IMG/VR virus record: IMGVR_UViG_3300028833_002727
Length of the DNA: 64,000 nucleotides
Reading direction: 5' to 3' (one strand)
Source of the DNA: a virus
Taxonomy: Duplodnaviria; Heunggongvirae; Uroviricota; Caudoviricetes
Part shown: piece by piece, positions 1-64,000 of the stretch
How the letters are laid out: each line of letters starts with the position of its first letter
Position numbering within the stretch: the first letter of the stretch is position 1
Position numbers and translations under genes: made by a program
Notes under the pieces: model-generated
Told to the model about the DNA's origin: nothing
What the model saw: only the letters and a program-made list of their open reading frames with translations
Databases searched by the model: none

Positions 1-3000
1 ATATCGAGTACATACAAACGTTAGAGAAGATAAATTCTTAAACGTAAATATTAACCAAGATATTGAACAAATAGAAATCCTTAGTTTGAAACTTGATGTA
101 GAAAATTTTTATAAATTACATACATCAAGTTATGGTTGTTTAGTTGGGCGTGTTTTAGCAAACCAAGGTGTAGGTATTCCTAATGTCAAAATATCTGTGT
201 TTATACCAGTAGAGTCTGCTGATTTACAGAACCCAATATATAGATACCTTTATCCATACACGAACACAAAGACAAAAAACCAAGATGGTATCAGATATAA
301 TTTATTACCAGACGTAGTTTCAGATAAGTGTCACCAAGATGTAGGTACTTTTCCAAATAAACGATTGGTATTAGATGATGTAAATGTCATTGAAGTGTTT
401 GATAAATATTACAAATATACTACAGTTACGAATGATGCTGGTGATTATATGATATTCGGTTTACCTGTCGGATTAAATACTATTCATAGTGAACTTGATT
501 TATCTGACATAGGTATGTTATCACAGAAACCGCGTGATTTGTATTATAAAGGTTATGGTAAAACTCTTTTTGAAAACTCTTCACAATTTAAAAATGATAC
601 AAATCTTGATTATTTAACACAGATTATAGTTCAGGATACACCCGTACAGGTGTACCCGTTCTGGGGTGATGATGACACTGAAAATTATGATGGTGTTGAC
701 AAACAAGTAAAAATCACCCGTAATGATATTGATATTAACTATAAATTTGAACCAACGTGTATATTTATTGGTTCACTTGTTGCTGATGACAAATCAAATG
801 GTTTTAGTAAAAAATGTATTCCAACTGAACGTTCAGGCAAAATGGATAGATTAACAACTGGTACTGGTACAATTGAAATGATACGTAAAACACCAGATAA
901 CCAAGTTGAAAGTTTCTCTATTCAGGGTAATGATTTGATAGATGGTAATGGTACATGGTGTTATCAAATACCAATGAATTTGGATTATGTAAAAACTGAT
1001 GAATATGGTAGATTAGTTGCGGCGGAAGATGAAACAACAGGTATTCCAACTAGAGCTCGTGTGCGTTTTAGAATTTCTCTTGCAGACTATGAAAGTGATT
1101 CAGCAAACGCGCATTTACCAAAAGTTTTAGTTCCTAACAATCCTACTATGGATGAATGCGTATTAACCACAAACAACTACACATTACCTGATGGCACAAT
1201 AATGAAGAGTATGCACCAAGGACCAGATTATAACTTTGGTACATATACAAGAGAAAGTTCTTTTAGGGACTTGTTGTGGAATAATGTATATACAGTAAAA
1301 CAACATATACCTAGAATACAAAATATTATTGTTGAAGGTAGACATGTGGATAGAAATAAAAATTTCAGTGGAATTAAAGCAGTTAACGTAAATGGTAGTA
1401 ATAACCCAATACCTTATAACAATTTACGTGTAAATTTAACATTCTTATTTGTATTCCAATGTATTATTTTTAAAGCATTAGTATTGATAGTAACAATATT
1501 AAATAAAATTATATACTTCATACAAGTAGTTTTAAATGGGCTAACATGTAAAAAAGGTTTCAAAAAGAAAGTCGATCGTATTACTTGTTGTGATTGTGAA
1601 TGTGGCGGACAATGTAACGCCAAACTATTATACATTACTTTTGATGGAAGTATGTGTCCAAGTATGGAAGGTTATCAAATGGCTCTTGGCGCACACGAAA
1701 CACACGATGCAACAGGTGGTACTAAAAATGTTAATGCTCAAGAATTAGTATATAAAACTTGTATGGCTGGAACAAGTACTGGTGCAGAATTAGAAGGCAG
1801 ATTTGAAGAAACTGAATCAAAAGGTACGGACGGTATGTATGGTGATAATCCTAAAATGGACACTAAAACTACAGGTACAGTAAAGAGAGCAACTAACGAT
1901 TTTGATCCACTTTCAGCAGAAGCAAAATATAGTAGTGAACAACCACCAGATTTTTATGAGACACCAAACACTGGAACAACAAATGAAACCCCAAAGACAG
2001 GCCTCGGGTGGGTATCAAAAAATATGGTATCAGCAAGATCTCAATACTTTGTTAAATGTGTTGAATTACAGTTTGCAATGGAATATGAAGTAATTCAGTT
2101 TGATTTTTATAATGACTGGATTAACGGGTTAATATATCTACCAAGATGGTTTGCTGAGTTAAAACGTAGAAAACGTGTTGATTATGTTAACGCTTGTAAT
2201 GAAAATTATGGTGGACAGCGCGAGTTAGTTCAACAATGTGCTGTATATTATCGTGGTGATGGTAGTTTAAATAGTAATGGACAATGTGTTGGCCCACGCA
2301 AAAAAGAGTTTAATTGCCACAGAAGAAGTGGAAGAAGATCTGTTCATGTATTTAATGGCGTAGATTACTATCATGATGTTATGGGTAGAACACATAAAAT
2401 ACCACAGGGCGGTATAATACAAACCATAAAAAATCACATTGATGATAGGTATTTGTATTATTTACGCCCATGTAAAATAATGAGACAACTCGGAACAACT
2501 GGGGCTACGGTTAAGGCAAATTTATTTGCTACAGATATTGTATTATTGGGTAGTGTAAATGATTGTAGTATTTTCGGTATACCAAAAGCGACAGGATATT
2601 CATCTAGTACATTTATCATGCCACCACCAACTGGACAAATTGTTAGTGATAGTCAGGAGATGAGTATATATTATAAAAAAGATATTCAATTTGATGCTGG
2701 AGATGACGATTTTTTCATTACTCAAAATAGGAGATTACCAAATGACACGACATATGAAGCAACACAGCATGAGTTGTCTGGAATAGATTGGGGATATAAT
2801 CCATTTAATCTTGATGAGTCAGAAAATAACTCAACACAAAACGTGCAAAATCAACAAGGCGGACATTTCCTTGAAATTGGTTGTGTGGCTGCTGATGTTA
2901 CTCCAAAAAGTTGTATCAATTTACAACGTATATGTGAATTAGGATCAGAAATGTCACAATCACATTTCTATAGTAACAATGCTGTTGACGGCTCTGGTAC

Positions 3001-3535
3001 AGTGACAGGATATTTTGTTGGTGCCAAAGGTATTATATCTGGTAGGGAAATAAATAGTGAAGACATGCGCACAAAGTTTGCCGCACTTAATTCTCAACAA
3101 TTGGCAACAATACCAACTTCAATCAATATGAGAAAACTAAGGGTTGAGGGTCTTACACCATATAATTTTAATGGAACATTAAAAGGTTGGGAACAAATAG
3201 GTAGTTTTTTAAATAATAGCGGTGAAAATGAATCTGCATCATATACAAAATTTAGATTTTTTAGAGATTCAAATGATTATGTTTCATGTTGCAATAGAGC
3301 AAAAACATATAGTAATTCTTATTTAGGGTCTAGATTTTTAATAACAGATGGTACTCTTTTTACTATGCCAATGTATGAAAACTCATTTTATTTCTATTTT
3401 GGATTAAAAGACGGAAACACAGCAATTGACAGATTATATACAGAATATTTCAGTGAATGTACAAATAACGAAAATATTGAAGTAGATACTTCTCTTGTAT
3501 TAGGACAAAAGGTTGATGAATTCGTTGAAAAATGA
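1..3535 (+). CDS. Large structural protein, 5'-truncated at the window edge. The frame is open from nt 2, and the listed TTG at 86 is internal.
   Basis: Frame 2 has no stop from nt 2 to 3535. It lies in the tail/structural module upstream of the tail fibre. It has an AT-rich low-complexity hydrophobic insert at ~1430-1560. Confidence 0.5.
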   Translation, partial: YRVHTNVREDKFLNVNINQDIEQIEILSLKLDVENFYKLHTSSYGCLVGRVLANQGVGIPNVKISVFIPVESADLQNPIYRYLYPYTNTKTKNQDGIRYNLLPDVVSDKCHQDVGTFPNKRLVLDDVNVIEVFDKYYKYTTVTNDAGDYMIFGLPVGLNTIHSELDLSDIGMLSQKPRDLYYKGYGKTLFENSSQFKNDTNLDYLTQIIVQDTPVQVYPFWGDDDTENYDGVDKQVKITRNDIDINYKFEPTCIFIGSLVADDKSNGFSKKCIPTERSGKMDRLTTGTGTIEMIRKTPDNQVESFSIQGNDLIDGNGTWCYQIPMNLDYVKTDEYGRLVAAEDETTGIPTRARVRFRISLADYESDSANAHLPKVLVPNNPTMDECVLTTNNYTLPDGTIMKSMHQGPDYNFGTYTRESSFRDLLWNNVYTVKQHIPRIQNIIVEGRHVDRNKNFSGIKAVNVNGSNNPIPYNNLRVNLTFLFVFQCIIFKALVLIVTILNKIIYFIQVVLNGLTCKKGFKKKVDRITCCDCECGGQCNAKLLYITFDGSMCPSMEGYQMALGAHETHDATGGTKNVNAQELVYKTCMAGTSTGAELEGRFEETESKGTDGMYGDNPKMDTKTTGTVKRATNDFDPLSAEAKYSSEQPPDFYETPNTGTTNETPKTGLGWVSKNMVSARSQYFVKCVELQFAMEYEVIQFDFYNDWINGLIYLPRWFAELKRRKRVDYVNACNENYGGQRELVQQCAVYYRGDGSLNSNGQCVGPRKKEFNCHRRSGRRSVHVFNGVDYYHDVMGRTHKIPQGGIIQTIKNHIDDRYLYYLRPCKIMRQLGTTGATVKANLFATDIVLLGSVNDCSIFGIPKATGYSSSTFIMPPPTGQIVSDSQEMSIYYKKDIQFDAGDDDFFITQNRRLPNDTTYEATQHELSGIDWGYNPFNLDESENNSTQNVQNQQGGHFLEIGCVAADVTPKSCINLQRICELGSEMSQSHFYSNNAVDGSGTVTGYFVGAKGIISGREINSEDMRTKFAALNSQQLATIPTSINMRKLRVEGLTPYNFNGTLKGWEQIGSFLNNSGENESASYTKFRFFRDSNDYVSCCNRAKTYSNSYLGSRFLITDGTLFTMPMYENSFYFYFGLKDGNTAIDRLYTEYFSECTNNENIEVDTSLVLGQKVDEFVEK

Positions 3536-3549
3536 TAATATAATAATAT

Positions 3550-6312
3550 ATGGAAAATATTAAATTAACATTAAATAAAAATAAAAGTTTTTCAAGTGTA
3601 GATAAAATACAAAATCTACACTTGGATTTAGAATCTGAGGAAAAACTATTACCTGTAAGTGATTTACAAGGTAAGATAGACGCGTATGAACAATACTTAA
3701 AAGAAAAGGATGCGTGCAATACATATCGCTTCATTTTCACAATACGTCCTTATTGTTCAAATATTTTATTTAATCATATAACCGAAGTAGGATTACAAAA
3801 CCCATGGGTAAATTCCAAAATCCCATATCATGCATTATTTTTACACGAAGACAAAGCATACAATTTTGAATGTCATAATTTGTCAGACCCAAAATATTCT
3901 GATACAAAGAATGAGGCAGGAGTTAACGCACCAATAACAAGAGATACTGGATATTCAGATCAGTTGGATTATTATTGCGGTATAGACATTTTTAATAATC
4001 ATAATTTAAGAAGAAAAGAATTTGTTTGTATAAACCAACTAAAAGATGGTGAAACTAGGGACAAGGAATTTTTTAATACATTATTTGATTATGTAAGATC
4101 AGAGTCAGGCGCTAGAATTGATGGTTTTACATACAATATAAATAACCCTAGCGAGACAAGTTCGTTACATTTGTATACCAAAGATAGTGTATATTCATTC
4201 ACTGATGCCATTGCTAAAAATTTAGATGAAGAAAATGGTTGGGTTGGTTTTAAAAATGTTACAATTCTTGATACGTTTAAGACATCTGTGAAGGATAACC
4301 AAAAAATATATAAAATGTTGAAAAATTATCAACCATGTACATTTGTTGATATGTATCCAACAAGAAAACATTTTTCTTTCGTACCATTTATTAACAAAAA
4401 TCCAATTCGAACCGAAAAAAATTGGGAATACTTATTGACGTATCCATATAAAAATGTGTATGATAATCCATTAGTATATGATAATATGAGAAAAATTTAT
4501 GGTATTAGGTGTGACTTGGAATTACCTGAAAACATGGGAACAGATAGTGGTGAAATAAGTTTAAAACAGTTATTAGGTTTAGATGATGATAATCCCGTTA
4601 ATGTTCCACTAAACATTACATTTTCTTCTCATTTAAAACATAACTTAACTCAAAATGATAAAATCAATTTGCATATTTTCAATGGCAACGCGAAAGTATT
4701 TACAAGTAGTAATGTAAATATTGTGTCAACTGGTTATAATGGTTATGATAGCGAACATTATTTTTCTGTAGCGTTAAATGATGTTATAACTGACATGACA
4801 TTAGCACTTAATGTATACCCAGAAGGAATAATTGGTTTTAGATTTGAAAAAATTAGTGTTGGTAGACCTTGTAGATATTATCTTCGTAAATTTAGGAAAT
4901 TACCTAATTTTGATGGTATACAGGTAGATACAGCTAATGAAATAGCCAATGAAGAAACTATTAAAGAAGCACTACAAAACAACGAATTTTCATCTTCATT
5001 GAATAAATTAGGGTTTAGTAAAACAATATATGGTGATGATATTTCACAAATTATATATGATGATGTGAAAATTGAAGGCTTACGAGATAATTTAGGAAGA
5101 GAGTTATCAGTCATTTATTTAACAATCATTAAAACTAATTATGGGCATGATGATTGGTATAAAATAAGTAATGTGGATACTTATTTTCCGGTTAATAATA
5201 TTGAATATTCACATTGTTTTGGTAAAGTATCATCAGGATTCGATTTACAACCAACCGTGATAGATAAGGACGAGTATAATATTCATAGGCAGCACAACAT
5301 AACCACTACAGTAACGCCTAGGTCAAAAACGCTAATTAACAATATACAGGCTTCTAGTGCAAAATTAGAAGATGATATATCAGTGCGCAGTGATACTTTT
5401 CTTGAAAACTTTGATTTATTTGGGGACATTATTGAATTAAACGAAGCAACATTAGAAGAGACGGTTTTGGAAACAGTACAACATAGATTTAACACCGCAC
5501 AACGCGAGTTTGATGAAATCGTGGGTGATGATACAACTTCAAACCCCTTTTCTAAATTAACGATTGACACCATTGAACACGACGATTATGATAACGCTGC
5601 CGGATTTAAAGGTAAAACTGAAAACATAATGTGTGCAGGTTATTGGGCAAATATTGCACCAGAAGGATATTATTATCAAGCGCATTACCCAATAAGGATA
5701 AAACAATATGACACAATAGTTAATACTGGTTATCACACACAAGTTAAATTTACTGGTGTAACAGGTAAAACAATTACAACAGATGTAAACTATTATTTAG
5801 AGTTAAATGACGAATTATATTTGTTTAAGAAAGATGATAAAACCAATACAAAATATATCGCACATGTAGATAAAGTTGAAGGCGACGATTTTACAAAAAT
5901 TACATTATCAGTTCCAACTGATGCAACTGGTAGTCTTAGTGACTACATCATATTCAAACCTAATGTGTTAAAACCAGATGGGGCATATGATTTTGGTGAC
6001 ATTGAACCAAGTTCATATAGAGAAAAAAGTGGTAGATATGTATGGAGAGAGTTGTTACCATCATCAAAAATACCAAGAGATAGTGAACTATATGACTCTA
6101 TTTTTACTAATGGTGCAATATATCACTACAAAGACATCAATTTTTATGTAAAAAGACAAGATCCATACGGTGAATATGGTTTGCATCCATTATATAATAA
6201 AGATGAGGCTAGTGATACATGTATTAAACCATTTGATTTAGAATTCGATGGAAATGAAACAGATATTACATATGGTGACTACTTTGAACCTGGAGAGAAT
6301 AATGTTTGTTAA
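3550..6312 (+). CDS. Hypothetical virion structural protein (920 aa)
   Basis: Long ORF in the co-directional structural block. No recognisable motif. Confidence 0.4.
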   Translation: MENIKLTLNKNKSFSSVDKIQNLHLDLESEEKLLPVSDLQGKIDAYEQYLKEKDACNTYRFIFTIRPYCSNILFNHITEVGLQNPWVNSKIPYHALFLHEDKAYNFECHNLSDPKYSDTKNEAGVNAPITRDTGYSDQLDYYCGIDIFNNHNLRRKEFVCINQLKDGETRDKEFFNTLFDYVRSESGARIDGFTYNINNPSETSSLHLYTKDSVYSFTDAIAKNLDEENGWVGFKNVTILDTFKTSVKDNQKIYKMLKNYQPCTFVDMYPTRKHFSFVPFINKNPIRTEKNWEYLLTYPYKNVYDNPLVYDNMRKIYGIRCDLELPENMGTDSGEISLKQLLGLDDDNPVNVPLNITFSSHLKHNLTQNDKINLHIFNGNAKVFTSSNVNIVSTGYNGYDSEHYFSVALNDVITDMTLALNVYPEGIIGFRFEKISVGRPCRYYLRKFRKLPNFDGIQVDTANEIANEETIKEALQNNEFSSSLNKLGFSKTIYGDDISQIIYDDVKIEGLRDNLGRELSVIYLTIIKTNYGHDDWYKISNVDTYFPVNNIEYSHCFGKVSSGFDLQPTVIDKDEYNIHRQHNITTTVTPRSKTLINNIQASSAKLEDDISVRSDTFLENFDLFGDIIELNEATLEETVLETVQHRFNTAQREFDEIVGDDTTSNPFSKLTIDTIEHDDYDNAAGFKGKTENIMCAGYWANIAPEGYYYQAHYPIRIKQYDTIVNTGYHTQVKFTGVTGKTITTDVNYYLELNDELYLFKKDDKTNTKYIAHVDKVEGDDFTKITLSVPTDATGSLSDYIIFKPNVLKPDGAYDFGDIEPSSYREKSGRYVWRELLPSSKIPRDSELYDSIFTNGAIYHYKDINFYVKRQDPYGEYGLHPLYNKDEASDTCIKPFDLEFDGNETDITYGDYFEPGENNVC

Positions 6313-6327
6313 AAAAATTTATAGATT

Positions 6328-7560
6328 ATGGAACGAAGAACAATAGACGTTGATAGTATAACTAATAGTGAGAATGGTGTTAATTTCGAAATACCATTAT
6401 CTAATGATTTTGCAGTTGGGCTTCAACAAAACGATTCATTGAATAATTCTTATCTAGATGAAGTTAAAGAAAATAGTATCAATAAAGTAGTTAATTATGA
6501 GAAATATTTGTTTTATCCGGCATATCTAACAACAACTTTAAAATTTACTGGGGGTTATTTTATAGATAACAAAGGCGTACTACGACTAGGTTATCAACCT
6601 AAAATTGATGACTTAGATGACTATGTACGTGATGTTAACAAAATAACTTTCCACCTATATCTTAAACACCGTGAACATGATAGTAATAATGATTACGGTT
6701 CATGGAATAGTTCAGATGAATATTATTGGAATAGATGGGACGGAGAAACTGAATCTGATGGCAAGAAAAAAACAAGTAATAAATTATCGACTAAAAAAAA
6801 TGGCGATTTACTTGGTTGTTTAGGTTTTAACGACGAAGATGTACTTTATCAAAAAAACGCACTAAAAAAATCATTTTTACGTATATCAATATATGATTCA
6901 CCATATAGACAGACACAAAAATTGTTATATTATGCTACACTGTTTTTTGACACTAATGAATTATATAACAAATATAATTATCTAGCAAACACTTATACAA
7001 TTAAGGATGGACAACAAAGGGTATATCAAATTGAAGATAGAACTACCATGCCGATTACGCATGATGATGAGAAACTTACTGCTACTTTTACTTGTACTAG
7101 TAAAGACGATACCAGCGCCTGTAGTGATGGTTTTTATTTGTATCTGTTTAACACAATTGTAGATAGTAATAAAGCAACTCAACTATATATGAAAGTTGAA
7201 TTTAATAACGCAAAATATGGTAAGACAGTTGTATTAACAAATCCAAGGGTAAGAAAGGGAACCGATATTACTCTTAACGATCAATTAACATTAGATTATA
7301 ATAATGGTAACAATGATTTTCCAACTGATTATGAGGTGACAAGTGGTAGTGGAGATAACTCATATGTTGATATTGCAAAACTTTACGATGATTTATATAT
7401 ACCAATTTTTGTTAGGTATAATAGCAAAAAAAATAGATATGAATGGTATATTGCAAGTAATGAACAATGTGGATTATCATTAAAAACAAACCCAGACGAA
7501 GAACCAGGAAATATTAACATTTATTTATTTGAACCTAGAATAAACAAATTAAAACCATAA
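6328..7560 (+). CDS. Hypothetical structural protein (410 aa)
   Basis: ORF tightly packed in the structural operon. Confidence 0.4.
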   Translation: MERRTIDVDSITNSENGVNFEIPLSNDFAVGLQQNDSLNNSYLDEVKENSINKVVNYEKYLFYPAYLTTTLKFTGGYFIDNKGVLRLGYQPKIDDLDDYVRDVNKITFHLYLKHREHDSNNDYGSWNSSDEYYWNRWDGETESDGKKKTSNKLSTKKNGDLLGCLGFNDEDVLYQKNALKKSFLRISIYDSPYRQTQKLLYYATLFFDTNELYNKYNYLANTYTIKDGQQRVYQIEDRTTMPITHDDEKLTATFTCTSKDDTSACSDGFYLYLFNTIVDSNKATQLYMKVEFNNAKYGKTVVLTNPRVRKGTDITLNDQLTLDYNNGNNDFPTDYEVTSGSGDNSYVDIAKLYDDLYIPIFVRYNSKKNRYEWYIASNEQCGLSLKTNPDEEPGNINIYLFEPRINKLKP

Positions 7561-7571
7561 ACAACTTTAAT

Positions 7572-9485
7572 ATGGACAAAATACATAAAATAATAAACCT
7601 TGAACAAGCAAAAAATAGAACACCAAATCCAATACAACATTATGTTATTGATTATGAAGAACATACTTGTAATCCACAAGATTATGATACGTTTGGCGGG
7701 TATTGTTTAGACATTTTGGTACCAAAAACCGCCGAGATTTGTGTACCTTTGATTTCTTGGGCACACGATTTAGATGATATTTATCATTTTGAGGAAGTTG
7801 AAGTGACTGCATTTGATATTCTTAGTGAAAATGTTGTTCGTCCAAATTGTGAGTTTGGTAATTGTAATCCAGAGGATGTAACAATAGCATATTGGGTTCG
7901 TTATAAAAATTTAATGGCAATGTACCATTGGTTGTTAAATGTGTTTATACCGTCCATTAGTTTTTACCAAAAATGTACAAATGGATATAAATCAATTAAG
8001 GTTAATGACAGAAAAGACATTTTCAAAACTGATATTGAGATATTTAGTGAACTACCAACAAACGATGAATTTGAACCTGGAACAATTATAGGGGTAACAT
8101 CTATGTATGGCGAGTTTATTTCAAAATTCAAAAGTGTTGAAACATGTAAAGATTTTTTACTTTTCATGGAAAGATTGTTGAGTGAAGGTATATTTTCACC
8201 AATTTCAGGAACAACACCATATATTGATGTTGAATTATCAATTACAAGTAATAATACTGATCTTGGTATAATGTCGCCTGTATGTGAAGAATGGATACCG
8301 AATAAAAAATATCACCTTGGAGATGTTGTTTTATATAATGGTATAACATATATATTGGGTAAATGTGATGAAACGAAATATGATAAAATTGAATTAACTG
8401 GTGAACTATTAAACAGTATTTTGGAAATATTGAAAGATGAGTCTCAAGACATTTATAACGTTGTAACTTCATCCTCAGACATACCTGAAGAAACATTTAG
8501 GTTAAAAGTTATTAGTTACGACAATAAACCTCATGTATATAAGCAATGTTTATTGAAGCAAACAACTGCTGGAATAGTGACATGGTATTTAGTTTCTCCA
8601 TATGACGACGGATTTTATAGTAGGTATTCAAAAACAACTAAGTTTACTAGCGAAACTGGAAAAACAAATTGGACAATATATAGAAAAAACTATAATGTGT
8701 CTGACTCGACTTCATATACTGGAATTACCGAATCTAAGTTAATATCGCTAAAACGTAAAATTACTTCAGTTGATGATTTTGGTGAGATATTACCTTTTAT
8801 AATAAAAGATAATGACCCCAATAACACTCACGGTGAAATACCGTACATGTCTGGAATAACTAATGAACGTTTGTATGAGGATGGTACATTTAGGGCTGAT
8901 GATTTGCGTATAGTTTCAATTAGTCCGGTTAATACTGATGTTCCAAGTAGTTGGACTAATATTACAAGTGATTCAATTACTAGTGATAAATTTAACGATA
9001 GTGGATTTATTAAGTTCATATACACGATTGGCTGTGAATTAGGGAATACTAAACTTGTGCGCCCATACACTGGAGTAGAATATGTAGATGTTTGGAAATA
9101 CACCAAACAACAAATGACTGTTCGTATACAAGGAAGGAATTATACTTTTGATTATATTTTAATTACACCAATTGACAGTAATGAACCGATAAATAATCTT
9201 GATATTACCAATAAAACTCCTATATTATCAAAAATATCATATCACGGTGCAGAATTAAAATATCTTGATTATTTACTAGCCCCATATATTAAAGAAGAAG
9301 AATTATTGGGCGTACAAGACATTAACACTGTTGAATATGATATGCACACTGGAAAATATGTTAACACTGTTAATGGATACATCAAGCGAGGTACTGCTGG
9401 CGCATTAGAAAGACATCAGATTTTGGGTGAAGTAAAAACATTCAATGATTTAGAAAATTACAGGAATAATTTTTTCCAAATCTAA
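7572..9485 (+). CDS. Hypothetical structural protein (637 aa)
   Basis: Long ORF placed in the structural operon. Confidence 0.4.
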   Translation: MDKIHKIINLEQAKNRTPNPIQHYVIDYEEHTCNPQDYDTFGGYCLDILVPKTAEICVPLISWAHDLDDIYHFEEVEVTAFDILSENVVRPNCEFGNCNPEDVTIAYWVRYKNLMAMYHWLLNVFIPSISFYQKCTNGYKSIKVNDRKDIFKTDIEIFSELPTNDEFEPGTIIGVTSMYGEFISKFKSVETCKDFLLFMERLLSEGIFSPISGTTPYIDVELSITSNNTDLGIMSPVCEEWIPNKKYHLGDVVLYNGITYILGKCDETKYDKIELTGELLNSILEILKDESQDIYNVVTSSSDIPEETFRLKVISYDNKPHVYKQCLLKQTTAGIVTWYLVSPYDDGFYSRYSKTTKFTSETGKTNWTIYRKNYNVSDSTSYTGITESKLISLKRKITSVDDFGEILPFIIKDNDPNNTHGEIPYMSGITNERLYEDGTFRADDLRIVSISPVNTDVPSSWTNITSDSITSDKFNDSGFIKFIYTIGCELGNTKLVRPYTGVEYVDVWKYTKQQMTVRIQGRNYTFDYILITPIDSNEPINNLDITNKTPILSKISYHGAELKYLDYLLAPYIKEEELLGVQDINTVEYDMHTGKYVNTVNGYIKRGTAGALERHQILGEVKTFNDLENYRNNFFQI

Positions 9486-9532
9486 ATCAAAAAAGATAAT
9501 AAAAATAGTATTTATAGTTAAAAGATTGCACA

Positions 9533-10462
9533 ATGATTACAAACGGAACATACGGAACAAAAAAACCCGCATTTATCACATCAGATGATGTAGATATATT
9601 CTATTTTTATCGTCCTACTAGAAGCACTGATTCTATGGAATTTTCAACGGGTTTTCAAATGTTAGATTCATCTTTATTGATGTCCACTACTTATGTGGAT
9701 GATGATGATAATGTATCTAATTTGCCTGGTATGTATAATTTAAAACTACCAGTTGATAAATTTGGCTCACCAGGTATTTATACGATTTACATTAAACCAA
9801 AAGAAATTGAAGCAACCATATCAGATATTGGCGTGTTAACAGCATACCCAAATATTAGAGGTGTTGTATTGAACTCTAGCAATATAAATGCTACAAATTC
9901 ACAAATTTTTAATAATGGTGGGTTAATTGGTTATAGAATTGATTATTATGATAACGATGTAAATGGGCAATTAACACAACAGGACATGTATAGGATTATA
10001 ACATCAAATAATAGATGTGAACCAGTTTCACAGAATTTTAATGATGTTAATGGAAAAGGTATTAAGTATAGATTAAATAATTCAAGTAATTTAATTTTCT
10101 GTACCGTTACACCATCTATAGGTATGTCTTTTAACCCTAACGATTTACCAAGTTTAGGTACTACGGGACAAAAAATTAAACTTGTTAACACAAAATTCAA
10201 TCCGATTTCTTTGGAAATTGAAATGGTTGAACGTGATGTTCAAGATATTGCAACAATGTTAGAAGGCGACCAGATTAGAAACCTTGATAATGCAATTATT
10301 ACAACATTCAATAAAGATGGTGAAATTTATCACCAAGCAGAATATGGTAATATTGTTGACACCGCAACTGGTACACATACAGACTTTAAATTTGCAAAAG
10401 ATAGAACTAATTTTGATGCTAGTGAAAAGCAAAAAATGGACGAAATTAAAGAACAGATATAA
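9533..10462 (+). CDS. Hypothetical structural protein (309 aa)
   Basis: ORF whose stop overlaps the next start (ATAATTATG). Confidence 0.4.
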   Translation: MITNGTYGTKKPAFITSDDVDIFYFYRPTRSTDSMEFSTGFQMLDSSLLMSTTYVDDDDNVSNLPGMYNLKLPVDKFGSPGIYTIYIKPKEIEATISDIGVLTAYPNIRGVVLNSSNINATNSQIFNNGGLIGYRIDYYDNDVNGQLTQQDMYRIITSNNRCEPVSQNFNDVNGKGIKYRLNNSSNLIFCTVTPSIGMSFNPNDLPSLGTTGQKIKLVNTKFNPISLEIEMVERDVQDIATMLEGDQIRNLDNAIITTFNKDGEIYHQAEYGNIVDTATGTHTDFKFAKDRTNFDASEKQKMDEIKEQI

Positions 10463-10464
10463 TT

Positions 10465-13440
10465 ATGTCAAATAACCGCTACATAATAACAAAAAGTAAC
10501 TATACTCTCAAAGAAAAACATAAGGAGTTAAATAACGGAAAGTTTATTTACGAGAGAGATTACATGGTAACTACCAATCTTGGCGGTTACGATAGTGGTG
10601 CGATACCTTATGGTGAAAGTAACTTCAAATTTGTTCATAGACAGAATGATAATGTAACAAGAAGTTTTAACAACGGACATTGGTTAACTGATGATAAAGG
10701 AAATTCTGTATGGACACTCGATAATATACCAAATAAACCTAAAAAACAGGAAAGTGAGATTAACATAAAAACTAATCAAAATTCTTTGCGAGATTTTGTT
10801 TATTATGGTAGTTGCGTTGAGTTGATTAAGTGTTCGCTTGAGAATATTGTGAAATATTATCCTGGCGAACTATATGTAACAAATGAAAAATTTGTTTATG
10901 AAGTAACTGAAAGTGGGAGAACACAAACTAAAGTACTTGGAGAAGAAGCATTTTCAAATCCTGTTGTTGTATATAATCCGTTCGGAATAAACCTAACAGA
11001 TAAAACACTATCAAGTGATATTAAACAAAGTCCAGATTATTATGATTTAAGATATTTTGCTGATTCACTTCATAAATACAATTTACTTCACGATGATGTT
11101 TCTGAATGTTTTGATAATTGGGAAGTTAGAACTAAAAATAAGAAATGTTACAAGAATGGTGAACTAATTAGTAATATTATTCTGAAGTATAACACATACA
11201 ACTCATTGGTGATTAACGAATACTACTATGAAGGTACTACAATTCTAATTACTGATGGAGGATGCACAGGTTATCATATACGCCCTATTGAAAGGGTTAT
11301 AACAGATGTATTCACAACCAAATTTACTGATTTTGAACGTTTCTTATTGAATAGAGAAAGTAATCCTTTATATACAATAAGCATTGACACACCTAGGGAA
11401 ACAGACTATGGCATCGCAGTATCAAGAACAACGTTCACGTTGCCAACCGCGTATGGATGGAACATTGATGTAGATTCACCTGATTATTCAAGTTATATTA
11501 ACAAGTTGTCTGATGTAGCATTATTCTACGATGAACACTATTCAAATAACCTGTGGGAGAATATTGTACACGAATCAATAAAGAATATGGATGTGCAAAT
11601 GAGTAATCCATCTCACGATGAGGATGTTGACGATTATAGACTTGGTATTAGTAATATACATGGTTTAATGCTTGCATACGCACGTCAATTTGATGATATA
11701 AAACTATACATCGGAAATATTAAATCATCAAACACTGTAACATATGATGAAAACAACAACATTCCGGATTATTTCTTAACAGATGTGTTGGAATTGGCTG
11801 GTTGGGAAGTTAAGAGTATAATTACTGATTTGGATGAGAATGCAAGTGTAAGTGGTTTATTCCCAGGTTTAGATAAAGAATATACTACCGAAAATTTAAA
11901 TACAACATTCATGCGTAATTTGAAATTAAATTCAAAAGATATATTCTCAAGAAAGGGAAATAGACACGCAATTGAAATGTTGTTAGCATTATTTGGCTTG
12001 TCATCTTATGAATTTGGTAGAAATTACTATAATTGTTTACCAGAAACTAGTAAAATAACTTCTGGAGGTAAACATTTAGATTGGGAAAGTTTAAGTGAGG
12101 AAGACAAGGCTAAATTCTATGATTACAAGTTCGACGAATATGTTGTAGTTGCCAAAAACAAAAATGGTGAAGACGATATTGTAAATGAAAATGAATTACT
12201 TTGTGTTGAGGAAATAAATCAACAAATAAAAGGTGATGCGGTTACTTCAATTGTTAGTGGGACACATGAAGAATCAATTGAAATGCTTAACTCATTAGTT
12301 GGTTTACCTGTTAGAATGGTTTATGTTACATCTAACGTTAGCGGTACAACTGGTGAAACACAAACATTGAAATATATCATCCCATGGTTTGATAAAACTG
12401 TTGAATACGATGGTAAGACATATTTCCAAATGTATGGTGGTTGGGATTTTATAGAAACTGATAACCCATACTATATGGAAACATTAAAATATCTAAATAT
12501 CGTTGGTAATATCAGCCAACTTAAACAGGTTTTACAAAAAGATTTAACGGATGGAACAATTTACTATGTAACAGATATTTCTGATTATAAAAAATACTAT
12601 CCGTCACACACTGAACAACCTTCACATTATTTCTATATTGGAGATATAACAAAATCATATAAATATGCTGATGTAGGAAACGATGGGTGGGAAATAATAC
12701 CACAATCAGATATTGCTAATCCGCCAATCCGACACGGTATACAGGTATATCAATTAGAGAGTATTATTAACGATTATAGAGGTAATAACCCACACGTCGG
12801 TTTTGGTAAATATGACTCAGGTGATAAATACCTTGAAAGATTAGCCCATGTATTTGATGGTGCATTCGATGAAGGATTGGTTAATGACTGCATATACACT
12901 TGTGGGGGAGATGAAGTTGACATTGACGATATTAGAGAAATGGGTTTCGAGTTAAGCGATAAACTTGTAGACAACGTGAAATGCTGGTATTTTGTTGATA
13001 ATGTAGCAGAAAATAATATTCTTGAGGTACGTAAAAGATATGTAACAGTTGAAGATGATATTGACGGTACAACATATGAGATACCTGATGGTTATGAAGA
13101 AGTACCATACAAAGATAAAATACATGTTGGTAAATCTGCACAAAACAATGGCGATATTCATAACACAAGTGAACTAGAAACATTTAACTTTGAAACACAA
13201 AAAACAGACAGCAATGATGAGGCTGCTGCTAACTCAATTATTAACGTGAAAAACATTAGTATTGAGTTTAACAAATACAAATATAATAACGATGATTTTG
13301 AAACATACTTACATGATGTAATCATGTTCTATTTAAACCAGTTAATACCAACAACAAGTATGTTAACTGTTAAATACTTTAGAGATGATGAATTTGCAAC
13401 ATGTTACACAACACCAGTTATTACTGGGGTATCAAAATAA
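10465..13440 (+). CDS. Hypothetical large structural protein (991 aa)
   Basis: Long ORF in the structural block. Confidence 0.4.
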   Translation: MSNNRYIITKSNYTLKEKHKELNNGKFIYERDYMVTTNLGGYDSGAIPYGESNFKFVHRQNDNVTRSFNNGHWLTDDKGNSVWTLDNIPNKPKKQESEINIKTNQNSLRDFVYYGSCVELIKCSLENIVKYYPGELYVTNEKFVYEVTESGRTQTKVLGEEAFSNPVVVYNPFGINLTDKTLSSDIKQSPDYYDLRYFADSLHKYNLLHDDVSECFDNWEVRTKNKKCYKNGELISNIILKYNTYNSLVINEYYYEGTTILITDGGCTGYHIRPIERVITDVFTTKFTDFERFLLNRESNPLYTISIDTPRETDYGIAVSRTTFTLPTAYGWNIDVDSPDYSSYINKLSDVALFYDEHYSNNLWENIVHESIKNMDVQMSNPSHDEDVDDYRLGISNIHGLMLAYARQFDDIKLYIGNIKSSNTVTYDENNNIPDYFLTDVLELAGWEVKSIITDLDENASVSGLFPGLDKEYTTENLNTTFMRNLKLNSKDIFSRKGNRHAIEMLLALFGLSSYEFGRNYYNCLPETSKITSGGKHLDWESLSEEDKAKFYDYKFDEYVVVAKNKNGEDDIVNENELLCVEEINQQIKGDAVTSIVSGTHEESIEMLNSLVGLPVRMVYVTSNVSGTTGETQTLKYIIPWFDKTVEYDGKTYFQMYGGWDFIETDNPYYMETLKYLNIVGNISQLKQVLQKDLTDGTIYYVTDISDYKKYYPSHTEQPSHYFYIGDITKSYKYADVGNDGWEIIPQSDIANPPIRHGIQVYQLESIINDYRGNNPHVGFGKYDSGDKYLERLAHVFDGAFDEGLVNDCIYTCGGDEVDIDDIREMGFELSDKLVDNVKCWYFVDNVAENNILEVRKRYVTVEDDIDGTTYEIPDGYEEVPYKDKIHVGKSAQNNGDIHNTSELETFNFETQKTDSNDEAAANSIINVKNISIEFNKYKYNNDDFETYLHDVIMFYLNQLIPTTSMLTVKYFRDDEFATCYTTPVITGVSK

Positions 13441-13465
13441 AACAATATAACAACTTTACACAACA

Positions 13466-16400
13466 ATGGGAATAAAAAACGTTTTTAAATGGCGAGTTAC
13501 TTCAACTAAATATCTTTATCTTACAGATGAGGAAAATAAAAATCCATTTATTCTAGATAAAAAAACTGGTGACAGAATTTATCCATTACCAGTAAGCGGT
13601 AGCACTGTAACAGGTATTACCGTTGTTACTGGTATGACATTAGATGAAGGTTTAATCAGCCAAACAGTAGCACAAATAAAAAATGAAACGGATTATTCAA
13701 GAAAATATAATAGAATGGTTGAATTAGCGGCTTACGATGAGAACGCTAGTGGTTTAACATTTTTGGATTATACAAAATATTTTAATCTTGACGGTGATGA
13801 GTGTATTGAAGAGGCGGTAGCACCTAAATGTGAAGGCTATGAGCCAGTATTTAATGTTTCAGCGTATACACTAGAGAATGGTACTGATGTGAAGTATAGT
13901 TTTTATGCCGATAAAAACGAATCTGACAAAACATTGCGCTATAATTTGAAGCTTGGTATCCCAAGAGGTGAAAAAGGTGAAAAAGGTAATGATGGTGCTG
14001 GTTGTAAAGGTGAACCAGGCGATCCTGGTTTACCAGCAATATTTGATGATATTACTGCAAGAATTGAGTCATTAGAACCAGATGAGCAACCAACAATCAA
14101 TCTTTTTAGTGCATCAACAACGGCTAATACTTATCAGTTACAATTTGATTTTGGTGTACCAAGAGGTGAGGCTGGTGAACCAGGTGTTGAAGGACCACAA
14201 GGTGATGATGGTATACCAGCCAGACTTGGCAGTGTCGACATAGAAAGTGAAACTTTGGCTCCAGGTGAAGAGGCTTATGTACAAATAAAAGATGGTACAT
14301 ATGAAGTAAATAGGGTTTATGATAGTTATGAAGGGCGTGAATTTTACAATACAACATTCACACTTCAATTTGGTTTACCACAAGGTATACAAGGTTTACA
14401 AGGTATTCCAGGAGAAAATGCCGAGATTAGAGAAGTAACAGCTAAAGTTATAGAAACGCTTGAGCCAGGATATTGGTATCCTAGTGAAAGTGATCCTAAC
14501 AGAACATGGATTAAAAATGATGCTGAAGCAGGTGTTGATGTTAATCCTGTTGGCGGTGGTAATGTAGTTGATTTACATTTCTGGTTTAAAATACCAAGAG
14601 GTGATAAAGGTGATCCTGGTAAGGATGGTGAACCAGGTGGAGGTGGCGGATGGATGTATAATTTCATGGATCCACAATTCATACCAACACCTGGACTAGA
14701 AGAACCAATTGGTGATTTTGATGTACATTATTATCCATTATTAGGCAAAGCAGACGTAATTTTGCAAATTTACTACCCAGAAGATTGGGGTGGCGGCGGA
14801 AAAAAATGTCGTGGTTATGTTTGGACAGAATTCACATCAGAAGGTGGATATATGCGTTTAATTAATTCATTTGCTGAAGGTGACATTGAAACCGCAGAAG
14901 GCACGAATAACCAACCAATTGCTACTGGTTATAGAAGTCACGCAGAAGGTAAGCGTACTAAAGCAATTGGACAGGCTTCTCATGCTGAAGGTATTGGAAT
15001 AGTACCAGAACAACCTGAACTTGAAAATATTATTGGTGGATTAAAAAACGATTGTCATAATGATAATATAATTGTTATGCCAAAACAACAATTTGTTGAT
15101 GCTGATGTTGATTGGGATGATTTGTATGATGAATTTTTCATCGGAGCAACATTTTCAATACCTAGCGATATACCAATAAACGCAAATGCATTACCATCTG
15201 GCGTAACTGAGGCTCAATTTAGAAATAGTATATTAACAATAACATCATGTGATTTGAATTCCTATAATGCTGAAAATAATTATTTTTCACTTGATAATGT
15301 TAGCGTTAGTTTTGATGTTGATGGACAAACATATCAAATAGATAGTAGAACATTTGAAAGTAATAGTAATGGTATTTTACAAACTGTTGGTGGTGAATCA
15401 GGTGTTGGTATCAATGAATATGTAGATTGGAATAATCCAATAACGATTCATATTAACAATGTAGGCCCAATTTCAATTCCAAATGCTATTGGTGTAGCTT
15501 CTCATACAGAAGGTAATGGATGCCAAACAAATGGTGATTATTCTCACGCTGAAGGTAATGAAACACGTACAGTTGGTGTTGCGTCAGATGCCGAAGGTGC
15601 ATACACAAAAGCTAATGGGAATTATTCACATGCTGGCGGATTTGGTACTATTGCTGAAGGTACCGCTTCATATGCTGGTGGATATAATAATAGAGAAGAT
15701 GATGACAGTACCATTATGGCGAGTGGTAATGGTTCACATGCCGAAGGTTATGCTAGTGGTGGTACAATTCAAACAGGAGGCGATGGTGCATATGCCCGTG
15801 GTTATACAGAAGGTAGTGGTAGTACAATTCAAGCAATTGGTGATGGTTCACACGCTGAAGGTTATATAGTTAGAGGTTCGAATGTAACAGCACATGGAAC
15901 AAACAGCCTTGCTTTTGGTAGTATTTGGGATGAGAATAGTCAAATATTATCGTCTGGCGATACATCTGTTGCGATAGGTAATATTGCTGGAAATAACTCA
16001 TCTATTGAAGCAAGTGGCAATGGTGCATGTGCTATTGGAAGTGTAGAGGGTAGTGGTGGTACAATTGAAGCAAGTGGCAATGGCGCATGTGCTATTGGAA
16101 GTGTAGAGGGTAGTGGTGGTACAATTGAAGCAAGTAATAATGGTTCACATGCCGAAGGTTATGCAAATGGTGGTACAATTCAAACAGGCGGTGATGGTTC
16201 ACATGCCGAAGGTTATGCAAATGGTGGTACAATTCAAACAGGCGGTGATGGTGCATGTGCTATTGGAAGTGTAGAGGGTAGTGGTAGTACAATTCAAGCA
16301 AGTAGTAATGGTGCACATGCTAGTGGATATGCGCGTAATGGTGGTACCATTGAAGCAACTGATTATGGTGCACACGCGGAAGGCTATGCGGAAGGTAGTG

Positions 16401-18286
16401 GTAGTATAATTCAAACAGGCGGTAATGGTGCATATGCCCGTGGTTATGCGGAAGGTAGTGGTAGTATAATTCAAGCAAGTAGTAATAGTGCACATGCTAG
16501 TGGATATGCGCATGGTTATACAGATGATGTTGCTATAATTAATGCGGGTGGTGTTGGTTCACATGCCGAAGGTTATGCAAATGGTGGTACAATTCAAACA
16601 GGTGGTGATGGCGCATATGCCAGTGGTTGTGCGGAAGGTAGTGGTAGTATAATTCAAGCAAGTAGTAATGGTGCACATGCTAGTGGATATGCGCGTAATG
16701 GTGGTATCATTGAAGCAACTGATTATAGTTCATTTGCTAGTGGATACGCATATAACGATGATAATTACAGTGGAAATACTAGTGCGATTCAAGCAAGTAG
16801 TGAAGCTTCTCATGCTAGTGGATATGCGCGTAATGGATCTATAATTCATGCAGATAATGCAGGTTCACATGCTGAAGGTTATGCAGGAGGGAATTCTACA
16901 ATTCAAGCAAGTAGTAGTGGTTCACACGCCGAAGGTTATGCATCTAGTGGTGGTACAATTGAAGCAAGTAGTAGTGGTTCACACGCCGAAGGTTATGCAT
17001 ATAGTGGTGGTACAATTGAAGCAACTGATTATGGTGCACACGCGGAAGGATGCTCGACTGAGAATGGTAAAATTAAAGCAAATAACAAAGGTGCGCATGC
17101 AGAAGGCTATGCATCTAGTGGTGGTACAATTGAAGCGAGTGGTAATGGTGCACATGCTGAAGGATGTAACACAATAGCAAGTGGTTTTGCTTCTCATGCG
17201 GAAGGTATAGGTTATCCAGGTGAAAGACACGATGTAAATAATTGTGTTTTAAGTAGTTGGAAAATCTTTGGTTTAGGCTCTAACTGTGATTCGAATATAT
17301 TTATAGATGAAAAATTTGAAAAAGAAGAAATTTATATCATTGGAAGTAAATTTGAATATGATGGTACAATTTATACAGTGACGAGTGCTAACTCTAATTA
17401 TCAACAGGAAAATACACATACAATTTTCACTAACGTGAATGTAAAGGCTGAAGGTGGGAATGAAATAGATATTTCAGTATTACTAGGTGGTGAGGATAAT
17501 AGACGGGACGGCATAGTATTGAGTGGAGTAACAATGGCTGAAAAAGAAAATGCAATTGGCGCTGCTTCTCATACAGAAAACAATTTAACTGTTGCTGAAG
17601 GTGATTATTCACACGCTGAAGGTAATGAAACACGTGCATTTGGTGTTGGTTCACATGCCGAAGGTTGTTTTAGTGAAGCTACTGGCGATTATTCACATGC
17701 TGCTGGACTTGGTACTGTAGCTAATAACGATCACATGACTGCTATTGGTAAATTCAATCAATATACTGGCTTAACACCTGATGTTTTATTTGTAATTGGT
17801 AATGGTACGGATAATGAAAACAGAAGTAACGTTTTATTAGTTGATGGCAATACTAGAAAAATAACATTGTCACAGGGTGGTGGTATTAAACTTCCAAGTG
17901 GCGGTAGCAGTACTCTTGTTTGGAACACAACAGGCGGTACAACCGAAATAAGTGGTACTACTTACTCAAGTTCAGATATACGTAAAAAAGATATTTTAGA
18001 AGAAATATCAATAGATAAAGCGTATGAATTGGTTAATAAGTGTCAAACTATTTTCTATACTTGGAAAGATGATGAAACTAAAAAGAAAGAAATTGGTTTA
18101 ATTGCACAGGAAGTACAACAATATTTTCCAGAATTAGTTTCAGAAGATAAAGATGGTTATTTAACACTTGATTATTCAAAATTAACTGTTATACTATTAG
18201 TAGTAATACGTGATTTAACACAGAAAGTAAGTAAGATAGATAAGTTAGAAGAAAAAATAAATCAACTTGAAGAAAAAATACAGTAA
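13466..18286 (+). CDS. Tail fibre/spike protein. It has collagen-like G-X-Y runs, tandem SHAEG (Phage_fiber_2-type) repeats and a C-terminal peptidase-S74 intramolecular chaperone domain.
   Basis: Collagen-like triplets: GEKGEKGNDGAGCKGEPGDPGLP, PRGEAGEPGVEGPQGDDGIP, PRGDKGDPGKDGEPGG. There are dozens of G-x-HAEGYA-x-GGTIQTGGDG repeats. The C-terminus SSDIRKKDILEEI...GLIAQEVQQYFPELV...DGYLTLDYSKL plus a coiled coil matches the endosialidase-chaperone (S74) consensus. Confidence 0.8.
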   Translation: MGIKNVFKWRVTSTKYLYLTDEENKNPFILDKKTGDRIYPLPVSGSTVTGITVVTGMTLDEGLISQTVAQIKNETDYSRKYNRMVELAAYDENASGLTFLDYTKYFNLDGDECIEEAVAPKCEGYEPVFNVSAYTLENGTDVKYSFYADKNESDKTLRYNLKLGIPRGEKGEKGNDGAGCKGEPGDPGLPAIFDDITARIESLEPDEQPTINLFSASTTANTYQLQFDFGVPRGEAGEPGVEGPQGDDGIPARLGSVDIESETLAPGEEAYVQIKDGTYEVNRVYDSYEGREFYNTTFTLQFGLPQGIQGLQGIPGENAEIREVTAKVIETLEPGYWYPSESDPNRTWIKNDAEAGVDVNPVGGGNVVDLHFWFKIPRGDKGDPGKDGEPGGGGGWMYNFMDPQFIPTPGLEEPIGDFDVHYYPLLGKADVILQIYYPEDWGGGGKKCRGYVWTEFTSEGGYMRLINSFAEGDIETAEGTNNQPIATGYRSHAEGKRTKAIGQASHAEGIGIVPEQPELENIIGGLKNDCHNDNIIVMPKQQFVDADVDWDDLYDEFFIGATFSIPSDIPINANALPSGVTEAQFRNSILTITSCDLNSYNAENNYFSLDNVSVSFDVDGQTYQIDSRTFESNSNGILQTVGGESGVGINEYVDWNNPITIHINNVGPISIPNAIGVASHTEGNGCQTNGDYSHAEGNETRTVGVASDAEGAYTKANGNYSHAGGFGTIAEGTASYAGGYNNREDDDSTIMASGNGSHAEGYASGGTIQTGGDGAYARGYTEGSGSTIQAIGDGSHAEGYIVRGSNVTAHGTNSLAFGSIWDENSQILSSGDTSVAIGNIAGNNSSIEASGNGACAIGSVEGSGGTIEASGNGACAIGSVEGSGGTIEASNNGSHAEGYANGGTIQTGGDGSHAEGYANGGTIQTGGDGACAIGSVEGSGSTIQASSNGAHASGYARNGGTIEATDYGAHAEGYAEGSGSIIQTGGNGAYARGYAEGSGSIIQASSNSAHASGYAHGYTDDVAIINAGGVGSHAEGYANGGTIQTGGDGAYASGCAEGSGSIIQASSNGAHASGYARNGGIIEATDYSSFASGYAYNDDNYSGNTSAIQASSEASHASGYARNGSIIHADNAGSHAEGYAGGNSTIQASSSGSHAEGYASSGGTIEASSSGSHAEGYAYSGGTIEATDYGAHAEGCSTENGKIKANNKGAHAEGYASSGGTIEASGNGAHAEGCNTIASGFASHAEGIGYPGERHDVNNCVLSSWKIFGLGSNCDSNIFIDEKFEKEEIYIIGSKFEYDGTIYTVTSANSNYQQENTHTIFTNVNVKAEGGNEIDISVLLGGEDNRRDGIVLSGVTMAEKENAIGAASHTENNLTVAEGDYSHAEGNETRAFGVGSHAEGCFSEATGDYSHAAGLGTVANNDHMTAIGKFNQYTGLTPDVLFVIGNGTDNENRSNVLLVDGNTRKITLSQGGGIKLPSGGSSTLVWNTTGGTTEISGTTYSSSDIRKKDILEEISIDKAYELVNKCQTIFYTWKDDETKKKEIGLIAQEVQQYFPELVSEDKDGYLTLDYSKLTVILLVVIRDLTQKVSKIDKLEEKINQLEEKIQ
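15480..17220 (+). repeat. Tandem near-identical 60-90 bp DNA repeats inside the tail fibre gene, encoding the SHAEG repeats
   Basis: 16008-16067 and 16068-16127 are near-identical. The units recur through 15.5-17.2 kb. Confidence 0.7.
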
Positions 18287-18287
18287 T

Positions 18288-19082
18288 ATGGCACAAACAT
18301 ATTTAACATCAAAAGGTACGCCTATTAAAATTTCACATTTTCCTGGATGGACAAGATATAAATACAAATATCTAATAGATAGATTTTCAAAAACAAAAAT
18401 TAAACCACTTCCAGAAAAAATACAACTTATTACATGTATGGATGATGATAGTGTTTCGTATAACAAATCACCACTTATTAATCAGTTGAATTCTAATGGT
18501 ATTCCATTTATAAACGCTGCTGAGCATAAAGATGTATATCCTTGGGTTAACAATAAAAAAATTAAGTTGATTTATGACGCTTTACAAAATGTAACAAGCG
18601 AGTATTGTTTGATTTTAGATGGTATAGACGTTACAATAAATCAAGATTTAGATGACATTATTGACATTTACAAAACGTATGATAAAAAAATTGTATTTAA
18701 TGCAACACCTTGGGCACATCCAAAAGTAATAATAGATATGGTTGAAGATAGAAAAATACGTTACGGAAAATATTGTTTTTTAAACGCTGGATGTTGCATC
18801 GGAGAAACTGAATCATTGCGTTCATTTTACAAAGAAGCACTTGATATATTTAATGAAACACCACAAGATAACCCATATTGGAGTAGTGAACAATATTTCA
18901 TAAGAAAAGTTTTCGCAAATCATATGGATACAGTATTTTTTGATTATGATTGTAAAATATTTCAAATATGGCATAAAACGAAAGTTGGCTTACCTCAAAT
19001 AAATAGAAAAAACGGGCATATAACATATCAAATTATTGATGATGAGGAAAATAACGTTGAGAAAGAAGAAAATAATGTATAA
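18288..19082 (+). CDS. Hypothetical protein (possible glycosyltransferase-like; weak)
   Basis: ATG at 18288 immediately after the fibre stop. An ILDGIDV acidic motif is the only hint. Confidence 0.35.
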   Translation: MAQTYLTSKGTPIKISHFPGWTRYKYKYLIDRFSKTKIKPLPEKIQLITCMDDDSVSYNKSPLINQLNSNGIPFINAAEHKDVYPWVNNKKIKLIYDALQNVTSEYCLILDGIDVTINQDLDDIIDIYKTYDKKIVFNATPWAHPKVIIDMVEDRKIRYGKYCFLNAGCCIGETESLRSFYKEALDIFNETPQDNPYWSSEQYFIRKVFANHMDTVFFDYDCKIFQIWHKTKVGLPQINRKNGHITYQIIDDEENNVEKEENNV

Positions 19083-20170
19083 TGATATATTTTGCTAAAC
19101 CAAATGGTGTTGGTAACGGTACGACTATAGAACAAGCAGGTGAATTCACTGAAATAGTGAATAACCTGCGTTCTGGTGATGTTTTATATCTTTTAGGCGG
19201 AATTTATCAATACAGTAAACAAATAACGTTAACATTGAATGGAACACCAACAAATGAGATTTTAATTACAGCCGATGACAAAGAAAATTTACCGGTATTT
19301 GATTTCAAATATCAACCATATGGTAGTAATTCAGATAGTGATTGTAATGGTATTAGATTTTTTGGTGAATATGTAAACATAGATGGGTTAATTGTTAGAT
19401 ATGCTGGTTACAAAGGTATTAGAAGCGAATTAAGTAATTCAACTTTACAGAATATTGAAGTTTACGGTTGTTGTGACTCAGGAATACAAATGTGTTCAGG
19501 AGGAAATAATACATTAATTAATTGTGTCTCACATGATAATTTTGGTTATATGACAGTAGATTATGGTGTAATAAAATTTGGATATAATTCTGATGGAATA
19601 TCTGATAAACTACACTATGGATTGCCAAATAAATTTATAAACTGTAAATCATTTAACAATACTGACGATGGGTTTGATTTTTTTGGAAGATGTACTGAAA
19701 CTTTCACTTATTTAGAGAACTGTGAAAGCTGTAACAATGGTATATCAATGTTTGATATGACAAATTATCCGCGTTATGAGATTGATAAAGAATGGTTTGA
19801 ACAATTTAAAAAAGAAGAAATATATAACACAATTAACGGAAATATTCCTATTGATTTAGAACATTATCCAGCGTTTGGTAATGGTAACGGATTTAAATTA
19901 AGTGGTAAGAGAAGATTTCATTGTGTGGAGTTACATAATTGCGTGGCGAACGGTAATAAAATGAAAGGGTTTGATCAGAATCACAATAGTGGTAAAATGA
20001 AATTATATGATTGTTATGCTGAAAATAATTTACTATTCGATTATGGTTTTCGTGATAATGAAGTCGGTGAAGTATATTTCAAAAATTGCGTAAGTAAGAA
20101 TAATAATGTTAGCATTAAATCAAAACACTTTGAAACAATAAATTGCTCATGGAACATAATAGATAACTAA
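19082..20170 (+). CDS. Right-handed beta-helix (pectate-lyase-fold) protein. It is a putative tail-associated polysaccharide depolymerase.
   Basis: The N-terminus KPNGVGNGTTIEQAGEF...SGDVLYLLGGIY matches the start of pectate-lyase-superfamily proteins. Repeated N/C-rich turns (NCVSHDNFG, NCKSFNNTDDGFDFFG). It follows the tail fibre. Confidence 0.55.
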   Translation: MIYFAKPNGVGNGTTIEQAGEFTEIVNNLRSGDVLYLLGGIYQYSKQITLTLNGTPTNEILITADDKENLPVFDFKYQPYGSNSDSDCNGIRFFGEYVNIDGLIVRYAGYKGIRSELSNSTLQNIEVYGCCDSGIQMCSGGNNTLINCVSHDNFGYMTVDYGVIKFGYNSDGISDKLHYGLPNKFINCKSFNNTDDGFDFFGRCTETFTYLENCESCNNGISMFDMTNYPRYEIDKEWFEQFKKEEIYNTINGNIPIDLEHYPAFGNGNGFKLSGKRRFHCVELHNCVANGNKMKGFDQNHNSGKMKLYDCYAENNLLFDYGFRDNEVGEVYFKNCVSKNNNVSIKSKHFETINCSWNIIDN

Positions 20171-20218
20171 AAAGTACATTGATACAACAAAAATAGAGCG
20201 GAAAACTCCGCTCTATTT

Positions 20219-21508
20219 TTATACCTTAGTGTTTATATAATAAACTTGTTCTAATCCGAATCTTGTATGCCAAATAAACACTTCATGTTTTTTTGTTGCT
20301 CCGACGTATCTATTTTCCGCGTGCCAAGCATCAGTTGAACATGGACTACCTATACGTCTTGTAATCATACCTCCTTCATCATCTACAGTAACTTCTTTAT
20401 GTAAATGTCCAAGGTGTAACTCTCTGAACTTATGTGAGCCCCATTCAGAATAGAACTCAGCAGGTATTGATTTTATTATTTGTGCTAACTTAGCATCTCC
20501 GTGATTATAGAAAATTGCACAATCGCCAAATGAATAACATTGGGTTTGTTTGTAATTTTCAATAAAATTCACAGTTTTATCATCAAAAAAACGCTGTTGT
20601 AATGCAAAATATAAATAAGTTTCCATAGCCCTGGCGTGATTTCCTGCACAAAGCATAATATCCACTGTATTAAAATATTTTTTCAATGTTAGGATAAATG
20701 ATAAATACATTTTCAATCCTTCATCAAACAGTTTAATATAGCCATGCGAGTTCTGTTGAGGGATTTTGTGTACACTTGTGCAGCAATCACTTTCTGAGTT
20801 GAAAAAATCACTACCAACAACAAGTAAACACTTTCCACATTTCTCAATTGATTGTTTTCTTATAATATTTTCACAAATATCATAGAAACGCTTTTTAGCA
20901 ATTTCCAATGTGTATTCTTCACCAGTTTGGATAGTGTCAGCTATTTTACCAAGGTGTAACTCAATTGGAGGTATCTCCATGAGTTTTTGATTTTTCAACC
21001 CGGTTATATCTTTAACACTTTTTATTGTTATAGGTTGGATTTCACGTTGGAAAACCTTTTTTGCAGTCTCTAAATAGTTTTCATAAGATAAAACTTTTGG
21101 TTCGAGACGATATTGAAGACTATATCTTGGTGCACCGCCAGCACCACCATCCCATTGTGAAATTCTCCAGGAAACAAGTTCCCACTCCTTATCACTGTAG
21201 CCTAAATAATTAAGGATTTTAGACTTATCACCGCCAAGGGCGAATACATTATCCAGAACAGTCTTGGTAGCATCAATCGAACCATCTTTATTGTGTGCTT
21301 CATAGTCTCTGCTAATTGAACAACCTGTTTGTTGTGTTGTATTGTTACTATTGTTTTGTCTGTTACAAACTCGTTTAACACGTTTCCTAATAGCGTCAAC
21401 ACTGAGCATTTGATTGAATTGTTTATAGAAATCCTCAATCAATTCTCTCCAAGACTCACCATTAGTGTGGCGTACTCCAGCTTGTAAGTAAAAATCTTCT
21501 TGTGTCAT
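20219..21508 (-). CDS. Calcineurin-like metallophosphoesterase domain protein
   Basis: GNHARAME (GNHE-type) and LHLGHLH (GH.H) metallophosphatase motifs. Confidence 0.55.
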   Translation of the reverse strand: MTQEDFYLQAGVRHTNGESWRELIEDFYKQFNQMLSVDAIRKRVKRVCNRQNNSNNTTQQTGCSISRDYEAHNKDGSIDATKTVLDNVFALGGDKSKILNYLGYSDKEWELVSWRISQWDGGAGGAPRYSLQYRLEPKVLSYENYLETAKKVFQREIQPITIKSVKDITGLKNQKLMEIPPIELHLGKIADTIQTGEEYTLEIAKKRFYDICENIIRKQSIEKCGKCLLVVGSDFFNSESDCCTSVHKIPQQNSHGYIKLFDEGLKMYLSFILTLKKYFNTVDIMLCAGNHARAMETYLYFALQQRFFDDKTVNFIENYKQTQCYSFGDCAIFYNHGDAKLAQIIKSIPAEFYSEWGSHKFRELHLGHLHKEVTVDDEGGMITRRIGSPCSTDAWHAENRYVGATKKHEVFIWHTRFGLEQVYYINTKV

Positions 21509-21581
21509 TAAATTACAAATTTTTCACTTGCATTATTATTATTAGTAGCCGCCATCAGACTCACAGCCAGCAGAAGTGAAG

Positions 21582-22331
21582 TTAGATGGACATTGGACCT
21601 TCACAACATGGCGTGTCATCGTCATAGTTATATGCTGATCCATCGCAGCACACGTCCTCAGTTTCACAGCAATCGCCTTCGTCACAGCAATCACCTTCGT
21701 CACAGATTTCGTAATCCTCATCACCATCAGAATACAAATCGTTAAGGTTACGCTCATTCGGCAATTGTAAATAATTTTTTACGAAGTCGTAAACTAACAT
21801 ATTCGTAAATACGTCAATAAAGCCAATTCCGAAGCCGTCATTATTGTCACAGAGTTCATCAAATTTCTTTGATTTCTCTTCATCATTAAATAATTTCCAC
21901 AATGTGGTTTCCTCTTCCGGGAACAACTCGTTTAGTTTACCCTCATATTTTTTGAATTCATCATGCAACTCGGATACGTCACGTGTACGTTCGAATAGAC
22001 TTTCAAGACGTGTTGTCTCAAAGTAAGTTGTGAACTCATAAGCAGGAATATTCATTTCCACATTATAGTCAATTGTTGCTTTCTTCGCTAAAATAATCAT
22101 CATTGATGTACATACACACGGTACACAAGTTTTTTCAGACTCTTCATTATAAGTGTCCTTGTAGAAAGAGTAGATAATGTTATCCATACTCAACGCAGCA
22201 AAAGCGGCATTTCTGTATTTAGAGTCAATTACTTCTTTCCAACGCTCTTCAGGTGTGTAGTCTCTTTTTGTTTTAGCAAACTCACTCCACATTTGTGAAA
22301 GTTTTTCTTTTGGATACTCGTCAAAAAACAT
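21582..22331 (-). CDS. Hypothetical protein with an acidic Cys-rich C-terminus
   Basis: ORF. The C-terminus is CDEGDCCDEGDCCETEDVCCDGS. Confidence 0.4.
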   Translation of the reverse strand: MFFDEYPKEKLSQMWSEFAKTKRDYTPEERWKEVIDSKYRNAAFAALSMDNIIYSFYKDTYNEESEKTCVPCVCTSMMIILAKKATIDYNVEMNIPAYEFTTYFETTRLESLFERTRDVSELHDEFKKYEGKLNELFPEEETTLWKLFNDEEKSKKFDELCDNNDGFGIGFIDVFTNMLVYDFVKNYLQLPNERNLNDLYSDGDEDYEICDEGDCCDEGDCCETEDVCCDGSAYNYDDDTPCCEGPMSI

Positions 22332-22344
22332 AATTTTTCAAATT

Positions 22345-23133
22345 TTATTTGTTAATACTATTATTTATTCTATTGTTTATTAAATTACAATATTCTTCGT
22401 TTATTTCTATACCAACGTATTTCCTGTTTAGTTTTTTAGCAGCCAATGCGGTTGTTCCAGAACCCATGAATGGGTCTAACACTAAATCACCTTCGTTACT
22501 CCAAGATTTGATATGTTCTTCTATTAGGTTTTGTGGGAATACAGCAGGATGCCCACTTTTATTTTGTGCAATAGCAAAATCCCACACATTTTCCTTAATC
22601 TTCTCCTTGTTAATATTGAACTCTTTATAAGTTCTCCCATTTTCTCCGCCCATGTTTTTGGTTGTTGAATGATATTCTTTCCCAGCGCATTTACATGGAA
22701 CCATTATCGGATTGAATGTTTTTGGCTTTCCTTTCGATAATACAAACATGTATTCGAACACATCAGTATATCGTGGTTGTTTTACAACAGGCATAGGATT
22801 GGTTTTTCTCCATATCATAACATCATTTACAATGAAGCCAATTTCCTGAAAATAAAGCGCTTGCCTAAATGATACTAATGATTTTCCTCCGTTTTCCGTT
22901 TTATCGTTCACAATCCATACGATAACACCGCCATTTTTTGTTACCCTATATAACTCATCAGCTATTTTTCTGAATTTATCATCATTCCAAGTTTCATTTG
23001 ATAATGTATTACCATAATGACGAAGATCAGAATATGGAGGAGATGTAATGGTTAAATCAATGGTATTATCTGGTATTTTTTCTTTTAATACGTTTTCAGC
23101 ATCACCAAGATATATTTCGTTTTCAATCATCAT
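22345..23133 (-). CDS. DNA methyltransferase, beta class (N6-adenine or N4-cytosine)
   Basis: Motif IV TSPPY precedes motif I DPFMGSGTT (beta permutation). The SPPY form is often N4C. Confidence 0.85.
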   Translation of the reverse strand: MMIENEIYLGDAENVLKEKIPDNTIDLTITSPPYSDLRHYGNTLSNETWNDDKFRKIADELYRVTKNGGVIVWIVNDKTENGGKSLVSFRQALYFQEIGFIVNDVMIWRKTNPMPVVKQPRYTDVFEYMFVLSKGKPKTFNPIMVPCKCAGKEYHSTTKNMGGENGRTYKEFNINKEKIKENVWDFAIAQNKSGHPAVFPQNLIEEHIKSWSNEGDLVLDPFMGSGTTALAAKKLNRKYVGIEINEEYCNLINNRINNSINK

Positions 23134-23401
23134 ATATTGCCATTATATTCTCTCTCATAAACCCAAAAAATGTATATGAACCGTTTTTGGTATATATTTT
23201 AGTTGTGTATCCTTTTTCATCTGTATCGACTTTGATTATTTCATCCATTTCAATTTCGGATGTTGAATTGCACTCAATAAATCTTCCGCAACTATCTCCA
23301 GGACGTAAATTTTTAAATTCATTCCATTTTTGACACACCGCAATGGACGTTAAGGATAATGCCACAAAAACAAAAATACCGAAAATTATACCTGTTATCA
23401 T
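23123..23401 (-). CDS. Small membrane protein
   Basis: N-terminal hydrophobic helix. Overlaps the upstream stop. Confidence 0.35.
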   Translation of the reverse strand: MITGIIFGIFVFVALSLTSIAVCQKWNEFKNLRPGDSCGRFIECNSTSEIEMDEIIKVDTDEKGYTTKIYTKNGSYTFFGFMRENIMAIYDD

Positions 23402-23426
23402 AATTAAAACTGTTATTTTGCGTGAA

Positions 23427-24011
23427 TTAGTCGATAAGATCAGAGAAGTCAGTTACCCCAATCTGGATGAAATATACAATTAAAAAATTAATCAGACGAA
23501 TAACCATGTGATTATGAATAGTTGTACACTCTTTAATATCACTACAAATACCATTCAGAGAATCAATAACATTATTATTGCGTTCACCTTTCAAAAAACC
23601 ATCAAACGAAAAATCAATACACCCGCAATATCTTTTCTCATGGAAATTACGGTTGATGTAGTTACTTTTTACAATTTCTAGGATATGATTTACTTTTTCT
23701 TCGAATGTTTTATCATTATTCTCATCTACACTGATTAAATAAAGTATACAATACCCAAGTAAATCGTATAAATCGTTTTTACGTAATTCACGACTGTTTT
23801 TAATACGTGATAATTTATCATCCAAGCGAATGCATATACTATCAGTTGCATCACCTTTATAAAAAACATTGATTGGTGCTAATGCTGAATTACCATATCG
23901 TTTATTTTTCTCAATTAAAACACTCTTGATGGATGCAACAACTTTATAACATGCTTCCACGTTAATTTCCAATGCTGGCTCAGCAGGCCAGTCTAAATCT
24001 TGTAATCCCAT
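23427..24011 (-). CDS. Putative MazG-like all-alpha nucleotide pyrophosphohydrolase
   Basis: KNKRYGNSALAPINVFYKG...IRLDDKLSRIKN...DLYDLLGYCILYL resembles MazG-like phage NTP-PPases. Confidence 0.35.
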   Translation of the reverse strand: MGLQDLDWPAEPALEINVEACYKVVASIKSVLIEKNKRYGNSALAPINVFYKGDATDSICIRLDDKLSRIKNSRELRKNDLYDLLGYCILYLISVDENNDKTFEEKVNHILEIVKSNYINRNFHEKRYCGCIDFSFDGFLKGERNNNVIDSLNGICSDIKECTTIHNHMVIRLINFLIVYFIQIGVTDFSDLID

Positions 24012-24067
24012 ATAAATTCTTATTTTAATTTTCCTAAATATACAGAAAAAAACTTATAAGTACAAAA

Positions 24068-24095
24068 AAAAAGAGGCTTCGAAACCTCTTTTTAT
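24068..24095. terminator. Bidirectional rho-independent terminator
   Basis: Hairpin AAGAGGCTTCGAAACCTCTT flanked by an A-run and a T-run. Confidence 0.6.
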
Positions 24096-24099
24096 TTTT

Positions 24100-24615
24100 T
24101 TAGAACCATAAATTTTTCCAATTCTTAAACATTTCCCCAAACTCTCCGAACATATCTCGGTTCGCATAGAACGTTTCACGTAAACTTTTGGTTACATCGT
24201 CAATTGCCTGGTTGATGTCGGTTTTGTGGTTAGCGTACTCCTCTTTGGTAATTTCCTTACCATCCTTTAACAACTCGTCAATTTGGAGAGCAGTATAAGT
24301 TTTGAACTCAGTCTCAGCCTCACGTACTTTGTATGTGGCGGTATATTCAAGGAATACACGATTCATTACAACACCTACAACTTTGTACGCCTTGTTACCA
24401 ACGAGGTAATATTTACCAAGTACGTCGTGTTGCTTGCGGAGAAGTGCTTTATCAGCCTCTTTTGCAGCCTCGCGTTTCTCTGTTTCACGAGCCTCTTCAC
24501 GAGCGGCAAGTTCTTCCTCGATTTGTTTACGTAAACCTTCAGCTTCTTTCAAGCCAGTTAATGCATTCAAACGCTCTTGTAATTCAGCGTCAGTTAATTG
24601 TTTAATTTCCTTCAT
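24100..24615 (-). CDS. Hypothetical coiled-coil protein
   Basis: ORF with an E/K-rich N-terminal helix. Confidence 0.4.
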   Translation of the reverse strand: MKEIKQLTDAELQERLNALTGLKEAEGLRKQIEEELAAREEARETEKREAAKEADKALLRKQHDVLGKYYLVGNKAYKVVGVVMNRVFLEYTATYKVREAETEFKTYTALQIDELLKDGKEITKEEYANHKTDINQAIDDVTKSLRETFYANRDMFGEFGEMFKNWKNLWF

Positions 24616-24705
24616 TTTTGTATATGTTTTTAAGTTAAGTTTATTTTTTCTTTCATTTTTATTAGCAATTTGTGTGCCATTTGAAATTTCATGACATTTT
24701 GTCAG

Positions 24706-25209
24706 TTATAACGTCACAACACTGCCAATTATCTTACCATTTTCAAATTTTTTGACAATAAATTTGTCACCCTCTTTGGCATTATCAAGATATACAACGA
24801 TACTTGTTTGTGTTTTATCGGTTAGTTTACATAAGTATGCCCCCTCGCTATATGTTTGAACAACAACACCAGTCATACCCAACAAAGTATCCTTGGTATA
24901 GAGTTCTTGTTCTTGGTTTAATTGTTGAGGAATATACAACGGCTCACGCCAAGTAATCACCATCAACAAAAATCCGAGCGGCAAACCGATAAGAAATATA
25001 AGTACCAAAGTTGATAATAGTGTTGGTGCATCACCCCACAAGTGAAGATTATACTCACTAATTGCTACATACGTCCATGAAGCACTTGTGGTAAATGAGA
25101 GAAGCATACTTACGAGTATGTTCACGTATTTGTTAGTAATATCCACTAATCCATATAATACCAACAGTGTGGATGCAAACAATGCAACTATGTAATTTAT
25201 CGGTATCAT
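24706..25209 (-). CDS. NfeD-like membrane protein (TM helices plus a C-terminal OB-fold-like barrel)
   Basis: 3-4 N-terminal TM helices. A C-terminal GMTGVVVQTYSEGAYLCKLTD...KEGDKFIVKKFENGKIIGSVV beta-rich tail typical of short NfeD (YuaF-like). Confidence 0.4.
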   Translation of the reverse strand: MIPINYIVALFASTLLVLYGLVDITNKYVNILVSMLLSFTTSASWTYVAISEYNLHLWGDAPTLLSTLVLIFLIGLPLGFLLMVITWREPLYIPQQLNQEQELYTKDTLLGMTGVVVQTYSEGAYLCKLTDKTQTSIVVYLDNAKEGDKFIVKKFENGKIIGSVVTL

Positions 25210-25210
25210 A

Positions 25211-25519
25211 TTAGAATTCTACTTTTGGAATATACTTCTCAGTATTCTTATTTTTACCAATGGAACGTACGTTGTTAACAATAAGTCGATAATCAGTATC
25301 ACCAAACTTAAAATTAACACCAAGACACACGTTTGATGAGTTGAAAAGATATGTTTTATTTGGGTGATGACTATCATTCAGAAAATCATATTTCTTCATG
25401 AGGACATCATATATCTCATTATCAGTAGGAAAACTATCAAACTCAACAAAATCGTAACCAACTGGACGAGACATATTGGTTGTGTAGTTCATTAAATGTA
25501 AATCAAATGCGTATATCAT
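25211..25519 (-). CDS. Hypothetical protein
   Basis: ORF in the co-directional early block. Confidence 0.35.
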   Translation of the reverse strand: MIYAFDLHLMNYTTNMSRPVGYDFVEFDSFPTDNEIYDVLMKKYDFLNDSHHPNKTYLFNSSNVCLGVNFKFGDTDYRLIVNNVRSIGKNKNTEKYIPKVEF

Positions 25520-25523
25520 ATTT

Positions 25524-25844
25524 TTATGTGTATAAGTTCATTTTATCTGGTTTTTTATCTTCCACGACAGGGCGTAAACCTGTAAAATATAGGTAATACG
25601 TATTATCACCTACGGTAAAGTTTACGCAACAATAATGACGCCCATGTTTTGTATCTTTACCACCAGGTGTTGCGCGAGAAAGCCCTTTTTCCTCTATGAA
25701 ATCCTCTTGTAAAAATGATAATTCTTCTATTATTTTTTTTCCTACTTCGAACGGTTCTGGATATTTATCATTTTCAAAGAAAAATTCTCCATATGGCATA
25801 AGATGCCCATTTGTTTCATACCACAAATCGCAAACATATTTCAT
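25524..25844 (-). CDS. Hypothetical protein
   Basis: ORF. Confidence 0.35.
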   Translation of the reverse strand: MKYVCDLWYETNGHLMPYGEFFFENDKYPEPFEVGKKIIEELSFLQEDFIEEKGLSRATPGGKDTKHGRHYCCVNFTVGDNTYYLYFTGLRPVVEDKKPDKMNLYT

Positions 25845-25849
25845 ATTGT

Positions 25850-26470
25850 TTATTTTTTTACAGTATCACAACACTTTGGGAAGTATAACAGAGTAATACC
25901 GTCCTTGTGGATGTCGATACCAGGATATTCTTTGCGGAAACTATCCATATTGAAACCAGTTGATAAGAAATGGTAGCCATTTTTAGTCGGCACCTCAATT
26001 CTTATTTTTTCTGGCACGTCAAATGGAGGTAATGAGTTGATATATGCTCTGATCTCATCACGTTTGTCGGCGTACTCACCGTCTAAGTCGATAAGATATA
26101 AAGCATCAAAGCCTTTTTGTTTTCCACATTCACCGCAAGCGGAGTTAAAACGGCTTGCCAATTCATGCCAGTTTTCTTTACGAATAGACTCAGTGATAAG
26201 CGCAATTGTTTTGAGTGCAACAGATTGTGCATCAAGACAGTTCATCTTGATATACGCACGAGCACGGTTCTTTTCACATTTTTCGATAATGTGTTTCTTG
26301 TACTTATCAAAATCCTTTTTACTGTAGATATAGAAACTCTCTACAGGAATTGAGTATGAACTCAACTCTGGGTTCTCTTTTTTGCGTCTCAAAATCTGTA
26401 CGAAGTAGAAACTTCTTTTATTCTTTTGGAAACGTAGGTTTTTTCTTATTAAATCAAAATTGTCTACCAT
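25850..26470 (-). CDS. Hypothetical protein
   Basis: ORF. It contains a CGECGK motif. Confidence 0.4.
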   Translation of the reverse strand: MVDNFDLIRKNLRFQKNKRSFYFVQILRRKKENPELSSYSIPVESFYIYSKKDFDKYKKHIIEKCEKNRARAYIKMNCLDAQSVALKTIALITESIRKENWHELASRFNSACGECGKQKGFDALYLIDLDGEYADKRDEIRAYINSLPPFDVPEKIRIEVPTKNGYHFLSTGFNMDSFRKEYPGIDIHKDGITLLYFPKCCDTVKK

Positions 26471-26640
26471 AGTTTTTTTTTGTTTTTTTTATCTCCAGTC
26501 CCAATGGCAGTCCAAACATTCAAATCTGTCTACGAACATACCTGCATGGCAATGCACATGTGTTGAACCACAGTTTGGACATATCCACGGATTATCTGGA
26601 TGTAGTTTTTTATTCTCAACTTCTTCTATATCGTCCATAA

Positions 26641-26961
26641 TCAGAATTGTGAAATTTTGTTATATTCCTTGAATGTCATTTTTTGCTCATTATCAAGTTC
26701 AATGGATTCCACTTTACCTTTTGGGCTACGTGTAATACTGATAACTTTCGCGCTGTTTACTGGTACGTAGTTACCGTATTCAAACCACCACTCCATTTCG
26801 GTGAATACATAGTCACCGACTTTAAGGTTATTAAAAGCGGCGCGATTGAGTACCCATTTGATTGGCAGGAATACCAATTGGAAAATGAAATAAATTCCAA
26901 TCCAAACTCCAAAAACGATTGCTCCCATAACGAGAGAAGATGTAATTGATAGTAATGTCAT
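26641..26961 (-). CDS. Small membrane protein
   Basis: Two N-terminal TM helices. Confidence 0.35.
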   Translation of the reverse strand: MTLLSITSSLVMGAIVFGVWIGIYFIFQLVFLPIKWVLNRAAFNNLKVGDYVFTEMEWWFEYGNYVPVNSAKVISITRSPKGKVESIELDNEQKMTFKEYNKISQF

Positions 26962-27003
26962 ATTTGTGTTTGTTTTTTAATGTTGCTTTAAATATACATT
27001 ATT

Positions 27004-27663
27004 TTATAGATATATTTTATTAAGGAATATATACTTAGCAGCCTCTTTGCGTGCCTCTTCTTCACTATTCCACTTTTGATTTCCTCGACTATCAACAATG
27101 TCTACATTACCAACTTTCGCATAGAAATGAGAACCACCAGGCCATTGAATGATACGAACATCATCTATAGTGGCTAAGTGTTGTGCAGGGAAAACAAACT
27201 CATCGGAGAAACGTTGTTCACATATCTCGTAATATTCTTCGCTATAACCAAACTGCTGAACACCATTGGCAAGATAACACTCGCCATATTTCATTAGTGT
27301 CTCTATACGCGTTTTATACGCATCTAACAGCATTTGGTTGGTAGTCTCGAACATTGATAATGGACGAGGTTCACCATGATATATACTATCTATGTAACGA
27401 ATTGCTCCTTCAATATCATTATCCGCGTGCTTCAGGAAAAAATCCAAATGAACATCTTTATCCTTGCAATTAAGAAAACGGCCCAAAGCGGTGCTAAATT
27501 TTTCAGAGAAAGAATTGTACCCACCTTGAAGTATCGGACGTAAAATTCGATCAGTATGCAATGTAACATCATTCAATGTTTTTGCACGAAAATACCAGAC
27601 AGTATCTTCTTTACCGTCTCGTTTACTTTTTAACCTTACAAATTCGTACTTACATTGTTCCAT
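27004..27663 (-). CDS. Hypothetical protein
   Basis: ORF. Confidence 0.4.
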   Translation of the reverse strand: MEQCKYEFVRLKSKRDGKEDTVWYFRAKTLNDVTLHTDRILRPILQGGYNSFSEKFSTALGRFLNCKDKDVHLDFFLKHADNDIEGAIRYIDSIYHGEPRPLSMFETTNQMLLDAYKTRIETLMKYGECYLANGVQQFGYSEEYYEICEQRFSDEFVFPAQHLATIDDVRIIQWPGGSHFYAKVGNVDIVDSRGNQKWNSEEEARKEAAKYIFLNKIYL

Positions 27664-27668
27664 ATGTT

Positions 27669-27983
27669 TTATTTTTTAATTTTTCCGTGTTTGGTAGTAT
27701 ATACACCACGATAACCACCATTTTCCAGTGTATCTCTGTCAATCTCTTTTGCTGTTAATACAAACGAGCCATCTGTTGGTTCAGCCCAATCATCTTTCAT
27801 TGGTATATTGAGTGATGTATAGGCTTCATCAAATTCAGATATGTCTTTATGTGCCAACGTATCTCGAATTATCTGCTTTTCTTTTGCACGTATACTACGA
27901 CGTTTCATGCGATAGAATTTTCTGTTGTCGCCAGTGCAAATACCAAATTTTCTTACTTTTGAATAACTTTTACTCATATTCAT
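27669..27983 (-). CDS. Hypothetical basic protein
   Basis: ORF. First gene of the minus-strand block. Confidence 0.35.
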   Translation of the reverse strand: MNMSKSYSKVRKFGICTGDNRKFYRMKRRSIRAKEKQIIRDTLAHKDISEFDEAYTSLNIPMKDDWAEPTDGSFVLTAKEIDRDTLENGGYRGVYTTKHGKIKK

Positions 27984-28268
27984 TCATTTTATAAATCTGC
28001 TGCAAAGGTAATACATTTTTTTCAAATAACCAAATAAAGTTGAAATTATTTTAAAAAGTCCTATGACCCGGAGGTTACCGGACGTAGCTATCCCGGGAAG
28101 CTTTAATCTAATAATAAAAGAAATAAATAAAGAAAACTACAAAAAGAAATATAAAGGAACGTGCGTTATGTGCATATGTATGATGGATTAGAATTTTTTT
28201 CTTTTTTTAATTTTATCAAGAAAAAAATGTATATTTGTTATGAAATTTGAATTAAATCATAAAGCAAC

Positions 28269-28739
28269 ATGAAAAACGAAAAAGATTTTAGAGATTTACT
28301 AACTATCAAACCGAAAGGATCAGAGGGTTTGAAAAACAGATTAAAAGTATGGATGAAATGGGATTCAAATGATGCAGATTATATAGAACGCACGGATATA
28401 ATGGATCCTCAACAATTATTTGGTAATAAAAAGTTAATTTATTGTTTGGCTTATATTACAACACCTTACGATTTCAAAGGGCACGATTGGAATGATGACG
28501 TATTTGAACATCATATTCCAGATAATAGAGATATAGAAGATTTGGAAGAAATTTTAGCGGACAATGATTTTATGGTTTATTCCGATTGGGGTTCATGCCA
28601 TTCATGTGAAGGTATTGAAATTACATATTATGACGAAAATGAAACACCATTTGAAATAACTTTTGATGATATTCACAAAGAGTTCGAAAAAATGACATAT
28701 GGGGAAATTTGTGAGAAAATAAATTCATTGCAAGAATAA
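28269..28739 (+). CDS. Hypothetical protein
   Basis: ORF. A TATATTTG -7-like box lies at 28230-28237. Confidence 0.4.
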   Translation: MKNEKDFRDLLTIKPKGSEGLKNRLKVWMKWDSNDADYIERTDIMDPQQLFGNKKLIYCLAYITTPYDFKGHDWNDDVFEHHIPDNRDIEDLEEILADNDFMVYSDWGSCHSCEGIEITYYDENETPFEITFDDIHKEFEKMTYGEICEKINSLQE

Positions 28740-28790
28740 AAATTTGTATATTTGAGATAACAAACTGAAAAAATAAGTTAAAATTTAATA

Positions 28791-29807
28791 TTGAGAAACA
28801 TGAGTAAATTAAAGGAAAGTCAAATTGAAGAGGTAAAAGAAGCTGTTGAAGTTGTTGCTCCAAATGAACCAGTTACTCTAACTGAAGATGAGGAACGTGT
28901 GGATCAGAAGGAAATCAACGTAATTGGTAAGCAGTGGAGTTTAATTGAGGGACAGTACATTGTTCCTGTATCTGACACATTCGAACACCTTGAACCAGGT
29001 TATTACTCAATCGGACAAGATATGAAGATTGGTTTGTATTTTGTCAAAGAGAAAGTAAATTTGGATAAGTTGTATCGTATGCCGAACAAAGCAACTGACA
29101 TCATCATGGATGACATTAGCAAGTTCTGGACTTTAAGAGACAGATACAAAAAGTATCATCACGTATTCAAACGTAACTATTTGTTATATTCAGCACCTGG
29201 TACTGGTAAGACATCTCTTATCAACCTTATGTGTCAGGATTTGATTAGCAAGTATAACGGTTTGGTATTTGGTTTAACAAGCGAAGGTGATATTGCAGCC
29301 TTTGTTGACGTAGTACGCCGTGTACGTAAAATTGATGGTGACACACCAATTATCGCGGTAATTGAGGATATTGATAACTTCATCGGAAACGAACATCAAC
29401 GCTCATCCCTTGATACACAACTATTGAACATCCTCGACGGTAACTACAAAATGTCAGATGTTGTAATTATTGCAACCACTAACTATATTGAACGTGTACA
29501 GGCGCGTTATAAGAACCGTCCATCTCGTTTCAATCGTGTAGTTGAATTCCCATTACCAAATGCTGAAAGTCGTAAGATGTATATCGAGAATACTATCTTA
29601 CCTGAAGATATGGATATGTTCAACATCGACGAATGGGTTGAAAAGACTGAGGGTTATACAATCGACCACATCAAGGAACTTATTCAACAGTTCTTCGTTC
29701 TTGGTGAGAGTGAAGAAAACGCATTCGCAAGTGTTGATGCTATGGTTAACAACAACAACCGCCTCCGTAACAAGGATAGTGTAAACCAAAGCAAATTGGG
29801 CTTCTAA
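28791..29807 (+). CDS. AAA+ ATPase
   Basis: Walker A SAPGTGKTSL, Walker B IIAVIEDID, sensor-1 ATTN. Confidence 0.8.
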   Translation: MRNMSKLKESQIEEVKEAVEVVAPNEPVTLTEDEERVDQKEINVIGKQWSLIEGQYIVPVSDTFEHLEPGYYSIGQDMKIGLYFVKEKVNLDKLYRMPNKATDIIMDDISKFWTLRDRYKKYHHVFKRNYLLYSAPGTGKTSLINLMCQDLISKYNGLVFGLTSEGDIAAFVDVVRRVRKIDGDTPIIAVIEDIDNFIGNEHQRSSLDTQLLNILDGNYKMSDVVIIATTNYIERVQARYKNRPSRFNRVVEFPLPNAESRKMYIENTILPEDMDMFNIDEWVEKTEGYTIDHIKELIQQFFVLGESEENAFASVDAMVNNNNRLRNKDSVNQSKLGF

Positions 29808-29883
29808 AATGATTTGAACTTTGGGGTAGCAATACCCCTTAGTTTAAATTAGTAAATAACAAAGTAAAAATAATATCAAGATT

Positions 29884-30417
29884 ATGAGAAATGTACATTA
29901 TGAATTTAGCGGTGACAACACAATCACTGGTACTGTAGTTTCTAAAGGAGAAACATTTACAGCAGAGGCTAAATTATGTCCTGGTGACAAATACTCAGAG
30001 GAACTTGGTAAGTTAATCGTAAAATATCGTCTCGAAATCAAGCAACGTAGACGTGATTTACGTAATACTGAAGAAGTTATCGAGAGATTGAAGGAAATTT
30101 ATGCCGACGAACACAACAACAAAGATTTCAGTGAAATCTCAAAGCACTGGATGCGTTTCATTCAAGATGCTTCTGAGGAACGTAAATCACAACTCGAAAA
30201 CATTGCATTCGCTAAAACTGCATTAGAGGTTTTAAGCCAAGGTGACGGTAAGGTTGAAACAATGATTCGTAAAATTGTTAAGAAACACTATTCAGACGAA
30301 CGCACAATCGGTTTGTTAATCGCATTGGTTAACATGGTACGTGGTGAAGTTAATAGTGAAGTATTAACTGGCGGTGAAAACAATATTGATTACGTCAAAC
30401 ACGTAAAGAAAGTTTAA
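29884..30417 (+). CDS. Hypothetical protein
   Basis: ORF. Confidence 0.4.
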   Translation: MRNVHYEFSGDNTITGTVVSKGETFTAEAKLCPGDKYSEELGKLIVKYRLEIKQRRRDLRNTEEVIERLKEIYADEHNNKDFSEISKHWMRFIQDASEERKSQLENIAFAKTALEVLSQGDGKVETMIRKIVKKHYSDERTIGLLIALVNMVRGEVNSEVLTGGENNIDYVKHVKKV

Positions 30418-30437
30418 TCACTAAACAAAATTTAATT

Positions 30438-31238
30438 ATGGGAAAAGTTAAAAAAGACAGTTTAGGTGACAGAATGAAAAGATACGAGGGTGTAAGCAAA
30501 AACACTCTTGTATCTCGTATGCCAGTAATTCTTAGATTGGATGGCTGTCACTTCCACACATTTACAAAAGGTTTTCAAAAACCATTTGATGATGTTTTAA
30601 TGAAATCAATGAAAGACACTATGAAGTATCTTTGTGAGAACATTCAGGGCTGTGTATTTGGTTACACTCAATCTGATGAAATCACATTGGTATTAGTGGA
30701 TTATCAGAACATCAATTCATCACCGTGGTTTGATAACGAGGTACAAAAAATGTGCTCTGTTGCATCATCTATGGCTGGTATGTTCTTTGCACGTACGTTT
30801 GCATACAACGTACTAATGTCAGAACTCAATGAAGATGATAAACTATTCAAGGTTTATAACAATGCAATTAACCGTGGTGCTTACTTCGATTGTAGAGCAT
30901 TTAACGTTCCACAGAGCGATGTTTGTAACTGTGTTCTATGGCGCCAGCAAGACGCAACAAGAAACTCAATACAAGCATTAGCACAAGCTAACTTTTCTCA
31001 AAAACAACTACATGGCTTGAGTTGTGATAAACTTCAAGATAAACTGTTTGTTGAGAAAGGCATTAACTGGAACAATTTGTCAACTGACAAGAAACGTGGT
31101 TCTGCATGTATTAAGCAGAAGTATTCATTCACTAACCAACATGGGGAGGAAACAATCAGAATGCGTTGGATTGTTGATGATGATATGCCTATTCTCACAC
31201 AAGATAGGGATTATATTGAGAAACTAATTTATTTTTAA
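30438..31238 (+). CDS. Thg1-like protein (tRNA-His guanylyltransferase family 3'-5' nucleotidyltransferase)
   Basis: VILRLDGCHFHTF, KPFDDVLMKSM and FGYTQSDEITLVL align with the Thg1 signatures VVVRLDGRNFHRF, KPND...LM and YGQSDEYSFVF. Confidence 0.8.
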   Translation: MGKVKKDSLGDRMKRYEGVSKNTLVSRMPVILRLDGCHFHTFTKGFQKPFDDVLMKSMKDTMKYLCENIQGCVFGYTQSDEITLVLVDYQNINSSPWFDNEVQKMCSVASSMAGMFFARTFAYNVLMSELNEDDKLFKVYNNAINRGAYFDCRAFNVPQSDVCNCVLWRQQDATRNSIQALAQANFSQKQLHGLSCDKLQDKLFVEKGINWNNLSTDKKRGSACIKQKYSFTNQHGEETIRMRWIVDDDMPILTQDRDYIEKLIYF

Positions 31239-31259
31239 CAATTTAACAAAATACAATTT

Positions 31260-32765
31260 ATGGAATTAAGTTCAATTATTACTATTTGTGTGGTTGTAGT
31301 CTTATTATTGGTGCTCGTTGCACTATCATACGTTAAGACTAGTCCTAACCAAGCCTTGGTTATCTCTGGATGGCCTAAAAAGAAACCTAAGTTTTTAATC
31401 GGTACTGGTGGGCTTCGTATCCCAGGTTTGCAGAAAATTGACAAACTTTACCTTGGACAATTATCTGTAGATATTAAGACTGATACATCAGTTCCAACGT
31501 CTGACTTTATCAATGTAGATGTAGATGCAGTAGCGAAAGTTCGTATCGACCCTAATCACATTGATATTGCAGCAGCAAACTTCCTTGGTAAATCACGTGA
31601 AGACATTGCACGAGAAATTAGAGACTCATTGCAAGGTAACATGCGTGAAATCATTGGTACACAAGACTTACGTTCTTTGAACAATGATAGAGATGGCTTC
31701 TCTAACCAAATTCAAGAAAAGGCTGCGCCAGATATGGCGAAACTTGGTATTGAGATTCTTTCATGTAACATTCAATCAATTACCGATAAGGAAGGATTGA
31801 TTCACGCACTTGGTGCTGACAACACATGTAAGATTACTAAGGATGCTTCTATCAACAAAGCAAATGCGGAACGTGACGTTGCAATCGCTAAGGCTCAAGC
31901 AGAGAAAGAGGCTAATGATGCTCGTGTCGCTTCTCAAACACAAATTGCTGAAAAGAATACTGAATTAGCAGTTCGTCAGGCTGAATTGAAACGCCAGGCT
32001 GATACCCAAAAGGCTATTGCCGACGCTGCTTATGAGATTCAAAAGCAAGAACAAGCAAAGGATATTAACGTGAAGACTGTTGAGGCAGAAACTGCTCGTG
32101 AAATACGTGCGCAAGAGCAACAACGTCAAATTAACAAACTTACAGTTGAAGCACAAGTTGAGCGTGCAAAACAAGAGCAACTTTTGAGAGAGCAAGAGAT
32201 TGCCATCCAGGAGAAAACTCTTCAAGCACAAATTAACAAGAAAGCAGATGCTGAGAAGTATCAGAAAGAGGTTGATGCAGCAGCCGTATTGGAGCAACGC
32301 AAACGTGAAGCAGAGGCTAAACGTTATGAGGCTGAACAAGAGGCAGCAGCAGTAAAAGCAAAAGCAGAGGCTGATTTATTCGCACAACAACAAAAAGCGG
32401 CAGGTATTGAGGCTGTAGGTAAGGCAGAAGCGGCAGCAATTAAGGCTAAAGGTGAAGCCGAGGCAGCAGCAATGGATAAAAAGGCTGAAGCGTTCAAGAA
32501 GTATGGACCAGCCGCTCTTGCAGAAATGGCATTCAACAAACTTCCTGAAGTTGCACGTGAAGTTGCACAACCAATTTCATCAATTAAGGATGTACACGTA
32601 TACGGTACTACAGGCTGTGAGGCTTCTGGTGTCGCAGGTAACGTTCCAGTTTTGATGAAACAAACTATGGATGTAATGCAAGAGGCAACTGGTGTAGATT
32701 TGCGTCAAATCATGCAAGACAACTCAAAAGTTGTTGCAGCAGGTGCTGAGGTAAAACATAAATAA
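31260..32765 (+). CDS. SPFH/band-7 flotillin-like protein
   Basis: N-terminal TM helix, an SPFH core, then a long EA-rich coiled coil (AEAKRYEAEQEAAAVKAKAEA...). Confidence 0.75.
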   Translation: MELSSIITICVVVVLLLVLVALSYVKTSPNQALVISGWPKKKPKFLIGTGGLRIPGLQKIDKLYLGQLSVDIKTDTSVPTSDFINVDVDAVAKVRIDPNHIDIAAANFLGKSREDIAREIRDSLQGNMREIIGTQDLRSLNNDRDGFSNQIQEKAAPDMAKLGIEILSCNIQSITDKEGLIHALGADNTCKITKDASINKANAERDVAIAKAQAEKEANDARVASQTQIAEKNTELAVRQAELKRQADTQKAIADAAYEIQKQEQAKDINVKTVEAETAREIRAQEQQRQINKLTVEAQVERAKQEQLLREQEIAIQEKTLQAQINKKADAEKYQKEVDAAAVLEQRKREAEAKRYEAEQEAAAVKAKAEADLFAQQQKAAGIEAVGKAEAAAIKAKGEAEAAAMDKKAEAFKKYGPAALAEMAFNKLPEVAREVAQPISSIKDVHVYGTTGCEASGVAGNVPVLMKQTMDVMQEATGVDLRQIMQDNSKVVAAGAEVKHK

Positions 32766-32858
32766 AACTTTACCCTTCATATATTAGAAAATAAACTGGT
32801 AATTTTCACGGATTATCAGTTTATTTTTGTATATTTACAGTGTAAAACAAAAACAAAC

Positions 32859-33401
32859 ATGAGAAAGATAGGTTTAAATGATAATGTGTGTATTAGACTA
32901 ACAGAAGTTGGCGCTAATGAAATAAACAGAGTTCACAAAGAGTTAATCGAAAACGTATTGAGATTAGGCGGTGCTGATATATCCAGGATTTATAGAACCA
33001 ACTATGTACCAAATGAAATTGTTGAAATGCAATTAAGTGATGTGTTTAATACTTTCAAAAATTTGAATTTTAACACTGGTGGTGAAATACCATTTACCTT
33101 ACATATAGTAGATTACTATGAGGAGTTACCTCAACAAATCAAACTTGATTCAACTGGAGAGATATATGATTTGTTTATTGAATATAACCCTGGTGGTACT
33201 GAAGGTTTCTTTGTTGGATATGATAAACCAAAAAAATACCATATTTGTGAAGATTTCAAACCGCTTATAGTAAATGGAATTGAATTAAACGCTTATGGTT
33301 ACACATTCCATGAAGCATGTGAGAAATTATACAATATATTAAGAAATAGAGATTTATCATGGGAAGTAATTCACATTAGAAAACAATTAAATATTAGTTA
33401 G
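32859..33401 (+). CDS. Hypothetical protein
   Basis: ORF. Confidence 0.4.
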   Translation: MRKIGLNDNVCIRLTEVGANEINRVHKELIENVLRLGGADISRIYRTNYVPNEIVEMQLSDVFNTFKNLNFNTGGEIPFTLHIVDYYEELPQQIKLDSTGEIYDLFIEYNPGGTEGFFVGYDKPKKYHICEDFKPLIVNGIELNAYGYTFHEACEKLYNILRNRDLSWEVIHIRKQLNIS

Positions 33402-33402
33402 T

Positions 33403-33597
33403 ATGGAACAAGTAAAGTACATTAAATTACATGGTACTGTCAACGATTTAGGTTTGATTTTAAGAGCCTATGACATTGTTATAGTAAAAGACAATAGAAT
33501 AAACAGAGAGGTTACGTTTATACTTGATGGAAAATTACACACATTTTTGGTAACGGACAGTATAGACTACATTTTTGATGAACTAACGAAAAAATAA
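33403..33597 (+). CDS. Small hypothetical protein
   Basis: ORF overlapping the upstream stop. Confidence 0.3.
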   Translation: MEQVKYIKLHGTVNDLGLILRAYDIVIVKDNRINREVTFILDGKLHTFLVTDSIDYIFDELTKK

Positions 33598-33609
33598 ATT
33601 TATATAGAC

Positions 33610-34104
33610 ATGGCAAAATATTCAAAAGATTTAGATTCAAAATTTGTAACGAGAGTTAGACAAATTAGTACGGAGTTTCCTATGCTTGGTGAGGTTAAAA
33701 TTGAACCAATTCGCTTAATTAAGGGTAATACGTATGGAGAAGTAATGAAAGCAAACGAGTTAACTCAATTATTCACTGGTGAAGAAAATGTAGTTGCAGT
33801 TGCGCTTTATGAAGAATTGTTTGACAAATTGGATGAAAATGTTCAAAACATTCTGATCCGCAATTTGCTTGAACAAATTAACGTTGAGGAATCAAAAGAT
33901 GGTATGAGTATCAAAGTTAAGATTGAGAAACCACAATTAAACCTTGGACTTGAAACATACCATTTGTACGGTGACATCGCAACCCAAGCATTAGAGGGTG
34001 TTCTACTTATTTTAGATCAGATGGCAGAACAGGAAAGAGAAATGAAAGAGTTGGCAAAACAAGAAAAAGCACGTAACAAAAAAAGTAAGAAAAAAGGATT
34101 CTAA
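33610..34104 (+). CDS. Hypothetical protein
   Basis: ORF. Confidence 0.4.
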   Translation: MAKYSKDLDSKFVTRVRQISTEFPMLGEVKIEPIRLIKGNTYGEVMKANELTQLFTGEENVVAVALYEELFDKLDENVQNILIRNLLEQINVEESKDGMSIKVKIEKPQLNLGLETYHLYGDIATQALEGVLLILDQMAEQEREMKELAKQEKARNKKSKKKGF

Positions 34105-34106
34105 TT

Positions 34107-34658
34107 ATGATATTTGGTATTAAAACAAGAAGAGAGTTAAAACAAGAGGTGTTAGACTTGGAAGACAGAATTTACAGAGCAAACAGTAAATTACTTGCTT
34201 TTTCTGATAAAAGCAATCGCGATGACGCAAAAATTAAGTTTTATGAAGACATCTTCAATCATTTGATTTTTGAAAATGGTAGCACGGACATTCCAGAAGG
34301 TTCGATATTATTAGAACTAAAGGAATTTAGCCTTATTGGTAAAACCGAAGAGGCAATCGAAGCACTTGAAGGTGTAAAGGAAGAAACTGAGACGCCAAAG
34401 TATAATGCGACATTATATTGTAATGAGGATGCACCATATATGTATCTTTCTAAAAAACTTACAGAAGGTTATAAATACTTTGCCGCTAATTTCTCAAAAG
34501 GTAGCATTCAGTTCTATTTGAACAATGATGGTAAAGGTATTGAGATTGATAGTAATAACCGAGTAAGAAATAAGTTAATTCTCCAACTTTTACAGGAGTT
34601 ATACGGGTTCATTGACGGAAAAAATTCATTATTTTTCGAAAAAATTCAAATTTTTTGA
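34107..34658 (+). CDS. Hypothetical protein
   Basis: ORF. Confidence 0.4.
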   Translation: MIFGIKTRRELKQEVLDLEDRIYRANSKLLAFSDKSNRDDAKIKFYEDIFNHLIFENGSTDIPEGSILLELKEFSLIGKTEEAIEALEGVKEETETPKYNATLYCNEDAPYMYLSKKLTEGYKYFAANFSKGSIQFYLNNDGKGIEIDSNNRVRNKLILQLLQELYGFIDGKNSLFFEKIQIF

Positions 34659-34959
34659 TATTTTTTAAATTATTCGTATATTTATTGTAGAAGAAATTAA
34701 AAAAGTAGACAAAAACACGTTACAACAAAATGATTAACAATTACACAAATATTATTAGTGCTGCCACATCTAGTTTATCAAACTTAGATGAACAACATTC
34801 ATGTGATCCAGCCAATAATGTCGCGTTGTAGGAGTTAATCGGAGATATAACTAAAAAAATAGACGAGTGTTTAGAAAGTGATTTTCCTCCTCCTACAATC
34901 AAAAGTAGCGTGGAGGTTTTTTAGTGCTTAAAAAGATTTTTTGCATTTTTTTCGTAAAA

Positions 34960-34995
34960 TATTTGGTTATTTGAAAAAAAAGCAGTATCTTTGCA
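34960..34995 (+). promoter_or_regulatory. Bacteroidetes sigma-A-type promoter. It is copy 1 of a 5-copy ~40-nt repeat.
   Basis: TTTG at 34962-34965 and TAtcTTTG at 34986-34993. The wider sequence AAATATTTGGTTATTTGAAAAAAAAGCAGTATCTTTGCACCAG is shared. Confidence 0.6.
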
Positions 34996-35080
34996 CCAGA
35001 AATTGAATGTCACGGATAAAAAGTTACGCGAAAGCACTTGACTTTTTGAAAAGATCAGTGATATTGAAATTAGAAACAAT

Positions 35081-35192
35081 GGGCTATTAGTTTAATGGAG
35101 TACGACGCGTCTATTAAAGAAGTTTAACTTCGACTCGTACGCTAGAATGCCAGGCAGTCCTGTTGAATGAGGTTCGATTCCTTGATAGTCCG
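35081..35192 (+). ncRNA. tRNA-like element A (112 nt). It has a 7-bp acceptor, a canonical T-arm and an unresolved core with an extra long hairpin.
   Basis: GGGCTAT pairs ATAGTCC. The T-arm is TGAGG-TTCGATT-CCTTG. The element lies ~70 nt downstream of promoter copy 1. Confidence 0.35.
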
Positions 35193-35217
35193 CAAAAAAA
35201 AATAAAAAAAATGCAAA

Positions 35218-35255
35218 AATATTTGGTTATTTGAAAAAATTGCCGTATCTTTGCA
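35218..35255 (+). promoter_or_regulatory. Promoter repeat copy 2
   Basis: TTTG at 35222-35225 and TAtcTTTG at 35246-35253. Confidence 0.55.
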
Positions 35256-35628
35256 CCAGATTTCAGTAATGAAGTCTACAAGTGGATAAGATTGAAACAA
35301 CGAAACATAGTCGACAGTTTCTATGTGGGGAGTGTTGGAAGAACAATAAATCCACACCAATGTGTTCTTTGACGTATTGATTGACTATAGAAAAAAGACA
35401 TGGAACGGTTGGGAATACCTCTCAACCACCAGATGCACCTGTTCCACGTTGTGAAACGCATTTGGGTTCGTCCTTTTATCTATTATATATATTATAAGGT
35501 GTAAGACTTGGCGAAATGTTGGGAATGAAAAGAAGCATTGATGAGTGTATATAATGATAATTGAAATAAACATTAAGGAATATATAACTGTAATTAAACC
35601 TTATAAAAAACTTAGTTCAGTTCAACTT

Positions 35629-36397
35629 GGCGCTGTGGTGGAATTGGTAGACACGAGGGACTTAATTCGTAATTGATTGATTATCAATACATTACAATTT
35701 GAGTGATACGGCACGAAAGTCCGTATTAGAACCTACCTAATTCGGTAGAAGTCCGTTGAGTATGTGTAGTATCACTTGTTGATGCAATAATAATGCGACA
35801 CTCATGTGTCACAGAGGCGGTTGAGAACCCGCCCGCATACAAATCCCATAGCATAAACAAAGATATGTGTGAGGGTGCTAAACAATAATGTATACGGAAA
35901 ATACCGAGCCAATATGCTATGCAAGGATGCTTCTGTTATAATAATCCATATCACTGTGGATGTTCGACGTTCACTCGTCGTGGAAAACAGTTTTAGACGT
36001 AAAAAGCGAAGTATAGTGATAGTGCGTAGAGACTTTACAGTAGGAACCTAAGTTAGAATTGTTATGTTAGAACGAAACTCGCGATCAATTGAGGGTATGT
36101 GTATTGCCGTTGATGATTGGTAACCATCTGATGCTTCGAGCATAAAAACGCCATGTTGCATGGAACGCACACAAATAGTAGAGGAGAGTGGCATAACAAC
36201 TTGCAAGATTCTAATATGGTTTAGAGCAAGTCCAGACTACAACAAACAACAAAACGGGTTTGACTCCCTTAGTAGGCTAACGACCCGCTGAACGAGAAAT
36301 CGTTATACGATGCTGTTGTTTGGCTATGGCAACATAGAGTAGTATGAAAATCCCTTGCCCAGTGATGGGCGTGCCGGTTCGAGTCCGGCCAGCGCTA
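35629..36397 (+). tRNA. tRNA-Leu(UAA) interrupted by an intron. Exons are 35629-35663 and 36347-36397.
   Basis: The 5' exon is GGCGCTG-TG-GTG-GAATTGGTAGA-CAC-G-AGGGA-CTT. The 3' exon is AAAA-TCCCT-TGCCCAGTGATGGGCG(long variable arm)-GCCGG-TTCGAGT-CCGGC-CAGCGCT-A73. The intron sits between U34 and A35. Confidence 0.7.
35664..36346 (+). ncRNA. Putative group I intron (~683 nt, no ORF) in tRNA-Leu(UAA)
   Basis: It lies at the canonical cyanobacterial/plastid trnL(UAA) position. The 5' exon ends in U and the intron ends in G. An IGS-like AAGTCC (35716-35721) is complementary to the exon GGACTT. A P7-like CAGACTA lies at ~36228. Confidence 0.5.
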
Positions 36398-36540
36398 CAA
36401 ACCTCCTTTCGTTAAAAACTCCTGGGTTTTCAGAGTTTCCAAATCTGGTTAGCAGAAGCCCTTTCTTTTTTTAAAAAATTAACAAAAAAATGTAATACTT
36501 TTCGAACTTTACAAGTATTTATTATAAAAGAAAGTAAATT

Positions 36541-37122
36541 ATGGATAGTATTAGATTTTGTAAAAAACATGGCGAATGTGAACACGTGTTAAGTTCTGGT
36601 AAGTGGCGTTGTAAAAAATGCCGTAGTGAAGCGGTACAAAAACGTAGAGATAAGATTAAACTAATGTCTATTGAATATAAGGGTGGAAAATGTGAAATAT
36701 GCGGATATGACAAATGTATAGATGCATTAGAATTTCATCATTTAAATCCAAATGAAAAAGATTTTGGTATTGCCGAAAAAGGGTACACACGTTCATTTGA
36801 TAAAGTAAAAGAAGAGTTAGATAAATGTATTTTAGTTTGTGCGAATTGTCACAGAGAAATACACCATAAAGATAAAAAAAGAAATGTTTATGAATTGTTA
36901 AATGAAATTCACAATAAACAAGAAAAAGCAATTACGTCTAAAAAAGAAAGAAAACAAATACCAACCATAGATGAATTTATATCAGTATTTAAAATGTATT
37001 TAAACTTTACACAAGTTGGAAAATATTTTGGTGTCACAGATAATTCTGTGAGGAAATGGTGTAAAAAATATGGTTTACCAATCCATACTAAAGAATTGTG
37101 TAGGTATATACATAACATGTAA
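36541..37122 (+). CDS. HNH homing endonuclease with a C-terminal HTH-like module
   Basis: GKCEICGY...EFHHLNPNEKD...CANCHREIHH. Conserved leader AAGTATTTATTATAAAAG upstream. The stop overlaps the tRNA-Asn start. Confidence 0.75.
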   Translation: MDSIRFCKKHGECEHVLSSGKWRCKKCRSEAVQKRRDKIKLMSIEYKGGKCEICGYDKCIDALEFHHLNPNEKDFGIAEKGYTRSFDKVKEELDKCILVCANCHREIHHKDKKRNVYELLNEIHNKQEKAITSKKERKQIPTIDEFISVFKMYLNFTQVGKYFGVTDNSVRKWCKKYGLPIHTKELCRYIHNM

Positions 37123-37199
37123 CCGTAGTCAAGTGGCCAACGACAGCAGACTGTTAATCTGCCCCGAAAGGTTCCCAGGTTCGAATCCTGGCGGTTGCG
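37119..37199 (+). tRNA. tRNA-Asn(GUU), atypical 12-nt variable region
   Basis: Acceptor GTAACCG/CGGTTGC. Anticodon arm GCAGA-CTGTTAA-TCTGC. T-arm CCAGG-TTCGAAT-CCTGG. Confidence 0.55.
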
Positions 37200-37730
37200 C
37201 AAAAATCCAACACACCATTCCGTAAGTGGTTGAGGTTGATGTCTTTGTAGAGTATAGCGGTTACGGACGTGATTTTCTACATCTGGCTAAAGGCAATAAT
37301 ATAGTGAAACCTGGTTATCACGGCGCCTAGAGTGCGCAATTCGGGTTCAAATCCTGGCTATTGACAATAAGAGAGGCATACAGCAAAACAAAAAACTATT
37401 TTTTTAAAAACATTGAATTTGGGTTTCAAAAACGTTATAAAAAAGTGCCTCTTGTACTCAAGTATATATAGCCGCCACCCCCAAGTACAAGGGGCACACC
37501 AGACTTACATGGTTATCTCTTTTCCTGGAGAGATTGTAAAATAGGGCATTAGGAGCGAGTTAGTTGGATCAGAACTTATCTGATTAGAGAATTGCCCGCA
37601 GTCTGCGAACGTAAATAAGCAGTAATGGTAGATATGGGGAGCACTGAATTACGTAATAGATGTTTCATGAAACTATCTAAAAGTGACAAGCAAGCCACTT
37701 TAGCGTGTGATAAAACCGCACAGGGCGCCG

Positions 37731-38966
37731 ATAGTTGAGGGACAACAACTTTAAAAACCTCTATGGAGAAGTACAATTCATGGCAAAGTATAGACGGGGT
37801 TGAGGTGGTGCGCACTGTACTATAAAAAGAGTAAGGATAAGGAAAATGCGTAGCCTCACTTATAGTTGAAGGAAAACAACTTTAAAAAAGACAATAACCT
37901 ATGAATAATTAGGTGAGTTAAACCAGCTACACAAATGCTGTATGTGATAGTGATAAAATGCAGCCATGGAGGCTAACAAAAAGATTGCAAACTTTTTGAA
38001 TGCATTAATAACTTCCATGATTAAATAGTTGAAGGAAAACAACTTTAAAAACCAATATTAAACCACGAAAAAGACTAGAAGTTACAGCGTTGCTCCATTT
38101 TAGCCGAGGACGAAGCCGTGTGGGTCACTATTGAAATGAAGACTCTTTCCGGTGGGGAGAGTGATATTACTTTCACTAATGGAGGTGGGAGTGATAGGAT
38201 AGGCCAAAAACAGCACTATGTGGTTTATATTTAAAGTATTGCGCTGGTGATGAGAAGATACCAGTACCACAGGCCGTAGAAAGCAAAGAGAAATAATTGC
38301 GCAATAAAACTCTTGGGCGTACTACTGATAAGCGAAGATAAAGGTTAAAACTAGGCTGCTTCGGATACTTCAATATAGTTGAAGGAAAACAACTTAAATG
38401 AACCAAATTTAACTCCTATCGTCTAGTGGTTTAGGACATGCCGCGGTAAAGACATTGGTTCGAATCCAATTGGGAGTTCTTTGTGAAGAAAAACGGCTTA
38501 TAAAAAGCAACTTAGAAAAGTCGAGGAACTTCTGTTTATGCAATTTGACATTACGTCACCAGTCGATATTCGATGAGGCTCTGAATAGGTCGCACCTTAT
38601 AAGTAGGGGAATTGAGTACATAAACAGCGGGAGAAAGGTAAACTCGTGGGCTGGTTCGCTCTCCCAAATTTATAGTTGAAGGAAAACAACTCTAAAAACC
38701 CATACAGATGGAGTGAGAGATACTCGATTCGGTTGAAGGTGTCCTGCCGATAACAACGAGACATATCCTAAACATCGGGATAATTTTGATGTTCGGTTAG
38801 TTAGATACCGCTTGATAGGTGTACAATGTCAAGTTGCTAATCGTTAATAGGCCGACAGGTAATCTGTTCTTATTACGCGAGTTGCCTGAGTTCGAACACG
38901 CTTCTTCCGAACAGAACAGAAAAGTATCTTTTAATTATAGTTGAAGGAAACAACTTAAAAAATCCC
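37731..38966 (+). repeat. Six copies of the hairpin motif TAGTTGAAGGAAAACAACTTTAAAAA in an ORF-free structured region
   Basis: Copies at 37731-37759, 37861-37890, 38025-38053, 38375-38400, 38671-38700 and 38937-38966. The stem is AGTTG/CAACT with an 8-nt loop. Spacing is irregular (127-347 nt). Confidence 0.7.
38410..38477 (+). pseudogene. tRNA-like (Glu/Val-type body) with a disrupted anticodon arm
   Basis: Acceptor ACTCCTA/TGGGAGT. D-arm GTCTAGTGGTTTAGGAC. T-arm ATTGG-TTCGAAT-CCAAT. No foldable anticodon stem. Confidence 0.4.
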
Positions 38967-39470
38967 AATAATGGTGATGAAAAGGTAGCACTTATATGCC
39001 TCGTAAGCATATGGTTATACAATTCCGGATTAAAGTATGACTTATTGACTTCAATTCAATCGTCACCGAAATTACATATAAGTTGGCAGACTTATATAAT
39101 GTCCTTTTGGACAACCTTATCGGTTAATGATACTACTCCGATGAATGATGTAAAAAATGGGCTTACTTAACATCTGCCCCCGAATAGTTTCAATGCACAC
39201 TGCCAATTTGCATTGTTAGGAAAGTCGGTGTTCGTTCAGAAATCTCCTGATATACGACTCTAACTCGATTATATCAGTGTGAAGTATCTTTTAGTATAGT
39301 GAAGCAATCCTACTCAGTGGAAAGTGAGGGTGTGAGTTCCCATATCCAAGAAACAGAAAAAAATCAGAACACATGGAAAATCATAATTTTCTTAAAAAGA
39401 GGCTTAGGATGTGAATTGGAACCGTTAAGCAAATGTATGATTTGACTATCAGGAATAGACTGATACTTTT

Positions 39471-39542
39471 GCCCCGTTCGTCTAGTGGCCCAGGACATCG
39501 CCCTTTCACGGCGGAAACTCGGATTCGAATTCCGGACGGGGT
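39471..39542 (+). tRNA. tRNA-Glu(UUC)
   Basis: GCCCCGT...GTCTAGTGGCCCAGGAC-A-TCGCC-CTTTCAC-GGCGG...TTCGAAT...ACGGGGT. Confidence 0.85.
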
Positions 39543-40829
39543 ACAACAAAAGATTACTTATTACTGATCTTCTACTATAAATTTTATAAGTGTTAGGATT
39601 GGAAGTGTCCATACTTAATGAGTGGTTGCCCACCGGATCTATTAACGCCCATTGGTAACAGATGGAAACGCAACTTAGTCGGATAAATGGAAAAAGAAAC
39701 TTTAAGTTCAATTTTATGTGAGTGTAACTGAAAAGGAATTGCATAAAATATATTTACCTTTGGTGTAAAAACACGCTTATATAATTTTTTTACGTATATT
39801 TAAAACGAAGAGAGACGTACAGCAAAACTCACACTTTATTGGAAAACAGCAAATTTTCTACCAAAAGCAAATTGTCTCTTGTAAATGCTTGAATACTTTT
39901 CATAAGCAACATATACGGAAGACGTACAGCAAAGCATTTTTAGGATAACACTTTTAATGTTAAATTCTTGTCTTCTGAACTACAGTTGGCAACTGACTTA
40001 TAGTTGCGGAGAAAATCGGGATGATAACCCGTTGACTGTTGTGTGTTTTCAACATGACGTGAACACTCGCTGAGGTTAGAATTTTTCCGCATAGGCTAAT
40101 CACCAGAAATTCAAATTTTTCAACTCCACCATTTCATTGGTGGACAAAGACACGAAACCCTAACACGGTACTAAATTCGTGACTGCCAGGTTATAAGGTT
40201 GCTCCTGACAAAAATAGTTCTTAGGTGAACGGTATGCCAATAAGCTTTTAATTAGCGCCTGAAGCAGACTTTCTTCGGTGGGTGAAAGTCAAACCTGGGT
40301 CGCGCCAGGATTGGTAGCAAATAATAACTTATGTGCCTGAATAAGCGGTAGACTGCTGCTAAAGGACGTATTGTTGTACTGAAAAGTACGCGGTGCGGTT
40401 AACGGGCATTACGAAGCATAAAGTTGAATTAGCCACGGTTGGCCAACCGTGAGTGACGTAAGAACAGGACAAATCGTGTTTTATGACTGAGGTCTGTATC
40501 CTGTTGGAGGTAATCATTCCTCCCACCCATTCAAACTAAGAGAGTTGCTAACTCTTAGGGGTGTGACTGAATAATGTGCGTAGTGTTTGGTTTTATAGGT
40601 AGTCAGGAATCCTATCATTTGTTATTACCTTTTATGTCTTATGTTGTATTATTCTTTTTTGTGAGATATAAACAACTGTCCCAAGACATTAGACTTGTGA
40701 AAGGCTGTAGTGTTTGTTTTATTAGTTTTCTGTCAAAGTGCAGTAACCTTGACGTCAGGACAAAACATGAAAACTAATTTTTATCGTGGCAGAGTGAAAC
40801 GGATATGTCGATAAGCATTTCGGCAGACA

Positions 40830-40881
40830 TCATCAGAGGCTCATAACCTCTGGATAGTGGGTTCGACTCCCGCAGCCGCAA
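40830..40881 (+). other. Partial tRNA-like: anticodon arm (CAU), T-arm and 3' acceptor strand without a matching 5' half
   Basis: AGAGG-CTCATAA-CCTCT, GGATA, GTGGG-TTCGACT-CCCGC, AGCCGCA-A. No complementary TGCGGCT upstream. Confidence 0.3.
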
Positions 40882-40887
40882 CAATAT

Positions 40888-40961
40888 GATAGCGTAGCTC
40901 AACTGGTTAGAGTGCTGGCCTGTCACGCCAGTGGTTGCGGGTTCGAGTCCCGTCGCTATCG
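40888..40961 (+). tRNA. tRNA-Asp(GUC)
   Basis: GATAGCG/CGCTATC acceptor. CTGGC-CTGTCAC-GCCAG anticodon arm. Confidence 0.85.
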
Positions 40962-40998
40962 CTAAAGATAGACGTACAGCGAACAACTAACTCATTTG

Positions 40999-41082
40999 GG
41001 AACTATGGGTCGTGGGTTCGAGTCCCGCCCGCCCGACTAAATAACACAAATCGGGCGGTAGCTCAGTTGGCAGAGCAATAGT
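40999..41082 (+). other. Permuted tRNA locus 1. The 3' half (41002-41036) lies upstream of the 5' half (41052-41082).
   Basis: The 3' half is ACTAT-GGGTC-GTGGG-TTCGAGT-CCCGC-CCGCCCG-A. A 15-nt spacer follows. The 5' half is CGGGCGG-TA-GCTC-AGTTGGCA-GAGC-A-ATAGT. The acceptor strands are perfectly complementary and the anticodon-stem halves ATAGT/ACTAT are complementary. Leader ATAGAC is complementary to trailer GTCTAT. Confidence 0.45.
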
Positions 41083-41489
41083 AGAGAAAAAAATGTCTAT
41101 TGTAATTTTATGTTGTGTTATTTTCTTTTTGTAAATATGAACAACAGTGAGTAAACACTATAACATCTGGCGGAGAGGTGTGGATTTGTTCCACGTTTCC
41201 AGCGCGGTAACGCTCTAAAATTCCAGTAGCCCGTAGGTGAGCGGGTGAAGAGACTGTGGAGGGAAGAGGCAACGAACCCTGTGAAACAGTAATATCATAA
41301 GCCAAATTTCGGTTGGTAGATAATCACCTTCCAGTATTGATGCAAACTTTGTAATAGGGTGAAACAATGTTACATCGGGCAACCCCGTTTGCGTTTCTAA
41401 GCGGCTAGGATGTAGGTTGACACTTGGTAATACGAGTGGGGCTACGGACACCGACAAGGCTTTTTGGTTGCTCATCAATACTTTTTAAT

Positions 41490-41564
41490 GGGGGATTAGC
41501 TCAGTCTGGCTAGAGCACCTGCTTTGCAAGCAGGGGGTCGTGGATTCGAATTCCACATCCTCCA
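41490..41564 (+). tRNA. tRNA-Ala(UGC)
   Basis: GGGGGAT...CCTGC-TTTGCAA-GCAGG...GTGGA-TTCGAAT-TCCAC-ATCCTCC-A. Confidence 0.85.
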
Positions 41565-41637
41565 CTTTTGTAAAAAAAAAGTTCGAAATAAGTATTTTTC
41601 CACACTAATGAAGTATTTATATATAAACAATAAAAAT

Positions 41638-42552
41638 ATGTATATAGATATTTCAACAGAAGAAAAAAAACAAGAATTTATACTACTTTTAAGTAGGTTT
41701 AAACGGAAAGGGGATATATTCAAATATTATCAAGTATCAGACAACACAAAAAATACAAGATATTTAAACAATATATTACAAACATTAGGTATAAACAATG
41801 AGTTTTTTTCCAAAAAAAGAAAAGAAAAGAAATTTTGTTTAAAGTGTGGTAAAGAATTAAAATATGGACAACATAAATTTTGTAGTAACAGTTGTTCGGC
41901 ATCTTACAACAATAAAAATAGAGAATATAGTGACGAAGTAAAACAAAAAATACGTGTTGGTGTTTTATTGTCTATGGGTATAACAGATATTGAAACATAT
42001 AGAAATACCAGCACAGAAAAAAAATGTGGGTACTGTGGTAGAATGTTCACTACAGCAAAAAAACATCAAAAATTTTGTTGTCAAGAATGTTCAAGAAGAA
42101 ACAGAAGATTACAAGAAATAAAAAATAAGGACGAAAGGGATATATATAAAAGTCAAACTAAATTCAATTTTAGTTTAAATGCTTATCCAGATGAGTTTGA
42201 TTTTTCCTTAATCAAAGAAAATGGTTGGTATCAAGCGACAAATCATGGTGATAACTTACGTGGCATTAGCAGAGATCATATGTTTTCAGTAGATGAAGGA
42301 TATAAACAAAATATAGACCCGTATTTAATTTCTCATCCAGCAAATTGTAAATTGATGAAACATGAAGACAACTTTAAAAAGAAAACAGAATGTTCAATAA
42401 CACTTAATGAACTAAAACAAAGAGTTAATGATTGGAATAAAAAATACGGAGTATATGAAAATAAAATAGATTATACAAAATTAGAAAAATTTAAGGAAAT
42501 GCAGGGTTCGAATCCCGCATCCTCCACAACTAATAATAATGTTAAACAATAA
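41638..42552 (+). CDS. HNH homing endonuclease with N-terminal CxxC zinc-finger repeats
   Basis: GISRDHMFSVDEGY...NCKLMKHEDN HNH motif. The start is placed after the conserved leader GAAGTATTTATATATAAAC. The 3' end of the ORF overlaps a degenerate copy of the tRNA-Ala 3' end. Confidence 0.7.
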   Translation: MYIDISTEEKKQEFILLLSRFKRKGDIFKYYQVSDNTKNTRYLNNILQTLGINNEFFSKKRKEKKFCLKCGKELKYGQHKFCSNSCSASYNNKNREYSDEVKQKIRVGVLLSMGITDIETYRNTSTEKKCGYCGRMFTTAKKHQKFCCQECSRRNRRLQEIKNKDERDIYKSQTKFNFSLNAYPDEFDFSLIKENGWYQATNHGDNLRGISRDHMFSVDEGYKQNIDPYLISHPANCKLMKHEDNFKKKTECSITLNELKQRVNDWNKKYGVYENKIDYTKLEKFKEMQGSNPASSTTNNNVKQ

Positions 42553-42682
42553 AAAACGAAACAACTATGAAAAATCACATTCATTGGTAGATTCGTAGAA
42601 GTCGTTCTCCTAATGTGTTTTTGTTAATCTAAGGAGGTAACAAAAATCAAAATTAAATTAACAAAAAATAAACACATTAAAA

Positions 42683-43090
42683 ATGGAGAATAAAACTATG
42701 AAAACTACAGAACAAATCAATCAAATTAAAACATTAAAACGCTTAATTGCGGAAATGGTAGCAGAACACAAGGCTACTAAATTAAACGAAGGACGCTACG
42801 GTAAATTCCGTAACGAAAGAGAACGCCTATTCATTGCATATACGGCTTACTATATGCTTCGTCATGGCATCGAAGACTTTGATGCATACATCGAGTCAGT
42901 AATGAACAAATTAAAACCAGAAAAACAAAATAAGGAGTATCCTTACCAGTTCTTCGGTGTTGAATTAGAGTCATTACCTCGTTGGAATAGATGGGGAAGC
43001 GTTAAGAATGCAGTAACCCATTGCATCGAATGCTTGGACAAAGTTATTGCTAAGGAGCAAGAAAATGCAGTTGAAGATGGAAACGAGTAA
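42683..43090 (+). CDS. Hypothetical protein
   Basis: ORF with a GGAG ribosome-binding site. Confidence 0.4.
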   Translation: MENKTMKTTEQINQIKTLKRLIAEMVAEHKATKLNEGRYGKFRNERERLFIAYTAYYMLRHGIEDFDAYIESVMNKLKPEKQNKEYPYQFFGVELESLPRWNRWGSVKNAVTHCIECLDKVIAKEQENAVEDGNE

Positions 43091-43376
43091 CCGCCTTTAC
43101 ATCCTCGTAAGTGAGGATTTAGCACCAATCTACGGCGCTGTACAGGGCGGGCACGCAATAGCGCAGTGGATGTTGGAACATTCCGACAATCTCTACTGGA
43201 AAAACGAAACTGTTGTGTATTTAAGTTGTAATGTTGAAAAGATGAAGTATCTACTTGAATGGGATGATATATCCATATTCAGAGAACCTGATCTTAATAA
43301 CAAACTTACAGCAATCGCAGTAGTTGGTAATCCAAGAAATGAACGAATGTTCAAGAAATTGAGACTTCTTCAATGA
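43065..43376 (+). CDS. Pth2-like peptidyl-tRNA hydrolase (start uncertain: 43047, 43065 or 43077)
   Basis: YILVSEDLAPIYGAVQGGHAIAQW resembles the PTH2 GKxAAQxxHAA core. The C-terminal KKLRLLQ resembles the PTH2 tail. Confidence 0.5.
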   Translation: MQLKMETSNRLYILVSEDLAPIYGAVQGGHAIAQWMLEHSDNLYWKNETVVYLSCNVEKMKYLLEWDDISIFREPDLNNKLTAIAVVGNPRNERMFKKLRLLQ

Positions 43377-43418
43377 ATGTCATAAAAAATTTGGGCGTTG
43401 AAATATACGCCTGAATAT

Positions 43419-43490
43419 GACCTATTAGTTCAACGATAGAACGGTACCCTCTAAAAGTATGCGTCGCGGGTTTGACTCCTGCATAGGTCA
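43419..43490 (+). tRNA. Putative amber-suppressor tRNA(CUA)
   Basis: Acceptor GACCTAT/ATAGGTC. D-stem GTTC/GAAC. Anticodon arm GTACC-CTCTAAA-AGTAT with U33 and A37 in place and a C31-A39 mismatch. T-arm GCGGG-TTTGACT-CCTGC. Confidence 0.45.
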
Positions 43491-43655
43491 CAAATGTTTA
43501 TATGTAGTAGTTACATGTTTAGAACGATCAACAAAACACAACATATGAAAGCATATGGGATAAAATGGATTCTGCTATTACACCGCAGTTCATAAGTATG
43601 TTTACCGTGGAGAATCGGGAATCGGTAATGTAACTATTAACTTGTAATCATAGTT

Positions 43656-43740
43656 GCCACATTGGGACAGTTGGTCGACTCCGCTTGACTTGTAATCAAG
43701 ATGCTTATGCGCGCCGTCGGTTCGAATCCGGCATGTGGCT
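43656..43740 (+). tRNA. tRNA with anticodon UGU (Thr) but an 85-nt type-II-like body (15-nt variable region)
   Basis: GCCACAT/ATGTGGC. CTTGA-CTTGTAA-TCAAG. GTCGG-TTCGAAT-CCGGC. Confidence 0.5.
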
Positions 43741-44461
43741 CTAAATAAGGTTGACGGTAGATGTCATTAAATCATTCTACAGAACTAAATTTACTGAGTT
43801 CAGTACTCCTCACGGGGAGTTCAAAGTAAAAAGGGGTGCCGAGTCCTCTTGAGCCTTATGACAGTTTACGTTCAATATTCAGAGGGGAGTAGCTTTGAGC
43901 GAAATTAAAACATCTGACCCTTATTTGGTAGTTGGACGTTATCCTATATTGTCCGTCTGATGTTCATGCGCAGAACAGTCATTCGTAAAAATCGTAATCG
44001 AACACCTCTTTAGTTCGAAATGAAGGGTTGTGGTAAATCTAATGCTTAGTGTTACGGATAAGATAGCAACGCAGTATGCTAACAAGACTATGCTGCTCAT
44101 TTTTTGGACGCGGTTGTTTTATGGTTAAAAAACATCCTAGCCTCTTCGGAGGTTGAACCAATAGTATCACCCAACTCGCAGAGTTAGGACGCTAAACCAG
44201 TGGCGCGCCAAAGATATTCGTCAGGCGCTGAGCCTTTCGCCAGAAGGCAGTGGTGATATTTTTAATAGTCGCTCATCCGACTTATTTTCCTGGTTTTGTA
44301 TAAATCAGGTGGTGGCCAAGCCGTGGGTTTTTTACCAAATACCCTGCATCGTTTTTTGGGTTGGAGTTAAGCATTGGCAAGATTGTGATGCTCATTAGTG
44401 AATTCGGTTAAAGTCCGAAAGCTTCATCCCCCTTACAAAACGGTGTGAACTAATAAATTTT

Positions 44462-44532
44462 TGCCTTCTAGTATATCGGTATTACACCTGACTCTGACTC
44501 AGAAGAGCGGGGTTCGATTCCTCGGAGGGCGA
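44462..44532 (+). tRNA. tRNA-Gln(CUG), weak stems
   Basis: TGCCTTC/GAGGGCG with two G-U pairs. Anticodon loop CTCTGAC. T-arm CGGGG-TTCGATT-CCTCG. Confidence 0.45.
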
Positions 44533-44726
44533 CAAAGATAACATCAAGAAACGACGATACCAAAGTGGTTAGGATAGCGATGTAAGACGTGATACTCTAT
44601 ATGGTATTGAGAATGGGAGTAGTAAGCGTTATCCGTGGTGTTATCTAACATTGTCCCATAGTGTAACTGGCTAACACCTGATAAATTATGGGATGTTTTT
44701 ATGAAAAATCATAATTTTCAATATAT

Positions 44727-44812
44727 TGCCTCTTGGTGTAACTGGCTAGCACGTCAGATTTTGATTCTGGAGGGTCCGAAAGGCATTGGGGGTTCGAATC
44801 CCTCAGAGGCAA
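44727..44812 (+). tRNA. tRNA with anticodon UUG (Gln) and a long 18-nt variable region (86 nt)
   Basis: TGCCTCT/AGAGGCA. GTGT-AACTGGCTA-GCAC. TCAGA-TTTTGAT-TCTGG. GGGGG-TTCGAAT-CCCTC. Confidence 0.5.
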
Positions 44813-45120
44813 CAATAGTAGAACGTATAGTTTAATGATAGCGCGCTAAAACATGTAGAACAACGGCGTAGTAAGTCGTAGGTATAGGTTTGATTCCTTT
44901 TGCGCTCTGAATCAGTCACTGATGTTGTCAAGACTCGTTCTTGGCTGGGATATAAAAGCATTACACTGGTAAAATTTTTCTGAAAAAAACACAAAATATC
45001 ATATAAAAGTTGTATATTTAACTTGAAGAGAGACTTACAGCACAATTTAAGATTTCCACAATCTAAACCAAACGTCTCTTGACAAAAAATAAATACAATC
45101 AAAAAAAACAATCACAAGTA

Positions 45121-45651
45121 ATGCCTAAAAAGGGATTAGTAATTAACTTAATTGGCGGGCCTGGTAGTGGTAAGTCAACCACAATGGCTGGAGTTTTCTA
45201 TAAACTCAAAAAAAACGGTGTAAATTGCGAGATTGCTACGGAGTTTACCAAAGAAAAAGTCTGGGAAGAAGATTATAGGATGCTGGACGATCAGTTGTAC
45301 ATCATTGCTAAACAATTCCACAGAATTAGTCGTTTAATCGGAAAAGTAGATGTAGTGATTATGGATACATCATTGCTAAGTTCCGTAATATACGATAAAA
45401 GCGGTAGTCAAAACCTGAAAGGCTTGTGTATTGAGTGTTTCAATCAGTTTGATAACATGGTATTCTTCATCGACAGAAGTGACATCAAGTATCATACAGA
45501 GGGAAGAGTAGAGTCACAAGAAAAAGCAAAGGAAATTGACGAAAGTTACAAAAAACTCATGGAAGAGAATAATATACCATACACAGTTGTAACTAATGAA
45601 AATTGTGTTGATGTTATTTTCCGACAATTGAAAGAAAAAGGATATATTTAA
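45121..45651 (+). CDS. P-loop NTPase/kinase (AAA_28/NadR-RNK-like or nucleotide/polynucleotide kinase-like)
   Basis: Walker A INLIGGPGSGKST and Walker-B-like VVIMDTSLLS. The ATG at 45121 is preferred over the TTG at 45079. Confidence 0.5.
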   Translation: MPKKGLVINLIGGPGSGKSTTMAGVFYKLKKNGVNCEIATEFTKEKVWEEDYRMLDDQLYIIAKQFHRISRLIGKVDVVIMDTSLLSSVIYDKSGSQNLKGLCIECFNQFDNMVFFIDRSDIKYHTEGRVESQEKAKEIDESYKKLMEENNIPYTVVTNENCVDVIFRQLKEKGYI

Positions 45652-45757
45652 GGAGTTCTGCCTTAAATGTTCAAAAATAACCTATAAGAGAGACTTACAG
45701 CAAATTTCTACTTTATTTCTGCGTTAATTAGAAAAAAAAAGAATGTCTCTTGTATTT

Positions 45758-45848
45758 GGAGGGTTGGCAGAGTTGGTCGATTGCGTCGGTCTTGAAAACC
45801 GAAGATCCCGTAAGGGGTCCGGGGGTTCGAATCCCTCACCCTCCGCCA
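45758..45848 (+). tRNA. tRNA-Ser(UGA) with encoded CCA
   Basis: GGAGGGT/ACCCTCC. TCGGT-CTTGAAA-ACCGA. Long variable arm. GGGGG-TTCGAAT-CCCTC. G73 then CCA. Confidence 0.85.
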
Positions 45849-46163
45849 AAATATGTATAAGTCGACTATCGGGTTAGAGATGATATGAAGCGCAGTGAGA
45901 GACTGCAACTAAACGGGTTCGACTCCCGCTTGGGCACAATTGCAATAGGAATCATTCTTATACTTAACTAAGCCTATTCCTGCTCGTAGGTATCCGAGTG
46001 AGCAGAGGGGGTCGAGCTGCTGACAGCCATACGTATAAGTAGCAGGTACTTCTTACCTTAAAGAGGCTTTTCTCTGGGTTCAGGGGCGATTTATTTGTTG
46101 TTCGTGAACAATAAATAGCATGTTGGATGCTTCAGGTGGAGGGATACCACCATCAATTTTTAT

Positions 46164-46238
46164 CTGGGTATAGTTCAGTCCGGCTAGAACACTACATTTG
46201 GGATGTAGGGGTCGCAGGTTCGAATCCTGCTATCCAGA
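46164..46238 (+). tRNA. tRNA-Pro(UGG)
   Basis: CTGGGTA/TATCCAG. CTACA-TTTGGGA-TGTAG. GCAGG-TTCGAAT-CCTGC. Confidence 0.8.
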
Positions 46239-46255
46239 CAATGTAAAAATTGAAT

Positions 46256-46906
46256 ATGGGAAAAAGTAGACCTTATACGTGGAAATGTGATGTTTGTGGT
46301 GAAGTTTTTAAAACTAGAAAATTATTATATTCCCATTGGAATGAAAAACCAGAACACCATATTATTAAAACATCTGCAACTTATAAAGGTGAATATTATT
46401 GTAAATATTGTAATAAATTTTGTGATCAGTTAAATTCGTTACATTTACATGAAAAACATTGTATTTTAAATCCAAATCGCATTGATGGCGCATCAAAAGG
46501 TAGAACAATGACAGATGAGTTTAAGAAAAAACAATCTGAAAGAATGAAAGAACGCCATAAAAATGGGACAGCTGTTTCATTAGCACATCTAAGAAGTAAA
46601 GAAAAACCGTCATATCCAGAGCAGTGGCTAATGGAAGTAATAAAAAATGAAAATATTAATTCAGAGTATATTAGAGAATATAAATTTCACACATTTTCTT
46701 TAGATTTTTATTGGGAGAAAAAGAAAAAAGTTATTGAAATGGATGGTAGATTTCATAAAATTTCTGAATATCAAAAAGATTGTGATAAAAGGAAAGACGA
46801 ACAACTTAAAAAAGATGGAATAGATGAAATGAGAATTGATTGGGAATATTGTTATAAACATCCAAAAGAAGTAATTAAAAAAATAAAAGATTTTATTGGA
46901 GAGTAA
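46256..46906 (+). CDS. Homing-endonuclease-like protein with two C2H2 zinc fingers and a C-terminal DUF559/Vsr-like PD-(D/E)xK domain
   Basis: C2H2 fingers CDVCGEVFKTRKLLYSHWNEKPEHH and CKYCNKFCDQLNSLHLHEKH. LDFYWEKKKKVIEMDGRFH...DEMRIDWEY is Vsr-like. The stop overlaps the tRNA-Ser(GCU) start. Confidence 0.55.
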   Translation: MGKSRPYTWKCDVCGEVFKTRKLLYSHWNEKPEHHIIKTSATYKGEYYCKYCNKFCDQLNSLHLHEKHCILNPNRIDGASKGRTMTDEFKKKQSERMKERHKNGTAVSLAHLRSKEKPSYPEQWLMEVIKNENINSEYIREYKFHTFSLDFYWEKKKKVIEMDGRFHKISEYQKDCDKRKDEQLKKDGIDEMRIDWEYCYKHPKEVIKKIKDFIGE

Positions 46907-46985
46907 TGCTTGATGGTGATAGCGGCAACCTGCTAAGTTGTGCGCACCTGAAAAATGGTGTCTGGTTCGATTCCAGTGCTCTCCG
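46898..46985 (+). tRNA. tRNA-Ser(GCU)
   Basis: GGAGAGT/GCTCTCC. GCAAC-CTGCTAA-GTTGT. Long variable arm CACC...GGTG. TTCGATT T-loop. Confidence 0.8.
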
Positions 46986-48079
46986 CCTTTTCAAAGAGCC
47001 AATTTGAAGAGTGTTTCTTAATGATTATTTATCGTTAAAATAATCATGTGACTCCATTGTTTCAAAATGAATCAATTCGTGGCTGGCTACGGTTACCAGA
47101 ACCCTTTTCACTTGCAGGTTAAAGTATATGTTTGTGGGTAGAACAAAAAACCCTCATTTTGGTATACTTTGTTGGCTCAAAGTATACTTTCTAAAAAACA
47201 GTGGCTTGGCTGCATACCATAAGAACTGCTCCGAGTCCGATTTTATAAATGTCTAAGAAAGGTATCGGTACGAGTGGGGAGAGCCATGAGCACAATGACT
47301 GCTATACGCTGCACAACGTCACCGGACGATAAGCACTGAGCCTAACGGTACACACTAAGGATAATAGTCGAGTACTATCAACTCTCTAATGGTGTGTGAA
47401 GCTCTTATGCGTTGCTCGAAGAATAGACAATTTGCAATGTGGCGCATAAGGTTATAGCCAGATACCAATGAAAGTACCGAAGACATTTTTACTCTAATCT
47501 CAAACCTTGGGGTCTTGTTTTATTTCTGAATCCCCATGCATATAGTAATTATCGGATGTCGACTGAAAGAGATTACGATTATGGTTCGTCCCTGAGATTA
47601 CGTTATAGTTACAATTATTCGTTCACACTTATCGAAGGCTTACCTAGGGTTTTTGGGTAAAAGTGAATTCATAGAGAGCCGAATTGTAATTTTTATACAA
47701 CACCGAATCCATTCATGTGATATTCGATATAACTGAGAACTAATCACGTTTTCCTGAATGGCGTTGCTACTCAATGGTATGGAGGCATACTGAGTACCGT
47801 AGGCGTTACGAAAACATAGCCTGGCTTTCATTTTTAAGGTGTTGTTACTTTTACAGAGGATGCGAAACATCTAAGTCATAGGCGTACGCTGCTGAGATTA
47901 CATCAATGATTGCAGATTCAACTAAACGATTAGTAGCACCTGATGAGTAGGCGTCGTAACTCATCTTAACTGTTTTTTAGTCAATCAATATGTCCACGTC
48001 TTTCGGGACGTTAAATGTTGTTTACCAATGGTAAGGAACAATGGTTTCCAACGCTGAACCAGTTAATCAGCGTTTAGAT

Positions 48080-48151
48080 GGGTTTGTTAGTTTAACGGTA
48101 GAATGAGACGTTGTGGCCGTCAAGACAATGGTTCGACTCCATTACAGACCC
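48080..48151 (+). tRNA. tRNA-His(GUG) with a genomically encoded G-1 (48080) and C73
   Basis: G-GGTTTGT/ACAGACC-C. AGACG-TTGTGGC-CGTCA. AATGG-TTCGACT-CCATT. Confidence 0.65.
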
Positions 48152-48292
48152 CCCACTATAAAAATAATAAATAATAAATGGTGTTAATTATTTTGTGAAC
48201 CTTAAAATTTTAAAGAAAAAAAAACAAAAAAAATGAGTTCGAAACGTTATTTTTTCACTTTTAAAAATATTTATATATAAACATATATTGAT

Positions 48293-49057
48293 ATGAAAGT
48301 AAGTGATTTAAAAAAAGAAGAAGTAATTCACGCGTTACAACAAAGTAAAACAAAATTAGATTTTTTACATATTTTTGGTTATAAAAATAATGGAAGTGGT
48401 TATCGTTTTGTTGAAAATGTTATTAAATATTTTAAAATTAATATATACGATTATTTAGATAAAAAAATCACAGAAGACGAATATAATAAACACCCATCGT
48501 GCTGTAAATATTGCGGTAAAAAATTGAATTATAGTAAACGTAACAACAAATTCTGTTCGAAATCATGTTCTGCTTCGTATAATAATTCAACTAGGGTTCA
48601 TTCTATAACCTCAAGATTAAAAACTTCAAAAGCATTATCAGGGGAGAATGCAACGAAAGAAATTAAAGAATGTAAATTGTGCGGTAGAACATTTATAGGT
48701 GATAAAGATTTTTGTTCTGGTAAATGTAGAAAAACATTCGAAAATAATGATAAACTTGATAGATGGTTGAATGGCGAAAATTTTTTACGTGGAGCAACAC
48801 AAGTGCCTACTTTTGTGCGTAAATATTTAATGAATAAATATAATTGTCAATGTCAAAGATGTGGGTGGGGAGAAGAAAATCCATACACACATACGGTACA
48901 ATTAGAAATACATCATATTGATGGTGATTGCACAAATAATAAAAAAGAAAATTTACAATTATTATGCCCGAATTGTCATTCACTGACTGAAAATTTTGGT
49001 TCATTGAATAAAATGTCACATAGATTTCATAGGAAAAGAGTGACATTACAAAATTAA
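48293..49057 (+). CDS. HNH homing endonuclease
   Basis: CQCQRCGW...LEIHHIDGDCTNNKKENLQLLCPNCH. Conserved leader upstream. A tRNA follows 5 nt downstream. Confidence 0.8.
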   Translation: MKVSDLKKEEVIHALQQSKTKLDFLHIFGYKNNGSGYRFVENVIKYFKINIYDYLDKKITEDEYNKHPSCCKYCGKKLNYSKRNNKFCSKSCSASYNNSTRVHSITSRLKTSKALSGENATKEIKECKLCGRTFIGDKDFCSGKCRKTFENNDKLDRWLNGENFLRGATQVPTFVRKYLMNKYNCQCQRCGWGEENPYTHTVQLEIHHIDGDCTNNKKENLQLLCPNCHSLTENFGSLNKMSHRFHRKRVTLQN

Positions 49058-49061
49058 ATAA

Positions 49062-49136
49062 CGGCTCGTAGCTCAGCCTGGTTAGAGCACCACACTGATA
49101 ATGTGGGGGTCGCAGGTTCAAATCCTGCCGAGCCGA
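49062..49136 (+). tRNA. tRNA-Ile(GAU)
   Basis: CGGCTCG/CGAGCCG. CCACA-CTGATAA-TGTGG. GCAGG-TTCAAAT-CCTGC. Confidence 0.85.
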
Positions 49137-49146
49137 CAAAATATAT

Positions 49147-49220
49147 GACAAGGTGCCTGAGTGGACTAAAGGGGCGCTCTGCAAAAGCGTTGTTCGTCGG
49201 TTCGAATCCGACCCTTGTCT
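49147..49220 (+). tRNA. tRNA-Cys(GCA)
   Basis: GACAAGG/CCTTGTC. GCGCT-CTGCAAA-AGCGT. GTCGG-TTCGAAT-CCGAC. Confidence 0.85.
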
Positions 49221-49394
49221 CAAAAAAAAATGTAACTTTTTGAAAATAACAGATATTTATTATAAAAAGGAAATAAAATGGGTAAATACGGAAAAGATAT
49301 GAAGAAGTTTGTCGGCTATTTTGGTAAATGGCTTAATCTATTTTCGTGTTCACAAGTTAAAAGGTGATACTTTATTTGGATCAGAGATATTCAA

Positions 49395-49433
49395 ACCTTG
49401 ATACTGTGAACAAACGCGTATCAAGGTTTTTTT
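49395..49433 (+). terminator. Rho-independent terminator
   Basis: ACCTTGATA...TATCAAGGT stem followed by TTTTTTT. Confidence 0.55.
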
Positions 49434-49440
49434 ATTGCAA

Positions 49441-49478
49441 AATATTTGGTTATTTGAAATAAAAGTAGTATCTTTGCA
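49441..49478 (+). promoter_or_regulatory. Promoter repeat copy 3
   Basis: TTTG at 49445-49448 and TAtcTTTG at 49469-49476. Confidence 0.55.
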
Positions 49479-49490
49479 TCGTGAAATAAT

Positions 49491-49575
49491 GACCTCGTAG
49501 CTCAGCTGGTTTGCGTATGCTTAGAGCACCTGCCTTTTAAGCAGGGGGTCGTGGGTTCGAATCCCACCGGGGTCA
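49491..49575 (+). tRNA. tRNA-Lys(UUU) variant with a ~10-nt insertion in the D-loop (85 nt). It is a possible pseudogene or variant.
   Basis: GACCTCG/CGGGGTC. D-loop AGCTGGTTTGCGTATGCTTA. CCTGC-CTTTTAA-GCAGG. GTGGG-TTCGAAT-CCCAC. Confidence 0.5.
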
Positions 49576-49738
49576 CAAGAATCAATTCGGTGGATGGTAA
49601 CATGTACATTGGGCGGTTGTACACTATGTGTCGACGGGAGTGCATGACTTGGTTCTTTTTTTGAAAATTAAAATAAAAAACGTATATTTATAAACGAAGA
49701 GAGACTTACAGCAAAACAACATTATCTATCAATCCATG

Positions 49739-49825
49739 TTAAGGAAGGGGTCGCGGGTTCAAGTCCCGTCATCGTCTCAAAAAAAAAATGTATGACGATG
49801 TAGCTCAGTTGGTTAGAGCACTTAA
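49739..49825 (+). other. Permuted tRNA locus 2. The 3' half (49739-49777) lies upstream of the 5' half (49794-49825).
   Basis: The 3' half is TTAAG-(9 nt)-GCGGG-TTCAAGT-CCCGT-CATCGTC-T. A 16-nt spacer follows. The 5' half is GACGATG-TA-GCTC-AGTTGGTTA-GAGC-A-CTTAA. The acceptor and anticodon-stem halves are complementary. It sits inside a unit bounded by AGAGAC...GTCTCT. Confidence 0.45.
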
Positions 49826-49962
49826 AAATAGAAACCGTCTCTTGTATTTTTTGAAAAACAAAACAAACAAACAGAAACAATGATGAAGACTAAGAAACAT
49901 ATGAAGAAAACGTAATATCGGTGACAAATTGTGTCACTGGTTACTATTCAACGTGCCCGTGG

Positions 49963-50026
49963 CGCAATTGGCTAGCGCAACAGACTTTTAATCTGTGGGT
50001 TGCGAGTTCGAGTCTCGTCGGGCACA
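49963..50026 (+). tRNA. tRNA-Lys(UUU)
   Basis: GTGCCCG/CGGGCAC. GCGC-AATTGGCTA-GCGC. ACAGA-CTTTTAA-TCTGT. GCGAG-TTCGAGT-CTCGT. Confidence 0.8.
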
Positions 50027-50111
50027 CACATAAATGTTTTTTAGAAAAAAATAATTAAATTGCAGTACTTTTTCAAACCCAGAAGTATTTATTATATATA
50101 AAAAGATAAAT

Positions 50112-50804
50112 ATGGGTATGAGAACAAACAAAACAAAAGAAGATTTTATAGAAGCAGCAAAACATAGTTTTAGTATTGCTGGAATGTGTAGATTTCTTGG
50201 TTGGAAACCATCTGGAAGTTATAATGTGATTAAGAAATATATCCGCGAATACGATATTGATACATCACATTTTACAGGAAAGAAATGCGTTGGAAGAGTT
50301 GCATCTAACAAATTGAGTGCAATTGAGTATTCGAAAAGTTATTATTGTAAAAGTGCAACTTTACTGAAAAAACTTATTGAAGAAGGTTTGAAAGAACACA
50401 AATGTGAAAAATGTGGTAGAACAGAGTGGGAAGGTGATAAAATACCACTAGAACTACATCATATTGATGGAAATCATTATAATAATGTTTTTGATAACCT
50501 AATCGCGTTATGTCCAAATTGTCATGCACAAACAAATGGATATAAGGGGAGGAAAAAAAGATTTTGTTCTGAGTGTGGAAAAGAGATAACAAGATATAGT
50601 AAAACAGGGCTATGTAATGTATGTAATCATACAATAAATCAACGAAAAGTTGATTGGCCTACAAAAGAAGAATTAGAATTGTTACTGGAAACAAATAGTA
50701 TGGAAGCAATAGGAAGGCTTTACAGTGTTTCTGGCACAACAGTTAAAAAATGGAAAAACAAATATAATATAAAAATGAATAAGCGTAACAAGAATATTAA
50801 GTAG
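50112..50804 (+). CDS. HNH homing endonuclease with a C-terminal HTH-like module
   Basis: HKCEKCGRTEWEG...LELHHIDGNHYNN...LCPNCHAQT. Conserved leader AGAAGTATTTATTATATATAAAA upstream. Confidence 0.8.
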   Translation: MGMRTNKTKEDFIEAAKHSFSIAGMCRFLGWKPSGSYNVIKKYIREYDIDTSHFTGKKCVGRVASNKLSAIEYSKSYYCKSATLLKKLIEEGLKEHKCEKCGRTEWEGDKIPLELHHIDGNHYNNVFDNLIALCPNCHAQTNGYKGRKKRFCSECGKEITRYSKTGLCNVCNHTINQRKVDWPTKEELELLLETNSMEAIGRLYSVSGTTVKKWKNKYNIKMNKRNKNIK

Positions 50805-50916
50805 TAATGGTGTAAATCTTAATGATTGCACCAATTAAGGCCTGCAAGCATTAAGGTGATGCACGAAACTCTTAATTTCGGGAAGAGGGGTCAGTACCCT
50901 CGCGGGCCACACATAT

Positions 50917-51095
50917 TGCGGGGTAGAGCAGAGGCAGCTCGTCAGGCTCATATAATGTGATAAGCATTAACAATCTTATCGAGACTATTGTTTAAAGTTC
51001 CGTATTATAATCGGACTGGAAATCAGCTGTAAGTGGGTTCGAAACCCATCAATAGTCCAACCTGAAGGTCGGTGGTTCGAGTCCACCCCCCGCAA
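50917..51095 (+). tRNA. tRNA(CAU) (Met or Ile2) carrying a ~107-nt insertion/intron in the anticodon loop (50954-51060)
   Basis: TGCGGGG/CCCCGCA acceptor. GAGC-AGAGGCA-GCTC D-arm. TCAGG-CTCATAA-[107 nt]-CCTGA. AGGTC. GGTGG-TTCGAGT-CCACC. The insertion carries its own hairpins. Confidence 0.5.
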
Positions 51096-51251
51096 CACTT
51101 TTGATGGTTTGAATTAGGAAATCACACGCAGAGCGCGAGGTGTCATGGAGCGCACTCTACCGTTCGAGATGGAGTACACGGCGTTTTTTCACGGAAAGTA
51201 TCCAATCCTAGGATTTTTGTTTACTGGAAGTGGTTGTACGGAACAACATTT

Positions 51252-51351
51252 GCCGAGATAGTGCAGTGGTTAGCATGTCGAATCAATACTGACGTGAAAA
51301 CGTTATAGGGGTTGCTCTTCGAAGACTGAGGTTCGATTCCTTGTTTTGGCT
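51252..51351 (+). ncRNA. tRNA-like element C (100 nt), same T-arm as element A
   Basis: GCCGAGA/TTTTGGC with two G-U pairs. GTGC-AGTGGTTA-GCAT. A 5-7 bp stem with the 9-nt loop AATCAATAC. A 31-nt variable region. TGAGG-TTCGATT-CCTTG. Confidence 0.35.
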
Positions 51352-51583
51352 CAAAAAAAAATGAAAAAAAAGTTGATAAATGTTCACTTTTTAAAATAAT
51401 AAGGTATATTTATTATAGAAACAAAACAAAAAACATGGGAAGTAATTAAAATATGAAGTTGTATCTTGGACATATGGTGTATGGGTTTGGCTACCGTTTT
51501 GGTTGGCTAGGTGACTCTGTGTGTTCATAGGTAGAGGTTTTTTGAAACATGTTTGAAAACTATATATAAAGCCATGAGGCAAA

Positions 51584-51625
51584 ACCTTGAAAGATGAACA
51601 CAACCAAATCTTCCAAGGTTTTTTC
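51584..51625 (+). terminator. Putative rho-independent terminator
   Basis: ACCTTG...CAAGGT stem then TTTTTT. Confidence 0.4.
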
Positions 51626-51757
51626 ATTATATAGGAGTGTAGTACAATGGCTAGTATGGCGGTGTAATGTAATAAAAATCGAACTAAATCATATTTTTTT
51701 GGATAAAAATTATACTTTTTTTCGAACTAAGAAGTATTTATATAAAAACAAAAAAAT

Positions 51758-52696
51758 ATGGAAGAAAACGATTTTATTGAAAAACTACGTAAAAATGGAG
51801 ATAAATGCCGCAATATGTACGAATTATGCCTTAAACTTGGGATTACTAGTATTGGTGGTGAGACATATCGTGAAATTAGAAGTATTGCTGAAGAAAATAA
51901 TATTACTTTAGTTTTTAATGGTTTATCAAAAAAGATAACACAAAAAAATCAAGAAAAAAAACTTGAAGAATTATTGTGTGATGATAGTGTTATAACTAGT
52001 AATAAGTTGAAAATGAAAATAATTGAGAATGGGTTAAAGCCATATAGATGTGAATGCTGTGGAAATACTGAATGGAACGGAAAACCAATACCGCTTGAAT
52101 TACACCACATTAATGGAAAACATAATGACAATCGTATAGAAAACCTTCAATTACTATGTCCAAATTGTCATGCACAAACAGATAACTATTGTGGAAAAAA
52201 TACTGGTAATAAAAAGAAATTAAGAAAGATAGTAAAGGTTAACAAAACAACTGGTAATTTATCTTATGTTAATAAACAATATTTGATTAATCTATTATAT
52301 TTACATCCAATTAAAGAGGTTGCAAAACAGTTGGAAATTAATGAGTATCGTTTAAAATATTGGTTAAAGAAATTAGAAATACATGTATCAAATAAGTGGA
52401 GGGAAGATTTACATAAAAATAACCCTGAAATATTTGGAATATGTGAATATTGTGGAAAACGATTTATAAAAAAAACATTAGAACAAAAATTTTGTAATCA
52501 AGAATGTAGTAAATTGTCAACTAGAAAAATAGAGATAACAAAGGAAAAACTGATACATAGTTTAAAAGAAAACAAAAGTTTTGTACAAACAGGAAAGATG
52601 TTTGGTGTAAGTGATAAATGTGTTATTAAATGGTGTGCAAGATTTGGTATACCAAATAGAAAAAAGGAAATGATAGAATACATTAAACGTATATAA
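51758..52696 (+). CDS. HNH homing endonuclease with a C-terminal HTH-like module
   Basis: YRCECCGNTEWNG...LELHHINGKHNDN...LCPNCHAQT. Leader AAGAAGTATTTATATAAAAAC. tRNA-Trp follows 5 nt after the stop. Confidence 0.8.
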   Translation: MEENDFIEKLRKNGDKCRNMYELCLKLGITSIGGETYREIRSIAEENNITLVFNGLSKKITQKNQEKKLEELLCDDSVITSNKLKMKIIENGLKPYRCECCGNTEWNGKPIPLELHHINGKHNDNRIENLQLLCPNCHAQTDNYCGKNTGNKKKLRKIVKVNKTTGNLSYVNKQYLINLLYLHPIKEVAKQLEINEYRLKYWLKKLEIHVSNKWREDLHKNNPEIFGICEYCGKRFIKKTLEQKFCNQECSKLSTRKIEITKEKLIHSLKENKSFVQTGKMFGVSDKCVIKWCARFGIPNRKKEMIEYIKRI

Positions 52697-52700
52697 ACAC

Positions 52701-52772
52701 AGGAGTGTGGTGTAATGGCAAACATAAACGGCTCCAACCCGTTAGATGTGGGTTCGATTCCTGCCACTCCTG
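52701..52772 (+). tRNA. tRNA-Trp(CCA)
   Basis: AGGAGTG/CACTCCT. AACGG-CTCCAAC-CCGTT. GTGGG-TTCGATT-CCTGC. Confidence 0.8.
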
Positions 52773-52797
52773 CAAAAAAATTAAAAAAAAGTGCAAA

Positions 52798-52835
52798 AAT
52801 ATTTGGTTATTTGAAAAAAAAGCAGTATCTTTGCA
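52798..52835 (+). promoter_or_regulatory. Promoter repeat copy 4. It is near-identical to copy 1, including ~40 nt of downstream leader.
   Basis: TTTG at 52802-52805 and TAtcTTTG at 52826-52833. Shared ...GCACCAGAAATTGAA...AGATCAGTGATA. Confidence 0.6.
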
Positions 52836-52978
52836 CCAGAAATTGAAAACAAGCGAACATTGAAATAAGATCAGTGATAAAAATAGTTAGTAACTAAGAC
52901 TTGGGTTAAACTCCCATGTTGGCGGTGACTGCATCGAGATAGTGTGAAAATGATAGCACGAGTTATTAACTATAAAAT

Positions 52979-53051
52979 GGTGCAGTAGCTCAGTTGGTAG
53001 AGCAGCAGACTGAAGATCTGCGTGTCGGCGGTTCGATTCCGTCCTGCACCA
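52979..53051 (+). tRNA. tRNA-Phe(GAA)
   Basis: GGTGCAG/CTGCACC. GCAGA-CTGAAGA-TCTGC. GGCGG-TTCGATT-CCGTC. Confidence 0.85.
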
Positions 53052-53172
53052 CAAAAATACCGAGGCGTTGGTGGGCGTTACACAAGTTAAACCAATTTAG
53101 CGGGTCTCTGTGTAATACTGGATATTCTGGATAATATAGGCCGATTCAGGAATATGTGTAGGTATTTTTTAA

Positions 53173-53254
53173 TGGGAGTGTTCCTAATGCGGTAGTTAGG
53201 ACCAGACTGTAAATCTGGCGCTTCGGCTTCGGGGGTTCGAATCCCTCCACTCCC
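53173..53254 (+). tRNA. tRNA-Tyr(GUA)
   Basis: GGGAGTG/CACTCCC. CCAGA-CTGTAAA-TCTGG. Long variable arm. GGGGG-TTCGAAT-CCCTC. Confidence 0.8.
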
Positions 53255-53460
53255 ACAAAAATCCAAGATACTTACTGCAATAAGGTGAGGTGGCGTTTTA
53301 CTGACATTTGCAGATGGAGGTAATTCGTAAAGATGAATTTGGTGTATGGCGGCACATTGGGTGGCTAAACCCAAAGGAGAGCAACAGCGACGGTTGTTGT
53401 ACGTCAATTGACGCCTAATGGTTGCGTGTCAATTGGTAGGTTCGATTCCTCATTTTCAAC

Positions 53461-53631
53461 AAAAGACTGTGTAGGTAGGGGTTTGTAGCGCTAACTGCAA
53501 ATCAACCGCCGACAATGGCACAGAAAGAAAGCACATGGATGCGGTATTGGGGCATAACGTCCCCTTTATCTCAACCACCTTTAGCGGGGTAAAGTGTGTT
53601 AGTATGGAATGTTGGTTCAATTCCAACCACA
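53461..53631 (+). tRNA. tRNA-like with a ~97-nt insertion in the anticodon loop. Candidate anticodon GCA (Cys). D-arm unresolved.
   Basis: Perfect acceptor GACTGTG/CACAGTC. GCTAA-CTGCAAA-[~97 nt]-TTAGT. GTTGG-TTCAATT-CCAAC. Confidence 0.35.
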
Positions 53632-53841
53632 GTCTCCCATAGTTTGGTAGTATCTTATACGCGTTAAAAAACTACCCGGTGATGTATTATCCCACAGCCG
53701 AATTATTAAGTTGCCACTTAATAAAATTGTTGGGAAAAAGATGGTTGTAAGCCCCGGCAAGGGTGAGGCACCTGGCGTTTCGAGATAGAAATGGAGATAT
53801 TTTTGCCGATTTATCGAAGTGAAGAAATCCGATTCGTAAAG

Positions 53842-53923
53842 AATGTAGTGGCGGAACTGGTAGACGCGGGGCCATGAGACGGCCCTGTCGAAAGACGTGC
53901 AGGTTCGAATCCTGTCTATGTGC
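53842..53923 (+). tRNA. tRNA-Leu(GAG), type II
   Basis: TG-GCG-GAACTGGTAGA-CGC-G-GGGCC-ATGAGAC-GGCCC. Variable arm GTC-GAAA-GAC. GCAGG-TTCGAAT-CCTGT. The acceptor has one mismatch. Confidence 0.55.
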
Positions 53924-53938
53924 TAAATTTATTAAAAA

Positions 53939-54163
53939 ATGGAAGTAGTTAAAATTGGTAATCCAAACATACGCGTGTGCGATTGTTGTCATACTGAATT
54001 AAAATATGATAAGTATGATTTGCAATGGACACACACAGAAGAAGATTATTACTATATCAAATGTCCTATTTGCGGTGCTATCGTATGGATACCTGGTGAT
54101 GAGAGGCATCATCAAATGTTCAAAGAAGCCTGGGATGAACGTAGGGCAAAAGAGAATAAGTAA
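53939..54163 (+). CDS. Small zinc-ribbon protein
   Basis: CDCCH...CPICG motifs. Confidence 0.4.
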   Translation: MEVVKIGNPNIRVCDCCHTELKYDKYDLQWTHTEEDYYYIKCPICGAIVWIPGDERHHQMFKEAWDERRAKENK

Positions 54164-54169
54164 TTATTT

Positions 54170-54245
54170 GCAGGAATAGCTCAGTTGGTATTAGAGCGCT
54201 GCCTTGCCAAGGCAGAGGTCGCGAGTTCGAATCTCGTTTCCTGCT
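54170..54245 (+). tRNA. tRNA-Gly(GCC)
   Basis: GCAGGAA/TTCCTGC. CTGCC-TTGCCAA-GGCAG. GCGAG-TTCGAAT-CTCGT. Confidence 0.85.
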
Positions 54246-54564
54246 CAAAGAAACAGTTCAGGCAACGAATTGAATGGGGTGTGTAAAGGATATACGTACA
54301 AGAGTTCTTTTTGAAAGAAGTCCTTTATACTATGAAACTCGATTGAAGGCAAGAGATATGAGGATATGGCCATTCATTACGTTTCGGTGAATTTTTGGGG
54401 TTTCCCATTCGTAGGTATGACGAACCTATTCCGTGAGGGGCCGTAAGGTACAACGCAACATGACAGGTATAAGGAAATCGTATGTTAAAACGATGAACGT
54501 GTAAGGTGCCTCCGATAAGCGCTTAGTCAAGTCCGTAGTTCGCAAATTGACTGTTTCTGTTTTT

Positions 54565-54650
54565 GCAGGTGTCGCCTAGTGGACGATGGCGCCGGATTTC
54601 CAATCCGGAGTGGCGAAAGCCCCACGAGAGTTCGAATCTCTTCACCTGCT
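54565..54650 (+). tRNA. tRNA with anticodon UCC (Gly codons) on a type-II body (3-bp D-stem, 17-nt variable arm)
   Basis: GCAGGTG/CACCTGC. GCC-TAGTGGACGAT-GGC. CCGGA-TTTCCAA-TCCGG. GAGAG-TTCGAAT-CTCTT. Confidence 0.5.
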
Positions 54651-54669
54651 CATAAAATTTAAAAATAAC

Positions 54670-55002
54670 ATGGAATATACGTACAAAGGAAAAGAGGATA
54701 GAGCAACTGCTGAAAAATTGAAACAAGGTGAAACTTGTTGGGTATTAGGCATTGGTAATTCAATGACTCCAGTACTAAAAAACAAACAAGCGGTAATTTG
54801 TGCCCCAGTTACAGAGGAAACTGTGTTGAAAAAGAAAGATATTGTGCTTGCCAAAGCAAGAGGACATTATTACTTACATTTCATACATGGTATCAAGGGA
54901 AATGGTGAAGAATTCCTGATCGGTAACAATCATGGGCATATGAATGGATGGGTAAGTAGAAATTGCGTATTCGGAAAAGTAGTAGAAATACTACCTGAAT
55001 AA
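54670..55002 (+). CDS. S24 (LexA/UmuD-like) peptidase domain protein
   Basis: VLGIGNSMTPVLKN (Ser in GNSM) and DIVLAKARG (Lys). Confidence 0.45.
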   Translation: MEYTYKGKEDRATAEKLKQGETCWVLGIGNSMTPVLKNKQAVICAPVTEETVLKKKDIVLAKARGHYYLHFIHGIKGNGEEFLIGNNHGHMNGWVSRNCVFGKVVEILPE

Positions 55003-55007
55003 TAAAT

Positions 55008-55089
55008 GCGTCTGTGGCGGAATGGGTAGACGCGCCAGACCTAGGATCTGGTCCCGCAAGGGGTGTGGGTTCGAGTCCCACCAGACGCA
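55008..55089 (+). tRNA. tRNA-Leu(UAG), type II, unusual C at position 33
   Basis: GCGTCTG/CAGACGC. GCG-GAATGGGTAGA-CGC. CCAGA-CCTAGGA-TCTGG. Variable arm CCC-GCAA-GGG. GTGGG-TTCGAGT-CCCAC. A73. Confidence 0.6.
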
Positions 55090-55268
55090 CAACAATCAAG
55101 GGGGCGATGTAGTTCGTTATTATCGAGAACAAGCATGAACAGTGAAGCCTTGACGTAAAGTACCACATATAGAGTATAGGTGAAAACGAGTAACTGATTA
55201 ACTTATGTAGGAGTACACAGAGATGTGAAGAAGGTAACTAGGTGGAGCACGTAAGATTCCACCCCTGT

Positions 55269-55345
55269 GGCGAGATAGCTCAACGGGCTAGAGCGCGGCA
55301 CTCATAATGCCGAGGTTATGGGTTCGAGTCCCGTTCTCGCTACCA
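55269..55345 (+). tRNA. tRNA-Met(CAU) with encoded CCA
   Basis: GGCGAGA/TCTCGCT. CGGCA-CTCATAA-TGCCG. ATGGG-TTCGAGT-CCCGT. A-CCA. Confidence 0.8.
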
Positions 55346-55366
55346 AAAATTTTATGTATATTTATT

Positions 55367-55501
55367 ATGGATAATCCATGTATAAATTGTTCTGAAATCT
55401 ATAGAAAACGTCCAAGATGCAAAAGGTTGAAATGTCCTATGTATTTTGAACATTTGAAAGAAGATGAGGAATTTAAAAAATACGTCGAAGGGCATCCTTA
55501 A
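55367..55501 (+). CDS. Small Cys-rich protein (44 aa)
   Basis: MDNPCINCSEIYRKRPRCKRLKCP. The start is placed after the tRNA. Confidence 0.3.
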   Translation: MDNPCINCSEIYRKRPRCKRLKCPMYFEHLKEDEEFKKYVEGHP

Positions 55502-55784
55502 TTATTGGAATTATAGTCGAATTGCGCACCGACTCTAAATATAGATGTGCTCCAGATATTGCGTGGCATTGCTGGAAGGTTATTGCGAATAGTCTTAACC
55601 TAACGCCTGAACAGATTGGACTAAAACCGCGTCAAATAAAACGAGAGGATAGCACCTTGTTTGGAAACGAAAAGACACGCCACTCGCAGGGATGGCCTCC
55701 TGTAAAATGATTGTTTAGAAATTGGTTGTTGCCGCCGTCCTAAAGTTTCAGAAAGTAAGGAAACTATGGAAAATGGTAACATAC

Positions 55785-55858
55785 GGGTCTGTCGTCTAGT
55801 GGTTTAGGACATCTCCCTTACAAGGAGAAGATCGCTGGTTCGACTCCAGCCAGACCCA
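55785..55858 (+). tRNA. tRNA-Val(UAC)
   Basis: GGGTCTG/CAGACCC. TCTCC-CTTACAA-GGAGA. GCTGG-TTCGACT-CCAGC. Confidence 0.85.
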
Positions 55859-56081
55859 CTCGCGAATTGGTGTAATAAACATAGGAACCTATCGGAAAAT
55901 TGTTGTATGAAAAACGACAACATGGTCCAAGGTGAAGATAACGCTGGTGCACACGTTATTGGATCTGATGGTTGATAGAGTGTACGTACACAGCACAGCC
56001 TCGTACATTGCGGGAAGATTACGTGGAAGTCGTAGTTCGCAACCAACAAAACAAAAAAAGTTGAGAAATCAATTTAATTTT

Positions 56082-56155
56082 GCCCCGTTAGCTCAGCTGA
56101 ATAGAGCGTCCGGCTACGAACCGGAAGGTCGCAGGTTTGAGTCCTGCACGGGGTA
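56082..56155 (+). tRNA. tRNA-Arg(ACG)
   Basis: GCCCCGT/ACGGGGT. TCCGG-CTACGAA-CCGGA. GCAGG-TTTGAGT-CCTGC. Confidence 0.85.
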
Positions 56156-56372
56156 CAAATAATTACGCAATCCATCGCGCCCATTCGATAGAAGTAAGTG
56201 GTGAGGAAGTTCAGGACACTCATTTGGGAGTGAAAGTCTAAGTATAGGTGGTTACCCAAATTATTGCCTCCAGGGTAAGACGAATAGTTAAATGATGGAT
56301 ATAGGTACAGAATCCTGGCTATTACGTAATTATTTTATTACAACAATAATAATAAACAAAAAAACAAAAGAC

Positions 56373-56699
56373 ATGAAGAAATTTTTTAATTTACTATTAG
56401 TGATGTTTTTTGTAGTTGGTTTGACATCATGTGCATCTACTAGTAGAATAAGCAACAAATGGGTTAGTGATTCTAGAGTAGAAATTGTAAATGAGCAAAC
56501 TGTGATTTTTAGGGATGTGGTTAAAATTGAGATATTTTCAAACAACCCAACACAAATTACTTATGTGTATGATTTGGATCATAGTACAAACGTGAAAGTT
56601 GCAAGAGGCTCATTCAATGTTGAATTAAAACGTGGTGATTATTTAATTCAATCAAACCGTAAAATCACAAAAACATTGTACGATGTTATTATAGAGTAA
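56373..56699 (+). CDS. Lipoprotein (Bacteroidetes-type lipobox)
   Basis: MKKFFNLLLVMFFVVGLTSC signal peptide with the L-T-S-C lipobox. Confidence 0.55.
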   Translation: MKKFFNLLLVMFFVVGLTSCASTSRISNKWVSDSRVEIVNEQTVIFRDVVKIEIFSNNPTQITYVYDLDHSTNVKVARGSFNVELKRGDYLIQSNRKITKTLYDVIIE

Positions 56700-56707
56700 T
56701 AACATTC

Positions 56708-56778
56708 AACATAATAGCTCAATGGTATAGAGCAATTTCGTATGAAATGATTGCGGGTTCGAATCCCGCCTTATGTTC
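56708..56778 (+). pseudogene. tRNA-like with an aberrant anticodon arm (4-nt loop)
   Basis: AACATAA/TTATGTT acceptor. GCTC-AATGGTATA-GAGC. GCGGG-TTCGAAT-CCCGC. No canonical anticodon loop. Confidence 0.35.
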
Positions 56779-56791
56779 AATATTATTAAAC

Positions 56792-56865
56792 GCCGCTATC
56801 GTCTAAGTGGTTTAGGACTTTACCCTCTCAAGGTAAGAATGGGGGTTCGAGGCCCCCTGGCGGTA
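56792..56865 (+). tRNA. tRNA-Glu(CUC)
   Basis: GCCGCTA/TGGCGGT with G-U pairs. TTACC-CTCTCAA-GGTAA. GGGGG-TTCGAGG-CCCCC. Confidence 0.7.
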
Positions 56866-57022
56866 CTAACATTTAAATTATAACAATATGGTAAATGTTG
56901 AAAAATTGTATGCAATTGCAAAGCCAAGAGACGAAAAGGCACACAGAAAATTTATGTTGAGGTACAAATATAGATTTTTTATACATATTTGGCAAGATTT
57001 GCAATTGTTTTGGTACAAACTT

Positions 57023-57094
57023 GCAGGTATAGCACAACGGCTAGTGCACTAGTTTCCCATACTGGGGATGCCAGTTCGATTCTGGTTACTTGCT
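57023..57094 (+). tRNA. tRNA-Gly(CCC)
   Basis: GCAGGTA/TACTTGC. CTAGT-TTCCCAT-ACTGG. GCCAG-TTCGATT-CTGGT. Confidence 0.65.
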
Positions 57095-57209
57095 CAACGT
57101 TGCAGGTTCTTATTGGAATGAAAGTGTGGAAAATCCACTGCTAATAAGATGAAATAAACTTGAATACGAGACTGCAAATGACTCAGACAATGCGGCTGAG
57201 TCACAAAAT

Positions 57210-57291
57210 GCACGAGTGGTGGAATTGGTAGACACGCTAGACCAAGGATCTAGTCCCTTCGGGGGTGTGGGTTCGAGTCCCACCTCGTGTA
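57210..57291 (+). tRNA. tRNA-Leu(AAG), type II, C at position 33
   Basis: GCACGAG/CTCGTGT. GTG-GAATTGGTAGA-CAC. CTAGA-CCAAGGA-TCTAG. Long variable arm. GTGGG-TTCGAGT-CCCAC. A73. Confidence 0.55.
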
Positions 57292-57312
57292 CAAACAAAG
57301 TTTAGATGGATT

Positions 57313-57543
57313 ATGAAGAATATTGAACGAGACATTGAAGAGTTGACATGGGCTATCAAAACGTTCCAGAAATGCGTTCCAGAACAGTATAGGAGTCCAA
57401 TTAACGTACTTATTGGTAAATATTATTCAAAGCATCCATCTGATGAAATAATAACGAAAATTGTTTCTATTATTGATAAGTGTGACAAGAAAAAATACGA
57501 TACCATTGAGAAACAAGTAAAATATGTGATTGGGGAATTATAA
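57313..57543 (+). CDS. Hypothetical protein
   Basis: ORF MKNIERDIEEL... The start is placed after the tRNA. Confidence 0.35.
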   Translation: MKNIERDIEELTWAIKTFQKCVPEQYRSPINVLIGKYYSKHPSDEIITKIVSIIDKCDKKKYDTIEKQVKYVIGEL

Positions 57544-57749
57544 TGAGTGTAGAGGAAGCACAAGAGAACTGTAAAAGTGGGTGGAAATTAAATAATAACG
57601 AGAAAGTGGTTAATGCTATTATCAACCGCATTAACAAATGTGATGGGAATTGTCCATGCTTGAATGATAGCGTCGATAAACATTGTCCATGTTCAAACTA
57701 CAGAGAGAAAGATTATTGCTGCTGTGGTTTGTATGTAAAAAAAGATTGA
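57543..57749 (+). CDS. Small Cys-rich protein
   Basis: CDGNCPCLNDSVDKHCPCSNYREKDYCCC. Confidence 0.35.
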   Translation: MSVEEAQENCKSGWKLNNNEKVVNAIINRINKCDGNCPCLNDSVDKHCPCSNYREKDYCCCGLYVKKD

Positions 57750-57931
57750 TATTCAAATAAAAACACGAATTAACGTGGTTCGTATCTGGCGAAGACTGAT
57801 AGACCGTAGGTTGCAAATGAAAGTCATCCTCCCTATGGCTGGTTTGAGATAACATCAATAAGAACATATCCCGGATAACTACCCTCTGAGTAAGGCAGCA
57901 ATAAGGGCAGAGGGATTTGAATATTTTTTAT

Positions 57932-58013
57932 GCCTCTGTGCTGGAATTGGTAGACAGGCCTGACTCAAAATCAGGTGCCGAAAGGCGTGTGGGTTCGAGT
58001 CCCACCAGAGGTA
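57932..58013 (+). tRNA. tRNA-Leu(CAA), type II
   Basis: GCCTCTG/CAGAGGT. CTG-GAATTGGTAGA-CAG. CCTGA-CTCAAAA-TCAGG. Variable arm GCC-GAAA-GGC. A73. Confidence 0.8.
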
Positions 58014-58194
58014 CACACCGAATATGTGTAGGTGTATTGTAACGTTACTAGCCCACAGTCGAGAGTCCTGGGCAATATAAAATGGACTACCAAGCCGTCT
58101 TGAGGAACTATAGGCGGAAGTTGTTTGACTTAAAAACAGGCTAAAGTTAGGTGTTTTATAAAGATTAAACACTATTCAGGTGAAATTTCTGTTG

Positions 58195-58266
58195 GGCCTG
58201 GTAGCGCAGTGGTAGCGCGTCCCCATGGTAAGGGGAAGGTCGTGGGTTCGAGTCCCACCTGGGATG
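58195..58266 (+). tRNA. tRNA-Thr(GGU)
   Basis: GGCCTGG/CTGGGAT (one mismatch). GCGC-AGTGGTA-GCGC. TCCCC-ATGGTAA-GGGGA. GTGGG-TTCGAGT-CCCAC. Confidence 0.55.
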
Positions 58267-58284
58267 CTAAAATTTAAGAAACAT

Positions 58285-58620
58285 ATGAGAAGTAAAGAAG
58301 AAATGATAGATTTGTACGAATCTATGTATGCTGATAATATGTTATGGTTTGTCCTTGGTGGTTTAGTTTCGTCTGATACGTTTGCGCCATACATGTATGA
58401 TAATAATAAAGAATTATTTAGTACATATAGAGAAAACATTCATCAATTAGAAAATTTAATAATTTATTTACCAGAAAGTAATATTCCAAACAAAGAAAAG
58501 AAAAAAGCAATAAAACTTGCTAAACGTGGGATAAAAATTTTGAAAAATGAACACAACAATATAATAGATATTAAAGAAAAACGTGGTGAATTTTTACATG
58601 GTGAATTTGAGAAAATTTAA
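58285..58620 (+). CDS. Hypothetical protein
   Basis: ORF. The start is placed after the tRNA. Confidence 0.4.
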   Translation: MRSKEEMIDLYESMYADNMLWFVLGGLVSSDTFAPYMYDNNKELFSTYRENIHQLENLIIYLPESNIPNKEKKKAIKLAKRGIKILKNEHNNIIDIKEKRGEFLHGEFEKI

Positions 58621-58631
58621 ACACAGATAAA

Positions 58632-58979
58632 ATGAAAACTTTACGATTTTTTAAACAGGATTACAAATGGTACGCTGATGTATCAAATCATACGTTAGAA
58701 GATAACGAAATGGTGTTCGGAAGTGACACCATGCTTGATATATTTGCAGGTGGTAAAGAAAGTGTAACACTTCAACTATCAGATGATTTTGAAGATGGTT
58801 ACGAGAAGCCAATGCTTGCATTACACCGCAAAGAGCATGATGATGATGGAGCATTTTATGGTGTGGAAGTGTTGACAACTATATTTCGTGGTGAATTATC
58901 AGATATATGGATTTGCAACGTGACACACGATGTATTTGGTGAACACCCAGAAGATATTTACATTTACAGTATTGAGTAA
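58632..58979 (+). CDS. Hypothetical protein
   Basis: ORF. Confidence 0.4.
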   Translation: MKTLRFFKQDYKWYADVSNHTLEDNEMVFGSDTMLDIFAGGKESVTLQLSDDFEDGYEKPMLALHRKEHDDDGAFYGVEVLTTIFRGELSDIWICNVTHDVFGEHPEDIYIYSIE

Positions 58980-59010
58980 GTGTAAGAAAAATAACACGAG
59001 TGATAAATAG

Positions 59011-59259
59011 TTGGTAAAAATGACATTAAAAGAAATAGTACAAGGCACTGCTGATTTAAGTTGCGTACTTTCTGGTGGTATTGCTGTATATATATTAACA
59101 GACGTTAACGGAAAGAAATATCAAATTGAAATTGATTTGTCAGATAGGCATGATGTTGGCGAAACTGCCACGTTTGCTCTTCACTACGATAAAGCGATTT
59201 ATTTGATGCGTTGGATTAGACGTGCTATGGAACATGATAAACTAATTGCATTAGATTAA
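59011..59259 (+). CDS. Hypothetical protein
   Basis: ORF. Confidence 0.4.
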   Translation: MVKMTLKEIVQGTADLSCVLSGGIAVYILTDVNGKKYQIEIDLSDRHDVGETATFALHYDKAIYLMRWIRRAMEHDKLIALD

Positions 59260-59623
59260 ATGGGGCTGTTTGGCTTTGACTGGAAGATTGATACGATTGT
59301 AAGCATGTAGAGAATGAGAAATCTCTTTAAAAGACTTGACAACACAATAAATGGCGAAAGAACTTACGCTCTTGCTGCTTAATCGAAGCACAGTAGATTA
59401 ACTTTTTCAGATGCAAGGCATTTGAGCAAGACATCACTCCAAGCCGAGTCTGTGGGCTTAATGGATATAGTGGTGCTGGAATACATAGAATAGATGTTAC
59501 ATGCTGTGATGTAATGTTGAAGTTTTAGCAGATAAGGTGACTTTTGATGGTTTGAGTCGTATAGTCGCTCGAAAATCTAAATCAAACTAAACATGTAGAA
59601 AGCGAAAATATTACTTGCAACAC

Positions 59624-59650
59624 ACGGGTTCGACTCCCGTCAGCTCCACC
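59624..59650 (+). other. Isolated tRNA 3' fragment (T-arm plus acceptor 3' strand plus CC)
   Basis: ACGGG-TTCGACT-CCCGT-CAGCTCC-A-CC. No complementary 5' half in the window. Confidence 0.4.
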
Positions 59651-59655
59651 TACAT

Positions 59656-59729
59656 TCTCTCATAGCTCAACTGCATAGAGCACATTTCTCCTAAAAATGG
59701 GGTTCCGAGTTGAAGTCTCGGTGGGAGAG
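59656..59729 (+). tRNA. tRNA-Arg(CCU) with a non-standard T-loop TTGAAGT
   Basis: TCTCTCA/TGGGAGA. GCTC-AACTGCATA-GAGC. CATTT-CTCCTAA-AAATG. CCGAG-TTGAAGT-CTCGG. Confidence 0.6.
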
Positions 59730-59748
59730 CAAAAATTTTTATTTTATA

Positions 59749-60359
59749 TGGCAGAAAACAAAGATTGGACTGGCAATAGTCGTTCGGTATATGGAACAAT
59801 CGGAGCAAGCAATCATACAGAAGGTGAACGCGAGGAAAATGACTATTACGCAACATCGCCGATTGCGATGGAGTTGATATTAGAGAAAGAATCATTTAAT
59901 AAAGACATTTGGGAGTGTGCAGCAGGTGGAGGACACTTATCAAAGGTATTACGCAAACATGGACACAATGTTCGTTGCAGTGATATTATAGATAGAACTG
60001 GTGACACTGAAATACTTGACTTTTTGACGTACAAAGGTACATGGGATGGTGATGTTGTTACCAATCCGCCTTACAAATACGCTCAAGAGTTTGTTGAAAA
60101 GGCATTAGAGATAGTTCCAGATGGTAACAAAGTAGCAATGTATCTTAAACTTACTTTTCTGGAAGGTAAGAAGCGTCAAAAGATGTTCAAGAAATATCCA
60201 CCTAAATACGTTTATGTTGCCGCAGGGCGTATGGGGTGTGCCAAAAATGGTGAGTTTTCTGATATGGAACATGAATATGAAGCGGGCGCAGTGGCATTTG
60301 CCTGGTTTATATGGGAAAAAGGTTACAAAGGTGAGCCAATAATAAGGTGGTTTAATTAA
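59749..60359 (+). CDS. N6-adenine DNA methyltransferase (small; motif I before motif IV)
   Basis: ECAAGGGHL (motif I) and VVTNPPY (motif IV). The start is placed downstream of the tRNA overlap. Confidence 0.7.
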
Positions 60360-60394
60360 AATCTTGGAGAAATCTGAGATTTTTTTTTTATTTT

Positions 60395-60430
60395 TTTTTG
60401 GTTATTTGAAAAAAAAGTATTACCTTTGCA
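60395..60430 (+). promoter_or_regulatory. Promoter repeat copy 5, driving the TonB-dependent receptor gene
   Basis: TTTG at 60397-60400 and TAccTTTG at 60421-60428. It shares TTTGGTTATTTGAAAAAAAAG with copies 1-4. Confidence 0.6.
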
Positions 60431-60456
60431 GCAGAATTTAAAAAACAATGTAAAAT

Positions 60457-62580
60457 ATGAAGAAAATTTTTGTCTTTCTGATCGGAATTTTGTTTTCCGT
60501 ACAAGCGTTTTCTCAGGTTAACGACACAATCAAAAACCTGACACTGGATGAGGTAACAGTTACCTCGATGTATCGTTCTAACACCACCGACATGGATGAG
60601 TTGAAGGTTGACGTTATCAACCATGTAAATGTCGGACAGGAACCGTCTCACATGTTTAAAACTATGCCGTCTATCTATGCGCGTAGCGATAACGGTACGG
60701 AGTTTGGTTATGGTTACTACTATATTCGTGGTTTGGATCAGACTCGTATTAACGTAACATTGGATGGTATGCCGTGGAATGAGGGCGAAGACTTTGGTAC
60801 TTATTTTGCAAACTCCCCGGATTTAATGGCAAGTATGCACAGTGCAAAGGTTGAGCGTGGTACAAGTTCAAAAACGAATGGTGTATCAGCAGCAGCAGGT
60901 AATGTTAACTTGGAGTCCGTAAATTTGCGCCAGGACACGCTTTCTTATGTCCAAGGTATGTACGGTGGGGATAACACCTATAAAGCCAGCGTAGTGTACA
61001 ATATGGGGCTTAAAAAGGGTTTTGGATTACACCTTAAAGCCACTACAAGCCATACGGATGGTTATCGTAGTAATAGTTGGAATAATTCACATGCGTTTAC
61101 TGCTAAATTTGGCTACTATTTCAATGATAGACACTCGATTGATGTGTTAAGCATTAACGGTTATCATAGTAACTGTCAGGGATGGATTGGCTCAACAAAA
61201 GCAGAGTTGGACAACGACGCGCGTGCCAATGGTAACACAAAAGATGAAACTGATAACTGGATTCAGACTGTTAATAAAATCCAATATAAGGGTTGGTTGA
61301 CTGACAACACACTGTTGAGTGCATCTGTATATCTCCAATATCAAACAGGTAGTTATCGTTTCGACCATGATAATTATTGCTATCATGCTATTCTTGCAAC
61401 TCCATATACAGACGATGGCGGAGTATATCATCCATATGGTGATTGGGCTGTGAATCCTGGTACAATTTATGATTACGGATTGACACATTATTTGTATGGT
61501 GGTAACGTAGTTGCACGTAGTACTGTTGGCATATTTGACATCTATGGCGGTGTAAACGCATATGGCTTCCAACGTGAGCATTTTATGGATGAGCGTAATA
61601 AATCCCATTGGAAAAATGTTCATGTTTCGGAATACTATGATAACATTGGTTATAAAACCGATATTAACGTATTCGCAGGTACAACAGCACACCTTGGTAA
61701 TTGGACACTTGGCGCGAATTTACAATACCGTCATGTTGATTTCTCTTATACAGATAAAATGAACAATGTACATTTATCTAGTGGTGACATGAAAACTAAT
61801 TGGAATTTCGTAAATGGTGGTGTTGACATTACCTATAATATCAATAAAAATCATCATATATATGCAAAATTAGCAGTATCTAATCGTGAGCCGATGCGTA
61901 GTGATATGTTCGATGGTAATGAACGTATATATCCTGATTCTTCGGGTGATATTAAATTTACTAATGAACTTAAATCAGAATTAGTACATGATGTGGAACT
62001 TGGATGGGAAGGTAAAGGTTCTATCTTTAAAGCGAACGTGAACCTCTATTACATGCATTTCAAGAATGAGTTAATTCTGAATGGTAATCTTGGTTCGAAC
62101 GGACTCCCTGGGCACGTAAATGCAGATAACAGTTTCCGTACTGGTGCAGAGGTATCGTTTGATGTTGAACCCGTAAAAGGTTTACACTTTGTAAATTCTA
62201 CATCTTATGCCTATGGAAAAGTGAACAAAGCGAATGTATGTAACAATGCTACTCACATTTTCTTCCCTGCATGGACGTTGTTCCAAGATATTCACTATGA
62301 TACGAAAGTTGGTGATGTAGCGGTTACTGTAGGCGCTAACTATGACTTGCGTAGTAAAATCTACCTTGATTTGGATAACCAATATTCGTTGCCTACCAAT
62401 ATGGCACTTAACGTATATGGTAGTCTTACATTCCGCGATAGAATTGAGTTGTCGTTGCACCTCAACAATATCACAAATCATGTGAATTACTCTTATGGTA
62501 GTGTGAATGGTAATGGTGACATTCTGTACGTACAGGAGTCTAAATTCAACTGCCTTGGTAGTGTAAAGTTCTACTTCTAA
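60457..62580 (+). CDS. TonB-dependent outer-membrane receptor
   Basis: Signal peptide. Plug-domain motif IRGLDQTRINVTLDGMPWN. Long beta-barrel region. C-terminal aromatic residue F. Confidence 0.8.
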   Translation: MKKIFVFLIGILFSVQAFSQVNDTIKNLTLDEVTVTSMYRSNTTDMDELKVDVINHVNVGQEPSHMFKTMPSIYARSDNGTEFGYGYYYIRGLDQTRINVTLDGMPWNEGEDFGTYFANSPDLMASMHSAKVERGTSSKTNGVSAAAGNVNLESVNLRQDTLSYVQGMYGGDNTYKASVVYNMGLKKGFGLHLKATTSHTDGYRSNSWNNSHAFTAKFGYYFNDRHSIDVLSINGYHSNCQGWIGSTKAELDNDARANGNTKDETDNWIQTVNKIQYKGWLTDNTLLSASVYLQYQTGSYRFDHDNYCYHAILATPYTDDGGVYHPYGDWAVNPGTIYDYGLTHYLYGGNVVARSTVGIFDIYGGVNAYGFQREHFMDERNKSHWKNVHVSEYYDNIGYKTDINVFAGTTAHLGNWTLGANLQYRHVDFSYTDKMNNVHLSSGDMKTNWNFVNGGVDITYNINKNHHIYAKLAVSNREPMRSDMFDGNERIYPDSSGDIKFTNELKSELVHDVELGWEGKGSIFKANVNLYYMHFKNELILNGNLGSNGLPGHVNADNSFRTGAEVSFDVEPVKGLHFVNSTSYAYGKVNKANVCNNATHIFFPAWTLFQDIHYDTKVGDVAVTVGANYDLRSKIYLDLDNQYSLPTNMALNVYGSLTFRDRIELSLHLNNITNHVNYSYGSVNGNGDILYVQESKFNCLGSVKFYF

Positions 62581-62590
62581 ACAGGAAAAT

Positions 62591-62848
62591 ATGAACGGAT
62601 TTGTAGAAATCTCATACAGAACTAAACAAATTATCTCGGCAAAATGTTCGGAAGATGATATGTATGTACATTGCCAATGTGGAGGTTCTGATGCGCGAGA
62701 AGCAACTGATGAAGAGGTTAAGGAAAACGCAGATTACTACGCTACTCATGGTGAATGCAAATTTCATATTTTTGAAGACACCCCCACTGGGTGTGGATAC
62801 TATAGCAGAGACTGTTTAGTTTGCGGACGACATATTGGTTTAATTTAA
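62591..62848 (+). CDS. Hypothetical Cys-rich protein
   Basis: ORF containing CQCGG and CLVCGRH. Confidence 0.35.
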   Translation: MNGFVEISYRTKQIISAKCSEDDMYVHCQCGGSDAREATDEEVKENADYYATHGECKFHIFEDTPTGCGYYSRDCLVCGRHIGLI

Positions 62849-62861
62849 AAAGTGAAATAAT

Positions 62862-63980
62862 ATGGGAAAATTTACTTCATGGGATATAGGTGTTGTTTTC
62901 GGGGGTTATTGCCCAATGCATCAAGGGCACCTCGAAGCAATCCTTAAAGCCAAAAAAGAATGCCGTAACGTATTCGTTGTGGTATGTGGATACAATAACG
63001 AACCTCGTGCGAAAGAACTTGGTTTAACACACGAAGAACGTGTTAAATTGATAACTGATTACTTCAAAGGTGATGAGGTAATCCAGGTAATCAGTGTCAA
63101 TGATGACGAGTTACATATCGACCAGAGTGAATCCGACGCAAATTGGAAAATTTGGGTACGTGCGGTTCGTGAACAAATTTTTGAGTTTGGTGAAGGTGAC
63201 GATGATGTATTCTTCTATGTTGGAGAACAACGTTACTATGACGCAATGATGCGTATTTGGAAGGGTAGTTACAATATACCTATTCTTGTTGGATTGAATG
63301 AGAATGGTGAGCGTATCAACGATATTTCCGCTACTAAGTTGCGCCAACATCCACAGAAGTATTGGAACAAAATTCTTCCTCCGTTCAAGGAAAAATTGAC
63401 GAAACGTATCCTTATCACTGGTACAGCGTCTGAGGGTAAAACCACTATGGTTAAAGACTTGGCACGTTATTTCCAGTGTCCGTACACTACCGAGTATGGG
63501 CGTGACTATATGGAAGCACGCAACATGAAGGATCCTGACTTGGGTTTCGAGGATTTCCTAAATTTCATTGTAGGACAAAACCAGTATTACTATAATGCTC
63601 TGAAATCCCCTGCTAACAATGGTATTATTATCTCTGATACTGATAACCTTGTTACTCTTATGTATGCAAGAGCATATGTAGATAATCCAGAAATGAAAAT
63701 CAACGGTAAAGATTATCTTGCATTGTACAATTGTGTAGAGCAGTGCAAAGACAATATCACGTGGGATAAGATTTTCGTTCTTCCTCCAACAAAAGGATTT
63801 GTTGATGACGGTAGCCGTTATATGGGGCAATCAAGTCTGAAAGAGCGTCAAGCCAACTTTGATAAACTTATGAAGTTGATTGAAGATTTTGGTTTGATGG
63901 ACAAAGTAGAAGTCCTCTATAGTGATTTTTCACACAATTTCCAACACGTTAAAGAATATATTGAAAGTTTGTATGTTTGA
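62862..63980 (+). CDS. NadR-like bifunctional NMN adenylyltransferase / ribosylnicotinamide kinase, without the HTH
   Basis: N-terminal (H/T)xGH nucleotidyltransferase motif GYCPMHQGH. C-terminal P-loop ITGTASEGKTT. Confidence 0.7.
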   Translation: MGKFTSWDIGVVFGGYCPMHQGHLEAILKAKKECRNVFVVVCGYNNEPRAKELGLTHEERVKLITDYFKGDEVIQVISVNDDELHIDQSESDANWKIWVRAVREQIFEFGEGDDDVFFYVGEQRYYDAMMRIWKGSYNIPILVGLNENGERINDISATKLRQHPQKYWNKILPPFKEKLTKRILITGTASEGKTTMVKDLARYFQCPYTTEYGRDYMEARNMKDPDLGFEDFLNFIVGQNQYYYNALKSPANNGIIISDTDNLVTLMYARAYVDNPEMKINGKDYLALYNCVEQCKDNITWDKIFVLPPTKGFVDDGSRYMGQSSLKERQANFDKLMKLIEDFGLMDKVEVLYSDFSHNFQHVKEYIESLYV

Positions 63981-64000
63981 GAACATGTCGAAGTGGGCAA

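Follow-up and report, generated by a model that had tools for sequence, protein, structure and literature searches.

Coliphage early promoters that are read by the host RNA polymerase lie near the host consensus, as in T7 (A1-A3), T5 (early) and lambda (PL and PR), and the E. coli rrn P1 and tRNA promoters feature an UP element and a G+C-rich discriminator. In middle promoters of the T4 MotA type, by comparison, an activator box replaces the upstream host element and a phage activator is needed. For the Bacteroidota, the published consensus of the primary sigma factor consists of a -33 TTTG and a -7 TAnnTTTG separated by an AT-rich spacer (PMC7366714, which cites Bayley et al., 2000, for these sigma-ABfr promoters). 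Transcription start sites have been mapped for this promoter class (PMC7366714; PMC9723704), and the -7 box has been placed at -12 to -5, which puts the G of TTTG at -33 (PMC9723704). The Bacteroides fragilis phage promoter P_BfP1E6, which the host polymerase reads, serves as a strong constitutive part for engineering Bacteroides (PMC11554821, citing Whitaker et al., 2017).

Here we describe six copies of an element of this -33/-7 type in a 64,000-nt stretch of phage DNA (the window). With a probability of roughly 85%, judged from sequence, we read them as strong, near-consensus promoters served by host RNA polymerase carrying the sigma-ABfr-type primary sigma factor.

Six copies of the element and their downstream genes

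Five copies had been predicted, at 34960, 35218, 49441, 52798 and 60395, and these positions proved right to within ~3 nt. A 43-mer is present in identical form at 34957-34999 and 52797-52839 and in a form with 3 mismatches at 35217-35259 (0 matches in shuffled sequence), and repeat finding with alignment added the more diverged copies at 49429-49482 and 60381-60434. A sixth copy, absent from the original prediction, was found on the minus strand at 27995-28050. When the window was scanned with a weight matrix trained on unrelated loci, the six copies scored 44-52 bits, the rest of the window 12 bits or less and shuffles below 4 bits, giving a total of six copies against a chance expectation of 0. 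The copies and their neighbouring features are:

20219-27983 (-): gene block headed by copy 6; first ORF, 104 aa, at 27983-27669
27995-28050 (-): copy 6; -33 TTTG at 28034-28031, -7 element TACCTTTG at 28010-28003; predicted start ~27998
34946-35006 (+): copy 1; -33 TTTG at 34962-34965, 20-nt spacer, -7 element TATCTTTG at 34986-34993; predicted start ~34998
35081-35193 (+): tRNA-like gene with an internal insertion, ~83 nt past the predicted start of copy 1
35206-35262 (+): copy 2; -33 at 35222-35225, -7 at 35246-35253; predicted start ~35258
35629-36398 (+): split tRNA gene, by eye Leu, with anticodon loop CTTAA|AA and an interruption of ~681 nt
49395-49433 (+): terminator-like hairpin and T-run, ACCTTGATAC...GTATCAAGGT, directly 5' of copy 3, read from the sequence alignment
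49429-49485 (+): copy 3; -33 at 49445-49448, -7 at 49469-49476; predicted start ~49481
49499-49576 (+): tRNA-Lys(UUU), 18 nt past the predicted start of copy 3
52786-52846 (+): copy 4, directly 3' of tRNA-Trp; -33 at 52802-52805, -7 at 52826-52833; predicted start ~52838
52979-53052 (+): tRNA-Phe, the first gene after copy 4
60361-60390 (+): weak terminator-like hairpin and T10, 5' of copy 5
60381-60436 (+): copy 5; -33 at 60397-60400, -7 element TACCTTTG at 60421-60428; predicted start ~60433
60457-63980 (+): operon after copy 5, with a TonB-dependent receptor (60457-62580), a small ORF (62591-62848) and a NadR-like protein (62862-63980)

In every copy, an intact -33 TTTG is followed, after exactly 20 nt of A/T-rich spacer, by TAnCTTTGCA, the -7 element TAnnTTTG being TATCTTTG in four copies and TACCTTTG in two; the columns invariant in all five plus-strand copies read T.TTTGGTTATTTGAAA.AA..G...TA.CTTTGCA.C. 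All six copies are intergenic and co-oriented with the next gene, and they precede interrupted tRNA genes, tRNA-Lys, tRNA-Phe, the TonB-receptor/NadR operon and a minus-strand methylase/exonuclease operon. The predicted start lies 24 nt from the TonB-receptor ATG and 15 nt from the first minus-strand ORF, and the 18 nt before tRNA-Lys match the leaders of host tRNA genes (15-18 nt); longer leaders are predicted for copies 1 (~83 nt), 4 (~140 nt, including a 75-nt insertion relative to the phage relative L018) and 2 (~370 nt). On all the sequence evidence, the six elements fit the -33/-7 geometry of the Bacteroidota primary sigma factor, and the predicted Bacteroidetes-type promoter is supported by geometry, position, host counterparts and conservation in distant phage relatives. 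A sigma-70 identity (-35 TTGACA / -10 TATAAT, 16-18 nt spacer) was rejected, with none of the six elements listed as such a site; sigma-70-type sites in the region show a weak, non-significant enrichment (82 vs 67.2 expected, sd 7.3), as does another count of them (61 vs 49.6 expected, sd 7.5).

The positions that vary among copies are the degenerate positions of the consensus, and two subtypes can be distinguished: copies 1-4, which precede RNA genes, carry GCAGTATCTTTGCACCAGA, and copies 5 and 6, which precede protein genes, carry GTATTACCTTTGCAGCAGA. Between copies 1 and 4, identity extends over 52 nt (34955-35006 and 52795-52846). About 40 nt of shared downstream leader had been claimed for this pair, which is only loosely true: identity ends 12 nt past the -7 box, and beyond it there is gapped similarity, with a common 13-mer, AAGATCAGTGATA, at 35051 and 52867 (leader alignment score 32; shuffles averaged 17 and reached at most 28).

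The proposed service to tRNA/RNA genes and to the TonB receptor gene fits the positions of copies 1-4 and of copy 5, and the sixth copy appears to extend it to the methylase/exonuclease block. Copies 1 and 2 form a tandem pair, 260 nt apart, and a T-tract with TGCA lies upstream of the -33 element of copy 1. The tRNA-like gene after copy 1 was called in ARAGORN intron mode and matches the Rfam tRNA model (28.6 bits) with a 46-nt insertion; it is kept in a relative (L140), where the inner hairpin changes on both strands, from GAAG/CTTC to GGAG/CTCC. The split tRNA gene is the first recognizable gene after copy 2, past a 370-nt unassigned leader; a search for Rfam intron families gave no match in it at E<=1. 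Genes for HNH and DUF559 endonucleases are dispersed across the tRNA array.

The hairpin before copy 3 was not listed by a simple terminator scan, which demands G+C-rich stems, and the one before copy 5 is conserved in L018, where a T to C change turns a G-U pair into G-C. In the operon after copy 5, Pfam assigns Plug and TonB_dep_Rec_b-barrel domains to the receptor, and CTP_transf_like and AAA_28 domains to the NadR-like protein. Among the genes behind copy 6 are those for an N6/N4 DNA methylase (23133-22345) and a DNA-repair exonuclease (21508-20219), which are compatible with early genes and prove nothing. Only six such sites are present in 64 kb that hold ~60 ORFs and more than 40 RNA genes, so that the majority of genes would have to depend on long read-through or further signals; the tRNA region contains two other conserved classes of motif (class B and hairpin), unlike host promoters.

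Conservation of the element in other phages

Among 189 unselected promoters from IMG/VR phage contigs, the consensus is a-TTTGG-ttaTtTcAAA-...-TAtCTTTGCA, and the window element carries the commonest base of this set at 24 of 26 unforced positions. Conservation of the flanks well beyond the -33/-7 consensus had been emphasized in the original prediction; it is real, but it arises because an extended consensus is general to this promoter class, in hosts and in many phages, and is nothing peculiar to this phage. Our literature search found no paper describing the extended form.

A relative from a 388-kb contig (L140), in which a neighbouring protein is 56% identical, has an orthologue of copy 1 with an identical 32-nt core, including the spacer that is invariant in the six copies. 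Core identity to L140 is 95% for copy 1 and 93% for copy 2, compared with 52% and 41% for the adjacent leaders. Orthologues of copy 6 occur at L015:3310 and L140:5301, and that of copy 4 (L018:50) has a single substitution, which falls at a degenerate position. Three relatives (L018, L019 and L020) also have the TonB-receptor module, with an NMN transporter gene behind it; in L019, the receptor gene has a promoter in the same place with another spacer, and TTTGG, the 20-nt spacing and TATCTTTGCAGC are unchanged. Several near-consensus copies have been kept by selection in this one phage genome, and other phages have "house" spacers of their own (GCCAWNTC... in L019; GTTATCTCA-T8 in a 412-kb IMG/VR phage).

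Could the repeats instead have arisen passively in the tRNA array, through segmental duplication, gene conversion or the action of homing endonucleases, with no promoter function? The HNH and DUF559 genes throughout the array, the extra leader sequence common to copies 1 and 4, and the two subtypes, which suggest a duplication history, would suit such an origin. We find it barely credible, however, as the edges of homology are those of a promoter (~-38 to +5) with unrelated flanks, variation is confined to consensus-degenerate positions, one copy lies on the opposite strand outside the array, and cores remain 93-95% identical where neighbouring sequence is down to 41-52%.

Host counterparts and the polymerase involved

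A search of 185,579 species genomes with a 27-base core pattern gave 12 exact matches, every one in gut or rumen Bacteroidales (by our arithmetic, ~1e-3 or fewer would be expected by chance), the best being in Paludibacteraceae, Prevotellaceae and the rumen MAG RUG716. In seven of them a tRNA gene (tRNA-Leu, tRNA-Cys or tRNA-Met) follows after 15-30 nt, and one more precedes an HU gene, positions which suggest that the matching host sites act as promoters; the loci also carry housekeeping genes (RNase E/G, TyrRS and SufB). Promoters in the same loci that were not selected by the pattern show extended features too (e.g., the tRNA-Thr promoter in L003). Upstream of the host counterparts lie phased A/T tracts, and a G+C-rich box, CCGCTTTYG, separates their -7 element from the gene; at this place the phage copies carry the A/T-rich CAGAAATT. 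The predicted Bacteroidetes host holds and is narrowed by the core matches, which provide a sequence-based host call, gut or rumen Bacteroidales, for an uncultivated and probably jumbo phage.

Sigma appropriation of the MotA type was rejected, the host -33 element being intact in all six copies and identical sequences occurring in host chromosomes. It is also very improbable that the elements are read by a phage-encoded sigma factor or RNA polymerase from elsewhere in the phage genome. Most of that genome lies outside the window, and a Lak-type megaphage relative has a gene for a sigma-70-family protein beside its TonB-receptor gene; yet the elements match the host consensus and real host promoters exactly, whereas a phage-specific signal would be expected to differ from the host's, as the class B and hairpin motifs do, and the window yielded no gene for a sigma factor or a polymerase.

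One point that counts against simple host recognition is the spacer, whose conservation goes well beyond what contacts with sigma would by themselves demand and so leaves room for an extra bound factor. In a composite arrangement, the host-type promoter would carry in its invariant spacer, GGTTATTTGAAAAAAAAG, a site for a host or phage regulator, which could be a global stable-RNA/housekeeping factor or a phage repressor or activator setting timing. Such an arrangement would accommodate the invariance of the spacer among the six copies and L140, the retention of house spacers by other phages, and the presence in hosts of the exact spacer before tRNA and HU genes, which form a coherent group by function. 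Nevertheless, we regard it as unlikely: most spacer positions hold the commonest base of the 189 unselected promoters, so that much of the invariance is accounted for by nearness to the consensus; the window yielded no candidate gene for a regulator; and host chromosomes free of phage carry the very same sequence, so that its recognition needs no phage factor.

Under the preferred reading of host-polymerase promoters, we infer that transcription starts at the elements, that it depends on the host sigma factor and that the promoters are strong or early. Each would comprise an A/T-tract upstream region (with TGCA at ~-45 in the four RNA-gene copies), an extended -33 element, TTTGGTTATTTGAAA, a spacer bearing a homopolymeric A-tract, and an extended -7 element, TAyCTTTGCA, at -12 to -3, with initiation at a purine five bases past TTTG. 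Copies 1-4 would serve the array on the plus strand, with its more than 40 tRNA genes, the tandem copies 1 and 2 at its head and copies 3 and 4 as internal re-initiation points, while copy 5 would drive the TonB-receptor/NadR nutrient-uptake operon and copy 6 a divergent operon of DNA-metabolism genes. Because the element is the sequence found before Bacteroidales tRNA and HU genes, the phage RNA genes would be presented to the host polymerase like host stable-RNA genes.

A more far-reaching joint reading, which strikes us as rather doubtful, is that the element belongs to an undescribed class of "super-promoter" in gut Bacteroidales, reserved for genes of stable RNAs and of the nucleoid (tRNA, HU) and copied by jumbo phages. 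Its ~34 fixed nt may include the spacer and an upstream TGCA/A-tract module, jumbo phages may plug arrays of more than 40 tRNAs into the host's strongest transcription channel, and the host CCGCTTTYG box downstream of the -7 element may have been exchanged for an A/T-rich start region. If this were true, the box swap would uncouple phage RNA synthesis from host growth-rate or stringent control.

As far as sequence can tell, the locus is a clear, if ordinary, example of host RNA polymerase being used by a phage; the mechanism is as expected for such a phage and by itself raises no new question. The copies mark likely transcription units within a very large phage tRNA array, and the extended consensus—that is, a-TTTGG-ttaTtTcAAA-A/T tract-TAyCTTTGCA, with the start 5 nt past the TTTG of the -7 box—could help to predict promoters and to design strong parts for Bacteroidales.

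Comparison with known systems

At the level of the whole locus, the large tRNA array with a tmRNA resembles those of huge phages, including the Lak megaphages of Prevotella (MK250019; a 660-kb Lak-type contig). The TonB receptor is 55% identical to its homologue in a Lak-type phage, and relatives lie on 388-kb contigs; the phage has no DNA-level similarity to catalogued phages, and no such promoter is present at the TonB-receptor locus of the Lak relative.

Like P_BfP1E6, which is valued for its strength, the elements are phage-borne and probably read by the host polymerase, a likeness of description; the phage and the host genus differ. They also recall coliphage early promoters, with several near-identical, near-consensus host-sigma promoters per genome, A/T-rich upstream regions, and early functions or RNA genes downstream, although the sigma specificity differs and the window copies would mainly serve a very large tRNA array. 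The resemblance to E. coli stable-RNA promoters lies in the host counterparts at tRNA and HU genes, with their phased upstream A/T tracts and G+C-rich box; the phage copies depart from it in having the A/T-rich sequence in place of that box. The closest match is to the sigma-ABfr promoters, with which the elements share both boxes, the AT-rich spacer, the -33 and -12 to -5 spacing, a location upstream of genes and matches in Bacteroidales chromosomes. They differ in that ~34 nt are fixed in the phage elements, compared with 12 in the sigma-ABfr consensus, the additional fixed parts being TTTGG with TTATTTGAAA, the A-tract, a C at position 4 of the -7 box, and the CA past that box.

The predicted promoter repeat and its downstream genes

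The window is phage DNA: among its products are a DNA-repair exonuclease and a tail-fibre protein bearing an endosialidase-chaperone domain. Between 35 and 60 kb, no fewer than 34 tRNA genes and one tmRNA gene form an array on its plus strand, with several interrupted tRNA genes in addition. The original prediction described five copies of a Bacteroidetes-type promoter here, and all five are real: its 43-mer has two perfect matches, 34957-34999 and 52797-52839, and a third with three mismatches, 35217-35259 (matches in shuffled sequence: 0 of 100 shuffles), and two more diverged copies, at 49429-49482 and 60381-60434, were recovered by repeat finding and alignment. A sixth copy, on the minus strand, had been overlooked; a regular-expression scan of both strands (TTTG-N18-22-TAnnTTTG) placed its TTTG at 28034-28031 and TACCTTTG at 28010-28003. 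Scored with a weight matrix trained solely on unrelated loci, copies 1-6 reach 44-52 bits, against peaks below 4 bits in shuffled sequence, and scanning the window with this matrix revealed no extra degenerate copies above 12 bits.

Copies of the predicted promoter repeat and what lies around them
Copy 1, 34946-35006 (+): about 83 nt, then a tRNA-like gene with an internal insertion (35081-35193)
Copy 2, 35206-35262 (+): 260 nt past copy 1; an unassigned stretch of 370 nt, then a tRNA gene split by ~681 nt (35629-36398)
Copy 3, 49429-49485 (+): preceded by a terminator-like hairpin; tRNA-Lys 18 nt downstream
Copy 4, 52786-52846 (+): immediately 3' of tRNA-Trp; tRNA-Phe ~140 nt downstream
Copy 5, 60381-60436 (+): preceded by a hairpin and T10; TonB-dependent receptor gene (ATG 24 nt on), then a NadR-like gene
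Copy 6, 27995-28050 (-): head of a minus-strand block; 104-aa ORF 15 nt on, the block running to a DNA methylase and the exonuclease

Promoters of the Bacteroidota primary-sigma type are well known. Their consensus comprises TTTG near -33 and TAnnTTTG near -7, separated by an AT-rich spacer (PMC7366714), and a start-site map in Flavobacterium puts the -7 box at -12 to -5 (PMC9723704); this register, applied to the copies, places the G of their upstream TTTG at -33. The starts predicted in the same register, at the fifth base past the -7 box (34998, 35258, 49481, 52838 and 60433 on the plus strand, 27998 on the minus strand), are purines in every copy, and that of copy 5 lies 24 nt 5' of the ATG of the TonB-receptor gene. 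Among standard signals, sigma-70-type sites showed a weak, non-significant enrichment, and a simple terminator scan showed none.

All six copies consist of TTTG, exactly 20 nt and then TAnCTTTGCA, and the columns unchanging in the alignment of copies 1-5 are T.TTTGGTTATTTGAAA.AA..G...TA.CTTTGCA.C. Copies 1-4 read GCAGTATCTTTGCACCAGA, most of them with a TGCA about 10 nt (20 nt in copy 1) 5' of the -33 box, within A-/T-tracts; copies 5 and 6 read GTATTACCTTTGCAGCAGA and lack this upstream TGCA. Copies 1 and 4 are identical over 52 nt, extending just 12 nt beyond the -7 box, after which there remain gapped similarity and one common 13-mer, AAGATCAGTGATA, that is not enriched elsewhere in the window; the leader of about 40 nt that these two copies were said to share is therefore only loosely right.

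For the RNAs downstream of copies 1 and 2, Rfam (E<=1) recognized the tRNA-like gene alone and no intron or other family; folding was uninformative for that gene, and the 373-nt stretch 3' of copy 2 gave z = -2.6 with no recognisable structure. Compared with L018, a phage relative ~90% identical to the window, 75 nt (52896-52970) are inserted in the leader that separates copy 4 from tRNA-Phe. Upstream of copy 6, about -70 to -100 from its predicted start, lies a G+C-rich inverted repeat, TTCCCGGGA...ACGTCCGGTAACCTCCGGGTC (28065-28097, minus strand). Retained amid diverging surroundings in the relative L015 and also in L140, a distant relative, this repeat is a possible regulatory site of the divergent intergenic region. 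An in-frame TAG in a small ORF (34730-34933) raised the matter of stop-codon recoding, which was ruled out because the standard code leaves ORFs as long as 1606 aa uninterrupted.

Counterparts in host genomes

One genome from each of 185,579 species was searched with a 27-base core pattern, TTTGGTTATTTGAAANAANNGNNNTANCTTTGCA, which gave 12 matches, for a chance expectation that we calculate at about 1e-3 or less, AT-rich DNA included. All 12 fall in gut or rumen Bacteroidales (Paludibacteraceae, Prevotellaceae, Ca. Minthosoma, Ca. Colicola and unclassified MAGs), which bears out the assignment of the host to Bacteroidetes. Seven of them sit 15-30 nt 5' of tRNA genes at three independent loci (Leu-CAA, four MAGs; Cys-GCA, two; Met-CAT, one), and one lies upstream of an HU gene, whose promoter is 90% identical to copy 1 over 67 nt. 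The matched loci encode RNase E/G, TyrRS and SufB and are thus chromosomal rather than phage-derived. Promoters at these loci that had not been selected by the pattern, such as that of tRNA-Thr in L003, likewise have TTTG[G/C], with TAT following after a few bases, an A-tract and TAyCTTTGCA.

With TTTG-N20-TAnCTTTGCA in 6/6 copies and the same core 5' of host tRNA and HU genes, the best-supported reading is the one originally advanced, namely that these elements are predicted host-sigma-type promoters, strong and near-consensus, for the host polymerase. The six promoters would drive the tRNA array as well as two protein operons. A sigma factor encoded by the phage is unlikely to be what recognizes such elements, because their sequence equals that of real host promoters.

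The host tRNA and HU promoters (L003, L004, L007, L009 and L011-L014) carry a G+C-rich CCGCTTTYG directly after the -7 box, a position at which all phage copies have A/T-rich, CAGAAATT-like sequence. This box is possibly a discriminator-like control element, absent from the phage copies; its relevance to growth-rate control is speculation.

Extended consensus and conservation among phages

A looser pattern matched more than 118 stretches in IMG/VR, many on contigs of 200-412 kb that carry multiple copies and some, among the matches listed, directly upstream of tRNA genes. From the loci among the matches listed, 189 unique promoters were collected that fit the generic TTTG-N20-TAnnTTTG alone and do not match the search pattern; in this set an A stands at -1 of TTTG in 71% and a G after it in 80%, followed by ttaTtTcAAA, an A-/T-tract and TAtC (C in 86%) TTTG, with CA next in 87-89%. 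Conservation well beyond the -33/-7 boxes, as first noticed in the window, is indeed present: between -12 and +14, 24 of the 26 unforced positions in the window element carry the commonest base of these 189 listed promoters, which argues that this conservation is a general extended consensus of the promoter class, found in near-perfect form in the window. A metagenome scan with an RNA-type pattern returned two contigs, both unrelated to the window. One of them, the phage-like L016 (JAEEGL017387391.1), has promoters of the form aaataaatctaatttta-TTTGG-N-GTAGTATCTTTGCACCGAAATT, and on its minus strand (1823-13889) at least 15 same-strand promoters are arranged one per small gene.

Among catalogued phages, megablast of window positions 1-20000 against 50,697 GenBank genomes gave no match, tblastn with the exonuclease found relatives below 30% identity only, and a 63-nt promoter query found weak matches only, in Microviridae, crAss-like, Lak and other phages of Bacteroidota or gut origin. 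For the TonB-receptor protein, an exact look-up returned no record, and none of its relatives turned up when IMG/VR was searched. In the relatives L015 and L018, both ~90% identical to the window, copies 6, 4 and 5 are kept, with changes at degenerate positions only; in L018 the TonB-receptor gene is separated from the copy 5 promoter by three inserted genes. In L019, whose receptor is 79% identical, a promoter with a different spacer occupies the equivalent site, retaining TTTGG, the 20-nt spacing and TATCTTTGCAGC, and three further copies occur in that locus's own style.

The strongest test of conservation is the comparison with L140, a locus from a 388-kb contig on which a neighbouring protein is just 56% identical and copies 1, 2 and 6 are all present. 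The cores of copies 1 and 2 are 95% and 93% identical, as against 52% for the leader after copy 1, 41% for the sequence after copy 2 and 73% for the tRNA-like gene between them. Sequence comparison indicates that the whole core, spacer included, is under purifying selection. Copies could also arise by passive duplication, which is unlikely because the conserved block coincides with the promoter boundaries and is retained in distant relatives. The main rival, that some factor may additionally bind to the tightly kept spacer, is compatible with recognition by the host polymerase.

Neighbouring elements and relation to known systems

A second promoter-like motif, ACTTTTT-N(12-16)-rrTATTTATWATA, occurs on the plus strand at 9509, 34679, 36516, 41614, 48268, 49254, 49685, 50086, 51407, 51735 and 55359. 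The ORFs whose ATG it precedes by 12-25 nt lie within the tRNA array, and three of them are HNH endonuclease genes. The motif is unlike the host consensus and, being kept in L140 (10597, 11841 and 17747), may be read by a phage-specified factor. Within the non-coding 37400-39470, six copies of ATAGTTGAAGGAAAACAACTTTAAAAA (37731, 37862, 38025, 38375, 38672 and 38937), each forming a hairpin (stem 5 bp, loop 8 nt) with an A-run behind it, separate non-coding segments of 130-350 nt; one copy lies ~10-20 nt 5' of a tRNA-like gene (38412-38478), and seven are conserved in L140 (13275-15266). This element could be a processing signal or a phage-specific small-RNA promoter.

The Leu(UAA)-like tRNA gene at 35629-36398 is split in its anticodon loop by ~681 nt, with no Rfam intron family at E<=1, and four other tRNA genes are interrupted by 21-107-nt insertions (35081-35193, 50917-51096, 51252-51352 and 53464-53639); the Asn (82 nt), Thr (86 nt), Gln (87 nt) and Gly (87 nt) tRNAs are unusually long but otherwise normal. 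The tmRNA (59262-59650) encodes the tag peptide GERTYALAA, as in L018 (6577-6966), and a Thg1-family tRNA-His guanylyltransferase gene just 5' of the array (30438-31238) is kept in the relatives L140, L142 and L143.

Downstream of copy 5, the module at 60457-63980 comprises the TonB-dependent receptor, a small ORF and a NadR-like protein (NMN adenylyltransferase/kinase). In L018, L019 and L020 (10001-14231) a PnuC-type NMN transporter comes next, and L019 adds further NAD-salvage genes, for NAPRTase, NAD synthase, an isochorismatase-family protein and NUDIX; homologues occur on 380-660-kb phage contigs, a Lak-type megaphage among them. From its gene content the module looks like a cassette for NAD-precursor uptake and salvage.

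A literature search found no report of promoters with such a consensus in phage genomes, nor any description of the extended consensus itself in the searchable literature. The analysis is of modest value, in that it refines the host call, marks transcription units and defines an extended consensus. Arrays of tRNA genes are familiar from huge phages, and relatives of this phage are about 388-412 kb in size. A promoter from a B. fragilis phage already serves as a standard strong part (PMC11554821). The TonB receptor of the window is 55% identical to that of a Lak-type megaphage.

What the first reader, a model, noticed from the sequence alone, without database searches (positions are those of the whole stretch)
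35629..36397. tRNA-Leu(UAA) split by a ~683-nt group-I-like intron at the canonical U34/A35 site
Both exons fold into a textbook type-II tRNA-Leu.
- Features: GTG/CAC D-stem, long variable arm, A73, anticodon UAA.
- The interruption falls exactly where cyanobacterial/plastid trnL(UAA) group I introns insert.
- The exon ends in U and the intron ends in G.
- The intron has an IGS-like AAGTCC complementary to the exon GGACTT and a P7-like CAGACTA.
- It carries no ORF.
A group I intron in a phage tRNA gene is rare and deserves a careful look.
Basis: partly seen in the sequence, partly recalled or inferred. Interest (0 to 1): 0.7.

Follow-up and report, generated by a model that had tools for sequence, protein, structure and literature searches.

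The report
Self-splicing intron splits phage leucine tRNA
A large tailed phage carries its gene for the leucine tRNA that reads UUA, its commonest leucine codon, split by a 683-base group I (self-splicing type) intron at the same spot as the classic cyanobacterial and chloroplast intron; the kind is known, but it is almost undescribed in phage tRNA genes, where it proves common.

Summary

**The gene.** Exons 35629-35663 and 36347-36397 join into a canonical 86-nt tRNA-Leu(UAA). The 683 nt between them (35664-36346) sit between U34 and A35 and hold no ORF over 60 aa.

**Why it is a group I intron.**
- Rfam's group I model does not score it, even at E ≤ 10.
- It belongs to a family marked by AGUCCAGACUACAAC. 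Compact members of that family do pass Rfam's threshold (58-81 bits).
- The family's P1-P9 structure shows strong covariation.
- A model built from the family's 3' domain hits only this place in the window (46.7 bits, E ≈ 4e-11).
- All core helices form perfectly here: P1 with the U•G wobble, P2-P5, P7-P9.0, ωG, a GAAA loop in L2 and the CCUAAG/UAUGG receptor in P8.
- The extra length lies in closed arms on P1, P5, P6, P8 and P9.

The internal guide sequence (IGS) is UUUGAGU (35698-35704), not AAGUCC. P7 is GACUU/AAGUC, not CAGACUA.

**Relatives.**
- Dozens of uncultivated phage contigs carry relatives, many with HNH homing endonucleases.
- Some bacterial MAG contigs carry them too.
- Lak megaphages carry one; their tRNA-Leu(UAA) gene holds a second group I intron in the D-loop.

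**Verdict.** A new member of a known kind, in a host context the literature calls unreported. Interest is moderate.

The parts
35629..35663 (+). 5' exon of tRNA-Leu(UAA): acceptor 5' strand, D-arm, anticodon stem 5' strand, then C32 U33 U34
   Evidence: Nearly identical to exons 1a+1b of the Lak-C1 tRNA-Leu gene.
35664..36346 (+). Group I intron, 683 nt, no ORF, IC3-like architecture
35698..35704 (+). Internal guide sequence UUUGAGU. GAG(U) pairs with exon (A)CUU 35660-35663 to form P1, with U35663•G35701 at the splice site. UUU pairs with the first three bases of exon 2 (36347-36349) to form P10.
   Evidence: GAG and its three P1 pairs are invariant in 10/10 relatives. The same AAUUUGAGUG is present in L245, L014 and Lak.
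35664..35697 (+). P1 loop with an extra hairpin (roughly 35669-35695)
   Evidence: Absent from L245, L014 and Lak.
35705..35727 (+). P2 hairpin (AUACGG 35706-35711 / CCGUAU 35721-35726) capped by a GAAA tetraloop at 35715-35718
   Evidence: The GAAA in L2 is conserved in the family.
35732..35736 (+). P3 5' strand CCUAC, pairing with GUAGG at 36040-36044; followed by J3/4 CUAA at 35737-35740
   Evidence: P3 shows changes on both sides at all 5 pairs in the family. Relatives L245 and L014 have CCUCC paired with GGAGG or GGAGA.
35741..35908 (+). P4 (UUCGGUA 35741-35747 / UACCGAG 35902-35908) enclosing P5 (UCCG 35752-35755 / CGGA 35895-35898) and a 139-nt P5 extension (35756-35894)
   Evidence: The two inner P4 pairs are changed on both sides relative to the family.
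35909..36027 (+). P6 arm, a closed extended hairpin. It is the least certain part.
   Evidence: only (fold of the segment). Not tested by covariation.
36028..36044 (+). J6/7 (GUAGAG region), P7 5' strand GACUU (36031-36035) and P3 3' strand GUAGG (36040-36044)
   Evidence: Second hit of model R1 at 36018-36130. All family-invariant bases of this stretch are kept.
36045..36221 (+). P8 arm: AACC 36045-36048 / GGUU 36218-36221. It carries the 11-nt GAAA-tetraloop receptor, CCUAAG 36047-36052 and UAUGG 36215-36219. It extends through UUAGAAU/AUUCUAA and UUGUUAUG/CAUAACAA into a 170-nt arm.
   Evidence: The outer arm is conserved and the inner helix covaries with L014. The meaning of the receptor motif rests on established knowledge of the Azoarcus intron.
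36228..36232 (+). P7 3' strand AAGUC, which holds the presumed G-binding G36031-C36232 pair; J8/7 lies just upstream
   Evidence: P7 position 5 covaries: the family has A-U, the window U-A.
36236..36346 (+). P9.0 (ACUAC 36236-36240 / GUAGU 36339-36343) enclosing P9 (36243-36251 / 36314-36322, with a 62-nt insert) and P9b (CUAUG 36324-36328 / CAUAG 36333-36337, GCAA loop); then AUG ending in ωG at 36346
36347..36397 (+). 3' exon: A35 A36 A37 A38, anticodon stem 3' strand, long variable arm, T-arm, acceptor 3' strand and A73. No CCA is encoded.
   Evidence: About 82% identical to the Lak phage exon.
35222..35253 (+). Candidate promoter, TTTG-N20-TAnnTTTG type, one of six near-identical copies in the window. 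It lies about 375 nt upstream of the tRNA.
   Evidence: Function is inferred only.

Best explanation
The feature is a tRNA-Leu(UAA) gene of a large tailed phage, interrupted between U34 and A35 by an ORF-less group I intron with IC3-like architecture.

**Proposed mechanism (inferred from the anatomy and from established group I chemistry; not shown here).**
1. The gene is transcribed as a precursor.
2. The intron folds around the P3-P8 core.
   - The GAAA loop of P2 docks into the CCUAAG/UAUGG receptor in P8.
   - The GNRA loop of P9b makes a second long-range contact.
   - The exons stay paired in the anticodon stem.
3. C32-U33-U34 of the tRNA pairs with GAG of the IGS to form P1, with a U•G wobble at the splice site.
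4. A free guanosine bound in P7 attacks after U34.
5. ωG (36346) then takes the G site. P10 (UUU/AAA) aligns the 3' exon, and the 3'-OH of U34 attacks after ωG.
6. The exons are ligated into an 86-nt tRNA that reads UUA. UUA makes up 44% of leucine codons in the window's ORFs.

**The extra length.** About 480 nt are peripheral arms on P1, P5, P6, P8 and P9. No endonuclease gene is present, so this copy is probably inherited vertically and no longer moves on its own.
For: **Exons.**
- They join into a canonical tRNA-Leu(taa).
- No other tRNA-Leu(UAA) is found by ARAGORN in standard mode or by Rfam.

**Core in the window.**
- All core helices form with only standard or G-U pairs.
- The unconstrained minimum-energy fold recovers P1, P2, P4, P5, P9.0, P9, P9b and the exon-exon anticodon stem, with z = -2.66.
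- Each inserted segment folds as a closed arm.

**Family membership.**
- The signature 14-mer retrieved more than 119 IMG/VR loci.
- 65 of those loci are tRNA genes split in the anticodon loop.
- About 43 are Leu(UAA) split at U34/A35.
- Compact members score 58-81 bits on Rfam RF00028, against a threshold of 50.

**Family structure.**
- 92.4% of cells are paired, 34 of 56 pairs change on both sides, and 0 of 500 shuffles reach this; slid controls give 32-40% paired.
- The 3' domain in 25 sequences is 96.7% paired.

**Model hits.**
- Model R1 (3' domain) hits 36185-36354 at 46.7 bits, E 3.9e-11. It is the only strong hit in the window.
- R1's second hit, 36018-36130, is the true 5' side of P7/P3'/P8.
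- The only hit of model R2 (5' domain) is 35695-35740, in register (16.8 bits, E 0.12).

**Conservation.**
- With the P5 insert removed, 21 of 23 family-invariant 5' positions are kept. One of the two changes is compensated in P4.
- At least 63 of 70 invariants are kept overall.

**Bridging relatives.**
- L245, L014 and the Lak phages share the IGS, the core and the base of P8.
- They score on both models.

**Other.**
- UUA codon usage supports a functional need for this tRNA.
- Contigs from three datasets hold this region at 99.9-100% identity; the ENA contig spans the whole split gene, the JGI and Logan contigs only its 3' part.
Against: - Rfam's group I model gives no hit even at E ≤ 10.
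- The 5'-domain model hit is weak (E 0.12) and covers only IGS-P2-J3/4.
- Neither model bridges the long inserts, so the full core alignment rests on hand-placed helices.
- E-values from the short calibration are rough.
- P1 is only 3-4 bp, and its fourth pair competes with the anticodon stem.
- The P6 arm and the peripheral arms rest on single-sequence folds. Their sequences differ among the closest relatives.
- Splicing itself was not and cannot be shown here.
- The IC3 assignment rests on resemblance to the Azoarcus and Anabaena introns as I recall them, not on a subgroup model.
- ARAGORN with introns allowed proposes a poor second UAA-anticodon tRNA-like element at 35081-35193. The claim that this is the only tRNA-Leu(UAA) therefore holds for canonical genes only.
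Confidence: 0.82

Rival explanations
1. It is a decayed intron that no longer splices. The large inserts would have crippled folding, and the split tRNA-Leu gene would be a pseudogene, with the phage relying on the host's tRNA-Leu(UAA).
For: - The intron is 2-3 times longer than the compact relatives of 198-260 nt.
- Rfam misses it.
- It has no endonuclease, so nothing renews it by homing.
Against: - Every core helix is intact, and differences from the family are compensated in P3, P4, P7 and P8.
- At least 63 of 70 family-invariant bases are kept.
- Both exons are flawless.
- The inserts sit only at helix tips, where group I introns tolerate them.
- Relatives with 435-516-nt introns show the same pattern.
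- UUA is the main leucine codon.
Confidence: 0.08
2. The intron is moved in trans. The free-standing HNH endonuclease gene 144 nt downstream of exon 2 (36541-37122) would cut intron-less tRNA-Leu alleles of co-infecting phages. Repair would then copy in the intron and the nuclease gene together (collaborative homing).
For: - The ORF is an HNH endonuclease (phrog_2255, E 2.5e-33) lying directly 3' of the split gene.
- The intron itself has no ORF.
- Relatives of this intron do carry HNH genes inside them.
Against: - The ORF has no homologue at E < 1e-8 in any of the roughly 125 viral loci that hold related introns.
- It resembles the intron-borne nucleases only weakly (best E 5e-7).
- Four more HNH genes and a Vsr-like nuclease gene are scattered through the tRNA array, so adjacency could be chance.
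- The two array HNH genes that do resemble the intron-borne ones lie 14-16 kb away.
Confidence: 0.1
3. Splicing works but is kept for a purpose. It could gate the supply of the phage's main leucine tRNA (through GTP, Mg2+ or a phage factor). Or it could shield the gene or precursor from nucleases that recognise the anticodon region.
For: - The split tRNA reads the commonest leucine codon.
- The intron family sits in the anticodon loop of many phage tRNAs.
- The array is full of nucleases.
Against: - No direct evidence exists.
- The same placement is fully explained by the IGS GAG pairing with C32-U33-U34 and by the neutrality of a self-splicing insert.
- ORF-less copies of mobile introns commonly persist without any function.
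Confidence: 0.07
4. The insert is not an intron but another kind of element (group II intron, insertion sequence or other mobile DNA) that happens to split the tRNA gene.
For: None beyond the Rfam miss.
Against: - The complete group I core and a family-specific model hit are present.
- No ORF.
- No repeat of the insert elsewhere in the window.
- No group II hit.
Confidence: 0.01

Closest known systems
Group I intron of cyanobacterial and plastid tRNA-Leu(UAA) genes (Anabaena/Nostoc type; 'Leu.3Ug' in Williams 2020, bioRxiv 10.1101/2020.01.27.920355)
   Same: - Same gene.
- Same insertion point: CUU/a…g/AAAA, between U34 and A35.
- U at -1 and ωG.
- No ORF.
- The exons can stay paired in the anticodon stem.
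   Different: - The host is a phage, not a cyanobacterium or plastid.
- 683 nt against roughly 250-300 nt.
- Four long peripheral arms.
- The 3' signature AGUCCAGACUACAAC was not seen in any cyanobacterial locus: all seven cyanobacterial 14-mer hits were chance matches.
- Direct sequence comparison with a cyanobacterial intron was not possible with these tools.
Azoarcus tRNA-Ile(CAU) IC3 intron (structures cited in PMC3984707 and PMC13168695)
   Same: - As I recall its sequence, the same compact plan.
- P2 capped by GAAA, docking into a CCUAAG/UAUGG receptor in P8.
- A GNRA loop on P9, and a P9.0.
- Very similar J3/4-P4 (AAUUCGG), J6/7-P7 (GUAGAGACUA) and J8/7-P7 (AUAGUCCAG) strings.
   Different: - Different tRNA and a different position in the anticodon loop.
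- About 205 nt with no peripheral extensions.
- The resemblance is recalled, not tested against the real sequence.
Bacterial tRNA group I introns at large (5,292 mapped in 21 tRNA/site types, Williams 2020; Patescibacteria survey PMC13011429)
   Same: - Anticodon-loop insertion, mostly subgroup IC.
- The same signature family occurs in bacterial MAG contigs: Pyrinomonadaceae Thr(CGU), and Leu(UAA) in Bacteroidales, Oscillospiraceae and Ruminococcus. About 29 of 120 hits were of this kind.
   Different: - Those surveys covered bacterial and archaeal genomes, not phages.
- Some of the short MAG contigs may themselves be phage DNA.
Classical phage group I introns (T4 td, nrdB, sunY; Twort; SPO1; Bastille)
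   Same: Phage host, self-splicing mechanism, frequent association with HNH or GIY-YIG homing endonucleases.
   Different: - They interrupt protein-coding genes and are mostly subgroup IA2 (PMC11835236).
- The 2014 review states that all phage introns known then were in protein genes despite many phage tRNA genes (PMC3984707).
'Enigmatic' tRNA introns of Lak megaphages (Devoto 2019, PMC6784885)
   Same: - Huge phages with tRNA arrays, probably infecting Bacteroidota.
- The Lak genomes contain a homologue of this very intron.
   Different: - The introns named in the passages I read were in tRNA-Tyr(GTA) and tRNA-Thr(TGT), and were found with tRNAscan's eukaryotic settings.
- tRNA-Leu does not occur in that paper's main text. 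Its Supplementary Table 6 was not read.
- ARAGORN finds no tRNA at the doubly split tRNA-Leu(UAA) locus in Lak-C1 or Lak-B1.

Membership tests
Group I intron | Conserved core of paired regions P3-P8, including the P3/P7 pseudoknot | tested here: met
   All helices form perfectly in the window. The same helices covary in the family.
Group I intron | 5' splice site after a U that forms a U•G wobble with the IGS in P1 | tested here: met
   U35663•G35701. The pair is U-G in 10/10 relatives.
Group I intron | Intron ends in G (ωG); P10 can align the 3' exon | tested here: met
   G36346. UUU 35698-35700 pairs with AAA 36347-36349. …GUAGUAxG is conserved in the family.
Group I intron | Guanosine-binding G-C pair in P7 | tested here: inconclusive
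   The pair G36031-C36232 is present and invariant in the family. That it is the G site is inferred by position only.
Group I intron | Match to the curated Rfam model RF00028 | tested here: not met
   No hit at the gathering score or at E ≤ 10. Compact relatives do pass at 58-81 bits. A family-specific model hits the window at 46.7 bits. The miss is attributed to the long inserts.
Group I intron | Guanosine-dependent self-splicing | not testable with these tools
   Needs in vitro transcription and splicing, or RNA data.
Subgroup IC3 (bacterial tRNA introns) | Compact IC3 plan: P2 present, no P2.1, L2 tetraloop docking into a P8 receptor, L9 GNRA loop, P9.0 | tested here: inconclusive
   The motifs are present: GAAA 35715-35718, CCUAAG/UAUGG in P8, and GCAA 36329-36332. 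No subgroup-specific model was available, so the assignment rests on recalled Azoarcus and Anabaena features.
tRNA-Leu(UAA) intron lineage of cyanobacteria and plastids | Insertion between U34 and A35 of tRNA-Leu(UAA) | tested here: met
tRNA-Leu(UAA) intron lineage of cyanobacteria and plastids | Common descent shown by sequence or phylogeny with cyanobacterial and plastid introns | not tested
   No authentic cyanobacterial intron was obtained. The cyanobacterial 14-mer hits were chance matches.
Mobile (homing) group I intron | Intron-encoded homing endonuclease | tested here: not met
   No ORF over 60 aa. No remnant of the HNH genes carried by relatives.

The most novel reading that the evidence does not exclude
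Phages, not bacteria, would be the main mobile reservoir of the anticodon-loop IC3 introns.
- The IGS GAG needs only C32-U33-U34. HNH-armed copies in phage tRNA arrays could therefore hop between any tRNAs with U34; Leu-UAA and Ser-UGA hosts are verified here, and Lys-UUU and Arg-UCU are read by hand from ARAGORN calls.
- They could also pass into host genomes.
- The 'ancient' tRNA-Leu(UAA) intron of cyanobacteria and plastids would then be one captured offshoot.
- The long ORF-less arms of the window's copy would be what remains after such an element settles.
Probability: 0.2. Interest if true: 0.7.

Novelty: new member of a known kind. Interest (0 to 1): 0.5.

Why it matters
- **A gap in what is described.** The 2014 review of bacterial group I introns states that every phage intron known then sits in a protein gene (PMC3984707). 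The 2019 Lak megaphage paper says introns in phage tRNAs had not been reported before and calls its own 'enigmatic' (PMC6784885). This window shows a clear group I intron in a phage tRNA.
- **It is one of many.** Following it up shows a family that splits many tRNA genes in uncultivated phages.
- **Annotation is affected.**
  - Standard tools miss these genes. ARAGORN in default mode skips the gene, and Rfam's model gives nothing for the intron.
  - The isoacceptor for the commonest leucine codon therefore looks absent from such genomes, including the published Lak genomes.
  - Phage tRNA repertoires and codon-usage arguments built on them are biased as a result.
- **An old question becomes testable.** Phage-borne copies, many carrying HNH endonucleases, offer a concrete vehicle for horizontal spread of the tRNA-Leu(UAA) intron.
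- **A possible tool.** A 683-nt ORF-less variant with four long arms is also a natural test case for how much peripheral RNA an IC3 core tolerates.

Tried and rejected
- **Rfam on the window.** Nothing for the intron, either at gathering thresholds or at E ≤ 10 on 35400-36600. Only chance-level hits to unrelated families appeared.
- **GenBank phages.**
  - Megablast of the region found no match.
  - Sensitive blastn matched only the 3' exon and intron end in the Lak phages.
  - A compact family member finds only two uncultured phage records, with nothing annotated there.
- **One full-length covariance model.** Neither bridges the 139-170-nt inserts.
- **Relatives of this phage in IMG/VR.** Neither the upstream protein nor an exact 24-mer found any.
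- **Look-up of the HNH protein.** It returned only near-identical contigs, so no intron-less allele was found.
- **Remnant of an endonuclease gene in the intron.** No significant match.
- **Conserved linkage of the downstream HNH gene with the intron.** None found.
- **Bacterial genome scan with the 14-mer.** Three quarters of the hits were chance matches, including all seven cyanobacterial ones.
- **Authentic Azoarcus or Anabaena sequence.** Attempts to fetch one from papers failed.
- **ARAGORN 'suppressor' calls among relatives.** I read these as boundary artefacts. By my own hand parsing, with U-1 and ωG the anticodons are ordinary: UCU for L031 and UUU for L098.
- **MAFFT --add with --keeplength.** It misaligned the 5' half of the trimmed core, so the alignment was redone per domain.
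- **Literature.** Eight completed searches and one rejected query (rejected) found no description of group I introns in phage tRNA genes. Subscription-only papers are not covered.
Full report
**1. The observation**

GGCGCTGTGGTGGAATTGGTAGACACGAGGGACTT occupies 35629-35663. AAAATCCCTTGCCCAGTGATGGGCGTGCCGGTTCGAGTCCGGCCAGCGCTA occupies 36347-36397. The two are 683 nt apart.

- ARAGORN reads the joined exons as tRNA-Leu(taa), with a 3-bp GUG/CAC D-stem, a long variable arm and A73.
- ARAGORN in standard mode finds 33 tRNAs and a tmRNA in the window but not this gene.
- With long introns allowed it calls 35629-36398 as tRNA-Leu(taa) i(36,683).
- The exon ends in U and the intron ends in G.
- The longest ORF inside is 60 aa.

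**2. The standard test fails, and why**

Rfam 15 gives no group I hit on the window at gathering thresholds. It gives none at E ≤ 10 on 35400-36600 either.

- Sensitive blastn against GenBank phages matched only the last 11 nt of the intron plus the 3' exon, in the Lak megaphages.
- Reading those loci showed a homologous tRNA-Leu(UAA) gene with two interruptions.
- The first interruption, in the D-loop, scores 41.8 bits (E 4e-9) on Rfam's group I model.
- The second, after U34, shares three strings with the window's intron: AAUUUGAGUG near the 5' end, GAGACUxx…xxAGUCCAGACUACAAC, and the ending AGAGUAGUAxG.

**3. A large family**

- In 65 of them the motif lies inside a tRNA gene split in the anticodon loop.
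- About 43 are tRNA-Leu(UAA) split exactly as CUU|…G|AAAA, with introns of 198 to 1087 nt.
- Five compact members tested pass Rfam RF00028: L077 80.8, L109 70.9, L064 68.1, L030 65.5 and L017 58.3 bits, against a threshold of 50. The family is therefore group I by the curated model.
- I placed P1-P9 on an alignment of ten compact members. 92.4% of cells pair and 34 of 56 pairs change on both sides. No shuffle out of 500 reaches this. Sliding the partners drops pairing to 32-40%.
- P3 changes on both sides at all five pairs.
- The 3' domain in 25 sequences is 96.7% paired.

**4. The window's intron belongs to this family**

*Model hits*
- A covariance model of the 3' domain (R1) gives one strong hit in the 64-kb window: 36185-36354, 46.7 bits, E about 4e-11.
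- A second hit at 36018-36130 (E 0.08) is the true J6/7-P7-P3'-P8 5' side. A 170-nt insert in P8 separates the two, and the model cannot span it.
- A model of the 5' domain (R2) has a single hit in the window, at 35695-35740. It lies in register on IGS-P2-J3/4 but is weak, at 16.8 bits and E 0.12, because a 139-nt insert splits P4/P5.

*Helices placed by hand, all perfectly paired*

| Element | 5' strand | 3' strand |
|---|---|---|
| P1 | 35660-35663 | 35701-35704 (U35663•G35701) |
| P2 | 35706-35711 | 35721-35726 |
| P3 | 35732-35736 | 36040-36044 |
| P4 | 35741-35747 | 35902-35908 |
| P5 | 35752-35755 | 35895-35898 |
| P7 | 36031-36035 | 36228-36232 |
| P8 | 36045-36048 | 36218-36221 |
| P9.0 | 36236-36240 | 36339-36343 |
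| P9 | 36243-36251 | 36314-36322 |
| P9b | 36324-36328 | 36333-36337 |

ωG is 36346. P10 is UUU 35698-35700 with AAA 36347-36349.

*Folding*
- The unconstrained minimum-energy fold recovers most of these helices and the exon-exon anticodon stem, with z = -2.66.
- Each insert folds as a closed arm.

*Conservation*
- With the P5 insert removed, 21 of 23 family-invariant positions of the 5' domain are kept. One of the two changes is compensated across P4.
- At least 63 of 70 invariants are kept overall. Six of the seven listed misses fall in the 5' half, which that alignment misplaced.

*Tertiary-contact motifs known from the Azoarcus intron (established knowledge, recalled)*
- GAAA on P2.
- The 11-nt receptor CCUAAG/UAUGG in P8.
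- A GNRA loop on P9b.

**5. Closest relatives**

A pattern shared by the window and Lak brought in two further loci.
- L245: tRNA-Leu(UAA) with a 516-nt intron.
- L014: a 435-nt intron at the same 34/35 position in what I read by hand as tRNA-Ser(UGA). ARAGORN called no tRNA there.

These share the core strings and the base of the P8 arm with the window. P3 and the inner P8 helix covary. The arms themselves differ in sequence and length. They score on both models, as do the Lak introns. This bridges the window to the compact family.

The IGS GAG pairs with C32-U33-U34. That would explain why Leu-UAA and Ser-UGA, both verified here, can host the family. Lys-UUU and Arg-UCU are my hand reading of the ARAGORN calls. 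This is inference.

**6. Context**

- The window belongs to a large tailed phage.
  - A 1606-aa protein has tail-fibre homology.
  - It carries a Thg1-like enzyme, more than 35 tRNAs and a tmRNA.
  - Most large ORFs are unknown.
- A contig of 161 kb from ENA holds the same region at 99.9% identity. Two other datasets hold fragments that are 100% identical over the 3' part of the intron, exon 2 and the HNH gene.
- Six copies of a TTTG-N20-TAnnTTTG element fit the Bacteroidota promoter consensus. One lies 375 nt upstream of the gene. This agrees with the Lak link to Prevotella.
- UUA is 44% of leucine codons in 16 ORFs. The split gene is the only canonical tRNA-Leu(UAA) found.
- An HNH endonuclease gene lies 144 nt downstream. 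It is not linked to the intron in relatives, and it resembles the intron-borne nucleases only weakly.
- Larger family members carry HNH genes of 147-236 aa in P1 or P6. Two free-standing HNH genes in the window's array (50112-50804 and 51758-52696) are 34-53% identical to them.

**7. Mechanism**

The standard two-step group I pathway, as laid out under the best explanation, is inferred from the anatomy.

I consider a splicing-dead relic unlikely because the core is intact and its differences from the family are compensated. Trans-homing by the neighbouring HNH and a regulatory or protective role cannot be excluded, but nothing supports them.

**8. Comparison and novelty**

- The kind is known: anticodon-loop group I introns of bacterial tRNAs. 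They include the classic tRNA-Leu(UAA) intron at this very site, and 5,292 were mapped in bacteria (bioRxiv 10.1101/2020.01.27.920355).
- The same signature family occurs in bacterial MAG contigs.
- What is new is the host context and the form.
  - The literature I could search says phage introns are all in protein genes (PMC3984707).
  - It also says that tRNA introns in phages were unreported before the short 'enigmatic' ones of Lak (PMC6784885).
  - I found no paper describing group I introns in phage tRNA genes.
  - GenBank phage records do not annotate them.
- The window's copy is an unusually long ORF-less variant that the curated model misses.

I file it as a new member of a known kind, of moderate interest.

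Noticed in passing
L001 (Lak-C1, MK250029.1) 1829-2565; also L002, L022, L246-L248: The published Lak megaphage genomes hold a tRNA-Leu(UAA) gene with two group I introns. One is 308 nt and lies in the D-loop between U20 and A21 (L001 1849-2156; Rfam RF00028 41.8 bits, R1 29 bits). The other is 340 nt and lies at U34/A35 (2172-2511; R1 66.7 bits). Joining the three exons gives a perfect tRNA-Leu(taa). ARAGORN finds no tRNA there. None of the papers I read describes a D-loop site for a group I intron.
   Followed up: partly
L003-L121, L245 (IMG/VR contigs): The intron family marked by AGUCCAGACUACAAC splits many phage tRNA genes at position 34/35. Most are Leu-UAA and one is Ser-UGA (L014, my hand reading); by my hand reading of the ARAGORN calls others are Lys-UUU and Arg-UCU. 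The hosts I checked carry C32-U33-U34, which pairs with the IGS GAG. Introns of 700-900 nt carry HNH endonuclease genes, some placed right after the 5' splice site in the P1 loop.
   Followed up: partly
window 50917-51096: A tRNA with acceptor UGCGGGG/CCCCGCA, which I read as CAU-anticodon, carries a 107-nt insert in the anticodon loop. The insert itself contains a tRNA-like 3' half (T-arm GUGGGUUCGAAACCCAU, with GACUAUU/AAUAGUC pairing). It recalls the Lak 'intron that may encode a tRNA'. Neither my models nor Rfam see a group I core there.
   Followed up: no
window 51252-51351: A 100-nt tRNA (Rfam 44.9 bits) with a roughly 28-nt insert in the anticodon loop. ARAGORN reads Ala(tgc), but the identity is uncertain. 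It is too short to be a group I intron.
   Followed up: no
window 37119-37200, 43656-43741, 44727-44813, 54565-54651: tRNA-Asn(gtt), Thr(tgt), Gln(ttg) and Gly(tcc) all carry long variable arms; three of the four are closed by a GAAA loop. This is unusual for these isotypes.
   Followed up: no
window 36541-37122, 41524-42552, 48293-49057, 50112-50804, 51758-52696, 46250-46906: Five free-standing HNH endonuclease genes and one DUF559/Vsr-like nuclease gene sit between the tRNA genes. Those at 50112 and 51758 are 34-53% identical to HNH genes carried inside related tRNA-Leu introns of other phages.
   Followed up: partly
window 28003-28034 (-), 34962-34993, 35222-35253, 49445-49476, 52802-52833, 60397-60428: Six near-identical copies of TTTGGTTATTTGAAAAAAAAGCAGTATCTTTG fit the Bacteroidota promoter pattern TTTG…TAnnTTTG. 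The pattern has 10 matches in the window against 4.2 expected by chance. This suggests a Bacteroidota host.
   Followed up: partly
window 35081-35193: A tRNA-like element with good acceptor and T arms (GGGCUAU/AUAGUCC), a very long extra region and a poor anticodon stem. It lies just downstream of one promoter copy. Rfam does not call it.
   Followed up: no
window 59262-59651 and 30438-31238: The phage encodes a tmRNA (Rfam 114 bits, tag GERTYALAA) and a Thg1-like tRNA-His guanylyltransferase (phrog_4717, E 1e-88).
   Followed up: no
L017 3148-3722; L084 2879-3444: ROOL RNAs (Rfam 323 and 283 bits) lie inside the tRNA arrays of two phage contigs that also carry a split tRNA-Leu(UAA).
   Followed up: no

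Follow-up and report, generated by a model that had tools for sequence, protein, structure and literature searches.

When nuclease genes are found lodged among phage tRNA genes, it must be asked whether they are mobile elements that target these tRNA genes, passive passengers, or genes kept for the benefit of the phage. The question is posed by a 64,000-nucleotide stretch of DNA (the window) from an uncultured megaphage with a 40-gene tRNA/tmRNA array that takes in positions 36.5-52.8 kb. The array belongs to a very large gut-type phage, the host of which is probably a member of the Bacteroidota. Six nuclease open reading frames (ORFs), all on the + strand, lie in this region and are named here by their start positions: four are clearly HNH genes, 41638 is HNH-like, and 46256 has a DUF559/Vsr fold. 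Pfam places 48293, 50112 and 51758 above its HNH cut-off, and HNH families of PHROGs match these three and 36541. A preliminary description of the window had listed six homing-endonuclease ORFs; the coordinates stand for all six and the HNH assignment is clear for four, while 41638 can be called HNH-like only and 46256 combines DUF559 with a C2H2 finger.

With a probability of about three in four, the six genes are homing endonuclease genes (HEGs) of the free-standing type that reside in a megaphage tRNA array, the cutting of tRNA genes being the step that we infer. The kind of element is already known from T4 SegB, and the array provides unusually clear natural snapshots of it. A cassette consists of a promoter-like leader of 70-140 nt and a nuclease ORF of 190-310 codons that has modular Zn-ribbon or HTH parts for DNA binding and closely abuts a tRNA gene. 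During co-infection, the nuclease would act on a related genome and cut the adjacent tRNA gene in its HEG-less form; the HEG-bearing genome would serve as the repair template for the break, so that the HEG and the linked tRNA allele, presumably immune to cutting, would both be copied (co-conversion). If homology is available on one side only, the other side would be joined illegitimately, and the previous tRNA would persist as a truncated copy, the end of which should approximate the break point. The break points predicted in this way fall in the T arm for Ala and at nt 24-34, from the D stem to the anticodon stem, for Ile and Trp. HEGs may later be lost by deletion, of which a leader stump after a tRNA-Ala gene in one relative could be an example.

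The preliminary description had proposed a comparison with relatives, in which identical gene order and a lack of presence/absence polymorphism would have counted against it; such polymorphism was found in relatives with the same tRNA order. L023, a contig about 95% identical to the window (flanks 93-97%), lacks 46256, 48293 and 50112, and L015, a 388-kb relative with the same tRNA order, lacks all five HNH and HNH-like genes. HNH genes with the same leader occur elsewhere in L015, namely between Asp and Ala, between Ser and Pro, between Ile and Cys, after Gly(UCC) and inside a tRNA-Leu insertion, and a further relative, L012, carries a truncated HNH fragment flanked by two tRNAs. Each gain or loss of a nuclease gene is accompanied by a different allele of the adjoining tRNA: between the window and L023, the alleles that change along with a gene are Ser(GCU) for 46256, His and the part of Ile from about nt 25 for 48293, and Lys(CUU) for 50112. 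Identities of tRNA alleles between the window and L015 are bimodal, at 96-100% or 63-74%. The junctions are positioned at or within tRNA genes, and three of them hold partial tRNA copies (the Ala 3′ end, the Trp 5′ end and, in L015, the Ile 5′ end).

The Ala locus can be followed through several states. In the window, an intact tRNA-Ala(UGC) (41490..41565, + strand), which is the allele linked to 41638 and is 99% identical in L015, is followed by the leader (41566..41637, +) and by the nuclease gene itself (41638..42552, +; 304 aa), which encodes Zn ribbons and an RDH...HPANC...N core. In PHROGs it matches phrog_23051, of unknown function, and phrog_1271, an HNH family, the latter at 1.8e-12; no match to its AF2 model in fold searches reached significance, and it is therefore termed HNH-like rather than a proven HNH gene. 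The 3′ end of this ORF contains the last 27-28 nt of a tRNA-Ala (42501..42528, +), comprising the T arm and the acceptor 3′ strand of a different Ala allele. Such a duplication had been proposed previously and it is real: 21 of 24 bases match 41541-41565, and among the three mismatches, two make up a compensatory pair in the T stem; of the G3:U70 identity pair, U70 is retained. L018 and L019 have, at precisely the position of the remnant, the end of an intact tRNA-Ala that directly abuts the same downstream sequence; the window and L023 (41638 at 98% identity) have the HEG and the remnant; and L015 retains, after tRNA-Ala, the first 39 nt of the leader alone. The gene is missing from L015, L018 and L019, homologues with 58-62% identity are positioned after tRNA-Ala in L020 and L021, and Lak genomes contain 50%-identical relatives of the nuclease.

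A second remnant, absent from the preliminary description, comprises the first ~31 nt of tRNA-Trp (51633..51663, +) and extends through the 5′ strand of the anticodon stem. It lies upstream of a cassette made up of a leader (51664..51757, +) and an HNH gene of the phrog_10822 family with a C-terminal HTH (51758..52696, +; 312 aa; Pfam and PHROGs); an intact tRNA-Trp(CCA) (52701..52773, +), apparently delivered with the cassette, follows at 4 nt. The gene is present in L023 and missing from L015, where positions 18482-18515 align twice to the window, at 51630-51663 and at 52697-52730. A third case involves 48293 (48293..49057, +; 254 aa; Pfam and PHROGs), missing from L023 and L015. Upstream of it are a tRNA-His(GUG) (48080..48155, +), the allele of which occurs only in the HEG-bearing genome and is 63% identical to the L015 allele that L023 also has, and a spacer plus leader (48156..48292, +; GAGTTCGAAA...TTTTTTCAC...ATATTTATATA). 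The tRNA-Ile(GAU) located 4 nt downstream (49062..49137, +) differs from its L023 counterpart beginning at about nt 25, and L015 holds a remnant of tRNA-Ile(GAU), its first 26 nt, at 16179-16208.

The gene 50112 (50112..50804, +; 230 aa; phrog_10822 family; Pfam and PHROGs) and its leader (50028..50111, +) occupy a site that in L023 and L015, which lack the gene, is a gap of 5-9 nt between Lys(UUU) and Lys(CUU). A CAU tRNA had been regarded as its partner; directly next to it is instead a non-canonical tRNA-Lys(CUU)-like gene (50838..50912, +) with the T loop GTCAGTA, read from the sequence and absent among the called tRNAs. It stands in place of the canonical Lys(CUU) of the HEG-less relatives and is 64% identical to the L015 allele; the CAU tRNA (50917-51096) has a 107-nt insertion inside it. 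The DUF559/Vsr-fold gene with its N-terminal C2H2 finger (46256..46906, +; Pfam) starts 17 nt downstream of tRNA-Pro, and its stop codon lies within the first bases of tRNA-Ser(GCU) (46898..46987, +; overlap 9 nt), an allele that was replaced along with 46256 and is unlike those of L023 and L015. The Pro to Ser gap is 26 nt in L023 without the gene, and homologues of 46256 in L015 and L012 also come after tRNA-Pro. The remaining gene, 36541 (36541..37122, +; 193 aa; PHROG 2255 at 2.5e-33), has a leader (36470..36540, +) of the form TACTTTTCGAAC-N6-GTATTTATTATA-N14-ATG, with the same architecture in L023, and its stop codon lies in the start of tRNA-Asn(GUU) (37119..37200, +; overlap 4 nt; 67% identical to the L015 allele). 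In L023, the gene is present at only 79% identity within flanks that are about 95% identical, and the syntenic site in L015 is without the gene. The L015 homologue of this Asn-adjoining gene sits between Ile and Cys; such placement of one family beside different tRNAs counts against the homing reading, the specificity being loose or often changing. The earlier view that a tRNA comes right after each cassette holds for Asn, Ser(GCU), Ile and Trp, which are close or overlapping; for 41638, the linked tRNA is the upstream Ala.

Beyond the close relatives, the association with particular tRNA genes is seen at the level of two nuclease families, the IMG/VR loci of the 46256 family being uninformative. 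The 41638 family has 80 IMG/VR loci, from unrelated viral contigs; they are partly redundant, and independent events are fewer than the counts imply. In 78 of them tRNAs occur no more than 1.5 kb away, and in 39 a tRNA-Ala(UGC) gene lies at most 150 nt from the ORF (on both sides in 4 loci); Ala(UGC) makes up only 10% of the tRNAs in these loci. In 40 of 53 loci of this family, versus 4% of controls, the 70 nt upstream of the ATG contain a CTCCAC-type tRNA 3′ end, at observed distances of 12-60 nt. For the 50112/51758 family, likewise counted over partly redundant loci, a tRNA occurs within 1.5 kb in 72 of 80, with tRNA-Leu(UAA) just upstream in 24. The earlier proposal of mobile nuclease genes that target tRNA genes thus draws support from the polymorphism, from tRNA-located junctions with partial copies and from the 39/80 linkage to Ala(UGC).

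Two families holding a preferred tRNA partner across unrelated phages would not be predicted by hitch-hiking, and this bears on the strongest competing explanation, namely that tRNA and ORF blocks are passive passengers, swapped between co-infecting phages by ordinary or illegitimate recombination at a hot spot of conserved T and D loops without any cutting of tRNA genes. Some of the data fit it: crossovers in conserved loops could yield partial tRNA copies, L012 is a mosaic in which segments matching the window are reordered, and alleles of Glu and one Lys (Lys-a) differ between relatives without an adjacent HEG, so that general mosaic recombination contributes. It is nonetheless considered improbable, since each polymorphic block between the window and L023 in this region includes a nuclease gene or the tRNA-Leu insertion, and the leader is missing at three HEG-less L023 junctions, only the L015 Ala junction having a stump.

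Exactly 7 copies of the leader core, [AG]TATTTAT(T)ATA, are present in the 64 kb (about 0.7 expected), all of them on the + strand with an ATG 12-20 nt downstream. The leader was said to precede all six genes, which holds for the five HNH and HNH-like genes and fails for 46256, a point against the HEG reading; the other two copies precede small conserved ORFs. These had been described as leader-only remnants (49240-49330 and 51385-51530) and are instead small units of leader, ORF of 25-29 codons and terminator hairpin. One (49222..49440, +; 29-codon ORF at 49278-49367) is not an HEG and lies in a stretch 95% identical to L023; the peptide of the other (51352..51630, +; 25-codon ORF at 51453-51530), a paralogue of the first, is conserved in L015 at 18298-18381. 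The leader would act as a promoter. That of 41638 additionally has a degenerate motif resembling a tRNA 3′ end, GTTCGAAATAAGTATTTTTCCACA (41581-41604), followed by GTATTTATATA, and the motif is found again upstream of family members in IMG/VR. I-TevI represses its own expression via an operator that mimics its homing site, and the 41638-family leader similarly places a degenerate copy of the presumed target beside a promoter-like element. Purely by analogy, the motif could be such an operator, or it may be no more than a fossil of the insertion site.

Leaders could alternatively be promoters of the downstream tRNAs, and the nucleases domesticated genes kept, for instance, to degrade the tRNA regions of competing phages (marker exclusion) or for regulation or processing of the array, with mobility secondary. 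In favour of this, the ORFs are intact, and four of the six either run into the following tRNA gene or stop no more than 5 nt short of it, so that gene and tRNA would be transcribed together; two conserved small ORFs share the leader. Domestication is nevertheless quite unlikely, as three of the six genes are dispensable in a 95%-identical relative, relatives hold truncated copies, and the occupied sites vary between genomes. Insertion by an integrase or transposase, for which partial duplication of a tRNA 3′ end as an att-site or target-site duplication is the textbook signature, is effectively refuted, because the inserts measure just 0.9-1.0 kb with a nuclease as sole coding content and no recombinase gene, and the duplicated pieces are diverged alleles of unequal length on either side of the insert rather than identical repeats.

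Among the known systems closest to these HEGs is T4 SegB, a free-standing GIY-YIG homing endonuclease of the T4 tRNA gene cluster that is absent from close relatives, recognizes a 27-bp site including the conserved 11-bp TψC motif of tRNA genes, and drives the inheritance of tRNA genes in its surroundings (PMC2330249). In both cases the nuclease gene is free-standing, lies in the tRNA cluster of a phage and is absent from close relatives, with the neighbouring tRNA carried along. Unlike SegB, the present genes are HNH(-like) and DUF559/Vsr-fold, number six in 16 kb, replace diverged isoacceptor alleles and leave truncated tRNA copies, and their cleavage activity is presumed. T5-like phages have the HNH endonucleases F-TflI, II and IV in their tRNA gene region, described as nicking or site-specific on T5 DNA; the phage groups are unrelated, and the likeness of HNH-family ORFs among phage tRNA genes is one of description. 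In Jug jumbo gut phages (360-402-kb genomes; hosts Bacteroides or Phocaeicola), stand-alone endonuclease genes of the HNH and PD-(D/E)xK types number in the hundreds and small group I introns are present; the HEGs described there interrupt protein genes, and the word tRNA does not occur in the text of the paper (PMC12880540). The 388-kb contig of L015 falls within their size range. Lak megaphages have 26% GC, recoded genomes with ~30-35 tRNAs, some with short insertions (‘enigmatic introns’), one itself tRNA-like, and the paper on them, in which the words HNH and homing do not occur, does not discuss HEGs in the array (PMC6784885). The GC content of the window, at 32-40%, is higher than that of Lak. 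Here, tRNAs with insertions, YrlA-like RNAs and an RNase P RNA-like segment are present.

The 35-59.7 kb region of the AT-rich window (29-42% GC) holds 33 tRNA genes called by ARAGORN and a tmRNA, every one on the + strand, and several further tRNA genes are detected there only by Rfam or by intron-aware ARAGORN. All six nuclease ORFs claimed in the preliminary description, named by their start coordinates 36541, 41638, 46256, 48293, 50112 and 51758, are present within this array. Four of them (36541, 48293, 50112 and 51758) are assigned to HNH families by PHROGs, and 48293, 50112 and 51758 also score above the Pfam HNH threshold. Alignment of the four brings out the HNH core motifs LE(L/F/I)HH...N...C(P/A)NCH, and the predicted proteins thus carry the H...N...H/N pattern of beta-beta-alpha-metal (HNH, or His-Me finger) nucleases. 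In 46256, Pfam recognizes DUF559 (PF04480) in residues 119-213 with 32.7 bits against a cut-off of 20.6, together with a C2H2 finger; this profile, above the curated cut-off, places the predicted protein in the DUF559/Vsr-like PD-(D/E)xK endonuclease family. The remaining protein, 41638, falls into phrog_23051 (unknown function) and matches the HNH family phrog_1271 more weakly, across a conserved RDH...HPANC...N core; structure searches with its confident AF2 model (pLDDT 87) gave no significant neighbour, and it is termed HNH-like by profile only. The nuclease proteins are modular, with N-terminal helix-turn-helix-like segments, CxxC zinc ribbons and C-terminal helix-turn-helix modules combined in various ways. 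Searches of PDB sequences with 51758 and 46256 returned no match.

All six putative homing endonuclease genes (HEGs) are intergenic and lie between tRNA genes, and none resides in an intron or intein. They are tightly packed against their neighbours: 36541 and 46256 run with their stop codons into the following tRNA gene, 48293 and 51758 end 4 nt short of theirs, 33 nt separate 50112 from a downstream tRNA-Lys(CUU)-like gene of non-canonical type, and 46256 starts 17 nt past tRNA-Pro. A conserved leader had been described in front of all six genes, and this holds for the five HNH and HNH-like genes but not for the DUF559 gene 46256, which is leaderless. The 64 kb contain exactly 7 copies of the promoter-like leader's core, [AG]TATTTAT(T)ATA, where ~0.7 are expected, always on the + strand and 12-20 nt upstream of an ATG; significance attaches only to the exact core, as a pattern allowing 2 mismatches did no better than chance. 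The other two cores precede small paralogous ORFs on the + strand at 49278-49367 (MGKYGKDMKKFVGYFGKWLNLFSCSQVKR) and 51453-51530 (MKLYLGHMVYGFGYRFGWLGDSVCS). The end of each of these ORFs is able to pair with sequence in or beside the terminator downstream of it. A related contig, L015, retains the 51453 unit, and the 49278 unit lies inside a stretch conserved in another, L023; the two units may be leader-peptide attenuators or small RNAs.

Collinear relatives were reached through two proteins of the array. IMG/VR scans with its AAA_28 and 135-aa proteins found no relatives, and AAA_28 homologues (65-70% identity) were useless for synteny because they lie in non-tRNA contexts. Comparison with relatives, proposed at the outset as a check, reveals presence/absence polymorphism of the HEGs, with L023 lacking three of the six and L015 five. 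The relative L023, with 93-97% identity to the window along 18 kb, carries 41638, 51758 and a diverged 36541; it is without 46256, 48293 and 50112, and the corresponding HEG-less spacings are 26 nt (Pro-Ser(GCU)), 124 nt (His-Ile) and 9 nt (Lys(UUU)-Lys(CUU)). L015, a 20-kb piece of a 388-kb contig, matches the window in tRNA order (Asn, Glu, Asp, Ala, Thr, Gln, Ser, Pro, Ser, His, Ile, Cys, followed by Lys, Lys, Lys, an insertion-bearing tRNA, Trp, Phe, Tyr, Gly, Gly) and has no HNH gene at any of the five positions occupied by one in the window. Its own HNH genes, with the same leader, are located after Asp, after Ser(UGA), between Ile and Cys and after Gly(UCC), a further one lies inside the tRNA-Leu(UAA) insertion (L015 2778-3251), and a truncated HNH gene precedes tRNA-Tyr. 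Two additional relatives, L018 and L019, are without 41638.

Every block replaced between the window and L023 has a sharp left edge and extends as far as the end of the downstream tRNA or into it, so that the HEG comes together with another allele of that tRNA. Swapped in this manner are the Ser(GCU) and Lys(CUU) alleles and, along with a different tRNA-His, the Ile allele from about nt 25 on, and tRNA alleles of the window and L015 are either 96-100% or 63-74% identical. Comparison of static genomes, as opposed to crosses, thus points to co-conversion of flanking markers with the HEG at Ser(GCU), His/Ile and Lys(CUU). Truncated tRNA copies are retained at three junctions, two in the window and one in L015. 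The tRNA-Ala 3' copy reported behind 41638 is genuine and corresponds to the last 27-28 nt of a tRNA-Ala (42501-42528); the first ~31 nt of a tRNA-Trp stand before the 51758 cassette, as seen from L015 18482-18515, which aligns with window 51630-51663 and again with 52697-52730; and a window-type tRNA-Ile, cut down to its first 26 nt, stands in L015 ahead of a different tRNA-Ile, a leader and an HNH gene. The Ala locus is seen in four states. L018 and L019, with two further tRNA-Ala alleles, have the end of that gene joined directly to the sequence lying behind the remnant in the window; the complete series of tRNA-Ala, leader, HEG and remnant is found in the window and L023; and L015 has the window's tRNA-Ala allele and the first 39 nt of the leader, with no HEG. 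The L015 boundaries coincide with a short CCACA-(A/C)TAAT repeat, as would fit a deletion of the HEG.

Intronless homing is the simplest account of the cassettes. Here, the nuclease would cut the HEG-less tRNA allele of a co-infecting relative and repair would copy in the HEG together with its linked tRNA allele; one-sided homology would leave behind a remnant of the old tRNA, truncated close to the cut, and the HEG could afterwards be removed by deletion. Passive recombination, as a source of the exchanged blocks, and domestication of the nucleases, as a reason for their residence in the array, are both less well supported. Recombinase-type insertion into tRNA genes by an integrase would also leave duplicated tRNA pieces, but the inserts encode a nuclease only and no recombinase gene, and the duplicated pieces are diverged alleles and not identical att repeats. 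The comparative evidence thus supports the reading of the preliminary description, mostly right in its observations, that these are mobile nucleases targeting tRNA genes. The direct precedent is T4 SegB, by analogy with which the window nucleases would act in a SegB-like mode: its 27-bp site includes the TpsiC motif, it drives the inheritance of neighbouring tRNA genes, and it established homing in tRNA clusters in 2008 (PMC2330249), so that no new principle is revealed by the present array. The SegB family is of the GIY-YIG type; none of the six window nucleases belongs to it, and neither Pfam nor PHROGs gave a GIY-YIG match for any of the six proteins. On comparative grounds the cassettes are a fresh, well-documented case of a known type of element, and what is added here is that particular families of predicted nucleases track particular tRNA genes across large phages.

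Homologues of 41638 with 58-62% identity likewise follow tRNA-Ala(UGC) in unrelated contigs. An IMG/VR profile scan retrieved 147 relatives, and among the 80 loci kept for counts tRNAs occur within 1.5 kb in 78. tRNA-Ala(UGC) lies no more than 150 nt from the ORF in 39/80 loci (27 upstream, 16 downstream overlapping the stop codon, 4 on both sides), even though Ala(UGC) makes up only 10% of all tRNAs in these loci; tRNA-Cys is upstream in 12 of the 80. A CTCCAC-type acceptor 3' strand is found within 70 nt upstream of the ATG in 40/53 non-redundant loci versus 4% of controls, at observed distances of 12-60 nt and often preceded by a T-loop-like TTCRA, and the leader motif of 41638 itself (41581-41604) is one such degenerate tRNA end. 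For the 50112/51758 family, tRNAs are nearby in 72/80 loci, with tRNA-Leu(UAA) just upstream in 24, while the IMG/VR scan with the DUF559 family gave 9 weak loci, one with a tRNA. Relatives of 41638 are encoded by the cultured jumbo phages GAP32 (within a tRNA cluster), Serratia BF, Erwinia pEa_SNUABM and Vibrio 2.275.O, where they are annotated as hypothetical proteins, and by Lak phages, whose records are unannotated. The counts show two widespread phage families of predicted nucleases tied consistently to particular tRNA genes, one of which (phrog_23051; GAP32 gp472) carries no annotation beyond hypothetical protein, and this tie would explain much of the mosaicism and tRNA pseudogene debris of large-phage tRNA clusters.

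A more far-reaching reading, to which we give a probability of roughly one in four, is that HEG cassettes are the main engine of tRNA-allele turnover in megaphages, with specialised nucleases, cut-resistant alleles and leader operators. Each nuclease lineage may have become a specialist for a single tRNA gene, Ala(UGC) in the 41638 family and Leu(UAA) in the 50112/51758 family, and may spread a linked, cut-resistant and sometimes non-canonical tRNA allele; the degenerate target copy in the leader, a tRNA 3' end, may serve as an operator for autoregulation, as in I-TevI. If so, the array, with its YrlA-like RNAs, insertion-bearing tRNAs and RNase P RNA-like segment, would be a self-contained, fast-evolving tRNA production unit shaped by selfish nucleases. 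Quite apart from this reading, one array displays how HEGs are gained, tRNA alleles replaced and HEGs lost as a natural time series, from no HEG through HEG plus tRNA remnant to leader stump. The junction remnants predict cleavage in the T arm of tRNA-Ala and at nt 24-34 of tRNA-Ile and tRNA-Trp, and the nucleases have potential use as sequence-specific tools.

The tRNA-Leu(UAA) gene (35629-36397, + strand) contains an insertion of 683 nt (35664-36346) between U34 and A35, the classical group I intron site, with U as the final exon base and G as the final base of the insertion. Since the Rfam group I model gave no match, its group I class is argued from position and boundary bases only. The insertion is absent from the ~95%-identical L023 and present in L015, where it hosts the HNH gene with the cassette leader. 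Four further tRNAs (35081-35193, 50917-51096, 51252-51352 and 53464-53639, all + strand) carry anticodon-loop insertions of 21-107 nt; these are too short for group I introns and resemble the "enigmatic introns" of Lak megaphages (PMC6784885). The 107-nt insertion of tRNA(CAU) contains a hairpin and a nested tRNA-like fold and is 98% conserved in L015 versus ~76% identity in its flanks.

Directly adjoining the 3' end of tRNA-Arg(ACG) is a 175-nt RNase P RNA-like segment (56159-56333, + strand; RF00373, 44 bits, E about 1e-9 to 1e-11, below the gathering score of 84). The conserved regions GAGGAA, AAGUC and ACAGAA are aligned and the specificity domain is wholly missing; folding gave no energy signal (z = -0.2). 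The segment may be a candidate phage-encoded minimal RNase P RNA, and literature searches touching on the subject yielded no report of a phage RNase P RNA. Elsewhere in the array, six copies of a hairpin motif, ATAGTTGAAGGAAAACAACTT(T/A)AA, separate ORF-free, GC-richer segments of 120-300 nt at ~37735-38960 (+ strand), one of which (38661-38962) is 88% conserved in the related contig L012; the region is possibly an array of processed non-coding RNAs.

YrlA-like modules are recognized by Rfam, below the gathering score (E = 3e-5 to 6e-7), at 40968-41100 and 49700-49842 (+ strand), and in relatives at L015 17319-17457, L018 3167-3310 and L023 4517-4647 and 11226-11364. In each, a tRNA 3' half precedes the 5' half that matches it; an A-rich loop caps the perfect 7-bp acceptor stem, and a 7-bp outer stem encloses the whole. 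The YrlA of M. smegmatis, which is cut by RNase P and receives CCA, likewise has a 7-bp acceptor stem (PMC4201824). An interpretation of the 3'-half/5'-half arrangements as permuted tRNA genes needing splicing was dropped in favour of YrlA-type Y RNA-like tRNA mimics, in view of the Rfam matches and the same report. The window ORFs that were scanned include no Ro60/Rsr gene. The 7-bp stem and a conserved ACAGCAA motif are common to the two modules and five shorter + strand elements (37373-37451, 39811-39879, 39918-39975, 45029-45079 and 45689-45750), with others in relatives. The element follows the pattern (A)AG-AGAGAC-N-(T/C)ACAGCAAA ... GTCTCT-TGT over 51-144 nt, and its stem variants (AGAGAC, AGAGGC, GAAGAC, ATAGAC, GAAGGC) covary, in a test biased by the choice of instances for complementarity. 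A partner strand is present in 7/7 motif instances (six by pattern and the seventh, 40968, by eye) versus 10% for random 6-mers. Because several copies sit 5-7 nt past a TATATTTA box, they are probably 5' transcript ends. No features supporting a retron-like element, BHB splicing or a known small ribozyme were found for this stem element, and an IMG/VR scan with the AGAGAGAC-KTACAGC motif gave one spurious locus only (L005).

With regard to the source phage, INPHARED megablast with the region gave tRNA-sized matches only and no close relative among deposited phages, and the window sequence is found identically in four metagenome samples. Homologues of window genes are carried on contigs of 388-498 kb and Bacteroidota-type promoter elements (TTTG-N19-TAnnTTTG), as read from the sequence, are repeated in the window, which is why the source is taken to be an uncultured megaphage, probably with a Bacteroidota host; it may be akin to the 360-402-kb Jug phages (PMC12880540). 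A ~45-nt repeat, AAATATTTGGTTATTTGAAAAAA-N-GTATCTTTGCA, fits the Bacteroidota promoter consensus and occurs on the + strand at 34956-35000, 35216-35255, 49439-49478, 52796-52835 and 60397-60430, with a sixth copy on the - strand (28037-28001); it gives a clue to the host phylum and suggests a second promoter class separate from the HEG leader. Protein genes embedded in or adjoining the array (43074-43376, 45121-45651, 59697-60359 and 60457-62580, + strand) include a small hydrolase (phrog_3668), which we would guess to be a peptidyl-tRNA-hydrolase-like enzyme, an AAA_28 kinase-like protein, a DNA methyltransferase fragment and a TonB-dependent receptor-like protein, the last an unusual gene in a phage. 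Finally, a tRNA at 43419-43490 (+ strand) matches Rfam with 52 bits and has no ARAGORN call in the window; its counterparts (L018 1961-2033 and L023 6862-6934) are called tRNA(CUA), the amber-suppressor type, and such a gene may be relevant to stop-codon recoding in this phage group.
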